64,000 nucleotides of DNA, from positions 87,606,001 to 87,670,000 of the forward strand of contig OZ241826.1 in NCBI GenBank assembly GCA_965202585.1, in the 5' to 3' direction. The position numbers and the translations under genes are program-made. The stretch comes from Thalia democratica (lineage: Eukaryota). The notes below the pieces were generated by a model. The model saw only the letters and a program-made list of their open reading frames with translations. It had not been told where the DNA came from and ran no database searches. Of the stretch, positions 1-64,000 are shown one piece after another. Within the stretch, counting starts at the first letter, position 1. Every line of letters begins with the position of its first letter.

Positions 1-330
1 CAAAAACAAAAAAAAATTAAAAAAGAGGTACGAACATAGGGTAGGCGGTATCAGTAATACTAAAAAAAATAAAAAAAAAAAGCAATAAGATATTGACTGA
101 GGGTAAGGACTAGGGGTAACAATGATAGTAAAAAAAAGCTAATTATAATAGAAAACCAGTAAAATAAATAAAAAATTCAACCCGTACTAATAAGTCTCAA
201 TTGAGTAGTCAATATTATCTACTCGTGCAGAAGAGTCTTCGTGCAAAAGTTACCCTTCATGCAAAAATGTCTTCGTGCAATTTTATCTTTGTGAAATTTT
301 GTTCTCTCGTGCAAGTTTGACAGCTACCCG
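1..330 (-). mobile_element. Partial copy of a dispersed non-autonomous element family with TTTTGCACGA sub-terminal repeats
   Basis: Repeated TCGTGCAA motifs at ~220-315 end in GACAGCTACCC, the reverse complement of the GGGTAGTTGTC start at ~33838. GGGTAAGG motifs match the internal CCTTACCCTC of other copies. Confidence 0.7.
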
Positions 331-710
331 TAAAAATTAGCTATATTATCAAATTTTTCAAGGTTTAATAGTGATATAGTAATAAATTCCAGGCTTTTAT
401 AGCTAAAAGAGTTAAATTTCATGACTCCAGGTTTTGTCAATCTTATTAAAACTATTAGATGAAATTGATGTCCTTTTTTTTTAATTTATTATATATATTA
501 ACTTATATATTAACTTGAAAATAAGTAAAACACTTAAACTCTAAAATTTCACAAAATAAGTAAAAACTAGATACCAACCCGTTTAAGGTCTTCAAAATGC
601 ATCTTGATTGTGGCTTGATGAATAAATGGTAAATATTTATTGATCGTCATGTGACAATTGAAATATTTTTATAGTTATTTCAGTTCAGTTTATGTTCTCA
701 GAAGGAATTT

Positions 711-2185
711 TTATAATGACCAAGACGTAAAAAAATAGTCTAATGATAATTTAAGTAAACTGATCAACAGAAACAAATCAAAAAGCAACTGTAACTTGTG
801 AACCCAAAATTTAACTGTTTTAGCAACTCTGAACAACAAACAAACAAATTTTTCAGAAGCTATCTTAAAACACTCAAAATGACGGCTGAAATATCCCTTG
901 ACGTGCTTCAAGCTATTATAGTAAAATAAACATAAAGACAAAATGCATATGGTGAGACCAATCATCAAAAACACTATGTTGCATTTATCTGAAAACCAGT
1001 AAAATTCTCCGTAGTTCAAACCTCCGAAGAAGTACTTTAAAGCTGGCGGCAGGAACTCCTCCGGCACGCTCTTCGTGTGGGCGAATAAATCTGCGTGCAG
1101 CGAAAAAGCGAAGAAGAGAAGGGTTAGCGGTGTTGTCAAGCTCGCCGAAAAATTGGTTTTCAGAAGGTCAAAGAGTTTTGCGTAGGCTGGCACGCTTGCG
1201 AATGTGGCGATAAGCTGACTAATTTTGCTAAGCCAGCACGATATCCACTGGGACCAGTTTTCATGGTCAAGCGGTTCGAATCCGAATGAGGTTATGACAT
1301 AATCTAAACAACTGTTTCCGATAATACTGCTAACTGTGTTTTTCATGTTTATCTCATTAAGTACAACACACTTTACGAAGCCGTAGAATGTAGCGCCTAC
1401 TTTCCGGAAACTCCATATAAAGATTATATGCATAAATATTAGCATAAACCATCCTTTCCACGTTTTAGAGTCTTTTAATTGTTTTTCTTTTGCTTTCATC
1501 TCCACCAATTCTCCACGCATTTTTTGAAGCTGTTCATTTGAACGATCATACTTAATTTGAAGATTATTCATAGACTTTTTATTCTCTTTAAATATGTCAA
1601 GCGTTTTACTTAACTCTTTAGTTGTTTCTTCTTCTGCGAGCACCTTTCTTTCAAAATCTTCTATTTCCTCGCTGATGTTCTTGCTAATCAACCAGTAAGT
1701 TGTTGTACAATAAAAATTATTGCAAGATCCGTAGCACTCATAAAATCTTTTGAGAGACAGTCCAATTTTAAGGACTCCACTCAGAATTTGCACATACAAC
1801 CCTACATAGCCATCTACATAACCTATGAACCAAAACACTGCATAAGACAAAAATGTCATTATAGCTGTTGCTGTTTTTATGTTTTCTGTCAATTTAGAAT
1901 CGCCTATACAGGTATACCATAACCAAGCTATTGCTGTGAAGACTGAGCACTGGGTGTAATAGAAAATGTTCTTAATACCGAAGTCTATCCACTCTGAGCT
2001 GTAGTCACCAGCAGTCTTAGCGTAAGTGAGTAAACCAAATATCCATCGAACAAGAATCATCACTACAATAAAAAGTTCATGAAGAAAAGGTATGTTGTTT
2101 TTGTATCTGAATTTTGAAAGAAATGGAAATAACAAAAGAAAAATTCAAAAAGAAATGAACTAATTCGTCTAAAATTTGTTTCCAT
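711..2185 (-). CDS. Divergent GPR89/Golgi pH regulator (GPHR/GTG)-like multi-pass membrane protein, intronless; probable 5' frameshift
   Basis: The 474-aa ORF has hydrophobic helices flanking a coiled-coil loop. SKTWKGWF, WSQWISCWL, SVPEEF and GLNYGEFYWFSD fall in the same order as GPR89 motifs (SKTxKG, WSQHISF, SMPxEY, FYHRWFD). The ORF starts at TTG 2135. The nearest ATG (2185, METNFRRISSFLFEFF) is 50 nt upstream and out of frame across T-runs. Confidence 0.7.
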
Positions 2186-2339
2186 TTTAAATATAGTTCA
2201 TTTACTATTTTGTAACTATCTGAAAATAAATTATTATGCTTAAAACTTTTACTAAACTAATTTAAAAAGTTAAATATATTTTCTAAATTTATGTACCTTT
2301 CTTAACGTAACAACACAATAAAGTGTATATATTATTTAA

Positions 2340-2507
2340 AAACTTACACTAGGTGTTTATGAGTTGATAATAAAGGGCAAAAAAATAATAAAGTATGTCA
2401 TTTTACAGTTTTAATGGTAGTTATTTGAAAACTATTTTTCGAGGGTACCATAGCTTTTTTAATTTATTTTATGGGGGACTTTTCAAAGAAAGTTTGGTAA
2501 ACCCTGA
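2340..2507 (+). mobile_element. 3' part of a hAT-like MITE (family of 31011-31270)
   Basis: TTTACAGTTTTAATGGTAG...CCATAGCTTTTT...AAGTTTGGTAAACCCTG parallels 3937-4035 and the 3' half of 31011-31270. Confidence 0.55.
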
Positions 2508-2875
2508 TCTAAATAAAAAATAAGCTTAATAGTGTGCTATTGGGTTAATTAAGTACCTTCTTTATAAAAAAAATTGAATAAAATTAAAGTTATGAGTCAA
2601 GATTTAAATGGATACGAGAACTATTTAATTTTATAAAGCATATATATAATAAACAATTTCCAAAATGAAATAAAAAAATACAAATGGTAGTTTATAACAA
2701 ATATCAACAAAAGCATTAACAAAACTGAGAATAAATGAAAAAGGCGAAATTTATTTTATTTTAAACTAAAAGGGTTGCCAAATTTTTTTGAGAAATTAAT
2801 TTTAGGGGTTTATAAGTACATGTTTGTAAGTATGATTTTATTTTAAAGCTAACTGAACACTGGTATTTAATAACT

Positions 2876-3270
2876 CAGGGCTGCCAAACTTTTTGGGCAA
2901 ATTTTCTCCAGGTTTTCAAAATTTCTTCCGAGTTATTAAAATTACATATTTAGGGGCTATTTTTAGTTAAAAAATAAATTTAAGTTAAAGTACTGTGTTC
3001 AATAGTATAATGACATTAAAAAGGTATTTTAAAGGTTCTTTAAATGTGCTTTCTTAAAAAAATAGTATTTTAAAATGACATCAAATCATACCTATACAAC
3101 AGATTTTAAGTGATAAATAAAAAATTTACTACTTAACTTCTGAAGTTGTTTAAAATTCAATGTTTTTCCAGGTATTTAATAAATTTTCATTGAAAAGTTT
3201 AGGTTTTTAGTTTTAAGTGCTCAACATTCCAGGTTATTTTTTCAGTGTTTCAGGTTCTATGTTAACCCTG
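2876..3270. mobile_element. hAT-like MITE (CAGGG...CCCTG)
   Basis: Starts CAGGGCTGCCAAA and ends TGTTAACCCTG. The interior resembles the MITE-like segment inside the tandem units. No clean TSD. Confidence 0.55.
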
Positions 3271-3814
3271 ATAAGTGCTTGTTTGTTTCAAATTACTTTT
3301 TTTTGCTTAAGTAACTTTGTATATATTGTAAGGGGTTTGCATGATAAGCTTGCTATAAACAACAAATTTATATGAGAAAGATCCACGTAATTACTCGAGC
3401 TTGATGTGTTAAATAAAAAAAAATCAGTATTTCAATGTTTTATTTATTTAACTTTGCTGAACCTTGTTTATTGCAATATGAAACAACTAACTTTGTATTT
3501 AAGGTTTAACTTTAAATAAATGAAAAATGTAGTTAAATAGTAAAATTAAAATAAACCAAAAATGTTAAAACATTTATTTATTTTTTACAGAATTGATGTA
3601 ATATAATCATTTGTCTTAATTAAAAAGTTATGCTCAAATAACTGGACAGTAGGCATCTTATTTAAATAAAGTAGTTGTTCAGACTGTGTATTTATTCAGG
3701 TCTCGCTGAAAAAAAAACAGTTATTTTCGCTGAAGTATATTAAAGTGCTGAACTGCATTGAACAATCTTTTTTATTGTGTTTTCTAAAAACCTATTTATG
3801 CAGAAAAATCTAAA

Positions 3815-4035
3815 TTAAGTTTTCCCAAACTGAGCCATGTAGCTCCTTCGGGGCATCACAAAAATTTAGGAAATTAATTATTACTAGATATTCAGGAGTT
3901 GATAATTAAGATCAAAGAAATTTAAAATAAGGTCATTTTACGGTTTTAATGGTAGCTATTAAAGAAATAGTCTTGTAATGGCCATTGCTTTTTTATTTCT
4001 TTTAATTGAGCCTTTTCGAAAAAGTTTAGGAAACG
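3815..4035 (+). mobile_element. Degenerate hAT-like MITE (family of 31011-31270)
   Basis: TTTTCCCAAACTGAGCCATGTAGCTCC...CTAGATATTCAGGAGTTGAT...AAGTTTAGGAAAC is colinear with 31011-31270. Confidence 0.55.
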
Positions 4036-4049
4036 ATTATCTTTATGAA

Positions 4050-7000
4050 AAAACTAAAACTTTCAAGACCTTAAGCTTATTAGGGGTATTATTTAGTAAA
4101 CTTAGTACAGATTTTTAAACAAATTGAATTAAATTAATGTAATAAGTCAAATGTAAGTGGTTGTAATAACTTTAAAAAAATGTATATTCAAATTTTATTA
4201 AAATGAAGTTATAAAATATCTAAAAACTGTAACTTAAAACAAGAACTATTAAAAGCATTAACAAAACTCAAAATTAATGAAAAAGTTAAGACCTATTTTG
4301 TTTTAAACTAACAAGAATGCCAAAATTTTTAGAGGAAATTATTCTAGGTCTTCATAAATACAATTTTTTGGTCTATTTTTAGTTTAATGCTACTTTTAAG
4401 GTTAAAAACTGTGCATAGTAAACAAATAAACTTATAACTCAGTTTTATAGCATTCTGCCTTAAAACTTCTTTAACAATAGTAAAGTACCTTAAGTAAATT
4501 TAAATATGCATTAATGGAATATTTTATATTATTTAGTTGTTTGATATTTGATATGTTTGTACTATAATCAGAACTAAAAATAACATGCAGGCTGCTCGTA
4601 AAAGAACATTAAATAAATATTATAACTGATATAATAGGTTGTACTATTAATATAGTATAAAACTTAGTATAAATTTGTTTCGTTATTTTTAAAAACTTAA
4701 CTAAATTACGCAAAAAATATATAAAACTTTTTATCCATCAAAAAACATTTTTTGTTTTGTTCATCATGACAAACAATATATTTCACTTCTAATATTAAAC
4801 CTAAAGTAGTTCAATAAATACTTAATTAATAAATGTTTAATTCTCTATTTTAAAAACTAAGTTAACTCCAAGCATTTAAGAAGTACTTTAAATTTCATTC
4901 TTGCAATCAAGCTAGTTAATAAAAAGGAATCTAGTGTTTGCGCTAAAGAGCAGTAGCGGTATTCAATTAAAAATTATAATTTTAAATGCAAAACCTATTT
5001 TGTTTTAAACACACAGTGTACATGACAATTCAAACTCGGACAATTCAAATTCCGACAATTCAAATTTGAATAAAATATTTAAAAATTTACATGTCAATAA
5101 GTAATATAAATATGATAAAAATAAAATATACATATGTAAATCTTATAAATATCTACAAGCCACTATTTTTTTTGCAAAATCTGAAATATTTTTCAAAAAA
5201 ACTTATAATTTCCAAAAAAAAACATACTTTTTACATTATTCGAGCCATATCTAAAAAAATATTTAATATTTTGCAAAAAGAAAAAATGTCTTTTAGATAT
5301 TAATATGACCTACTTATGTATTTTAGATATATGACAGATATACATTACTTTTTTATTTGAGGCTGTTCAATTTTTTTTAATTTAAGTTAGCCGAATTTGA
5401 ATTATCCGAATTTGAATAGTCGTGCACCAACAAACAGAAATGCTTTTTTTAATTTGAGAAATTTATTTTATGTTTTTAAAAGTACATATTTTAGGACTTT
5501 TTTTAATTTAAGGCTATTTTTAAGGTTAAAAACTGTGCAAAGTAATATAACAACATTGAATAAATACTGTTAAGCTGTTCTAGATATGTTTCTAATAAAA
5601 AGAAACTTTGATGAGGACAAAAAGTTGTATCTATTTAGTAAATTGGTGTAATATTAAAAATTCACTGCTTAAAATGTAAAACTGTTTAAAATTTCCAGGT
5701 ATTTATGTTATTGTTGTTCAAAATTTCTTTTTTTTTTACTGATTTAATAAAAAAAATGTTATTTTTCAAAATTTATCAAACTCCAGGTTTTTTTAACATA
5801 AATTGTCAAACTCAGGGTTTATTCTAGTGTTCTAGTTTTTTTAGTAACTAATAATTATTATAAAAGTTAAAATAATTCTTAAATTTGTTTAAACTTATGA
5901 ATTATCCAAAAGTTTGCTTTAGACAACATTAGTTTTACAAAACTAAATAAGAACTCAAAACTTATTTTCTACTAGTATTGTATACTTACTTAAGTCTTAC
6001 CTGTTTTCCAAATTACTAATAAAATTTTGCTCATGTGTATACCTGAGTTCATTAGTTCTGTTTTTTTGATGATACTAATAAGGGTTTTTTTAAGAACAAA
6101 ATTCATGTTATTTTTAGTACTGATTATAGTAGCAAAATATTAAATACCAAACAAGAAAACATTATAAAAACTTTATAATTACATATTTAAACTTACTTAA
6201 GGTATTAACTTGTTTTTAAAACAGAGTGTATAAAACTTAGTTATAAGTTTATTTATAAACTTTTAAAATCTAAATTTTAAGCAAAAACTAAAATAAACTT
6301 GTGAAATTTTTAATTTATCAATTTAAAACAAAAATCTTTGTTTTTTTGATTATGACAAAAAATATATTTCTACATCTAATATTAAATCTAAAGTAGCTCC
6401 ATTAATAAATACAGAATAAATATTTAATTCTCATTTTTTTACAAACTAAGTTAACTTCATAATTTTAAGAAAAACAAATTTTATTTTTGATATCATTCTT
6501 GCAAACAAGCTAGTTAATAAAAAAGTACTTAGTGATGGCGCTAAAGAGCAGTAACATTACTAAATTGTAAATTATAAGTTAAAATTCAAAACCTGTTTTG
6601 TTTCAAAATTCAATTTTCTACTAGTTTAATACAACATTTGGTATTTTTCAAAATTTATCAAATTTCAGGCTATTCTAAGTTTTTTTTAACCTAAATTGTC
6701 AAACTCAGCTTTTTTTGCAACCCTTAACTAATAGAAAAATAATAGCCGGAATAAATGTAGAACTATTCTAAACATAATTTTAAACTGAATTATGGATTTC
6801 TCAATAGAGTGAATTTTAACAACATTAGTTTTACAAAATTAAATGAATAGGTCAAAACTTACTTTGTACTAGTATTGTATACTTACTTAAATCTAACCTG
6901 CTTTCCGAATGACTAACTAAAAGTTGCTCCTGGGTATACCTGAGCTCAATAATTTTGTTTTATTGATGATACTTTATTAGTACTTGGTCAGAGTATTAAT

Positions 7001-10000
7001 AAAGTTTCATTTAGAAACATCCTGCATGTTATTTTTAGTACTGATTATTGTATCAAAATATTAAATACTAAACAATAAAATTTGGTAACAAAATTATAAT
7101 TACATTTTTAATTTGAGGTATTAACTTGTTTTTAAAACAGGTTGTATAAAACTAAGTTATAAGTTTGTTTATAAAATTTTAAAAACTTACCTTTTCAAAG
7201 CTAAAACAAATTTTTGACATTTTATTTTATAAATTTAAAACAACAATCTTTGTTTTTTCAATATGGCAAATCATTTACATCTGATGTTATTATTAATAAT
7301 AAATTAGCTCCAAAAATACTTAAGTAATAAATATTTATTTCTCTACTTTAAAAAAACCAAGTGAACTCTAAACTTTTAAGAAATTAAAATAGTTTTTTGA
7401 TATCATTTTCGCAATAAAAGGAGTTAATAAGAATGTACTTAGTGTTGGCGCTAAAGAGCAGTAACGTTAATAAATTATAAATTATGAGTTTAAATTCAAC
7501 ACCTATTTTGTTTCAAACTCAAAAAAAAGCTTTTTTTTTTTTGAGAAATCTCTTTCCGGTTTTTATAAGTACATATAAGTATGCAAAGTACTATAACAAC
7601 ACTTAATATATACTGTAAAGCTATTCTGAATATTTTTTTAATAAAAAAATTGATGATGACAAAAACATTTATATATATGATAGATTTTTGTGTAGTATTA
7701 AAAAGTAACTACTTAATTGTATACTTGTTTAAAATTCCATTTTTTACTGATTTAATACAACATTAGGTATTTTTCAAAATTTGTCAAATTTCAGGCTATT
7801 TAAGGTTTTTTTAACTCAGGTCAAACTCAGCTATTTTAGCAACCCTTAACTAATATAAAAATCACAGTTGGAATACATGTACAGCTTTCTAAAAAATACT
7901 TAAAACTATTCTAAAAATTCATTTAAACTGAGTTATGAATTTTTCAATAGATTGAATTTAAGGAACATTAGTTTAATATAATTAAATAAGAAATTAAAAC
8001 TTTTGTTCTACTAGTATTGTATACTTATTTAAGTCCTACCTGTTTTCAAAATTACTAATAAAAATTTACTCCTGTGTATACCTGAGTTCATTAATTATGT
8101 TTTTTGATGATACTTTATTAGTACTTGGTCAGAGTATTAGTAAGGGTTCTTTAAAGAACAAAATACATGTTATTTTTAGTACTGATTATGGTAGCAAAAT
8201 ATTAAATACCAAACAAAAAAACATGATAAAAACACTATAATTACATATTTAAACTTACTTGAGGTATTAACTTGTTTATAAAACAGGTGTATAAAACTTA
8301 GTTATAAGTTTATTTATAAACTTTTAAAAGCTAAACTTTAAGGAAAAAACTAAAATAAATTTGAGACATTTTTAATCTATCAATTTAAAACAAAAATTTT
8401 TGTTTTTTGATTATGACCAACAAAATACTTCTACATCCAATATAAAATCTAAAGTAGCTCCATAAATACTTAAAGAATATTATTAAGTTCCCTTTTTTGA
8501 AAACTATGTTAACTTCATACTTTTAAGAAGATAAAGTAGTATTTTTGATATCATTCTTGCTCTCAAGCTAGTTAATAAAAATGTACTTAGTGGTGGCTCT
8601 AAAGAGCAGTAATGTTATTTAATTATGAATTACAAGTTTAAATTCAACACCTATTTTGTTTCAAAATCAAAGAGATGCCATTTTTTTGAGAAATTACTTT
8701 TCGGTCTTTATAACTATATATAACAATGCAAATTACTATAACAACACTAAATATATACTGTCAGGCTATTCTTAATATTTCTTAATAAAAAAATTGATGA
8801 AGACAAAAACATTTATACATATGGTAGATTTTTGGGTAATTTTAAAAATTTACTACTTAATTGTAAACTTGTTTGAAATTTCAGGTTTTTTAGTAATTTT
8901 GTTTTAAAATTCCATTTTATACTGATTTGATACAACATTTTATTATTTAAAAAAATATCAAATTTCAGGCTATTCCAGGTTTTTTTAACATAAACTGTCA
9001 AACTTAGCTTTTTTAGCAACCCTTAACTAATATAAAAATTTTTATTAAAAATCACAGTTAGAATAAATGTAGAACGTTCTAAAAAATCTTTTAAAACTAT
9101 AATAAAAATTTATTTAAACTAAATTATGAATTTTTTAATATATTGAAATAAAACAACATTAGTTTTCCAAAATTAAGTAGTAAGTCAAAACTTTTTTTGT
9201 ACTAGTATTTTATACTTACTCAAATCTAACTTTTTGTTTAAATTACTAATAAAAATTTGCTCCTGTGTATACCTCAGTTCATTAATAATGTTTTTCTATG
9301 ATACTTTATTAGTACTTGGTTCGAGTACTTATAAACCTTCTTCTAAGAACAAAATACATGTTACTTGTAGTACTGGTTATTGTATAAAAATATTAAATAC
9401 CAAACAACAAAACATGATAAAAACAACATAAGGACATATTTAAAATTACTTGCGGTATTAACTTGTTTTTAAAACAAGGTGTATAAAACTTTATTATAAG
9501 TTTAATTATAAACTTTTAAAAACTAAACTATAAGCAAAAACTAAAATGTATTTGTGACATTTTTAATCTATCAATTTAAAACAACAATCTTTGTTTTTTT
9601 GATTATGACAAACAATATACTTCTACATCTAATATAAATTAGCTCTATAAATACTTAAAAAATTATTATCAAGTTCTCTTTCTTTAAAAACTAAGTTAAC
9701 TTCATACTCTTGAGAAGATAAAGTAGTATTTTGAATATCATTCTTGCAACCAAGCTAGTTAATAAAAAAGAACATAGTGTTGGCGCTAAAGAGCAGTAAT
9801 GTTATTAAATTAAAAATTATAATTTAAATTTAACACCTTTTTTGTTTCAAACTCAAAGAAATGCCTTTTTTTAAGAAATTTTTTTTCCGGTTTTTATAAG
9901 TACATATAAATATGCAAAGTACTATAACAACACTAAATATATACTGTCAGGCTATTCTAAATATTTTCTTAATAAAAAAGATGATAATGACAAAAACATT

Positions 10001-11010
10001 TATACATATGGTAGATTTTTGGGTAATATTAAAAATTTACTACTTAATTGTAAACTTGATTAAAATTTCAGAATTTTTATAATTTTTTGTTTTAAAATTC
10101 TATTTTTTAACTGATTTATTACTACATTTATTTTTTTTTTAATTTATCAATTTTCAGGCTATTCCAGGTTTTTTAACATAAATTTTCAAACTCAGCTTTT
10201 TTAGCAACCCTTAACTAATATAATAATCACAGTTGGAATAAATGTAAAACTTTCTAGAAAATACATAAAATTATTTTAAACATTTATTTAAACTAAATTA
10301 TGAGTTATTCAATAGATTGAATTTTAGCAACATTAATTTTACAAAACTAAATGAAAAGTCAAAACTTGTTTTGTACTAGTATTGCATACTTACTTAAATC
10401 TTATCTGTTACTAAAATTACTAATAAAAATTTGCCCCTGTATATACCTGAGTTTATTAATTCTGTTTTTTTGATGATACTTTATTAGTACTTGGTCCGAG
10501 TACTAATAAACCTTCTTTTAAGAACAAAATACATGTTATTTTCAGTACTGATTCTGGTAGCAAAAAATTAAATACCAATGAACAAAATATGGTTAAAAAC
10601 ATTATAGATACATATTTAAACTTACTTGAGGTATTAACTTGTTTTTAAAACAGGGTGCGAAAAACTTAGTTATAGGTTTAAAATAAAATATAAAAACTAA
10701 ACTTTAAGCAAAGATTAAAACAAAATTGTGACATTTTTAGTCTATAAATATATAAAACCATCTTTATTTTTTTCATTATGGCAAACCATGTACTTCTATT
10801 TTTGATATTAAACCTAAAGTATATCCATAAATACTTAAATAATAAATGTCTATATTTCTTTTTATATAACTGACTTAGCTTAGAAGATAAAAACAGCATT
10901 TTTCATATAGTTTCAATCAAGCTAATTAATAAAAAAACTATTTGTAGTCAGTGCTAAAGAGCACTAATTTTTTTTAATTTTAAATTACAGTTTTTAAATT
11001 TTAGGAAAAT
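4050..11010. repeat. Diverged tandem array of ~1.17 kb units (about 6 copies)
   Basis: The landmark GCGCTAAAGAGCAGT or a variant occurs at 4940, 6538, 7448, 8596, 9783 and 10951 (spacings 1598, 910, 1148, 1187, 1168). GTATACCTGAG-like motifs recur at ~6038, 6934, 8076, 9268 and 10441. Confidence 0.9.
5017..5428. mobile_element. MULE-like MITE nested in one tandem unit
   Basis: ~37-bp imperfect TIRs built from GACAATTCAAA(C/T)TC(G/C)G repeats. Flanked by AACACACAG / AACAAACAG (8/9 match, 9-bp TSD-like). Its length accounts for the extra ~420 bp of this unit. Confidence 0.7.
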
Positions 11011-12335
11011 TAAATATAAAACGAGAGATTGCTTATAATAAATGATAAATAAGAGATTAACACCATTAATAATAGTGAAACAGTTTTAAATATTTAATAC
11101 TAAATTGTATTTTTAATAGGTTTGAATTTTTTTATTAAATTTTGTACCACTTTTTTCGTTTTATTTCATTTTTTTAGTTATTAAATATTGTAAAAGACTT
11201 AAAATTATAAACTTTTTCTTTCAATTCAGAAATTTTTACACTGTTAATAAACACTGTATATAGTTATTAATACGTTTAACATAAGAATAATTTTTTTTTG
11301 ACTTTAATTATTTGATCGAGCATAACATTTTTAGTTAAAAATTAACCTTTTGATAAGTATTTAGTACTAGGTGTTTAGTTATTTTAGCAAAATTAATATT
11401 ATTAAAACTCATCTTTTATGACTGTTATAAATATTACTTTACTTTGGACGTTTGTCAAATCTCGACTTGTGAACACTGAATAAGTTAAAGCTTTAAATAA
11501 TGCAAGACTAAAAACACAAAACTTTGAATAAAAATTTTTCTTGGTATAAATAAACTATACATATTTATAGTTAAAATATGGTAGCCATTTGAAAAGTTTT
11601 TTTTTATTAATGTGTTTTATAATGTTTTACAGAAATATGTACAGTAATTAAGTACACTTAACTAAGTTTACATTAGTTTCTAAATTATTCACTAAGGTGA
11701 GGAGGGCTAATAGCTATAAAAAACTTAACTACTGTTTGATGTGTAACATGTTTTACATTCAGTTTTATGTTGTTTAGTATTGTATCTTGTTGAGTAGTTT
11801 ATTATAAAGTATATCTTAGTTGAGTAGTTCTTTAACATCTTGAAGTGTAAATTACTATAAATTAAGTAAGTTTTATTAAAAAGTAACCTGATTGTTGTTG
11901 AATAAGTTGTGTTAACACAAAATAAATTTAAAAAGTTTTTATAGCTATCTTAAAAAAAAAAATGCATAAAATTCATAAAAAAGTTTTTAAAATGAATTAA
12001 TAAATTATAATAACATACTTATTAACTATTAATGATTTTTTAAAAGTAAAACACTTTTTCTGCACATCACTACTCACATTAAAAAACTCAAAAAAAAAAG
12101 AAACAACTTGATCTCAAATTAAATAATTATTATTTAGATTACTAAGAAGAACAATTAATAAGGTGAACACCAGAGGCAAATGTTTTATCTAAAGGACTAG
12201 AATATAAATTTAGCTTGACTCATGAATGACAGTTAAAAGTCTATCAGGGCAGTTTTTGGTCACTTAGAACTGTTTTTTTAAACAAAAAATTGCAGCCTTG
12301 AAAATCTATTGTAATTAGTTTAAACATAAATAATG

Positions 12336-14467
12336 TAGGGGTAGGGAGTACTTGGGTGATGTTTGCTAGACTTTTTTTTCTTTTCGATTTAGATGTGTTT
12401 TAGCATTATTAAGAAGAACTTGATATTAAAAAAAAAAAAAATTCCAAAAAAAAAATTCCGAACCCAAAAATTGATTTTGACCCCAAAAATCACTTATTTT
12501 AATGATTTTTAACTTAAATAGTAATAAAATCACTTATACATGTCCTATACTTTTAATTTTTATCTTAAATTAAAGTTTACAGTTATAGGCAAACATTTAA
12601 AGACATTTTAACTGTGTTTGTAACATTATGACGTCATAATCACACAAAATATGTAAATTTTGACTGTAAGGGTACATTTTATTAAAAAGAGCTAATTTAT
12701 TCTGCTGTTGTGCTTTTACATTAGTGTAATGAACTAATGCTTGCATCATTCATTGTTGAACTCAAGAGAATATTTAGAGCTTGTTGCAGTTATGAGAAAT
12801 GAAGTTTAAAATCAATGATGCAACTTTTTATCAGTTTTATTTTATCAGTGCAGTAAAACTGGCTAGTGCAACAAATCATCAATATATTAATTTTGAGTTT
12901 TAGATAAAAAGTTAAAGTTAAATTATATGTTATCTGCTTTAATTTATTTATTTTAAAAGTTTAATAGTTATTAAATTTTTTATAGTTTTATTACACACTA
13001 GATAGAAATTTATTTAATTTTTAGTTTATTGTTTAAGTGGTTTGAAAAGTATTAGATATCTACAAGATCTTCAAGTGTTTTATAGTTTACTCAAAAAAAT
13101 TTGATTACTTACTTCTTAGTTGCTTTTGTACTAAAGATTTATAAAGTTCACTATACTGTTAAAGATAAAAAAAACAGTTTTTGTTAATTTTTTTACAGAT
13201 GAATAATAGTAGTAATTTAAGTATAATTCTGGGAGATTGCCTACCAACAACTTATGATGTTGCTATTAACATTTTTAACATTTGTTCTAACCCAAAATCA
13301 CAAAAGATGAAAAATTGTGTTAAGGCGTATGCAACAGCTCTCATTTTACAGTGGACCAAAGCATTTGGTGAAGAATATGTTCTGAAAATAAAACAAGTAC
13401 AATCAAAGTTGTTAACTGTAGTAAATAATTACTTTAGTAAAGTGTATAAGGAGCAGACCCGAGATAAATCAGGTGTCAAAAAGAGTTTGAGGCAGCTCAA
13501 CAAAGAATGGAGACAATCTAATATATTTACAGGTAGACATAAAAACGTACCTCTAGTTGTTAACAAGTTGTTTGACATAGGCAAAAACATGGATACTCTT
13601 ACTGGAGATGAGGCATGTTTTTATACTGATCAACTAAGTTCCCGTTGTGGCCGTATAAGTGAAGATGTTGATTTGAAATATGTAACTGAAAAGCAAACTT
13701 AGTTAGAATTAGCACAAGCAGCTCTGAAGCGAGACATGTGTGAGAAGTCATACATTTCGGAAGTTGATGTTGAACCTTCAGTTTCCAGTTCAAATGATGG
13801 TAGAAGTACTATCATTAGCACTAATCATTAACTTAATGATGCCATAAAAAATTATCTTGCCTATAATGCATTATAATTTTTTAATGTTTGGTTATTTATT
13901 TTGTTGTTATACTAATTGAATAATTATCTAAGAGTTTTTTAAACACTTATGACTAAATGAATTATGACATCTAACATCACGCTAATATACATACCAGTAC
14001 CACATCATTTAAATCTTTAAAGGTAAGTAAGAAGTTTGTTTAAAATGTTAAAGTAACTGTTACTTTTAGAATAAAAAATTTTAAATAGAGCTATGCTTAT
14101 TAAATTTTTAAAAAGTACTATTTTATCGAAAACATTTACATATTTTGTGTGATTATGACATCATAATGTAACAAAAACAGTTGAAATGTCTTTAAATGTT
14201 TGCCTATAACTGTAAACTTTAATTTAAGATAAAAACTATAAGTATAGGACATGTATAAGTGACTTTATTACTATTTAAGTCAAAAATAATGAAAATAAGT
14301 GATATTTGGGGTCAAAATCAATTTTTGGGTTCGGAATTTTTTTTTTTGGCAATTTTTTTTTTTTAATATTAAATTCTTCTTAATGATGCTAAAACACATC
14401 TAAATCAAAAAGAAAAATATAAATTTTACAACATGACCAAAAAAATGTGGTGTACTCCCTACCCCTA
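12336..14467 (+). mobile_element. Internally deleted hAT-superfamily-like DNA transposon
   Basis: Termini are TAGGGGTAGGGAGTAC / GTACTCCCTACCCCTA. ~300-bp sub-terminal inverted repeats lie at ~12380-12670 and ~14130-14420. AATAATG is duplicated on both flanks (12329-12335, 14468-14474). Confidence 0.85.
13199..13830 (+). pseudogene. Remnant N-terminal region of a probable transposase
   Basis: Lies inside the 12336-14467 element. ATG follows a TTTTTACAG acceptor. LPT..DV, W.KAF and LFDI...E..FY.DQ..R..IS motifs resemble, from memory, N-termini of hATm-like transposases. In-frame TAG at 13700-13702, then coding-like sequence continues. No catalytic domain. Confidence 0.5.
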
Positions 14468-16551
14468 AATAATGCCATTTTTATAATTTGGTTAGTTCAG
14501 GTTATCAATAAAAAGACTTAGTTTTTTTTAGAACCTATTTGTAATTTAATAAGTAACTTTTAATTCTATCTTCAAAACAAAGTATAGTTTTTTTTAAGTT
14601 TGTTATCAAAAAACCTTGTCTTTTATTCTAGTTACCAAGGTATTTTTCTCTCATTATTATGACTAAAAAAAATATTTTTTTAATAAGTTTACCATAAATT
14701 TCTCAGTTTCTGACTTTCACTATTTTAAAAAACTCAGGCTAGTTACAACAAAGTGCCACACACTCAGAATAGTCAAGGATAACTCAGCTAGTTTCTACTT
14801 TTTTTAAAACTAAGGATAAATCAAGTCAGTTAAATTTTAAGATCTTTGTAAATATCAGGAGTCAGGACTACTATTATCTTGATTTTAAATGAGATTTAGC
14901 CAAATTAGTTTCTTATTTTTTTAAACTAAATAACCAACTTATGTTATAGACTTTTTAATGAATTAAAAACTCAAGATAACTCAGACATTTTAAAATTAAT
15001 TTGATAAGTTTTTATTATTATATTTAGAAGTCAAAGTTAGACTTACATTTAAAAAACTAATATATTTCATTCAGATAAGCCTCAAACCAGAAGATGTTGT
15101 ACAAAAGTAAATTCCAAATTTAAATTAATATTGTTTTTTTTAATCTCTTTGGATTTTAAAATTACTAAAATTATACTACAAGATAGCTGTTGAAGTAAAA
15201 ATTGATAAACTTAAAATAAAACAGTGGAAAAGCAATAAGTTTTCACAACACTAAAATAATAATAAACCCTGGATTTTCCAACAATTACCAATGTAATATA
15301 CTTAAATTCTTATTGCATATGAACAATCTATCATGTATATGTATTTTTAATATTCATAACTATTTAACATAATTGTTTTACTTTAATTTTAGCTTTATAA
15401 AATTAATGGACATAAACTTTTACTTAATTACAACCTGTGAGAAACTCAAAAAACGTGATGATTATTTTTTAAAAGCCTTTGATAATTACAGAAAACATTA
15501 ATCTTAGTTAAAATTTCATTTATTAAACTACTTCTAATTTTTTCTATAAAATTAATTTTAATGATAAGTAAAATTTTAAATTAGAGCAGCATAAGTAAAG
15601 CACTGTTGTTTTCATAACTTTTTACAAAAATCAATTGTAAGAGCATGTACTTTTTCTTAGTGAATGACATAAAACTATAATTAAAATGTATTGAAGCATG
15701 GAACGTAGAAAAACAATGTAAAAAAATTATTCAAAATTTTAGTTTGTTTTTTAATTAAATACATCATTTTAAGTACATTCTGTGACAAGATTTCATTAGG
15801 ATATGAAAATAGTTTCCCAAAAAGGATAAATATTGTCCTCATATAGGCGATTTGACTTATTAGAATTTAAGTGCGAAGAAGTAATTATGTAACTTACTAA
15901 TAAAGAAGCTATATATAATGTTAAAGCGATATTTTTTTTAAATTTAGTCATGTGGGTGTTTATAAAAATAAGACTGAAAATTAGAAGATTGGAAAACAAT
16001 TTCAAAACTATACCTTGTGCTTGTAGTTAATTGATGAATTATTGTTTTAGAATTATTGATGGTATATCTAATGTTTTTTATACTTAAACTACAATAAAAA
16101 AACAACTTAAACTCTCACATTAAATTTTTTTATAGTTTTTTAGTTATTACAAAATGTTTGTAATTACAAAATAATGTTTTATTTTAAGCTATCATAAATT
16201 ACATTGAGTTATTAATCAACTTAGTTTTTATCAAAATTACTAAAATATAATAAAATTTAGTTTGTATAAAAGGGCTTGAATTTTAAGCTTAAGAAATTTT
16301 CTTTCATAACATTCTTTTTTTTTAAACACATTTTATTAAAATGTTAAGTTTATTTTAAGTATAACATATAGATAAAAAAAAACATCAAAAAATATTTGTT
16401 GTATGAAGTACTAGAATGTAGTCAGACAATGTATATAATAAGAGAATCTTACAAAAGATATTATTTTACATTGTAATCAAATATAGTGTAGACTATTATT
16501 TTATCATTCAAAGTTCCTAACAACACATTTAACAACAGACTAGATAAACAA

Positions 16552-19269
16552 ATGTCAAAAACCTTTAAAATTTTCATTCTGCTTTTGCTGGCGTGTTGCG
16601 GCACCTGCGATTGGTGGGTTTTGTACAGTAAAAATGGTAAACTGGAGAGAAGAACACCTCATAGTGTGTTGGAGGGAGATGAGACCACGTTGCAGTGTTT
16701 AGTGTATCAGAGTGATGCCATACAAAGCAAAACTCTCGTCAACTGGTATATATTACGTTACTTTTGTATTGGTTTTTGCTTAAAAGTAATCTTTTTGTTT
16801 AAAACACACTTTTTAGATTATTGTCTGGGTTTTTTAGCTACAACTTTGATTTACTTTATCTTCAATAAAGTGTTGTTTTAGCATGTATTTTTAAGTTTTT
16901 TTTAGTAAACACAAGACTAAATATATAAACTTACATGGAGACAATCCTCGATTTTTTGATATAAAAACTTAATTTTTCAAAATAATATAGAAAATTTAAA
17001 TAAAATCAAGAGTTGCCGCATGAAGGTTTTTTATAATTGTTCTAAACTTTAAACTGTATACTTTTGTGAAAATTGTCACATACAAAAAAATTTTTTAAAT
17101 ACAGTTTACATTAATGTTATTTTTTAAAAAGACAGCTTATGTAAAATTTTATTTTTGTACGCTAAAATTTTGTACAAGGTGTTTTATGATATTTCTCAAG
17201 CATGAAAATACTTATGGCTGAAAACTTAAAGTTTCCTACTGTCTGTATAATATATATTTTTAACAACTAAGAATAATATGATTAGAATAGTGCATTGAAA
17301 TTACTGTAATAAAAACACTTCTCAACCACTGTCTTATAAAATAAAAGGTTTCGTCAACCCGATAAATCGAAGAGTTCAATAGGAGAATTTATAGCTGGAG
17401 GGCTGATAGACCATGAGGGGCCGTGCAGAAAAGTGGGTGAAGGCAAGAACATGACCGAAATGTGCATGAAGAAGGGTACTTACGATCTGGTGTTGAAAAA
17501 TCCGCACAGGTCTTGATATTTTGAGCATTTTGCTATTTCGTTTAAAGATTAATTTTGATGAATCAAAAATAGAACTTTTCAAACTGTTGCACATGCCAAG
17601 CTTGTATGATAGATCCGTAGAGATTTTTTTTTACCCGAGCAACGAGTAATTTGTTTAATTTATTAATTTTAGCTTAAATTTTCATACAAATCAAAAAATA
17701 ACATTTGTGTAAGCAAAAAATTAAATTTAAACTAGATTGTAATGTGTATCATAATAGTTGCCACAGGTTACAGATAGTAACATACTTGATAAGCATAAGA
17801 GTTGTCAAAATACTATGGTCATGCCAATTAAGTACTGAAATGTAAAACTTTTGTTTTTGATTAAGATTTGAAGCTGAAGTAAAAAAAAACATTTTGTTTT
17901 AACAAAAGTGATCTGGACTGAATACTAAATACTAGGGCAGGCTAGACTATTTTTCAAAACTTTGGCGAAATGAAGAAGGGTACTTAAATTTTGATTGTTT
18001 TTGCACAATATTGATAGTATTAGTGTATTTTTATAAAACTTAAGTCAATTAAAATATTTTTTTTTTCCATTGAGTTCTTTTTCTTATATTTTTCTATAAG
18101 GCTCGATTAGTAGTTTTTTATCACTATGGTTTATTTTCAAATATCTTACAAAGCATGCTGATTGTTGTTTTTAGTCTTTCAGACAGGTTTTACCCCAAAC
18201 AACCCCGTACCAAACTTTTCTAGTCTGTTTTTTTATTTATTTACTTTAAATTAGTAGTACAATTCTGTTTCTAAAAAGTATTTAAATTTCATATACTGCT
18301 TAAAACGTTTTCTTCATTTTAAACCGATTAAAAATAATTTGTTTAAACAATTATCAAAGTATATTCTTTTTACTTCTCAATTACTGTTTTGACTTGATGT
18401 TTTTTATGTGCAAAAACAGATCGAACGGCGGAATTTACACTTGCCAGGTACTCAACACTCCCAACAACAAACCCATGCTGTACGGAGGCTACGAGCTCAG
18501 CGTCGTTTACCAACCATCCAAGCCCACAATAGAGTACATACCCGGGCGCATAGAGGAAAACGGAAAGTTCACGCTTCAGTACGTTTCCGACACCAAGTAC
18601 GAACCCCTACCGACGCTCGAGTGGTTCTTCAACGGCAACATGCTGAGACTGCAATCTCAAGAGCGAAGAGACTTTTTGGGCGTTGAAGTCGATCCCGACG
18701 GCTTGTTGACGTTCAAACACTTCAACGCGCACAACCACGGGGAATACTACTGCACTGCTTCCATGGTTGTTTATGGGCATGACGGAATTAAGTATCCTGC
18801 CGAAGAAGTCCCGAGCTACAAAACCAAGCTGGAGATTTCTTTCTGGTCGGACGCGGTCATCGGCGGGTTCTGCGGCGGTTTGGTTTTGCTCACAGGGTTG
18901 TGCGTTTGTTTGTACAAGACGTTCAAATATCCCTGCTTAGTGCCCAAGCGCATCGCAGAGTCCAAGCGCCTGGCTAGGTTCAATAGGTTCCGTGGTAACC
19001 GACCTGCAAACAATATCGCTCCAAACATCCATCACCCTGGAAAGGCTGAAAACAATGCGGATCAATCGAAAGCTCACAAGAACAATGAACTGTCAAACAA
19101 GCATGATCTGTTTAAAGTTACATGCGAAAGTGAGGAAAAACCTTCGGAAAGTCAAAATAACAATGAAAGTTTAATTCAAGAAAAAAATGAATCTGCATCA
19201 ACGTATCCACAACACAAGGAATCTCAATCTAGTAATACTGATCACAGCAAAGATGCCACTGAAAGCTAA
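16552..19269 (+). CDS. Type I membrane protein with signal peptide, two Ig-like domains and TM helix (exons 16552-16745, 17348-17509, 18420-19269)
   Basis: Two phase-2 GT-AG introns join in frame. Domain 1: TLQC...VNWF...YDLVLKNPHRSNGGIYTCQV. Domain 2: EPLPTLEWFFNG...LLTF...HGEYYC. TM: AVIGGFCGGLVLLTGLCVCLY. Confidence 0.85.
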
Positions 19270-20453
19270 AAAACAGTAAAAGTCGGTCAGAAAATTCAGA
19301 AGATGTTGACGAAGACACTAAAAACGAAAACAAAGATTTACCTCTTTACCCGGTAATTGTTCAAAAAAGCGTTCCCGAGCAAAAGACATTGACTCGTGAT
19401 TATGCAGAATCTAACAAGAATTCTCCACGAAGCAATGCAAACCAAAATCTACTCAGCTCGGCTTTGCAAGTCCAAGCGAAAATCAACAATACTCACCTGA
19501 ACAAAATTCTGTGAATCATAAGTTTGCAAACGGAGCTTCCAACATTCAAGCAAGTCAGAGCACATATAATATCAACCAGGTGTCACATGCTCGTCTAATG
19601 CATCAAGCTCAGCAGAATTATCCAAGTTCCGACTTTTTAGCCACCTTAGCTTAACCTGGTTATGCAAATTCTAACGGAGCACCACAAAGAGTTGCAAACC
19701 AAAATGCAGCTCCACAAAGATATGTCAAACCAAATGTATCTTTGAAAGTAAATTCCAATCCTAAAGTTGCCCAGCCAGTCTTTTTGAATCAAGATATGGA
19801 TTTACAAAGACATTTGAACCTAAATAAAGCTACACAAAACTTTGCAAATAAAAAAAATATTATACAAAAAAAATGCAGACCCGTATACGGTTCCCCAAAG
19901 CTTTTCAAATCATAATGTAAATACACAAATGTATGAGAATCAAAATGTAGCTCCAAAAATACATTCAAACCCAAATGTAGTTTCCCAAAACTTTGCAAAC
20001 CCAAATTTTATTCTACAAACTTATGCATACCAAAATATGGTTCCACAAAGACATGTAAACCAAAATATATTTCAACAAAGTTATATTAACCCAAATATGG
20101 TTCCACAAAGACATTTAAACCCAAACATTGTTCAACAAAGTTATACTGACCCAAATACGGTTCCAAAAAGACATGTAAATCAAAATGGTTCTACAGAGAC
20201 ATCTAAATCCAACTATAATTCACAAAGACATGTAAACCCAAATATGGTTTCACAGAGACATCCGAATCCAAATATGCTTCCACAAAGACATGTAAACCCC
20301 AACAGAGTTCAACACAGTCATGCAAATCAGAAAACCGCTCAACAGCTACGTTTCAGAGGCCAACCGACCGTTTTGAAGCCGGAGGAAGGCAGGAAAGTGA
20401 AAATAACCGATTCGATGGCGTGGATCGGCAATCCGTCCAACTACACTTACTAA
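19269..20453 (+). pseudogene. Disrupted continuation of the Ig receptor cytoplasmic tail
   Basis: Coding-like N/Q/P/S-rich sequence continues past the stop. Frameshifts at ~19268, ~19447 and ~19870 (A-runs) and a TAA at 19652-19654. It joins ORF 19842-20453, which ends ...WIGNPSNYTY*. Confidence 0.65.
19935..20330 (+). repeat. 30-bp coding minisatellite (10-aa PQRHVNPNMV-like, about 13 units)
   Basis: CCACAAAGACATGTAAACCCAAATATGGTT variants are repeated in tandem. Confidence 0.85.
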
Positions 20454-22700
20454 CATTTTATTAATGAGCTGAAAATAGTTATTAGGTGTTCGAATTAGTG
20501 AATTAGTTGTTCGGAAACTTTTTAAAAATAAAAATTGGTGTTATCAAAGATAACTTTTTGAGTTATGTATAGCTTTTTGTTATTTGAAGTACTTTCTGAA
20601 TGTTTTTGACAAGTTTGAAGAATTAAATTACAAGCTAACTAATTTTTTTACAAAAATAAACATAATTTATTCGGTTTGTTTTTACAAATAAAGATAAACA
20701 TTACTTAACTATTACATAAATAGATACAAGTTACTAGATTTTTTTACTACATTTTAATTTCTTCCTAACTAGTCTGGTATATACACAATTCTTCTTGAGT
20801 TGTAGTAAATATAGTTTTTAACTTATTAAAATTAATCAGTTAAAACGCATAAAAATAATTTTCTGGTAATTTCTTTTGTTAGCATTTTGTTTAAAAAAAA
20901 TATAGATATTTTAATGAAGCTTGTTTTTTTTATCTTATTAAAATTTCATAAGTAACTACCTAAGTAAAAAATGTTATAATCTCAAAAATAAATTTATTTT
21001 TTTTCTTAGTATCTAATAAACTCTTGATATTTTTGTTTTTATTAATGCATATAAAAATTTATTCAAAAGGAATAATTTTTTTAACAGCAATTGACTACCA
21101 AAAGTTTTAAAACTAAAAAGTAAAATCGTAGCAGTACATAATTCTTATATATTTTTGATATACTAGTATTAAGCTTTTATCGAAGACTATAAAATGATTT
21201 TTTGAAGTATTATTAACACATAGACTTATGCTTAATGTAAAATTTATAGTATAAAAAATTCTGCTATGTTGCTATTTTTTATTTATTCTTCTGTTATGAA
21301 AGAATAATCCAGTATTAAATTTTTGGCACAATGATTAAAAGAAACTTCCCAGTTTGTAACTTTACCCTTAACATTTTAATTTAATTGTTTTAGTTAGTGT
21401 TATTCAAGCACTTATTGCAATTGTTTTTTCTAATGAACTTGTCTAGTTTTAAGGAATATAGAATCAAAGTGTCTACGAAATCCAATTAGTTCTAACTTAA
21501 TTAAAGTCTTACTGAAGCACTCAGGTGTTTCCTCTAATGTTTGCTAAGTCAGAAAAAAAACTTTTATTATTATATACTTAATCATAGTTATTAAATTACT
21601 TTTAATAATATTTCTTAAAACCCCTTTTTTTTAACAAATGAGACAATGTTTATTATTTTTTTGAATATGGTTTTAATTTACATTTCAATATAAAGGTCAT
21701 CATATTATAATGCCTATGTATCGATAAATTATTGGAAGTGGCCTTCTTTCTCTTTTCTCAAATATTTCCATAAGAGCTCGAGCTACGCTCTTTGGTTACT
21801 TCTAAGTTTTGACGCATGAGTTAACTTTTAGTCATTGTTTCTATTTGTTACTTTGAAAAAAGTTATGTAATTCCCATTGTACTAGCGTAACGATGGTGAC
21901 TGATTTTAATCTTTGTTATTGTGTCAAAGTATTTTATTTTGTATCAGTTTTTTAGTTTAGTTTGTTACATTTTGTCGCACTTTAAACATTGTTAATACAG
22001 TCTAACTTTATTGACTCGATTTCATTATACAAGTAGTTTAAGGTTTCTTACAATCTTAATAATTTAATAAATAATAGTTTTGCTGGTCCTTTACTTACAG
22101 TCAGCTAAAACATTTATGTACATAAATGAGATCTCCATTTAAGAACGGAAGCTCTTTGTTATATTACAAATGCTACCAAATAAAAACTAGTGTAAGTAAA
22201 TAGATAATAGATTTGCAAAGTTTATCAAGAATAACTACAGTTTTGCTTGAATTTATTTTTTAGTATTTAATAAAGCTAAACTAATTTAGGTGGTTGTAGA
22301 AGTATATGCAGCTGAAATAAACCTTTTAATAACTTTGTTAAAAAGTAGTTGAAAACTTTTTTTTGTTATGTAGGACACCCACATTTCTTTTAATATGATA
22401 TTTAAAAATAACTTTTAATGTTTTTTAAATTTTTCCTTAATTCTTTTTAATGTTTTGTATTGTTTTGTAACTTTAAGCCGCCATTTAAAAATAACTTTGA
22501 CTTAATATGCATGTTTTAGTGTTGTGTCAATTTTAAATATCTACCAGAAATTTCATCTACAGCGACTAGATTGATTTCAAGTAATACTGTTATACTATTT
22601 ATTCTTAATCTTACTTCAAGCTTTAGTTTACTTTACTATTATCTTACTTTTTATATAAATTCTAAACAGGTTTAATTAATAGTTTTACACTACTTGGATA

Positions 22701-24631
22701 ATGAGTGAAAAAGGTTTAAAGCTTAAATCATACTTATTGAGAGATGTAAATAAGATAACAGCTGGTATTAAAAAAATTAAACTAGAAGATACTCTGAAAA
22801 CTGAACACCTAAGCAATAATGCTAATAAACTTGAAGTTTGTACTTTTGTTGAGAAATGTATCACAAAAGCGCAAAAGAAGAAAACATTGGAGAATGCCAT
22901 TAAATACTCAAAAGCTAGCAAAGACTTTTTCTATCCAAGTTTGTTTAGAATAAGTGAAATTGTTATGTTTAAAAACAATTGATAAACTACATTTTTACAG
23001 TTTATAAGTAAATATTTTGTTTTTTTAAAATGTTAGTTTAGGTAAACCTATGTTACTAATTTTTCTTTACCCAATACTATAAAACTAGTCTTATTACTAC
23101 TGGTTTGTAAATTAATGTCAAACCTTTTTGAATATTTTTTTCAGGAAAAGTTACACTACAAGAGCTTTACATTGTCCAAGCCATTCAGCTAAATAAATTA
23201 GTTTTAGACGACAATGAAGAACAAAAACTAGTCAAATGTCTCAAAGATAAAATAAGTCCTGAAGACTTTCGCATGTATCTCATTCTTTTAAAGATGTTTT
23301 GTTCTTCGAGTAAAGACGCTTTAATATACATAGATAGTCGTTTTTTGATGATTTCAGAGACAGACAGCTTTTTGCAATTGGAAGTAAATCTTCTTAAAGA
23401 AATTATTTCTAGATCAAGTTTGTTAGTTACAACTGAGATTGAAGTTTACGAAGCTGTTGATAAATGGATTAAATACAACTTTATAAAAAGAGGAAAGTTT
23501 TCAAAAATGCTTCTACAAGAAATACGTCTTTCACTGTTAGAAGATAAAACCTTAAAAACTATCTTAACTGAACAGAGCTGTTTTAGAAAGAACAAAGATT
23601 CCCTAGCGGTCGTAAATGAAATTTTGAAAGGCAACTTTGATTTTTATATGAATAAACCGAGCACGTTTTTCACAGCAAGATGCTGCGGTCACGATTCATT
23701 TGACATTTTGTATTTTGGGGGTGTGGAAAAAGCTGATGAAGTTGTTGATAACAAAGTACTGCGAATAAAGAATTCCGACCACTTTAACAGTTCAGAAATA
23801 GTTTCTTCATTAGTGAAAAAACGTTATAACTCTAAAGTGGTTTATCTCAAAGGAAATGTCTACATTTTTGGTGGTAATGATGTCCCAGATAGTAACTCGT
23901 CGAATAGAATTATCGTAAAAGAAGTAGAAATGTACAGCCATCTTGCGAAAACGTGCAAAGTAGTAGCAAATATAGAAGATATAAATGACTACTATTGTTA
24001 TGCGGTATGCGGTTTCATGGATAAAATTTATTTGTTCGGAGGTTATGATGACTGTCATACTGAAAGAGACTTGTGTATAGAGTTTGATACGTACAGTAGC
24101 TCTTGGAAGCACAAATCAAAGATGATCGAAATAAGAGAAAATCCTGCTGCATGCGTTTTTGAAGAGAAAATCATCGTATCTGGTGGCAAGCACTATACAG
24201 GCCTTGAGTTTGTTAACTTTGTCAATTATTACGATGAAGACAACTATCAAACAATAGATACAGTTGAAGCTTACGACCCAATAGACGACACTTGGACAGA
24301 ATTTCCAACTATGAACTATTCAAGATGTCTCCATGAGTCAGTTGTAGTTAAGAATAAATTGTATGTCATCGCAGGAGGAACTTATATCAATGAAGTTTAT
24401 GATTCTACTTCTAAAAAGTTCGCTGTTCTTAAACCATCATTCAGCCTGTACGACAGTACTTCAAATAGACCATTTGCAGTCTTTAGTGTTGGACGCAAAC
24501 TTTATACTTATTTTAAAGGTTCATCGAGTATGTTTTGCTTCGATACAGTAAAGGGTGAGTGGTGTGAAAAACCTAGCGAACCAACGAAACATCTCACCAG
24601 CTTTTCTGCTATCACAGTTCCTCGTCTTTAA
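22701..24631 (+). CDS. BACK-Kelch (KLHL-like) protein, copy 1 (exons 22701-23007, 23145-24631); exon 1 interrupted
   Basis: BACK-like LLVTTEIEVYEAVDKWIKY..R...L..IRL and Kelch repeats (VYIFGG, IYLFGG, IIVSGG, YDP...W, LYVIAGG). Phase-1 donor at 23007 matches the phase-1 acceptor at 23145. TGA-TAA at 22980-22985 interrupts exon 1, possibly from two compensating homopolymer indels. Confidence 0.85.
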
Positions 24632-25434
24632 AATGAGAATCTAGGAAAAAGATGTTCTAAACATTTAAACAAATATGATTATAGTTGTATAGTAAACATC
24701 ATGGCTATAATAAAATGGCCAAATGTTGTTGAAAAGCTCATTTAAACTGTTTAGCTTTGTCTATTTCGTAATAAGTTTTCGGATAATAAGTATTTTGTAA
24801 AATTAATTCATATTTACTTTCAATATAAAAAATGTACACAAGTATAGCTAATTTAATTTTAATACGGATTTCAGTAATATTTTTTCTATAAATACTATTT
24901 AGTATAGCTAATAACCTTTTATTCTAATTAAAAAACAGCTAATTTTAAAATATTAATAAGGCATTATGTGATGCAAAAATTAAAAATTTTAAAGTTTGTA
25001 TTTTACTATGTTCATTTAGAGCTCTAATTTAAAATGTTTTAATTTGATCCTTGTTTCTTTCGATTAGATGTTAAAAACTCAAATTTAGTATTAATCTAAG
25101 TTTTTAAGCTGAGAATATAACGTTTTTTAATCCTCTTCGCTTCATTTCTTCGAAATAAACTACATTTATATAATCATTTTGTACGAATTTATTTGCTTAT
25201 CTTAATTAAACTGTTTTTATTTCGGCCATAATTATATAATAATTCTAAGGTTAATTCTTAAGCTAATGTTTAGACTGACTAAGCTAATTAGTTTAGTAGT
25301 TTTATAAGTGTTAATTGGACTTATATTACTGTTTAACAAAAGTAAGTTTATAAGGTTGTAAATAATTTATATTACTTATTTAACTGAAATCGTGTCTGCA
25401 AGTTGAGAATGTATTTTACAATTAATAAGTTGAA

Positions 25435-25500
25435 TGGATGTTACTTTTGCGCGAGCCTCAATTTTGCACGAGCGTCACTTTTGCACGAGAGGTCGCTTTT
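25435..25500 (+). mobile_element. Fragment of the TTTTGCACGA element family
   Basis: TTTTGCGCGAG / TTTTGCACGAG tandem sub-repeats as at 33838 and 56815. Confidence 0.55.
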
Positions 25501-25513
25501 TAAGAATTTTATT

Positions 25514-26265
25514 TTATATCATATTAAGAGCTTCTTCATATGTTGGCAGTTTAGTATTTGACCTGAAGTTCACTTCTTGTTTGTTTATATTCGATAAAGA
25601 TTGTGATTCATTTTCATACTCCAACTAATTATCAGAATTCATTATTTCATTAAAAGTTGGAGGTTAGTCAAATCGTATAACATGAATTGTGTCTTCATCT
25701 AGTATGAACGTTAATATAATACTCCATATAAACATAAAAATACTATCAAACTATTTTTCTTTGTTTAATTTATTGATATACTAAACGTAATTTACCAAAC
25801 TAAACAACATGTACCAATTACAATTATATCAAACCTGTATCATCCAATACTCTTCTTCCTGGAAATATTATTGCCTTTCCAACAATTCACCAAAGTTGAA
25901 ATATAAACACAATTAGCGGAACTGCAAATAAAATAATACCCCAATCTGGTAAACCTTTTCCCTCGGCTACAGCTTTTAAAATAATATATAAACGATTATA
26001 AATACTCGAATAGTTTAAAATAGTTTGTTTTATTATGTAAATACTTTAACATTCCATTCTAATGAAATTCTTTCAAAATATTAGAAAATACAAAGCTCCT
26101 ACTATTAAAACATATTTTAGTTACCGTTTAATTTTAGTTTTTTATTACAGACATTTTTTTCAATTTATTTCAACAACTAATCACAATACAATATTACCTG
26201 TGCTTGTAGTATTTGTTTGATTACTGACTATCGTTATCTTTAAAAGTGTGCTGTAATATCATTTT
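25514..26265 (-). pseudogene. Single-pass membrane protein with PY-type tail, copy A (exons 26265-26198, 25972-25835, 25698-25514)
   Basis: Spliced phase-1 GT-AG exons give ...SNQTNTTST/AVAEGKGLPDWGIILFAVPLIVFIFQLW*IVG.../DEDTIHVIRFD*PPTFNE...DN*LEYE...KLPTYEEALNMI*. Stops at 25887-25889, 25664-25666 and 25625-25627. The upstream exon is frameshifted. Absent from the ORF track. Confidence 0.7.
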
Positions 26266-28400
26266 CTGTATAAGTAATGTAAATTTTGTTTAAGAATAAA
26301 ACTAATACTTTTTTTTGCAGCTAACCTATAACAGTAAAAGTTAAACTTAGTTTTAAAAGTCATTAATTTAAAAATTTTAACACAAATAAACTATAAAATT
26401 AATTATAATTATATTCTTTACTAAAACAAAAGCTAAAAACTAAATTTTGAAAAAGTTTTTTTAAAGTTAGTATAATGAAGAATTTCTCGAATAAATTAAA
26501 ATAGTTTATTTTTTTACGTAAATAATTTATAACTATATTCTAATAAACACGTTTGAAAATATTAAAAAATATAGAGCTCTCAATATTTATATATTTTTAT
26601 AGCTTACAGAACAATTTAATTTCTTATGTAATCAAATTAATGATATGTTAGTTTTACCAAAAAATTAATAATAAATATAGTCAAAAATGGATATTGATCG
26701 CGGGTGGGTTTTGAACTCGTCCTCTTTTTCACGTACAAATTTGATACAAGCATGAGTGTTTACATTAAATTTTAAAAAAAAGTAGCTGTAAGTTTAGTTT
26801 ATTACTAAAATTTAGGTTCTTAATCAAAACACAGTATAATATCGAGTTGATAAAGTTAAGTTTAGTTGTCTTGATTTCTATGTAGCTTTTTTTAAGAATA
26901 GTTTGTAAAGATTTAGTCTAAAAAGGTAGACGAGTTTTATAAATATTAAAGTAAAACACCTTTCGATAAAATACATTCTTAAATTTTATTCAAAATTCAT
27001 TAATTTTTTGAGCTCTTTAAAAAACATTTGTTATTATAGAACTATACTTTTGTAATTAGTAAATAAAGATAAAATAGTTAGATTTTAAAAACTTTTGTAT
27101 TTCTAAGATAATTAATTCTATCAAACATTATTCTAATCATGGAATTGTTATTAAAATTTGTCAGTTATTCATAATTTCTAAAACTAGTTGTTTTGTAAAA
27201 GGTAAAAAAGTGTAGTTTCAATATATGTTAGGTATACTAATAATCTTATAATACCATACTAAAGTGTGTGTGGGGTAATCTTCTTTAATAATTCTGAATT
27301 TCAATTCGGTTTATTGGAATAATAATAGTACTTTAAGATAAATTTAAGATTTTGTTTTAATTAACACTAGTTAAAGACGGTATTATTGTATATTAAATGA
27401 AAAGAAAAACCGCTAAAAAAGTTTGGTTTAAAAACCTGGATATGAAAAATCTTTCGTTTATCGAGTAATACACAACGGATACAGTTTAATGTCTTGTAAA
27501 GGGCAGTTGAAAAGACATTAGTATGCATATAAAAAATTTAGTATTTACTGAGTGTTTAATAAAAGCTATTGAACGCAGGTTAAATAACAGACTTAAACTA
27601 TTATCTCTGAATGGTGTGTTTTGAATAACATTTTTAGTCTACTTCAGTATAAGCATTTAAATATTAGAACAAATGTACAAAGTTAATGTACAATAATACT
27701 AAATTAGGTTTAACTTTAATTTCAAAAAATAAAAAATAAAAAACAGTAATTTATGAATAGTATAACAAACACTGTTTGCGTTTTATAATAAAAATTATTT
27801 GTATTAATACCGTTTTAGATATACCTTTAGTTATTTGAATAATTTGTAAGACTTATTTTTTACAATTATATTCGATCTAAAATATTTTTATTTTGTGTAT
27901 ATAACAAAAACTTTTCATTATGAATCTGATTAAATAAAAATATGTTTAACTGTCATAAAAATGGAATTAAATTGATAGTGTAAAAAAGTTCAAAACATAT
28001 TAAAGTAGATATAAATACTTTATATTGATGTCTTGAAATTTCTAATTTTAATGAAATCAAAAAACTTTGAACAACTTATTTGTAAAGGCTAAAATGTAAT
28101 CTTTTAACTTACACTTTTTGTTTATATATAAATAAAAACAATTGCAACCAACAATTTATAATGATAACTTATAAAATGTTATTAAAATTGAAAACTTTTA
28201 TAATTCTTTTAACATTTTAAATTTAATAAAGTCTTGAAAACCACTAACTATAAAATTTAATTTCAAAAGTTTAGTTTATAACTTTGATTTAAAAAATTTA
28301 AGTAGTATTGTCTAAAATTTTTTACCATTAAAATCTTAAATAAGTTCAACAGACTATAAAGTGGTTATAAATTTGAGAAAAATGTTACTAATCAAAAATG

Positions 28401-28473
28401 TTCCCAGACCCGGGAATCGAACCCGGGCCGCGTGGGCTAGAGCCACGAATCCTAACCACTAGACCACCTGGGA
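28401..28473 (-). tRNA. tRNA-Glu-like body with CTA (amber) anticodon; variant or pseudogene
   Basis: TCCCAGG TG GTCTAGTGGTTAGGATT CGTGG CTCTAGC CCACG CGGC CCGGG TTCGATT CCCGG G TCTGGGA A. A and B boxes are intact and all stems pair. One extra G follows the T-stem. TATATAAA at -33..-26; T5 terminator. Confidence 0.75.
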
Positions 28474-29080
28474 AGGTGTTCCTGAGCAAGTTTTAATATT
28501 TATATACGTATGCACAAGTAAACACCCATATATTGTGCGTGCTAACGTGTTTAGGTGAAAAATATATAACATTCCTTGTCTGTAGCTTGTCGTCGATGTA
28601 ACAAATGCTTAATAGTTTTATGTAACTAGTCTAAGTTTTTGTTTATTACCAAGGTTTTATTTTTAAAACATGTTTTACTACTAATATTTTAATAGCAGAA
28701 ATAATTAAAACGCTTTGATATAAAAACAACCTTGAAGTTTTGCAGAAACTATTTAGGTTCATGTGCGAATTTAAACTTTTAAATAAAATGTTTTATTAAT
28801 CTTGTATTTTAAAACTTTAAATTATTTTGTTGCACATTATGTAATAATACATGTGTATTAATTTACACGGTTTCGAAAAATTAAAACTAATTCTAAAACT
28901 TAATTGAATGTTATGTTAAAGCTTTTTTAGACTGTCTTGACTAAAAAAAAGTACAATGATCAAAAATTAATATTTATATTTTTTTTTAATTTGAAGTGAT
29001 GGTTATTTTAAAATAAATTTTATTTAAAAACTCAAAATAAAGACTAGAATATATTTACATTAAACAGTATACACTTATAT

Positions 29081-29100
29081 CTATATATATATATATATAT
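29081..29100. repeat. (TA)n microsatellite
   Basis: Direct reading. Confidence 0.8.
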
Positions 29101-30168
29101 TTATTTATTTACGTTATAAGTAGTTTATACAAGGTGGATAAATTAAAAAGAAAAATAACAATACATTAATTAAGCATGGTGTTTATAACTTTATTTATTT
29201 TAAGTAGAATTATGTACTTAAACTATTACTACAGAAACAAACAAAATAAACAAAAATAATAATGACGTGATTTTTAATTTGTCCAAACTGTATAAATGCA
29301 TAAAAAAAAAAACTTCAACTCAACTATAAAAATTATGAACATTAAATAATTAATTACAACATTTTAAGTTTGTTGAAGTTTTCGAATTTTTGATGCAGTT
29401 TGTTGATGAATATTTTCTGAATTCTGAATTTTTCTTGAATATATATATACAAAAAATAAAACTTGATCAACTAATTCAATATTTACTGAACCCACTAAAA
29501 AGCTTTTAAATAATTTATTACAAAATTTAACAAATATAAAAAACAGTATAATTGTTTTATTTAGGCTTTTGCATATAATTATAAGCTGTTTAAACTGGAA
29601 AATGTTTGAATGTAAAAACATTATTTAACAGAAAAAACAAAGTATGATGAAATTTTGTACGAGAAGCATAATAGTGCGAAAAAAAATTTAGTTCGAAACT
29701 AACAACTAAAATATTATTATTTTTTATATTAATAAACTTTAAGAATTCTATTAAGTATGTCGGCAAGAAAATTCTCTTTACACGTTTAAGTTCATATACT
29801 ATATTTAACTCTTATATATATTAAAAAAAATACTAAGACAATTTTACAAACTATAAGCGTAAGCAAGATTCACTTATTCTATTACAAATGCATATAAAGT
29901 TTTTAAAAAACAAGTTATAAGATTTAAAAAAGCATTTTCACATTAGTTTTCTGACTTCATTTCAATAGAAATACAATTTATTTTTTGTTGTTAGCAATGA
30001 TCAAAATAATTTAAATTATTTTATAATGAGCTTTATTGGATCTATAAACAAATTTTTACTAAAATTATGTTTTGTAACTATTTTTACGTAGTGAATTCTA
30101 GGATTTTTATTTTATTTTTTATTAAAATAAATAAAATCTACATCGTAACCTGATTTAAAACAAAAAAA

Positions 30169-30240
30169 AGGTCTTACCGAGACTTGAACTCGGATCAAAG
30201 AATTCAGAGTCCTGTGTGCTAACCATTACACCATAGGACC
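30169..30240 (-). tRNA. tRNA-Gln(CTG), partly degenerate
   Basis: GGTCCTATGGTGTAATGGTTAGCAC...GACTCTGAA...CCGAGTTCAAGTCTCGG. One acceptor-stem mismatch, a weakened anticodon stem, and a poly-T terminator. Confidence 0.75.
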
Positions 30241-30261
30241 ACACGTCAAGCTTATAAATAA

Positions 30262-30273
30262 TTCGTTTATAAA
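30262..30273 (-). promoter_or_regulatory. Upstream TATA-like element of tRNA-Gln
   Basis: TTTATAAACGAA at -33..-22; identical 12-mer upstream of tRNA-Pro. Confidence 0.5.
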
Positions 30274-30534
30274 TATTAAGCACGTGTATCTTGGTAGATG
30301 CGAGAGAACGTGAGAAAGTAAATCGTAAGCTTGTTGCTTGGTACAAACTGTTTGCATTTCAATCAGCCAACATACCTTTTTGGAACTAATTTGAAAGTGT
30401 TTTCTGCAATAAAGCTATATTAGGTTTAGTATTTTATTCTATATTTTGATTTTAAAAGTAGTTTTTATTGACTATTTTACTTTAAACATAGTTCAATGAT
30501 GATAACATAAACGAAAATTTTTGTAAATTTTAAG

Positions 30535-30898
30535 CCCCTAGCCCTTACCCTCGGTCAGTAAGTTAATTTATTATAATATATTTATTATTAGTATCATAAT
30601 TAAAAAAATAATAATAATTTATTTTTTTTTACTATCACTTTCACCTGTAATCCTTACTTTCGATCAGTAACATTTTTCTTTTATACTTATTTTGTTTTCT
30701 GTTTTTATAAGCTTTTTTTTTCTATAATTTTTTACTCTTGTGCAAAAATGTAACTCGTGAATAATTTACCCTTGGCGCAAAATCGTCTTCGTTCAATTTT
30801 GTTTAGTTGTACAACTTTATACACTCCTGTAATTTTGTTTTCGTGCAATTTATTAACCTCGTGCAATTTTGTCTTCGAGCAATTTAGACACGTTCCTG
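30535..30898 (+). mobile_element. 3' half of a TTTTGCACGA-family element
   Basis: CCTTACCCTCGGTCAGTA motifs followed by TCGTGCAA repeats, ending GACACGTTCC. Confidence 0.65.
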
Positions 30899-31010
30899 TA
30901 AGATACGGTATCTTACGGTTTGTAATAGGTTAAAATATTTATGTAGAATAAAATTATACATATATACTACTTTTTGTTGATATAATATAAGACATCTTGT
31001 TTGTTTTAAG

Positions 31011-31270
31011 CAGGGTTTTCCAAGTTAGGCCATGTGGCCCCTTTGGGGGCTATGACCGAAATTGAGATAGTCATGAGCAATAAAGGGGCCACAGGGAAGC
31101 TATGAAGTCAAAGTTTGAGATATTTAAATTACACTAGATATTCTGGAGTTGATGATGACGAGAAAATAAAAAGGTCTAATAGTATTTTTTTGAACAATCT
31201 TGTTGGAAGAGACCATAGCTTTTTTAATTTATTTAAACTAATATTTTGGAAAAAGGTTTGGGAAACTCTG
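31011..31270 (+). mobile_element. hAT-like MITE, 260 bp
   Basis: Imperfect 13-bp TIRs CAGGGTTTTCCAA / TTGGGAAACTCTG. Flanks GTTTTAAG / CTTTATAG match 5/8, consistent with an eroded TSD. Confidence 0.65.
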
Positions 31271-31519
31271 CTTTATAGTGTTACAATTTGAACATCAAAA
31301 AGGCTAGATTATCTAGAATTATATTTAATACTTTAATATGTATAAAAAAGCTGAAAAAAAAATTATAAACATTCATCTGTAATATGTACAGCAATAATCG
31401 CAAGACAAAACAAATTTGCTAATGAATTTTAAAAGTCGCTTTTAACGAGGGCATCGCTTTTAGTTGTGACGTAATAATTCAATTAGATAATAAATGCATT
31501 AATGTTCGATTTCCCATAA

Positions 31520-31593
31520 GGCTCTATGGCTTAGTTGGTTAAGCCGCCTAATTAATAATCAATAGGTACTGATTTTAAATCTAGGTCGTGCTA
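31520..31593 (+). pseudogene. Degenerate tRNA (Thr-like)
   Basis: The 5' half GGCTCTATGGCTTAGTTGGTTAAGCCGCCT resembles tRNA-Thr. Anticodon arm and B box are decayed. Confidence 0.5.
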
Positions 31594-32137
31594 CCTTTAT
31601 TAATAATAGTTATAACATTAATATCATAACAAAATTATAACCATTCGAATTTTTAGTTCACTTTCTGCGCAATGAATGTAATGAGTTAGTTTTATAAAAA
31701 AAAAAACTTAAAAATAGTTGTTAAAACCGTTAAAAAGTTATTATATGAATAAGTAATCTTTATACAATATCAGGAAACAAACAACCAATTGTACAAACAA
31801 AAAAAAAGAAATAAAAAAATTTCTGTTTCCAAGTTTTTTTTTTTTCCTAAAATAGAATCTAATAACAAGTTTATCATATAAAAATTGATGAAAAACAATA
31901 ATACTCTTAAAACTTTTGGTTTAAGGACTAAGTTAAACTTTTCGGTCATTGAGTGGTACACACACTTAAATTTTAATAAAAATAAACTAAGAAATTCTAT
32001 ATTCGTATACATATATATATATATAATTTATTCAAATGGCGATTTTAAAAATTCTGGAACATATGTTTCACAAAGCTTTAATTTTTCATAAAGCTTTGAT
32101 TATCAGCCAGTTAAATTCAAAATAAAAAGCACTGTAC

Positions 32138-32457
32138 TAAACAAAGATACAAAAGTTATGCAAAAAAACAAAAAACAGTATGACGTAATATTGTACATTA
32201 CAAACATTCAGTACAAAAATCGATCTACCTTCTAACTAATCAAACAACTAAAATTAACGAAAACAACAGTTTATTGACTATAAAATAACTATATATTATA
32301 CAATTTTGAAGTATTTTATAGTCACTTAACTGTTGTTTTTGTTAATTTTACTTGTTTGAAAGTTAGATGGTAGATCGATTTTTTACTAAATTTTTGAATG
32401 TACAGTATTACGTCATACTGTTTTTTGTTTTTTGTAGAACCTTTGCATCTATGTTTA
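32138..32457. mobile_element. Near-palindromic (fold-back) MITE, Tc1/mariner-like ends
   Basis: ~145-bp inverted arms (AGTATGACGTAATA / TATTACGTCATACT, AAATCGATCTACC / GGTAGATCGATTT). Same end motif as 63598-63718. Confidence 0.75.
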
Positions 32458-32616
32458 GCAAACTGATGAAAAATACAATTTTAAAAATACTAATTCATAT
32501 TTTTCATGAAGCTAAACGCTTTAAAAGTATTTTTTAAATCTTATTTTTCAAATAAATTATTTGAAAGCTCTTCAAGTTGGCTCAGTAGAAGGTGTTGTAA
32601 TTTAAATAATAACCTT

Positions 32617-32620
<4 letters not shown>

Positions 32621-32661
<41 letters not shown>
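32621..32661. repeat. (TA)n microsatellite
   Basis: About 20 TA units. Confidence 0.9.
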
Positions 32662-32666
<5 letters not shown>

Positions 32667-33136
32667 ACGATTATCAGCACTAAAAAATAAAAAAGTGTAT
32701 TAAGTCAGGTTATGATTATAATAACCAAGTTAAAACAGTGAGAAAAATATCGTTTTCAGCGACTTTAAATTAGAGGGAAATTTATTTTTGTTATTTTATA
32801 TAAAAATTTCTGTTCAGTTTTAAAATTAAATCTACAAAAAAGGTGTAGTCTACAATCATAAGTTAAACAATATGCATCTTTAACAACTGACCATAAAGCC
32901 TAACTTTATAATTCCTAATATTATTTTGCATAACTTGTTCAGTAGTTTATATTGAAATTTCACACTAACATCAGTTTTATTATTTCTAGTTAATCAAACA
33001 TAACAATTCATCAATATATATATAATTCATACGAAGCTCGATTCGATGGTTACTAATGAGACTTAAGATATTTTATTTCTCAATAACCTAGTTCAAAAAA
33101 AAAAAGGTAAACCTTTATTTTGAACTAAAAGAACAT

Positions 33137-33208
33137 GGGCCTGTCCGGGAATTGAACCCGGGACCTCGCGCACCCGAAGCGCGAATCATACCCCTAGACC
33201 AACTAGCC
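33137..33208 (-). tRNA. tRNA-Pro(CGG)
   Basis: GGCTAGTTGGTCTAGGGGTATGATTCGCGCTTCGGGTGCGCGAGGTCCCGGGTTCAATTCCCGGACAGGCCC. One A-A mismatch in the acceptor stem. Confidence 0.85.
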
Positions 33209-33227
33209 ACGAGAAGCTAACTTTTTT

Positions 33228-33239
33228 TTCGTTTATAAA
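33228..33239 (-). promoter_or_regulatory. Upstream TATA-like element of tRNA-Pro
   Basis: TTTATAAACGAA at -31..-20. Confidence 0.5.
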
Positions 33240-33835
33240 GCTAATATGCAAACAATTTTCATATGTAAGTAATAGTATTTGTGATTGCATTTCGCAATAA
33301 GTTATACATGTTAAATTGTCTCGAAATAATACTTTTATCTAATTAAATTTAACTCAATTAAAAAAGTAAATTGTTAGTTTAATTCCATTAATAAGATAAT
33401 TATAAAAAAAATCTGTAACTTTTTCTGAAATAATATTTTATTTAACAATTAAAAGCACATTAGTAATCTTATAACATACGTATATTTACAGATTAATTAT
33501 GAATGTAGTTTTTTGTCACTTACTTATATTTGGTGTGATTTACCTACGGTCTTAACAGAAATTTAATTCTAACAAATTTTAAAATTTTGTCATCTTAAAT
33601 TGTTTAATAAAGTTAAAATCTAAATAAAAATAAAAAGAATTAAAGTAAAAATGCGGGCAAAATGAAAATTTTTTGGTAATAATCGTTAAGAAAAATGTTG
33701 TATAATTAAACAAGTTTTTATGTAACTCATTTAATTTATTATTATTTACAAAAAAAAACATCTCAACTTTTTATTTACACAGCCTGCTTAGTAATCTGTA
33801 TTATTTAGATTTATACTGTGCTCGAACAGTGCAAA

Positions 33836-34482
33836 GGGGGTAGTTGTCGAAATTTGCGCTAGCGGGCAAAATTGCACGACTTGGCTAAATTGCACTAGGG
33901 GACTAAATGTAAAGACACTTATAAACGAGGCGACTAAATTACACTAAAAAAATTTTTTACAAAGACAGTTTAGCACGCAGAGTCGTTTTTGCACGAAGAC
34001 ACTTTTGCACGAGCAGACAATTTTGCAAGAAGTCATTTTTGCACGGGTTGAATTTATTTATTTAATAATTTTATTTTTTTGTTAATTTGAAAATATATAA
34101 ACATTAATTTTAATTATCTTTTTTCTTATCACTATTACTCCTAAACCTTACCCTCGGTCGATAGTTTTTGCTTCTATTAACTAATTTGTTTTTGTTTTTC
34201 TATTTATAGTTTTTCTCTATAAAAGTTTTTGTTAGTTAATTTTAATTTTTTATTTTTACTATCACTGTTATCCATAATCCTTACCCTCAGTCAGTAACTT
34301 TTTTTTTTCTACCTAATAAAAAAATGATTCTTTCAGTTTTTTTTTTGTTATACAGATATATATATATATATATGTTTTTTTTTTGTTTTTTTAACTGTCG
34401 TGCAAAAATGACCTTCCGTTCAAAGTTTTCTTTGTGTAAACTATTCCCCTTGTGATAATTTGTCTTCGTGCAATTTTTACCT
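33836..34482 (+). mobile_element. Most complete copy of the TTTTGCACGA element family
   Basis: Left end GGGGTAGTTGTC plus GCACGA repeats; internal CCTTACCCTC(G/A)GTC motifs; right end with inverted TCGTGCAA repeats. Confidence 0.7.
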
Positions 34483-34548
34483 GTTTCAAGTACATAAATA
34501 CATACAAACATTCAATATATAAAGCAAATTATTGACCTACAACCAAGT

Positions 34549-34620
34549 GGGGATGTAGCTCAGGGGTAGAGCGCGCGCTTCGCATGCGTGAGGCCCCGGG
34601 TTCAATTCCCGGCATCTCCA
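34549..34620 (+). tRNA. tRNA-Ala(CGC)
   Basis: Full cloverleaf GGGGATGTAGCTCAGGGGTAGAGCGCGCGCTTCGCATGCGTGAGGCCCCGGGTTCAATTCCCGGCATCTCCA. TATATAAA at -33..-26; T5 terminator. Confidence 0.92.
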
Positions 34621-35255
34621 CATTTTTAATTTTAACTTAATTAAGAGTTACTTATTTTCATGAATATAAATTTGAAAATTTATAACTATTTACTAAAAAT
34701 CAGAATATAGTTATTTAATAGCTTTGAAATAATTAGGATACCATAAAGATTTATACAGTAAAGATAACAATTTATAATTAAAAACAAAGGAAAATTGAAC
34801 AAATTTTATATAAAATCAAGAAGTTCAAGAATAATCTTTTAATAACTTATTCTCTAAAACCTTCTATGTTGTAATTCATAAAGTTTTGATGCAAGTTTTT
34901 ATAGATTTATGATTAATTTTTTGTCACAAATTTTAAGTGATTAATAACTAAAAAAACTTATAACTATTAATTAACATAATATTTTTTTTAAATATTAGTA
35001 AAAATATGATCTTTTTATTTCATTTTATGAAATTTACTATTTTTTGACATAAATTGATTTGTTTAAATTTGTTATCTAAGTGTCATTATTTTTATACTTT
35101 TATGTTGTGTATGAAAAACATTTTATTCAAGAAACATTTACCATTGTTTTCACTTATATTGTTGAAAAGTTTAAAATGAGTTAAAAATACCTAAAAATAT
35201 GTTAAACATCTAAATGTTTCAAACTAAGTGACTTTTTTACTTAACAAACGGACCA

Positions 35256-35325
35256 CACGTGGTCACTGGTGGTGAGTAACTAACGTTGTGGCCTTGACAA
35301 CCCGGGTCTAATCCTAGTTACAGTA
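35256..35325 (+). pseudogene. Degenerate tRNA-His(GTG)
   Basis: GTGGTGAGTAAC...CGTTGTGGCC...CAACC matches the His core. B box and acceptor stem are decayed. Confidence 0.6.
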
Positions 35326-36666
35326 CCTATTTGCTTATACTTCACTAAAATACTAATTTTTACTAATATAAGCTTTTTAAAGTATACTGAGTAGTTTTTA
35401 ATGGTTTGTTAAGTTTAAAATGTATAAATCAAAAGTTTATAACATTTAACTAAAAATCTTAATTGTATTTATTACTATTATAAATTTTATTTATCAAATA
35501 TTTAACTTATTACAAACAATTTTGTTAACATATAGAACATAAAGCATTAAATAAACTAAATGTTTAGTTTACCAAACTAAACGTTTATGCATTCTTAGGC
35601 AATAAATAAACACATTCCAAACTTAGATTGACTGTTCTAACTAAGTCGTGAGAACTTTGTAAGACTGTATAAAGTTAGTTAGTTATGTAACAGTGCTTTT
35701 ATAAATTCAAAAGTTTCAGCAAAACTCTGAAAACTTTCATAAACTATTATTTTTAGATTTTATATTTTTCTCTTTAGTGAAAAATAGTATTAAAGGTATT
35801 GATAATAAATTACTAGTAGAAATAAAATTTCAACATCTATAGTAATGAGTCTAATTATTAGAAGAGTGATCAGTTTTTAATGTAAAAAAATATATACAAG
35901 TACCAAAAAAAAAGGTTTTCTAAAGATATATTTTGATAATTTGTGTACTAAAGTTTTAGTTTTAATAATATTTAAATATTTTCTATTTCAAAATGTTATT
36001 AAAAATTTGATTTAAGAAAAAATTCAATTATAAGTTATTATTAAACTTTATAAGTAAATTATTTACACTAGTAAACTTTTTTTAAATTGTTTTTTGTCGA
36101 GTGTTATAAAAAATATTTTAAAGTTTTGGTGTAAATTTTAAAGTTTTGATTTTGATATTAACAACTTATAAAAAATTTGAAAATGTGAAAAGATGTAAAA
36201 ATATTTTAAACAGAAATTACTGATTTGTCAAAAACAGTAATTAAATTTATAAAATTACATATGATGGCCATATATCTACACAAATATATTTATGTCTAAC
36301 GCTAATAAAAATTACTTATACCAAAAACGATTTATTTTGTGATTTAACAAACGAACTAGTTTTTTTTATGTTTGGCTTTAATTTCAGAAAAAAAGTTTTT
36401 ATAGAAATGGTAGAAAACATTTATTTCATATGTCGTATTGAAAAAAACAAAATCGTATGATAAACATGACAATAATTATCTTTACATTGTGACGTAACAA
36501 TATTTTATTTAACGACAAAAAACGCTAAAAACCTATGATCCAAGGTCCTGGTGCACGAAAAAACTTTTTGTTTATCGAATCATACACGACAACAGTTTAA
36601 CATCATTTCCAGGACTAGTAAAATACTATTTGCTTTAAAATCACCCTAAAACCACTTTAAATAGCA

Positions 36667-36737
36667 GTCACCATAGCTCAGTGGCAGAGCGCCGGTCTTG
36701 ATAATAGCTGTCGATGGTTCGAACCTCTCCGGCGGCA
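36667..36737 (+). pseudogene. Degenerate tRNA (probably Thr(TGT)-derived)
   Basis: A box TAGCTCAGTGGCAGAGC and B box GGTTCGAACC are present. The anticodon arm CCGGT-CTTGATA-ATAGC does not pair. Confidence 0.55.
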
Positions 36738-39700
36738 CTTTTTCTTTTAAATAATAAAAAACTCATAAATAATTTTTTAATGCAACTTTATTTATTACAT
36801 AATATATTTCTTAATATCATTAAGATGGTTTATTTTAAGTATTTTAAAATTTCTCAAATATAAGTTTAAAAAAATATTAAGTAGAATTTTTTATAATTAA
36901 ATCTTTTTTTGTTTATTTCTGTTATGAAAAGTTATTTTTTAGTATTTTTAGATTATGCTGAAATAAATTTATCTAAATATTGCAAAGGACATTTCCTTAG
37001 AGTTTGAGGTAAGTATCCTAAAAACTGTAGGAAAGAATATATTGTTCTTAGAAAACTTTTTTTTTGCAGTTTTAGTTTGCTCCTCTCACAAGGAACTTAT
37101 TGTTCTCTTGAATTTTACATTAAATTAAATTATTTACAGTTTTAATCAGAAAAAGGTATAAACTTTTTACAAATTTTAAACATTTTAAACCAGTTAATCC
37201 TTTAGCAGTGGCGTTGCGTTGTATTTTATTAGGGAGTGTGAAAGTTATAAAAAAACAAACTTGTAAGTTTTATTTTGAACTTATTCAAAATCTTTTTATG
37301 TTACAACTACACCAGTTTGTAAATGTTATAGAATATTTGTTTACTTAAAAGTTAAAGTAACTATAAATTATATTGATGCAAAACACTTCATTGTCTTAAT
37401 AGCTGGAATTACTTTTTATCAAATAAAAACTATGCTGGTCTTATTTTAGTAGTTTTTTTCTCGATTTGTCCCCTACTCTAGTTCAGCTTGTCAAATGCTT
37501 TAGTGAATTTTCAACATCGCAAAATGTGATATTTGATTCACACTGCGATGCACAAGATGCAAGTGACACAGATTGAGCCTGCTGCTCCGATTTATCAAAT
37601 TTTTGAAAGTCGAATGGAATGAATAAAAATAAAAAAGCTTATCAAATGAATTTGATAGCTAAATATAAACAAAATTTGTGAATTCTTCTTTTCTTTTTTT
37701 TGTGTGATTACGTGGTACATCAGCTTCAGTGTTTAAATTACAGCGTTAGTACAATTTTATTTGAATACGTTATTTATTAAATGAATATCTCATTAAGTTT
37801 TATAAGTTATTTAAAACAATTTTTTTTTTCAAAGTCGTAACTACACATTGTTAAACAACAGCTCATCAAAAATAAATAGTTCTATTGTAATGTTTGTTTA
37901 TGTTCTTAAATCTATTCTTATTTTTATCATCTCATAAATACTTAAAGAAGCTGTAAAATAAAAGCTGACAATATTGTAAAGGTAGTCAAAAAATTATAAT
38001 GTATAAATATTTTTCATCTTTAAATTACTCATTTATTTATATATTAGAATAAGATTTCATAATTAGTACAGCTTATAAATACTTTAAATTTGGTTTAGTT
38101 TTAAGTACCTCATTTTTTACAGAGTTTAACAAAAAGTACTAAAAGTTGGGTAAAACATGGGAAAAAAGTTTAGATAGTTCGTAAAACTTTATTTTGATTT
38201 TGTAAAACATATGTTCATATTACAGGAAATGTCAAAACAAATTTTAATAACGGTTTTTTTTAGATTTCGTCAGTTGTAAAAATGAGAGTTTAAAAAAAAG
38301 TAATAGTAGTCAAATTTAGGTAATAATATTGAATATAGTAACAAAAATAAACTTTCTTTTTGTATTATTCCTTGAGGCTAAACATTAAAATAGCTTTAAA
38401 ATTTTATATCAGTTTGTTTTTATTGAATGTACAGCTTTAAATGCATGAAAAAAATATTTTCATGTGTATGAGATGTCATTGTTCAAGTTTTAGTTAGGCT
38501 TAACCATTTTTCTTTAAAGTGTAAGCAGTTAAACGAACTAACTTAAAGAAAAAAAGTTTAAAGCATTTACGACTTAGTAAAAACAATTATGATCTTAAAA
38601 CAAGATTATTAAAAAATTGTTAAGTAAAATATACATTATTATCTATAGTGCTAATTTATACACTTAGTTTAACAACTAAAGTTAGATAAATTAAAAACAC
38701 AATACAAGAACCTTAGCTCCAATGATTTATTCTAAAATTAGCTTTTATTACCATTTGTGACTTTTTGTTTACAAAATTTATTGATATATTTTTAGGTATA
38801 CTTGTAAAGTATTTAAGTAATATATAAAAATTGAAAACTAAAAAATCATTTAGATGATTCCTCATAACTCTAATGGAAATGTAAGCTAATACTATAAATA
38901 ACATTTTAGTAACCAGTAGATAATTATAAGAGGATTTAAGTGATTTGTTTTTTGTCTAGTTTTTGATTAAATTTTTTTTTTATTAATGTTTATGAACTGG
39001 CAAGATTTATACTATGTTTGTTTTACAGCGTGCAAATCCGTTATTGAACACCAGTTTGGGAGCAGACAATATTTTTGAATTTTGTGAAAAAATAAGAAAT
39101 GAAGCATCACACATGCAAATTCAATTTCAATCGTTAGTTAGGTTGCTACAGTATTAAAAATACAAGCTTTTTTACTCACCTTTAAACGAAAAATAAACAT
39201 ATGGTTCTGTTAATATTCTTTTATTTTTTAGATGGCATGAATTTTTAAAGTACTTTAATATAAGCTTTTAAAACAAAGTTTTGTTTACAACTTTTTATCT
39301 CGTAAAAAATTTTCTCATTTTAAATAGTTAAATTGAAAAAAATCAATACATGATTTTTAAAATTAAGTAATATAAAATAAAATATTCAGTTTAAGGACAG
39401 AGTATGAAAAAGTTGTTGCAGAAAGAAATGAATCCCAAAAGTTAAGTACAAAGGTAATTTATAACAAATAAAATTAATTATACTCTACTAAAATTAATGT
39501 AGCTACATAATTTTTTTGACAATCAAGATTACACTATATTTAAGTGTGAAAAGTACAGGGCAACGTATTAAAATGTAAAAACCTAATAAATATTTTAATA
39601 CATTACGATGTAAAGTTCACTTAACAAATTAAAACATAATTTATCACACATTAAACTTTTTTTTTAAAGCAAAATTTTATTTCTAGTTTTACGATGATGC

Positions 39701-42135
39701 AACAAGTCTAAGCTTAGAAGTTCAAAAACGAGTGAGTTTTTAATAAATTGCCTAAAAAATTAATAAATTATAACTTAACAAAAACTAATAGAATTAATTT
39801 AAGTCAAAAAAATAAAAGGAAATGTTATTAGATATACTAAAAATCATAGTTGGTTAAAAATGTTCATAAATAAGTTTTTATATATAACATTTGATAAGTC
39901 AAAAACAAATTATTTAAAGTTTAATATAAAAATAGTGATACAGAGTTTAAACACTTTCAAGTAATATTTTTTTTTTACCAAAAAAATGTGAAATACTTTA
40001 TACGGGAATATTTCAATTTTTTAGAATATTTTTTCAACAGGGTGAAATAATAAACATTCTTTTTGGAATAATGAATTCAATTTTACCTTACTTACCACCT
40101 GAGGTTAGTTGTTGAACTATTTGATTTAATATATTTAAACATTCTGTTTGTTAATTAATTTTATAAGGTAAAATTAAAAGATTTATGTTTGAAAAAAAAA
40201 GAAAGCCTTTTTACTTAAATAATCATGGCACTCAATAATATATTTTTTTAATTATTTACGTTATTCAAAATGACTTTGAAATTATTAGCATATAAATTTA
40301 TTAACAAAATTTAAATCTTAACTTTAAACAATAAATTTATAATTTTTAGTTGTGAAACGTTATATGTAATAAAAGGATTTTGATAAGTTACTTTACAAAA
40401 GTTTTAGCTGTGCAAATTATAAAAAAATGTATATAATTTATGAGTGTGCATATTGTAGGCTTTATTTTTTAAAATGATTATTTTTTTACTTTTAAAAACT
40501 TATACTTTCTGTTTAAAATAGAATGGTTAAAGCCTTTAAGTTGAAATTGTTTATCAATTTTTGAGAAATGCAATAATTTTAGCTTTTAACAACAAACATA
40601 AGTTATTTCTAAATATTAGACTTCCTGTTACCGTTAGTAAATAAAGATTCTTCGTTATTTGAGTTTCCTGTTTTGATTTCAAGACATTTTTACTTTTTAA
40701 TCTAAAAAATATTCTACAAATTTATTAAGTTTGGAGTTTTTTAAACATGTAGTTTTTTTATTACTCACATAAATATAAGAAAATCAAATAAAAATAGGTA
40801 GAAATATATAATATAAAATTAAAGTGCTGGAGTAAACATTCTTTCTAAGCATTAAGAATAATTAATTTTTAATAAAACTATGTTTCAAGTAGTATTATAG
40901 TTTTACTATGTAATTGAATAAACAAAATATCTTTTTTAACAGCAAAGAAAGCGGGCTTCAACTGCTTTGGGACAAGCCATAGATCTAGACATCAATCAGT
41001 ATCTTGCTGTTAGTTTTTTTGTACAATATTACATGAATTGTAAGTTTCTTAAACAATAAATTTATAAAGTTACTTGAATGGTTACAATAAATAAAACACC
41101 TACTAACAAATAATTTTAATTTAACTTATACTAAACGATATTATTAAATATTACTTAGGGCTACTCTACATAAAACTAGGCATGACATGAATATACATAA
41201 TGTACTAAGTTACCATTGCAAACACTAACAAATATTAAAAACCATGAAATATATAAAATACTTAATGCTTTATAAGTTACTTTGAGTGTTATTAAAACCT
41301 TTAGATACAAAATCTAAAATAATTTCACCTTATGAGTCTTGAAATTAAAATAAGAACGAACTGCTTAAAACTAAAATAATAAAAATATATATGTGATGAA
41401 AACATTCTTAAATATAAACTTTACACAAAACAATCAATAAATATAAATGGCTATCCTAGAATAACATGTTTACTGCAGCAGGCTGTGGCTAGAACTACCC
41501 CACCACTCTTTGTGGCTGGTTTATATAGCAATGTCCTTAAATTTATTAACATTACATCAGGAACTTCATATCTGCTTTTTATTTTCTCTACTTTTCTCCT
41601 TAACTATCTTTCTTAACTGTATTAAAGTTGCTCCAGTATTTACAAACGTCGCATTCTGGTATTTTCAATTCAAACAAAAAACGGTTTCAAATACAACTTG
41701 GTGTACCGTTACAATATTTTTGTAACAAATAACTATCTTGGTAGTGTGTATCTTATAATAACGTATATAAGCTAAATTATTGACACATTAATATTTGTTT
41801 TGTTAAATCATAAATAACCTCTTTTAATATACTAATAATAACTTAAAATAAGTAATGACTACTGTTCATAAAATAGCATAATTATTTTTGGTCTGTTTAC
41901 TTTAGATAACTTGAACGTGTACTGCAATTATTTAGTTTTATTTATGCTAAATTGTTAACGATTTTACTGAATTTTTCAGAACAAACAGCGAAGTTTTCTT
42001 GCTCAACATCAAGGAATTCCAATAAATTTTACTTGATATCCAGCAGGAAATTCTTCGAGTTATCCAAGAAATTCGACAACAGTTACTCCTCAACAACTAT
42101 TTTTTAATCAAGTACAAAACTACGGTCAAGTACAA

Positions 42136-42400
42136 TTGCAAAGTATTCCTCAGCTAGCAGGTAATCCTCAGGTTCAAAGTATTCCTCAGCTAGCAGGTAA
42201 TCCTCAGGTTCATAATAATTCTCAAACACTAGACAACCCTAAGGTACAGAGTAATTCTCAGTTACAAGGTAACCCTCAAGTTCAAAGTAATACTCAGTTA
42301 CCTGGTAATTCTCAGGTTCAAGTTAATTGCCAGTTACTAAGTAACGCTCAGGTTAAAAGTACTAACCAAATGCTATGCAATGCTCAGGTCCAACATAAAC
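42136..42400 (+). repeat. 36-bp coding minisatellite (QSIPQLAGNPQV-like) in Groucho-like exon 6
   Basis: CAAAGTATTCCTCAGCTAGCAGGTAATCCTCAGGTT occurs twice identically, followed by ~5 diverged units. Confidence 0.8.
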
Positions 42401-44712
42401 AACAAATGCAAGTAAACACAGTATTTAATGCAGAAAAGATGCAAAGCGAACCAGCTTTAGCCAAGACGCAAAGTGAACCTCAGGTGTTCGAAAGTCATCA
42501 AAAAAATCCAAAGCTACCAAGAAACAGCAAAATTAACAAAACTTTTCCTTTATCTACATCTGCAGGCCAACAAATGACAAGTCAAAACAAACGTAATTAG
42601 CCAGCCAAAAAGTAATTTAACTAAATGAAATAGTTAGTTGTGTAAAAATTTAAGTATCTTAAAATGAGTTTTAATCTTATTTTGCTTGGTGTCTACAGAA
42701 AAACACATGTATTGGTGTAGTTTTAGTACAATATTCCCTAACCTAATTAGTTTTATGTCGGTATTTCAGTGTTTCAAGTAATCTAGATTAGTTAGAGTTT
42801 AATGTAAAAATGTTTATATATTTTGCTATATTCAAATATGTTTAATTAACTAAGTTACAATTTTAGGCATTTTTTTACGATAATTTGACAAAAGCTTTGT
42901 CTTTTTAGATAAATTTTTGATAAAGTTTCAAGCCTCGAATATTTGTTTGTAATTAATATTGAAATTGAAACTATCAATCTAGTTTAATTTCAACTTTTGA
43001 AAAATAGTTCATTTTATATTCTTTTAAGTCTTACTTTAGATGGTATAATTTTATTTTTATAATTAATAAGTAAATTTTCGAAGCTTTTGAATATTAAATG
43101 TGCTAGATTAATTAAGCAAAACTTCTTTAGGTCTAAATAATTCATTTCCTCAAGTTGAAAGAAACTCTTATGCTACTAATCAGGTTTGTTTATTTATTTA
43201 AAATATTATATAAGAAAACCAAATATACATAATATGTATTATTTAAAAACTCTTTATGTAACAAAACGTTTTGTACACTTTTTAAATAGGGTATTGAAAT
43301 ATAAGTTGAAAATAAATTAGACATTTAAAATTTTTTTTTTTTTAAAGTTAGTCCGTTTTTATAAATAATCTTACAGACTCTAGTTAATTAAGATTGAAGA
43401 CTTAAATTTATAGTTTTAACTTTGTTTTATAAAGTTCTTTTAGAATTTGTCAATGAAAAGTTAAGTAATTTTACAATACAAGTAAAATTATTCGAAATTT
43501 TTGTTTATGATGTATAAATAGTTTAGCTCTAATAAAGATAAATTCTAAAAGACAGAATATTTTAAATAAATTAAGTTAGGTAAAAAAAATTTCAAACGTT
43601 TTTGGGCGGGTTTTAATTTTTCTAAATGTTCAAAAAAAAAAGTTTAAAGTTAATAAAAAATTAAAACCAATTATTAACAGAATGGAGGTAACACTTAAAA
43701 TTTTATAAATGTTCACAATCAAACAGGTGCTCTTATGTTTGCACTAAACAAGTTAAATTTCACATGATAATTTTCTTTGAAGTATTTTTTTTTGTTGTTT
43801 GACGCTCACATGAAAAGTTAAAAACGTCAAAATTTATTATTTTCTCAAACGTTTGAAAATTTCATGTGACCGAAGAACAGCTGCTTTCTCGTTTTACAAC
43901 AAACTTTTCGAATTCTTTAAATTAATGAACTGTTTGTAAATTTTGCCGACCCTAAACTTAAAAGCTACCGATGTACTAGTGATAAGTGGTTTGTTAATAG
44001 ATTCACTTTTTTACGTTTAGTGACGTAGTTAGAAAAATCTACTTTCACATACACAACATCATAATGATAAATGTTATTTTTAGTTAACATTTTTGATTGA
44101 CATAATGCAGCTGATCATTTATTTTTGAACAATTTTTCTTAATTTTAGACTATTTAAACAAACTTTATGTCTTGTAATGGTTATTATAAGCAACTTTATT
44201 TTTATAAGTATTTTTAGAAACTTTAAAAATTAAAAAAACAGATTCAATAGACTTAATAAGTGACCTTAAAGGCACTACAACACTTTTAAATATTTATTTA
44301 AAACAGACATAATACAAGAAGGAATTCAAGTTGAATATTTATGCATTTAAAAATTTTAATTTTTTTTTTTAATTACAATTAATCAGTTTTTACACAAACT
44401 GAATTTTCTAACTGTGATCCTGCAATAAAAAAATTATTAAAATGACAAATTATGCAAAGTCAGATATAACATCAAAGTTGAATTTTACCATAAGTATTAA
44501 GTAAATTTGACTATTGTATAACAGCTGTTTAGGTTATTATACAATAAGAAAGATTTATTAATAAAGTTTAATATAATTTTTTTTTTAATTATATGAATAA
44601 AATCAACATTTATCATATGCTTTTTAGAAATTGAGTTGACATAGTTATACTTCTATTATTGTTATTAAAATAATTATTATTATACAAGACTTCATACTAG
44701 TACTGTATATAA

Positions 44713-44890
44713 CAGTGCTTCTGAACCTTTTTCTAGTGGCGGAACCCTTTTGCAAAGTTCAACTTTTCCACGGGACCCCTAATTTTAATTTTACATAAAA
44801 TATTAAATCAAATAAATGTTCTTTTTTATATTTCGAAAGGCTTAGCAAAACCCCTGAGAGGCGTCGCGGAACCCCATTTTAGAAGCACTG
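44713..44890. mobile_element. hAT MITE, 178 bp, intronic
   Basis: TIRs CAGTGCTTCT / AGAAGCACTG with a perfect 8-bp TSD GTATATAA (44705-44712, 44891-44898). Confidence 0.92.
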
Positions 44891-47289
44891 GTATATAAGG
44901 TTTATTAAAACTGTTTTCAACTCATTATTTTTTTGTACGAACAAACTACAAGGTATATCAGTAGAGATATGTAAAAAGATATAAAGTTATGTTCTCAAAC
45001 AAATCAATTAAGTACTTAAAAAATAAAAGCGTTCACGGAAATAGAAAGATGATGTTTTTTTTAAACGTAGTTTTAAATACTTATTTACTTTATTTACCAC
45101 CTAGTTTTATAAGTTTTAAGTTAATTAAGTTTAAAGCAACAAATTTATTCTTAATTAAAAGTAAAAAGTTAATTTGTTTTCAGAGTACTACACATAAAAC
45201 TATAACTGCTGTTGTAGACAATTTAAAACAGTCAATAACAAATGAATATGGTAAGGTACAAAAGCAGCGCCAAAGTGAACCAAATGTAAGTGAGAATATT
45301 GTGAATCAAATCATGCCTCTAACAAAAATTTCAAAGAAACGTAAATTCCAGGTTAACTTTTGTTTTTATTTGTTAATTGTCAAAACCAGTTTTATTTTAA
45401 GTATTCATAAACGTTAATAAGCAAACAACGTTTTGCAATCAAATTCCTTTAGATGTAAAATACTATTAATTTATGCTATAGTTTGATAACATTGTGAAAA
45501 AAAAATTTAACTTGTAATTATATTACATTTTATTTAAACTACTTATATCAAATAAATCAAATGACTATTGAGAACTGAGAACGTTTTAAAATCTACTTAG
45601 ATTAGATTAAATCAAACTATTAACATAAAGTTGTTATTTAAGTGAAAAAGATTGTTTTGTTTATAGTTTACAAAACAAGTTTAACTAACTGTTCGAACAA
45701 CTTTAACTAAGAGAAAAAGTTAGCGTCAAAAGTTGAAACTAAACTTTACAAACCTATTATATTGTTTTAGTCGACAAATTTAACGATCATTTTCATTTAT
45801 TTGTTAAATTTTACAATGAACTGAATAAAATATTTGTTTTTTTTTACAGAATGTAGAACAAAACAGTAGTTATGAACTAATAACTGAAGAATCAAAAGAA
45901 GTTAGATCTTTTATATTTAGATGGTAAAAAAAAACATATGCCTAGAAAGATGTCAAAGATTGTTCAAAATTTTATTCTTTTTACTTAATAAACACTTTAA
46001 ACTTAAAAAGCATAATATAAAAAACCGAGTTTTTTGGAAAATTTAAATAAAGATGATAGAAAATTAACAAGAAAACGGCTACAAATTATATTATTAAGCC
46101 AATTCTATTATTTTAAACTTTAGATTCAAGCTTCGACCCCACTAAAAGACATTCTACGTTGTAATAACAACAAAGTGTTTATAAAACACAATAGTTTCGA
46201 TGCTGCTAATATCAGTAGAAAATCAATTAGTCCTATTGACGCTCAAAGTAGTGAAGAATCAAAAAAGTTTGTACAGTATCTAATATAGAGACTTTCTGAA
46301 TAAAATAAAAACTGTTATTTTGGTGTTCCTTAACATAACTTTTTTATTTATATTTAAACCATGTTTAATCTGATAATTTGGTCAGTATAAAGTATTAATA
46401 AATCAAAACCAACTGTTAAATAAATTTGTTTTTATGTGTAAAAATACAAACTAAACAAGTCTGTTGTTTAATTATTTAGCTAAAAAATATATGTGTTAAA
46501 TATCTTTAACAAAACCTCTTGTAAAACACAGTGTTGCTATAGAAGACAACAAATCTTCCAATATATCTCACAGTACTCAAATCAGAAGAAGCTCAAACAC
46601 GTTTGTAATTTGTTAAGTGTAGATATAAGTAGTGTTTTCTTTTAAACCAGATTTTTAGACGTAGTTAAATAATGTCTAACAGCACTATTTTTTTTATAAT
46701 ATTTAATAGTGACTTTATAAAAACAAATAATTTAAAACTTAATTGATTTAAAAATAGTAGTTTAGCTAAAATTAGTTTTTGACTAAACAAAAAAGTAAAA
46801 GGCAAAGTACATTGCAATTTAATTTCGGTTTTTAACAACCACAAAACAGGTCATTTGGATCAAAAAACAGTGATTCCACAAATACAAACGTTGTAAATTT
46901 AAGTAAAAATTCAAACAATGCTAGTGGCACAATTAGTGATTCGTGGTCTATTTCAGGTTAATATTTAATTAAAATTTCTTTAAATTTCATTATTATTTTT
47001 AGTTCGTAGTAGATACATTAAATAAACAAAAACAAAAAGTTTTATCTGTTAATGTTGAATTCAAAAGTGAAAATTGTTACATATTTTAAATGACCAGTGT
47101 ACTAAGTTATGAGGTTACTTAAATTGTTTGCATTATCCTTTTGTTAAATAAAAATTGATTCCTCAATATTTGAACTTTCATTTTTAATCTAAAGCGACTA
47201 AATCTGTTTGCAGGGCAACAAAAAATTCTAAACAAAAACAAGTTCAATGATGTTAACTCTATGTCACAAACAGCTGATACTTTAATGTC

Positions 47290-47385
47290 GAAATCAAACA
47301 ATCATTCAACTATGACGTCACAAACGGCTCAACAGAATACTATGACGTCAAAAACAGCTCATCAGAGCACCATGACATCACAAAT
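47290..47385 (+). repeat. 30-bp coding repeat (TMTSQTAQQN-like, 3 units) in Groucho-like exon 12
   Basis: ACTATGACGTCA(C/A)AAAC(G/A)GCTCA repeated. Confidence 0.7.
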
Positions 47386-50300
47386 GCATCTTGGCAGTAA
47401 CATTGCACCTGTTAAACGTTATAACTCTAATGTACCAACTCATATCCCTACGGATGTTACTGAAAATCACAAATTATCACACAACCCTAGTATGAATTTA
47501 CAAAGTTATTCAAATAAAATAGGTCATAAGGCTAATACTGATTATATTTCGCCATCAGATATAACACCAAAAATGAGGTTAGTATTAAATTTTTAAGCTT
47601 CAAAGACATTTCTAAAGTAAAGGGTTCTAAATTAAAGTAAGTTTATCAGTTTTGATGACTATAATAATACAAGCCTAGTATAAAAAACTTCCTTATTTTT
47701 AAACAGAGTTCAGCCTTCTAGCTACTATATAAATTCGCAAACGGACGATAAACCACAAAGAGTGAAGGTCCCTGCAAACTACATGATCGGAATGCCTATT
47801 GTTAATAAGCTGTGTTCATTGATGCATGGCGAAGTTGTTTGCGCTCTTACTGTCGGTGATGACGAGCAACGACCTCTAGTGTACACCGGTGGTAAAGGAA
47901 CAGTAAAAATTAGTCTAACTTTTTCACTTAAAGATAAATATTCTACTTATTTTTTTAGTTAAACTATAGTTTTATTTTTAATGTCTCTGCACTATAATCT
48001 TTTTAATTAATTGGTTATTAAGTAATTGATATGTACAGTGTAGTACAGTACACTCCTCAGTTTGATATAATACCATAATTTATTTTTTTATTCATCAAAT
48101 TGATTGTAAATAATAAGGTTTAATACATTTTATTTAGTTCAGTATTTTAAGTTAATAAATGTATAGAATAAATATTGAAGTTAGTTTATATGTTTAAAGT
48201 ATATATTTATTTGAAAATACATTTAGACTTTATTTTCAAGTTTAATTATGATTATTTAGTTTTAAAATTTCATCTCTACTTAGATTTGGGATATTTCAGT
48301 AACAAACGAGAATCTGCAAGAAATAACAAAACCAGTGACGCATTTCAGTTGTTTTGATGACGATTACATAAGAAAATGCAAACTTATAAATGAGGGAAAT
48401 TCTCTTTTAATTAGCGGTGAATCAACATCAGTATCAGTGTAGGATCTTAATTGTGGGGGAGCCCCTAGATTAAAGGTTTTTTATGAATTTGATCAAAGTT
48501 ATTATTGATTTGATCATTATACATTTTTATCTAGCTGATTTTAAACGCATTTAAAGACTTTTTTCTTAAGACTTAGATTAACATATAAAGCCTAGTTTTT
48601 GTGCTAAATTTTCTAAATTAAATGACAAAAAAAAATGAAATTATTCTTTTTTTAAGATAATAATTACGCAGTTGACACTTATGTTTATTAAAGATAATCT
48701 GAATATTTTTGTAGTACAATAATATTAAGTACAAAACTAACTTTTGTATTGATAATTATTAAATTTTCGTCATTTTTTCATTTAATTAATATTTACAAGT
48801 CTCAAATAACATTACCGAACTTTCGATGGTGCTTAGGACTTGCAACTTCTCAGGACTCCAAAACATGTTTTACTTGTTGTACAGATGGAACCGTATGCAT
48901 GTTGGATTTGCACAATCAACAAATTGTTCAGTATGTGATAACTATTAAAAAAAAATTACCATTAGTTTACAGAAAGCTACAGTATAGAATGAATCTATAT
49001 AATTTTTATCTTAATTATAAAAAAATGTTTAAAACTTTATTTTATTTCGAATATAAAACCTTTATTGGTTTTGTTGTTTTGAATTATTTAACAGGCACAG
49101 TTAATAATTTGTTATGTATGTTTCTATTAAGCTACCATTATGAAGTTAAAGGTTTTATTTAAAATGCTTGTTAATTATTTAACCTCTTATTTTTTAACAG
49201 GCAGTTCGCAGGACACACGGGCGTAGCTTCATGTATTGACATTTCTCCTGATGGAGATAAATTATTTACTGGTGGATTTGACCAAACTATCAGATGTTGG
49301 GATATTCGTCACAATAAACAGGCTTCCATCATTAATTTTGATAGTAAAGTTTACACTTTGGGTTGTTCACCGAATGTCAATTGGATTGCAGCTGGGTTAG
49401 ATTTTTGTTTTTATTTTTATTATATATCTTTTTAGTTTATATTTACTTACAAAATACTTTTTATTTGTTGTATTTCCTTGCTTAAAACTTAAAAATGGAA
49501 ATATTTATCCCTAGATTTTTAATAATAAAACTTAATCTATAATTTTGATTAAAAGTTTTAATTTTTTATTTTGAAAACTCAAAATTAAATCAATAAACTC
49601 TTGCACCTATTTCTCTGTTTGTAAAATTAGATTTTATTCACATATAACATAATACCCTTAAAATGGAAAATCTTGGTCAGGACTGCTGATTATTACTTGT
49701 AACAACGTTTTACTCTTAAACTTTATACTTACTACTAAAACAAGCTCCAATAATCACATTTAGCATAAAGTTATTAAATTAGTTTAAGTCAAACGAAAGA
49801 AAATTTGCCTTCTTTAACATAAAGTTACAAATACAAAACCGCCAGGTATTATTTTTTTTCATTAATATGACACAAAATTAAGTCTATAGTGGTTAAAGTA
49901 ACTGGGAAAAGTTATTTTACTTAATCATCAAGTACTTTACATAAATGATGTATTTATTTTAAAGTAGTTTATCAATTATAAATACTAAGTTATACATTAA
50001 GATATAACAAAACAGATTAGAAAATGGTGACGTGGAAGTATGCAAATTGGATAATAGTGCAAAGTATCAGATGAAACATCACAATAAGAGTGTTACATCA
50101 CTTAAATATGCACACAAAAAAGACTGGTTTGTTACAACTGGGCAAGATCATTTGGTTAATTTATGGAAAAATCCCTATGGCGCGAATATTTTTAATGTTG
50201 GTTAATCATTTTTTGATTTTAAAACATTAAAGAACATTCATTTAAAGAGCTAAAATGTTTTGATTAATTTTATTACTTGGGAAAATTTTAAAGAATATAA

Positions 50301-50697
50301 GTTTTAATTGGGTGAACAATTATTCAAATACGGACAATTTTAACTCCGACATTTTTATTTTCTGTAATGTTTTAAAAGGGCCACAACTAAAAAGTTATAT
50401 TTCAGTTCAAACAATTTAAAAACACGTAGAAATTTCTTATTAACACCTAGAAATACTTTTTGTTTTCTAAGTTTTGGTTCTGTAACAAAAGTATTCTTTA
50501 AGTTTTCAGTATCTGAAATGCAATAAAACCCGTTTTTATTTATTTAAAACGTTTGCCTAGTTGATGTTTTAATAAACTGCAGACTTGACAGAATTTTAAA
50601 ATTTTAATATTTAATATTTTTAAATACTGAATCTTTTATATTATAGTTTCGTTATTTTTTTTTAATCTTAAAGATAAGTTTCGATTATATGTTTTAA

Positions 50698-50826
<129 letters not shown>

Positions 50827-52591
50827 TGATCTTGAATAAGAAATCTTTGTTAAAATAATATTAATAGACGCTTATATACAAAAACTTCTATATTGCTAAA
50901 GTGTTTGTTGTAGCTGAACGTTGTTTTCAATATAGTAAACATTTATTTTTCCTTTAGTTTATACTTTAAATACCTTAAAAACAAATTTAACTTTTAGTTA
51001 AAAATCTCTATTTTAAATTTGTTCTTCTTTTTCGTAATCGTAACGAATGTATAATAATTCTTATTTTATTTTTTATCCAAAGATTTTTAATTTTCTTTAT
51101 TTAAAGGAAAGTTTGTTCTTGGATATATTACAATATTGATTTATTTGAATTGCTTATAGATTAGAGAAATATTTTTATTGTTAAAACTTGTTTTTTATTT
51201 TGATAGTTTTACTTAATTAGCAATTTAAATCTTAGAATTTACTGTTGGAACGTTGAATTATTGTTTAAATAAACCTATTGCAGTTAACTAGAAAAAAAAA
51301 GTATTTAAAATATATAACAAATATATTATATTGGTTTGTCTGAACCTACATAAAGTTAGAAAAAAAGTAAATTAAATTAAAACTTATAAATAAATTCTTA
51401 ACAAAAGTTTGCGTTAGATTTTACTATTTAGATAATTATGGGATAAGAATTGCGTCTTATATCGATTTTAAGAAATCAAAAAACAATATTAATCATAACC
51501 ATACTACTTCTTTTTGAAAAACACTAATTTTATTTTTATGAAATCATTAAATTTTAAGTTTTGTATAGATATTAGTCCTCAGATTTAATAATGATTAGAA
51601 GCGTATAGTATTGTTAATGAAAAAATAAAATAATCTACAAATAGTATTTTAGTACTATTTAATATAAAAATAGTAGTTTTAAAAATATAAAGTATTTTGT
51701 ATCAAGATGAAGTTTGCTTGTAGTTGAAACTTCTCAAAAAACTCTAGCAATCCAGTTCAAGTAATCTATATTATTATTGTTTATTGGATGATAAGAAAGC
51801 GCTACAAATATTTAGTCCGAAGACTTAGTGTACAGAGCAAACTTTCAGTTATCGATTCGTACACCACTTGAACACAGTTTAACGCTATTTTTAACGACAA
51901 TAACTGTCTAAAGGTTACTCAGGTGCATAAACGTTTAAATTTAAACAATTTGAAACAGTAGTAACACAAAAAGCAAAATTTTTATTAATAATCTAGTTGT
52001 TTGATTTTAGTAAAACAACTGAAACATAAATCCAATTTCTTATCTTATTTAATGATACTTATGAAAATATTTTTAAATCATTTTCTTAAAAAAAAAAACC
52101 CTAAAACACAACAAATATTATAATTAAGTGTATCAAAGCTACTGTGTGCATCATTTAGTAGAAAAGGACGACATTTCTACTAAATATAGCATAAATCATA
52201 CAAATACAAATATATAATAATGGGTACTTTAATATAGCCTAAATCAGCAACAGTCACTTAATACAAAAATTTAGCCTTAAAAATCGTCCTTGAGCTTCAA
52301 TTAAAAAATCTTTCAAAAAACAGTCGATCGCGCGAAACTATTTATAGTACTTCTAACGATTAAATTAATATGCCTCCTAAGCAAAGTTTATTAAAGTATG
52401 AACTTCGTTTGACCTTTCATTAGAATTATAATGATAATTTAAAAAATTTTTATGTTTTTAAAACGTATGAATAAAAGTATGAGTAAAAAAGTCAGAGAAA
52501 GATTTTGCAATTAAATACAATTAAGTTTTAACTTAAACTGTCACCAGGGTTGCGAATTTAAAAAGATAAGAATTTTATAAAAATAGAAGTA

Positions 52592-53335
52592 CAGCGCTTA
52601 TTCACTTATCCGGACTTCACTTATCCGGACGCTCACTTATACGGACAGTTTCGGTCAGAAATAAATTCAAAAAGTTTCAATAGTAAACACAAAAATTCTT
52701 ACAAAAAATTTCGCAATTTTTTAAATTCCATAAGTTTTCTGCTTAAAAACGTGGAAAAACTATAAAACAAGCGTATATTATTTCTAATTTTAGTAAAACT
52801 TCCAATTAAAACTAGTTTGTTAGGAGTGATAAGTTTCCGTTAAATTGACTTTAAACTTAGTCAAAGTTTACCGTTTTCCTTCTGTCTTTTTTTTAATCAA
52901 AAAAAAAGTCTTTCATTTAATAGATAGGTTTACATTATTTTTCGTTTTTAAAGATAAATTCTATTAATATTTTCTTTTAGACAAAAATTAATATTTTTTT
53001 CAATTTAATAGGTAGAGCAGGTGGAAATACAAATGACGAATTTTACTTGTTTAACCCATAAAAAATGTATATAGTTGCAGAGGGTTAGTAAGTCTAATGT
53101 TTACTACCATAGAGAAAAAAAATTAATTAACCTTAAGTTTAGCTTTTATTGTTTATCATTTTATTATATATTACTTACAATTACTATGTATTTAATTTTA
53201 CCATAACACTTTTATTATGCATTGCATTATATGCAGCAGTTATGTAAGTATATGAAAAAATTATTTTTTGTAGTTATCTGGACACGTTTCTAGAAAAATC
53301 TTGCCCAACGCTTCCGGATAAGTGAATAAGCACTG
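52592..53335. mobile_element. Tc1/mariner (Tigger/pogo-like) non-autonomous element, 744 bp
   Basis: 23-bp TIRs CAGCGCTTATTCACTTATCCGGA / TCCGGATAAGTGAATAAGCACTG. TA on the left flank; CACTTATCCGGAC is repeated sub-terminally. Confidence 0.85.
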
Positions 53336-56300
53336 TTTATAGAAACACTAAAATACATTTTGTTAAAATTAAAAAAAATTGAAACACTAAAAACATAGAA
53401 ACAATGATAAAGTCTTAAAAAAAAGTTTTTAATGCGTAGACACAATGTAATGAAAAAACAAAATTTCTGCAGTTTAAGAAATAAAGTCAGGCAAAATATA
53501 AAAAAATCAAAAAACATCAAACTAGTTTGAATTTACCTGATACTTTCAAAATACAGATTAAAGGTGAAGAAAAAGTAGATAACTAGTTGTAGTGTTAAGG
53601 TAAAAATCAAAATAGTTAAATTCAAATAAATTAATGAAAAGAGCTGACCTTTTAAACATGCTCTACTATGCCTTCAGGATGACTTCATTAGGTTTTTAAA
53701 TTTGCTATATTATCAAACGTAAGAATCTTTAAGTAAGAAAACTTTAATAGTGTACTGATACTTTATAAATATCAAAATGGCAGAAAAAAAAAATGCAGTA
53801 AGGGCTGTTTTACATTCAATCTTAGAACTATACCAATGGCAAAAAAAAAGAAATAGCTTTATTATTACATCACACCTAAATACCACCATTTGATAAGTTT
53901 CGCACACATTAAAATTTCGATTGTGTTTTAGCAAAAATTTTAAAAGATTTTTTAAATGTTAATATAGTATACAGACTAATTTCTAGAGTTTAAACATGGT
54001 TTAACTCTAACGTTTGTAATATCATTCTGAAAACTTTCGGTCAAAAGTGAAACAGCTTTTTACAAATTACATTTTTAATCTGCTTTAAAAAAATATTGTA
54101 AAAATTAAAATAATGTAAAAAGATATGTTCTCGTAACTATACTATTTTTTGTTTTATTCTAGTCTATCTAATTTAACTCATTTTTCAATGTTTTGAACAT
54201 TAAACTTCTAGAATTCTTTTAAGTCTTATTTACTGTTTTTTGAAATATCACTAAACTGTTATTCTAATCGAAAATGAGACATTTAAATTTAATTTCAAGT
54301 CTAATGGTACATTTGATTTTTAACGAAAGTGTTATTTTTTTTTATTATCAATGATCGTCTTATTTTTGCGTAGAAATTCTATGTTTTTTAGTTGTTATAC
54401 TAAATGTAATACGCTTTAAACTGATCATCAAGACTGGTATTCAAAAATAACTTGTTAAGAAGTTAATTTATAATTATTTTATAGTTATCATGTACAAGCT
54501 TAACGTAAAACTATATTACTATAATTAGTTATTTTTTATAATTATGTGTTCGTATGAGTACAAAGATATACCTCCAGTTTTCGTCCCCGTAAAAGTTTAA
54601 AATTTTAGGTTTAAAGCCAAAATGTTTTAGAATATTACAGTAGTATGTTTAGTTAATTTGAATAATTGCTAGAGGAAGTTATAATTTTTAAATCTTCACA
54701 TGAAGACTATTAAAAAATATATCTAATTAATTAGTAAAAGTCACTTAAATTTACTTAAAATTACTTAGACAATAACTTTACAGGTTACTTATTAAGAAAA
54801 AACAAAATTTAACTAATATGATTGAAGTCACACTGTTTGGTGGATAAAACATAAGTTATCAAAGTTGTGCTTGATTTTTCAATATTTTTTTTAATATTCT
54901 TAATATAATTAATAAAAAATAAGTTAATGTAGATGGTCGTTTTTATTCATTCAGTAAATATTTAGTAGAAGCTAAAAATATTTTAAGGTTAAATTTAAGT
55001 TAAACAGTTTTTTTTTTCAAATTAAAGCTAGTTAAAAATATAATAATTGCTTTAAATGTTTTACTTTAGCCTGTTTTGCACGTATTTAAAGTAAAAATTG
55101 TTATGAATTTATAATTTATAAAACAATGTATATTCTAGTTTATTCTATTTCTATGCTACTTTATGTGAATATTTTATTTTCAACCTCTTAAATAAAGAAA
55201 GTCTTTTTTAGATTTTATTAAGTCTAACCATTATAAAAAGATCTAAAACTATTATTATTTTAAACTTGTCCAGACATAATGATACTAATTTTGTTTATCT
55301 TAAGTTACAAAATATAGAAGAATAACTTTTGAAAACTTAAGTTGTTTATATTGTTTTTGAAAATTTCTGATTTTTTTCTGCTTTAAACCGAAATGAAACT
55401 TCAATTATTAACATCTTTAATTTCTGTGCTTTAATTTCTTCTATTGACAACTTTTCCTACAATTATTGTTTTATTTTATTTTTTTTTCATAATTACTACT
55501 TTACCAAAAATCACTGGAGATTCCATTTTTCAAAAAACAGGGAGTTCTGATACTGATAACTAACTTTAGTCTAGTTTGTTTTAAGTTTAAATGATATTCT
55601 TTATTATTTTAGATAACCACAGCTATTGCAACAATGGCACTTATGACCTTCCGTTCATTATTTTTTACTTGATACCAGTTTTATTTTGAAAATCTTTTGT
55701 AGATTAAATAAATACTTACTTGTACATCTATTATCCTAACTACGACACTAATATTTATAAATATCCTTAAATGTCTTATATTTTGTAAATTTATAAGTAA
55801 TGAATTTTGCATAACATCTTTTAATCTTAACTGTTTGATTATCTGAATAAAATATTGTTGCAGGCTAGTTTTGTTTTGTAATTTAGATTTATATTTGTTG
55901 TAAAGTTGTTATTTAAAATTTACAAAAACTTTTGTATGCTTTACAGTTCAAGTTTTTCTATTTTGATTTATTTAAATATCAGGATTTTTATTTTTAGCTA
56001 AGTTAATTAAAAAAAGAGTTTGGAAATAAAATAAGAAATGTTACAAGTTCTGTTTTTATTTTAACAATGTAGATAAAACCTATCAATTTTGCTGAACTCA
56101 TGCACCAAAATTTTTAATTTTTTTTTTTATTCAACGAGCTGGTTTTATTGTATTTTTTTTATATTTGAGGCTTTAAAAACATGTTGTTCTTAATAGCTAG
56201 ACTAAACTAAGCTCAGTACCGTCTATAATATTACATTAGGAATATGTGAAAAATTTTCTTAACACTAGAGGTCTTGAAAAAATTAGTTTTAGACACAATT

Positions 56301-56814
56301 CTAATATTTATTTTGTTAAAACAAAGGCAACATCGTTTCACCCTAAACTCGGATCTTCAGACCTTTATCAATATTATTGAGTTTCTTTTACTTCTTTTAT
56401 TAATATTGATAAAGTATATTGTCCAATATTATTTTATACAAGACCTTTAGTGTTAAGAAAAATCTTCACATATACCTAATGTTATTTTCTAGATGTTACT
56501 TAGCTCAATTTAGTCTAGCTAGTTATCAAGTACAACATGTTTTTTAAGCCTTAAATATCAAAAAATAAAATACGATAAAAACAGCTCATAATGCTTTTTA
56601 AAATTTAGTCATACAAACTATAAAAAGCAGTTTTTTGTGTTTTAAACCAAAGCAAGTCAGGGTAATTAGATAAAGTTTTAATTAAAACTTCAGATGCTAT
56701 TCAGAACTTAAAAATTAAGGTCAGTTTAAGATTTCGCGAGCTGCGACTTGTAATTTTTTTTGACTAAATCATGTTTTATCTTACGTGGACCTTAGATTTC
56801 AGATGCTTGATCTG

Positions 56815-57190
56815 GGTGGGTGTCACTTTTGCACGAGCGTCACTTTAGCACTAGTAGACACTTTTAAAATGCGTCACTATTGCACACAGGGTTACTTTTG
56901 CACAAAAAAAACCTTAGCACAGGTTGAATAAAGTTTAATTTTTTTTTTTGTTTGATTTTTTTATTTTTAGCTACTAAATTTATTCCTAACCCTTAATATC
57001 AGTCGGTATTTTTTGTTATTGATGATTTATTTTGCATATTATTTTTCTTTGCTATACTTTTTTTTCTTTGCTATACTTTTTTTCTATTAGTTAATTTTTT
57101 TACTTTAAACAGTTACTAATCTGATATTGTTTTGTATTTTTTTGATTTAACTGTCATTGTTACCAATAACCACTACCCTCAGTCGTTGGA
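56815..57190 (+). mobile_element. TTTTGCACGA-family element copy
   Basis: Starts GGGTGGGTGTCACTTTTGCACGAG; internal CCTAACCCT and CTACCCTCAGTC motifs. Confidence 0.65.
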
Positions 57191-57411
57191 CTGCAAAATA
57201 AAAGAATCAAATTAGTATAAAACTAATATTAACTTTTTTTTTGTTTTATTAGGTTAAGTGTTTTTTTTTTCTCCGTTTAGTAAACTTTTTATTCCTTTAA
57301 AGTTAATTAAAGTCTATATTAAAAAAACAAAAGTTTTAAACACTGAATAACTTAGATATATTTAAAAAAAATGGTTACAGTTTTTTAAGAAAATTTTATT
57401 ACGAAAAAAGC

Positions 57412-59239
57412 ATGGGAAAAGCAGATAAGAGAGCGATTTGTAATTTCTTGCACAAACATAAACCCAAAACTTGTAGAGCTGATGCAAATTCAAGTAATTT
57501 TTGTAATACAGTACTAAATGAAAATCTAAATTGTTCATTTCAAGATGATAAAAAAGTTTTACAAGCCTTTGTTAAACATTCAATTAATTTAGTTAGAGAA
57601 GAGAATGAACAAGATTTTTTAGTATTTGAAAAAAACAGTAAGTAAACTGCTGGTATTTCTAAGTATTTTACACAGTACCTTTATTTTAACAATTTGTTAT
57701 ATATTTTTTATAGTTTTATATTTAACTTAAATTTATTTATCTTTCACCCTTTCATGTTACTTAGCATAATTAATTAGTTTATACTTGAGTTTTTATTTAT
57801 ATTTAATTAAAAAGTTTTTTTACTTAGCATTATTTTGTTATTTGCATAATTAAGATATTACTTCTGCTTTTTACCGAAAACTACTACATTACTTAATGCT
57901 GGTTCTTAAATAAGTTAAATCTCATACATTACAATTAAAAACAGAAAAAAAATTGTTGACATGGAGATTATGGTTGAAATTCAACAGATTGTCGAAAACA
58001 CTCAACAGTGAAAAAATTGAAGACGCTTTAGCGACTATTGTAGAAGAAAATATCAACCCCGAAAATGCCTGTTTCTTTTACGAAGTTTTGAAGTGCAACA
58101 ACCTTAGAAGTACTGAAGTTTGCGCGTTTGAGCGGATCGAAAAGTAGTTTTATTTAATATTGAAAAACAAAACATTTATTAATTTGCCCATCAGTAAAGT
58201 ACACCGGATTTGTACGAGCTCCAAACTAAAAATTACTTCAGAAATTGAGGTAGCTAACTTTGTAGAAGCTTGGATAAATGACGACTTCTTGAATAGAATT
58301 AAGTACACAAAAGTACTTATTAAAGCAGTACGCTTGCCTTTATTAAGTTTTGCAGCATTGAAGTATTTAAAAAGTAAAAACTTATTTTGCAACAGCAGTG
58401 AAAGTATTACGCTTATAGATAAAGTGATAAAAGATAAAAGGGACGAAGTATTTTATCCAAAATCTTCATATTATCAAAGCCGTTACTGTGAACATAAAAT
58501 GTTTTATTTGTGCCTTCGAGACCACAAACATAGTGATTATAATAGTTTAGATCGCTATCTGTGTCAAATTAGTGACAGCAATAAAATTGTATCAAATCAA
58601 GTTGTAACATCTGGACATGTTAAAAAAACTCTTTTTAGTAATGGAAGCTTTTTTTTGTTTGACTGTGAATCTTTACATAAATATTCAACCATCACAGGAG
58701 CACACAAAATTTTATGGAATTATTTTGACGAGTACGTGTTCAATTTAGCATGTATTCTTATGGATAGATTATACGTTTTATGTGCTAAAGAAGCGCAATG
58801 TGGTTCAATCGATCACAGAAATGGAAAATTGTATGAAATACGAAGTATGCCTGACAAAGTATCACATGCAGCATGTGCTGTTTTTGAAGGTAGAATTATA
58901 GTCGCTGGTGGTACATATTACACTACAGGCCACTTTCAGTCGAACAAAGTGTTTGCCTATGACCATATTGACAACACCTGGTCTCGCATGCCTGATATGG
59001 TAGAACAAAGATATGGACACGATTCAGTATCGGTAAAAAACAAGCTTTATATGATTTGTGAAACGGAAAGGAGTAGCGAAGTTTATGATAGTTACAGCAA
59101 GACTTTTACTATACTTAAGCAACCCCTACTCAGTTTTTTCGACTTTTATTTGAATACAATAAGATACGCAACCATAGAAGATAAACAGGTTGTTTTTAGA
59201 AAATACGACCTCTATCATCCTCTTATTCTTGATTTGTGA
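57412..59239 (+). pseudogene. BACK-Kelch (KLHL-like) protein, copy 2 (exons 57412-57637, 57945-59239) with nonsense codon
   Basis: INPENAC, LKITSEIEVANFVEAWI...VRLPLLS, IIVAGG, YD....W..MP.M and KLYMI motifs. Same phase-1 intron as copy 1. In-frame TAG at 58145-58147 joins the two ORF-track pieces. The C-terminus is shorter than in copy 1. Confidence 0.85.
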
Positions 59240-61453
59240 ACTTCTTGAGCAATTTTTGAATACATGTTTATTATATAACGGTATAGGCTCAAATTTTTTA
59301 TTTTCTAGTTTTTAGTCCAGTTTCAAAAATGTTAGTTCTACATATGAATAAAAAGTTCTAATGTTTATAATTTTTTTTTAATTTTCTATCAAAAAATGTT
59401 AGTGACTAATGGGCTTCTAATTATTATAACATTATTTAACTCTTTGAAAAATGAGTTTACTTACCAAAATGTTAAAGATATCCGTGTGGTGTACGATTAA
59501 ATAACAAATAGATTTTTTGTGCATCATGTCCAAAGACCAAGCGTTTTTGAAGCTTTTTTTTTTGTCGTTCAATAGACCATAAATCTACTAAAAATATAGT
59601 TTGGTTTATATGAAAGTATTTTAGAAACAAGTTATAACATGAATGAGATACTTTTGTAATCGTGATATATTATTTACTTTTGTATTAAGTAGATAGACTT
59701 TTTGTTAAATTAAGAATATAAGTTATTCGATTTACAATTTGTAGACTTTAAATACGTATCGTTTATTATTTGTATATTAGTTAAAAAATATTAAAATATA
59801 CCATATAAATATTTATGCAATAAGATTAAAAATTATTAGTTATGAATATCAGAATTGTGTAATAGTTAGTCCGTTTATTTGATCAAGTTTTAACATTAGG
59901 GTATATAAAAAATTTTACTAAAACTTACAAAAGTTATCATCGTAAAAAATGGAATACAGGAGAATAAACAGGAGTTTTAAAACTTTGATTTCAATTTAAA
60001 CTAAAATAGCTTGTAGTATATTAAATATAGTTTTCTTTTAAGTAAAGATTTAAAAAAATGTTTTAAGATACTTGAAATATGTTTTTATTTTTTCGTAATA
60101 GTAAAATGTGTAAAGTATAATAACTTATATGGGCAAAGTTCATACAACGAACTATTGTAGTCAGACTAAGTAGATTGACGACTGCAAGTTTTTTGATTGC
60201 AACTGACAAACGTGTTTTAATATGAACAACACCTAGGTATCAGTCTACCGAAAGTTTGTGGACTGATGATAGAAATGATAAGATCGAACTATACTAATTT
60301 ATTTTAAATAAAGCTTAGGAGGATGAAATTTATTTTAAAGCAACAACAGACAAATCATATAAAAAGTTGTTAGTTTTATATACGATGTTTCGACCATTCT
60401 TTGATCTTCATTAACAATTCGAAAAACAATGTGAAAAAAAGTCAAAGCAAGAAAAATTTATAAAATAGTTTTCAATTAAATTATTTTCAAATTAGTTAAA
60501 AATACAAACCTTACTGAAAAATTAAATAAAACAGTATTAGTAAATAATTATTACAAAAAAGAAGTATTCATCTTTAATCAAACAAAATCTCAAGAAAAAA
60601 TACATTCTACTTTCATATACTTATAAATTTACAAATAAGTCTACCATTACAAATTAAATGTGATAACTTACTATTTAATATGATATTGTAGAGTTTAAAA
60701 ATACTTTGATATGTAGTCTTAAATGATTATTTTAGCTAATAATTACAATTTTTTGTTTTTACTTTCACAAAGACACAAGTGTATATCACTTAAAAAAATT
60801 GTAAAATATAAATGCGTCTTTTAAAATTATTCGACTACTCGTAAATTAGTTTAAGAGTATATTAAAATATGTAATCTAGTGTTATAGTTTTCGGTAACTT
60901 ATGCAAAACATTTCAAAGGCATCGAACAAAACATCATTTTGACTACCACTTTTTTTAATAAAATTTTTTTGGTTATAGTCGTTGAGACGGTTTTAATTTA
61001 AATTCAAGTATTTCTACTATAAAATATTTGAAAAAAGTATTAAAAGTCTCTAAACTTATTTCTGAGTAATTTTACAAAAAATTATAAAACTAACTATGAA
61101 GATAAGAAACACACTAAGAATATTTTTTTTCTTAAATAAACAGACAAGTAAAACGGTTATAAAAATTAGAAAAATTATATAGTAAGTGAACAAAATGTAT
61201 TAGAAACTGACAGAATAAAGTTTTTTTATACTTAACTTCACATAAAATTTGCTTAATATATGCTTGTTTAATATTTTAATTTAAACAATTATTTTAAACT
61301 AATTCTTAACTAATTTAAAAGGCAAAAAAAAACAGCATTTAACTTAAATATATAAAATAGCAATATGTCCCAATTTTCAAAAAATGATTATCTGAATCAT
61401 AAAAGATAGATAAAAAAGATAAAGCAGTAAAGTACAATTCTTGTTGTTGTTAT

Positions 61454-61939
61454 TCACATCTTTAAAGCTTCTTTATATGTTGGCAACCTATCATTTGTTA
61501 AATTATCCCCTGTTTCACTTATACTTTCATATTCTGAGTCATAGTTAGGAGGTGGTGCTAGTTCACTTCTGCGAGGATTCTCGTTATCTGGATGTTTTTT
61601 TTTATACTTAGTCAAAAAAAAAAGATTTAATTTTACACCAACAACTATTTTGTAAATTAAATTTATTACCAGTAGCACCAATAACCTATTTTTAATCATA
61701 TTAATATTGAAAAACATTTTTAGACATAAAAACTAATATATTAGCTTATTAAATATTTAGAATATTAGTTGTTGATATAATATGTAAAAAAAATAACAAA
61801 CTTGCGCTGTATGATACTGTTGTGTTCTGTTTATTTGATATGTTCCTACTCTCATTAATACATTTGAACAAATAATATATCAAAAAAATTATTAACATGC
61901 AGAATACAATCAAGGATATTAGAGACAAATCCTTCAAAA
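61454..61939 (-). CDS. Single-pass membrane protein with PY motifs, copy B (3' exons ~61939-61818, 61606-61454)
   Basis: TM LISLIVFCMLIIFLIYYLF, then a tail with PPPNY and LPTYKEALKM*. Acceptor TTTCAG at 61940. Exact splice sites are tentative (AAG acceptor). Confidence 0.65.
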
Positions 61940-62694
61940 CTGAAATATAATATTAATTTGGTTCGATATAACATGAAAACTTATCTATATAAGAATCTAA
62001 AAGTCTATTTTTCAAAATTAGATTTAATTTTAAATTAAATAATTAAATATTAACTCGGTGAAATAAAAGCTGTTTACAAAATTTAAAATTGCAACTAAGT
62101 AGTAATTATAATACTTTAAGTTTTGTACCCACTTTAAGTATTTTGCTAATAAATATTCTAGTTAATTTTAAAAAAAATGCTGACAGTTTTGTTATCAAAA
62201 GCCTTTAAGATACTAGTAACATTTTTTTAAGAACAATGTTTCGAAAACTTCAAGTTTGAGAAGAATTAAAACCTATTGCAAAATTCTATTCAAAACATAT
62301 ATAATTTTTAGTTTTTGAACACAAAAATTTGTTTAAAATTGTAAACCAAAGGTAAACTATAAACATAAATTAAATAAAGAAATGGCTTGTGCAACAAAAA
62401 AAAAGTTATTTTTGTTTTGATTTTTGAGTTAGTAAAAGAAAAAACTATTGTTATCTTTTTAAAAATTTAAATCTCGTTATAATGATTATCTTTCTAATAA
62501 TATTAATATCTAAAACTATAAAATATTTTTTCTTTTTTTATTATCAAACACACCTATATAAATAAATGTAAAAAAAAAATTATATACTGAAGCTATTAGA
62601 TGTTATTCTATAATTAATTATTTAATTCTTTAGTTCATATACACGCATTACTTACTATTGAGAACCAAAGTTAATAAAAAAACATGTTTTTTAC

Positions 62695-62917
62695 AGACTG
62701 ACTAGCAAATCAACATGTATACAAAACAGGAATGGCTGCAAGTCAGAGCAGCGGTGACTATGTCAGTCAAGCCGTATTATGGAAAAGTATGGATCAAAAC
62801 ATACAGGAAACGGTTTTGGTACAACGGTACAGTATGCTAACACAATGTTTCAACATGAAAGTAAATGTAGCATTCCAGCCTTGTAGTTAAAATGTTTTTA
62901 TTCACGAACTTAACAAC
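62695..62917 (-). pseudogene. Possible decayed upstream exon of PY-membrane gene copy B
   Basis: AG/GT-bounded 223-nt segment, less AT-rich than its flanks, whose phase fits the 61939 acceptor. It contains three in-frame stops. Confidence 0.3.
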
Positions 62918-63597
62918 CTGCACCAAAGCAATTTTTGTTTTTCTTTTTATTAGATAACTAAGTAAATGTTACTTTTATCAAGTTTACACAGATAATATTT
63001 TAGAACAACCAACGAGCAGTTTGATTTGGAAGCTTAGATAAAAACTTTACTTCACCTTGTACATCAGCAAACGATGTTCCGTTTAACTCAAATCAGAATC
63101 ATTGTAGTAGTAGTTTTTTAAGTAACTTTAACAAAAGTCAGCATTATTTTTGAGTTTAGTAGAACTTGAAATACAGGACGGGGTGTTTGAGTTTTTAAAT
63201 GCCATTTTATATAGATACGCATTTTAGTTTTATAGTACATACTTTTGACGATGTTTCGATTTTCATCAGTCATTTCAAATAAAAAATTGTGCAAAATATC
63301 TAAAAATACAAATAAAATAATAAGATTTATATATTCAGTAATATATTAAAATTTTAAACTACAGCAAAATTACTTATTTGTTGTTTTATTAATTATTATT
63401 TACTTCTACTTTTGATATAAATACATATTGAAAGAAAGAGAATTTTATAAACTTAATCACTTTCTACAGAGCCCACTTAAAAGAGTTTATTAGAAAAATT
63501 CTATTATAAAATTTCCGAAACATATGTTTCATAAAGACAAACAAAGATTATCTTTAAAATTCAGCTGGTTCAATTAAAATGAAAGGACTTTTGTAAA

Positions 63598-63718
63598 CAG
63601 AGATGCAAAAGTTATACAGAAATATAAAAAATAATATGACGTAAGAATTAAATATTTGTAAATACAATATTTAATTCATACGTCATTTTTTGTTTTTTTT
63701 ACAACTTTTGCACCTCTG
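63598..63718. mobile_element. Short fold-back MITE, same family as 32138-32457
   Basis: CAGAGATGCAAAAGTT...ATGACGTA / TACGTCAT...AACTTTTGCACCTCTG, with TA on the right flank. Confidence 0.7.
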
Positions 63719-64000
63719 TATAACTTTGTGTGTAACTTATCTTTGTGATCCACACACTAAGAATTTTTGACTAGTTATATAGATATATATTTTTAACAAT
63801 GTATTAATGTTTATGTAACCTGTTTTTTTACTGTACTTCAGAATTTTGATATATAACTGATTATATAAATCTTATTATTTAATTTATATTGTATATATAT
63901 ATTTGTTTTAATATTAACTTTTAGTTATTTTGCACAGTATTTTATTTGAAAATTACTGATGAAAAGTCGAAACGTTGTCAAAAGTACGTAATAAACTATA

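Follow-up and report, generated by a model that had tools for sequence, protein, structure and literature searches.

The window analysed here, a 64-kb stretch of the genome of Thalia democratica, represents one unit of a segmental-duplication array. At least 10 units cover about 0.7 Mb of the chromosome (C1:87.3-88.0 Mb), and further copies are found on the unplaced contig C15. The order of genes in the unit is an orphan membrane-protein gene, an Ig-domain receptor, Kelch-1, a small PY-motif membrane gene, a few tRNA genes, a Groucho/TLE-like gene, Kelch-2 and a second PY gene. For every gene of the window collinear copies are present, about 3 to 13 per gene. The close paralogs of Kelch-2 (n = 13), the Groucho-like gene (n = 12), the orphan membrane gene (n = 5), the Ig receptor (n = 4), Kelch-1 (n = 3) and also the PY genes are all located within C1:87.32-87.98 Mb or on C15. 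Nine paralogous blocks align collinearly with positions 38,000 to 51,500 of the window, at a DNA identity of 75-96% that extends through the introns, and the multigene unit thus has collinear copies nearby that are alike in introns and intergenic DNA. The genome search for a paralogous block that the original prediction had recommended therefore confirmed its suggestion of a segmental duplicate, with sister units on the same chromosome and on C15. Each lesion site was compared with the paralogous copies in the assembly sequence of the same genome. Most of the lesions listed earlier proved to be real in the assembly, at sites where intact paralogs keep a sense codon, the reading frame or a GT donor.

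The orphan multi-pass membrane protein gene (714..2201, minus strand) has a 477-codon open frame (714-2144), which is cut off from the conserved ATG at 2185-2183 by a private 1-nt deletion at 2113/2114; the out-of-frame start noted earlier is hereby explained. All five copies of this gene lie within the array, three of them open and two broken. No Pfam match was found for the 477-aa frame of the window or for the intact 492-aa paralog (the GPHR_N and ABA_GPCR domains are absent), and the former label "GPR89-like" is dropped for lack of Pfam support; the architecture, in which membrane helices surround a coiled-coil loop, bears only a loose resemblance to that of GPR89, the Golgi pH regulator.

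The Ig-domain receptor pseudogene (16492..20453, plus strand) carries its lesions in the last exon. Alignment to the intact 692-aa paralog L008 revealed a -1 shift near 19269, a second one near 19453, CCA>TAA at 19652-19654 and a +1 shift near 19866, exactly the three frameshifts and the TAA that had been predicted, together with an in-frame 117-nt repeat expansion at 20102-20218. The copies of this region are 88-94% identical over 7 kb, and the last three of the four lesions are identical in copy L010 (C1:87.85 Mb). A similar situation was observed for PY-motif small membrane protein A (25520..26050, minus strand), a pseudogene in which a frameshift and a TGA are common to all three copies. 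The window copy additionally has a private CAG>TAG at 25627-25625, in agreement with its earlier description as broken, and the motif PPTY is changed to PPTF. The second PY gene (PY-B, 61457..61900, minus strand) keeps an open last exon (PPPNY ... LPTYKEALKM) in the window, and a sister copy (L046) has TCA>TAA. The lesions shared between copies of the Ig receptor and of PY-A indicate that dead genes were themselves duplicated again. Several lesions thus predate the duplication of the unit, and some gene deaths date from before the last duplications.

Both Kelch genes consist of a BACK domain followed by Kelch repeats, with Pfam E-values for PF07707 and PF01344 of 5e-17 and 3e-21 in Kelch-1 and of 2e-10 and 3e-10 in Kelch-2. 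For neither gene did exon 1 or the beginning of exon 2 give a Pfam match to a BTB/POZ domain. Kelch-1 (22701..24631, plus strand) is intact: splicing of exon 1 (22701-22938) to exon 2 (23145-24631) leaves a frame of 574 aa without interruption. The TGA-TAA formerly assigned to its first exon, at 22980-22985, falls inside the intron (22939-23144). The donor reads GTTTGT in the window and in a 99% identical twin, which is intact as well, and GTATGT in two other paralogs. Kelch-2 (57412..59239, plus strand; exon 1 57412-57637, intron 57638-57944, exon 2 57945-59239) has paralogs of 84-95% identity, intron included. The TAG predicted for this gene was recovered as a private TGG>TAG at 58145-58147, TGG being present in all 8 paralogs compared.

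The Groucho/TLE-like gene (39029..50829, plus strand) contains three lesions, all of which had been read correctly and are here set against 9 paralogs: a TGA at 42034-42036 (GGA>TGA; GGA or GTA in the paralogs), a donor at 47909-47910 that reads AT (GT in 9 of 9), and a TAG at 48440-48442 where the paralogs have TGG. All three are private to the window; the same tryptophan-to-stop change is recorded in two other Groucho-like copies. A six-exon WD40 model was rebuilt (W1 47707-47908, W2 48284-48475, W3 48800-48930, W4 49201-49395, W5 50016-50196 and W6 50710-50829) and is conserved in all Groucho-like copies, with five of six donors and all six acceptors kept in the window. Exons W4 and W5 are collinear with residues 178-240 and 244-301 of the TLE1 WD40 domain (PDB 1GXR; E = 1.5e-23 and 3.3e-14), TLE1 being the best match for W5, and a TLE-type C-terminal WD40 domain could thus be assigned. 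In Groucho/TLE proteins this domain is a seven-blade structure, while the N-terminal Q domain serves tetramerisation. The 53-aa piece encoded by the first exon gave no Pfam match to TLE_N (the Q domain) at E-values up to 0.5; its resemblance to the Q domain is by visual inspection only.

Four tRNA-like sequences could be detected in the window. The first (28400..28473, minus strand; 42 bits against the Rfam tRNA model) is a decayed tRNA-Glu(CTC) copy that reads CTA. Its anticodon loop is changed from CTCTCAC to CTCTAGC, so that it differs from the tRNA-Glu(CTC) of the genome by C36>A and A37>G, and one extra G is present where the T arm meets the acceptor stem; CTC is kept in the tRNA copies of sister units and in 4 copies from elsewhere in the genome. 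tRNA-Gln(CTG) (30169..30240, minus strand; 58.5 bits) has one acceptor-stem and one anticodon-stem mismatch, tRNA-Pro(CGG) (33137..33208, minus strand; 45.8 bits) has acceptor-stem and D-stem mismatches, and tRNA-Ala(CGC) (34549..34621, plus strand; 66.9 bits) shows no mismatched pairs and is apparently sound. The five flawed tRNA copies originally listed are thereby reduced to three.

Two repeats are located inside the unit. A transposon-like repeat of 2.1 kb (12336..14467), whose terminal inverted repeats measure about 330 bp, occurs in more than 40 copies of 98-99% identity across chromosomes; it is a passenger and stands outside the gene decay. An interspersed repeat of 180 nt (44712..44891), inserted in a Groucho-like intron, is shared only with the C15 copy (P3) among the copies aligned, and 1,699 first-look candidates with about 90% identity were counted genome-wide.

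Past purifying selection is shown by the dN/dS comparison, one of the checks proposed beforehand. For the Groucho-like WD40 region dN/dS was 0.16-0.39, with dS close to intron divergence, and for Kelch-2 it was 0.4-0.6. Kelch-1 gave 0.3 against distant clusters and 0.94 against a 92% identical array copy (L012). Among window-private changes, a synonymous excess persists in the Groucho-like gene (6 nonsynonymous to 7 synonymous) and in Kelch-2 (14 to 10). Since these private changes still look constrained, the lesions are probably recent, as had been proposed, and most splice sites of the Groucho-like WD40 exons are kept. Most of the disabling mutations are G>A or C>T, a bias that is expected in a genome of 24% GC. 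The nearest paralog of the window switches every 1-3 kb, one paralog being 97% identical and then 73-83% further along, and this mosaic pattern indicates that the copies exchange sequence by gene conversion.

These results are most probably explained by birth-and-death decay of redundant duplicates in a young multigene segmental duplication at C1:87.3-88.0 Mb, and not by silencing of the block. The unit was duplicated repeatedly, in direct as well as inverted orientation, and gene conversion or unequal crossing-over continues between its copies. With many redundant copies, selection would keep only some, and the remaining ones would be disabled gene by gene through nonsense, frameshift and splice-site mutations, while genes already dead would be carried along when the unit was copied again. 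Disabling mutations are the ordinary fate of redundant duplicates; redundancy is the probable cause of the decay here, and the broken copies are presumably non-functional.

The original prediction had favoured a loss of selection specific to the 64-kb unit. In such a reading the whole unit would have been turned off at once, for instance as heterochromatin or as a dispensable duplicate, and its content would then have decayed jointly. At first sight this agrees with the window, where five of six or seven protein-coding genes are disabled, three of the private lesions fall within the single Groucho-like gene and tRNA copies are flawed too. The claim that almost every gene is disabled holds to that extent, with the exception of the intact Kelch-1 and the open last exon of PY-B. 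Among 37 gene copies scored in the array, however, about 20 (~54%) are broken and about 17 open, and every unit has its share of the breaks, which hit different genes in different units: 5 of 9 copies for the Groucho-like WD40 region, 7 of 13 for Kelch-2 (broken or partial), 3 of 4 for the Ig receptor, 2 of 5 for the orphan membrane gene, 3 of 3 for PY-A and 0 of 3 for Kelch-1. With five of six genes broken the window shows no significant excess over the array rate (binomial P about 0.15). In addition, Kelch-1 is intact both here and in its twin, the Ig and PY-A lesions go back to before the unit was last duplicated, and the synonymous excess described above means that an early loss of constraint did not affect all of the genes. 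Block-level silencing is therefore an improbable account of the window.

Seven private lesions were read from the assembly (2113/2114, ~19269, 25626, 42034, 47909, 48441 and 58146), and these could be consensus errors in a repeat array that is difficult to assemble, the window genes being really intact. Two of them are single-base indels beside A-runs, an error type of long-read assemblies; the other five are substitutions rather than changes in homopolymer length. Sister copies, which were assembled independently, carry three of the Ig lesions and the PY-A lesions in identical form, and this rules out assembly error for those sites. Short reads were checked in the form of Logan contigs (assembled short reads) matching the window at 95% identity or more. 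At 48441, where the assembly has A, every such contig reads G (TGG), so that this part of the check went against the predicted lesion. These contigs have a depth of 290-430, i.e. 6-9 times single-copy depth, and a 130-nt contig (X3, depth 432) differs from the window at two sites, inferred to be 48441 and the window-private 48403. Both observations argue that the contigs stem from paralogs, and contig building drops minor branches; the depth fits a paralog consensus with the minor branch lost. Nevertheless, an assembly error or a rare allele may be present at that site. Window-specific contigs with zero differences also exist, at a depth of about 50. Shared exons reach 400-640, which corresponds to 8-12 copies and matches the assembly; this read-depth comparison, likewise proposed beforehand, argues against the sister units being haplotigs or assembly duplicates. 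An artefact is thus very unlikely as an explanation of the window as a whole, and the private lesions are probably true alleles.

That TAG is read as sense by the organism or at this locus through the CTA-anticodon tRNA is extremely unlikely. The private TAG stops do number three (Kelch-2, Groucho-like and PY-A), and they share the unit with this tRNA. In these comparisons, however, TAG is confined to private changes of single copies, and the lesions also include TGA, TAA, frameshifts and splice-site loss. Under G>A and C>T mutation, stops arise most often by TGG>TAG and CAG>TAG. The tRNA is a tRNA-Glu(CTC) copy with three private changes, and its extra base disturbs the acceptor and T arms. 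The standard genetic code applies: at 24% GC, frames of 499 and 477 codons stay open, and the genes terminate at ordinary stops.

Birth-and-death decay thus being the preferred reading, about half of the gene-like sequences in the 0.7-Mb region are to be annotated as pseudogenes and not counted as genes, while Kelch-1 should be kept as a gene and the CTA tRNA should not be annotated as a suppressor. The locus provides a clear example of a multigene unit that amplifies, is homogenised by gene conversion and decays, which is unsurprising to the specialist. What is unusual is the combination of unrelated genes in one unit and the presence of dozens of Groucho/TLE-like genes, of which a genome normally has few. 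It is conceivable, but highly speculative, that the array is a fast-evolving recognition locus (for instance self/non-self or immune-type) of a tunicate-like animal, in which the Ig receptor with its long repeat tail, the Kelch adaptors and the Groucho-like repressor were co-amplified as a functional cassette and the pseudogenes serve as a gene-conversion reservoir diversifying a few working genes.

Compared with known systems, the CTA sequence resembles nonsense-suppressor tRNA genes in being tRNA-shaped with a CTA anticodon, but differs in its extra base, its G37, its location in a decaying duplicated unit and the CTC of its sisters. The Kelch genes share the BACK-Kelch order of the BTB-BACK-Kelch (KLHL) substrate adaptors. 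KLHL proteins have an N-terminal BTB domain, which Pfam does not detect here, and the genes of the window are part of a very large lineage-specific expansion, for which more than 4,700 first-look candidates were counted. In contrast to Groucho/TLE co-repressors elsewhere, the Groucho-like gene has about a dozen local copies and dozens more across this genome, its window copy carries three disabling lesions, and Pfam gave no match to the Q domain. The array as a whole, unlike single-family birth-and-death arrays in mixing an Ig receptor, two BACK-Kelch genes, a Groucho/TLE-like gene, orphan membrane proteins and tRNA genes, shares with the olfactory receptor, MHC, immunoglobulin and KIR/NLR-type arrays the repeated duplication of units, the mixture of intact genes and unprocessed pseudogenes (the latter about half here), copy-specific lesions, gene-conversion mosaics and pseudogenes duplicated again as passengers.

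The genome searched was the 802-Mb assembly G000, in which the window corresponds to C1:87606001-87670000. G+C content was 24% for the window and 33-45% for coding stretches. The standard genetic code applies, since it yields open frames of 499, 477, 363 and 321 codons in the window, and no different gene set emerged there when TAA or TAG was read as sense. An alternative code, prompted by this G+C content and by a CTA tRNA, was ruled out by the stop-codon test together with the tRNA comparison. Pfam searches placed an Ig domain in 18304-19266 and BACK plus Kelch repeats in 23132-24628 (Kelch-1) and 58148-59236 (Kelch-2), while the WD40 exons at 47.7-50.8 kb collinearly matched the WD40 domain of TLE1. 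The 477-codon frame at 714-2144 had no Pfam match, leaving the GPR89 label initially given to this orphan membrane gene without support.

Paralogs were sought gene by gene across the genome, for which protein searches worked better than DNA; genome searches with 20-kb DNA blocks scored few candidates, chiefly a transposon. For every window gene, close paralogs lay within C1:87.32-87.98 Mb or on the unplaced contig C15. Close copies numbered 13 for Kelch-2, three for Kelch-1 (with older clusters besides, at 23.6 and 30.7 Mb), four for the Ig receptor, five for the orphan membrane gene and 12 for the Groucho-like gene, whose Q-rich middle exon was found next to each copy; the PY genes were restricted to the array region. 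Gene order and spacing are repeated across units in direct and inverted orientation, an inverted example being the opposite strand of 87.716-87.777 Mb (Kelch-2, Groucho-like, Kelch-1, Ig receptor, membrane gene). Window 38,000-51,500 aligned in nine collinear blocks at 75-96% identity, introns included. Short-read contig depth was about 50 for window-specific pieces versus 400-640 for shared exons, which corresponds to 8-12 copies and agrees with the assembly. The duplication proposed in the original prediction is thus confirmed, the window being one array unit with paralogs of every gene. The interval C1:87511886-87514234 holds two head-to-head Kelch-2 copies about 140 bp apart, forming a near-perfect palindrome.

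Comparison of window 38800-51000 with the fetched paralogous loci L018-L035 revealed mosaic identity, the nearest paralog switching every 1-3 kb. It was the 87.72 copy at 38.8-41.3 kb (96-97%), a C15 copy at 42.3-43.3 kb (97-99%) and another C15 copy at 43.8-45.3 kb (97-98%). The intron at 49.5-50.0 kb fell into two deep sequence classes, with three copies at 92-94% and six at 73-74%. This pattern indicates that the units exchange sequence by gene conversion, which would be frequent, or by unequal crossing-over. A Groucho-like intron also carries a 180-nt interspersed repeat (44712-44891; 1,699 first-look candidates, about 90% identity); of the copies aligned, the one at C15:151098 alone has it too, which marks those two segments as sisters.

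Gene breakage was scattered over the whole array. Broken copies made up 5/9 for the Groucho-like WD40 region, 3/4 for the Ig receptor, 2/5 for the orphan membrane gene, none of three for Kelch-1 and all three for the PY-A membrane gene, and seven of 13 Kelch-2 copies were broken or partial; about 20 of 37 gene copies in the array were broken in total. The broken genes differ from unit to unit: in the unit at 87.72-87.78 Mb, Kelch-2, Kelch-1 and the membrane gene are open, with the Groucho-like gene and the Ig receptor broken. The window, with 5/6 broken, was not significantly above the array rate (binomial P ~0.15). A block-level loss of selection had been proposed, but it is not borne out by this census, which shows no sign of an event confined to the window's block. 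The decay is best described, from the comparison of copies, as ordinary birth-and-death in a young, still-recombining multigene array.

The individual lesions described at the outset were largely correct. Six WD40 exons of the Groucho-like gene could be rebuilt with AG...GT at every junction in all ten copies, except for the first donor in the window, which is AT (47909-47910). The window reads TAG at 48440-48442, where nine of nine paralogs have TGG, and a scan of frames that the paralogs keep open, looking for private stops (those of the window copy only), turned up TGA at 42034-42036 in place of GGA or GTA. For the 5' Groucho-like exons, a conservation profile failed to distinguish exons from introns, as the copies resemble one another too closely. 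The spliced Kelch-2 model (57412-57637 joined to 57945-59239) has a single internal stop: positions 58145-58147 read TAG, as against TGG in each of the eight paralogs. One exception was the TGA-TAA assigned to Kelch-1 exon 1 (22980-22985), which is intronic: 22701-22938 and 23145-24631 form a clean frame of 574 codons, the donor at 22939 has the phase that exon 2 needs, phase 1, and stops occur in the same intronic stretch in all paralogs, intact ones included. At this donor the window and its 99% twin L011 (C1:87.848 Mb) share GTTTGT, with T at +3, versus GTATGT in two other paralogs; the splice site may thus be weakened, although the gene is otherwise intact.

In the Ig receptor paralog at C1:87.797 Mb the last exon is open for 692 codons. 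Relative to that copy, the window shows a -1 shift near 19269, another near 19453, CCA>TAA at 19652-19654 and a +1 shift near 19866, as well as a gained in-frame 117-nt repeat (20102-20218). The last three of these lesions are also present in the 87.85 Mb copy; they therefore predate the separation of the two copies and are not assembly errors. The receptor tail consists of NPN(M/I)V(P/S)QRH-like repeats, with copies differing by 117 nt in length, and ends in a conserved PSNYTY motif. Paralogs of the orphan membrane gene begin with MI(F/Y)GM(D/E)AYF. Of this start, the second ATG survives in the window (2185-2183, minus strand), but a base is missing at 2113/2114, so that this ATG meets a stop and the long frame lacks the conserved start. 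In PY-A a frameshift and a TGA are common to all three copies, the window adding CAG>TAG and a change of PPTY to PPTF.

Only four tRNA-like sequences were detectable in the window. The CTA tRNA showed 95-96% identity to 39 scored matches (among 240 first-look candidates), and the six matches fetched were all tRNA-Glu(CTC). Three changes set it apart from four fetched genome-wide copies: C36>A, A37>G and an additional G close to the acceptor stem. Both sister-unit copies retain CTC. Stem mismatches were present in tRNA-Gln and tRNA-Pro; tRNA-Ala is sound.

Between Groucho-like WD40 copies dN/dS was 0.16-0.39, with dS similar to intron divergence, so the family was constrained during its divergence. 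Values were 0.4-0.6 for Kelch-2 and, for the orphan membrane gene, 0.64-0.72 for the window copy versus 0.38 between two open copies. For Kelch-1 the ratio was 0.3 against the older clusters but 0.94 when compared with L012, an array copy of 92% identity, which suggests relaxed or diversifying evolution even with open frames. Window-private changes numbered 6 nonsynonymous to 7 synonymous in the Groucho-like gene and 14 to 10 in Kelch-2, far from the neutral ratio, taken as roughly 3-4 : 1; the private lesions are thus recent, as had been predicted.

A search for sequencing runs gave DNA runs and no RNA run, all in the form of Logan contigs: organism A was represented by two runs from a single sample, organism B by one run, and two marine metagenomes made up the rest. 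The short unitigs of four runs were compared with window 45000-50999 (6,000 letters). Window-specific contigs with zero differences at a depth of about 50 establish that the window copy is present in that sample. At position 48441 all contigs read G, the paralog letter, at a depth of 290-430. Contig X3 (130 nt, depth 432), the one listed over this position, has two differences from the window, which we take to be 48441 and 48403, the latter a neutral variant private to the window; X3 is therefore paralog-derived, contig building dropping minor branches. The short unitigs bear out the copy number and the presence of the window copy; they neither confirm nor reject the private lesions.

The window also contains a 2.1-kb element (12336-14467) whose terminal inverted repeats measure about 330 bp. 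It occurs on many chromosomes, in more than 40 copies that are 98-99% identical, which marks a very young DNA transposon family, probably still mobile. Its 177-codon frame gave only a weak, sub-threshold TROVE match.

A BACK-Kelch query of the whole genome returned more than 4,700 first-look candidates, and about 15% of the scored copies have in-frame stops; these counts amount to a huge expansion in which pseudogenes form a steady background. A literature search on Groucho and Kelch gene expansions found nothing relevant. Other tandem clusters, at C9:51.4-52.0 Mb and C1:1.5-2.6 Mb and on contigs C244 and C777, hold dozens more Groucho/TLE-like WD40 exons, which share 54-66% identity with those of the window. 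Judged by its copies in this assembly, the Groucho-like family is unusually large for an animal.
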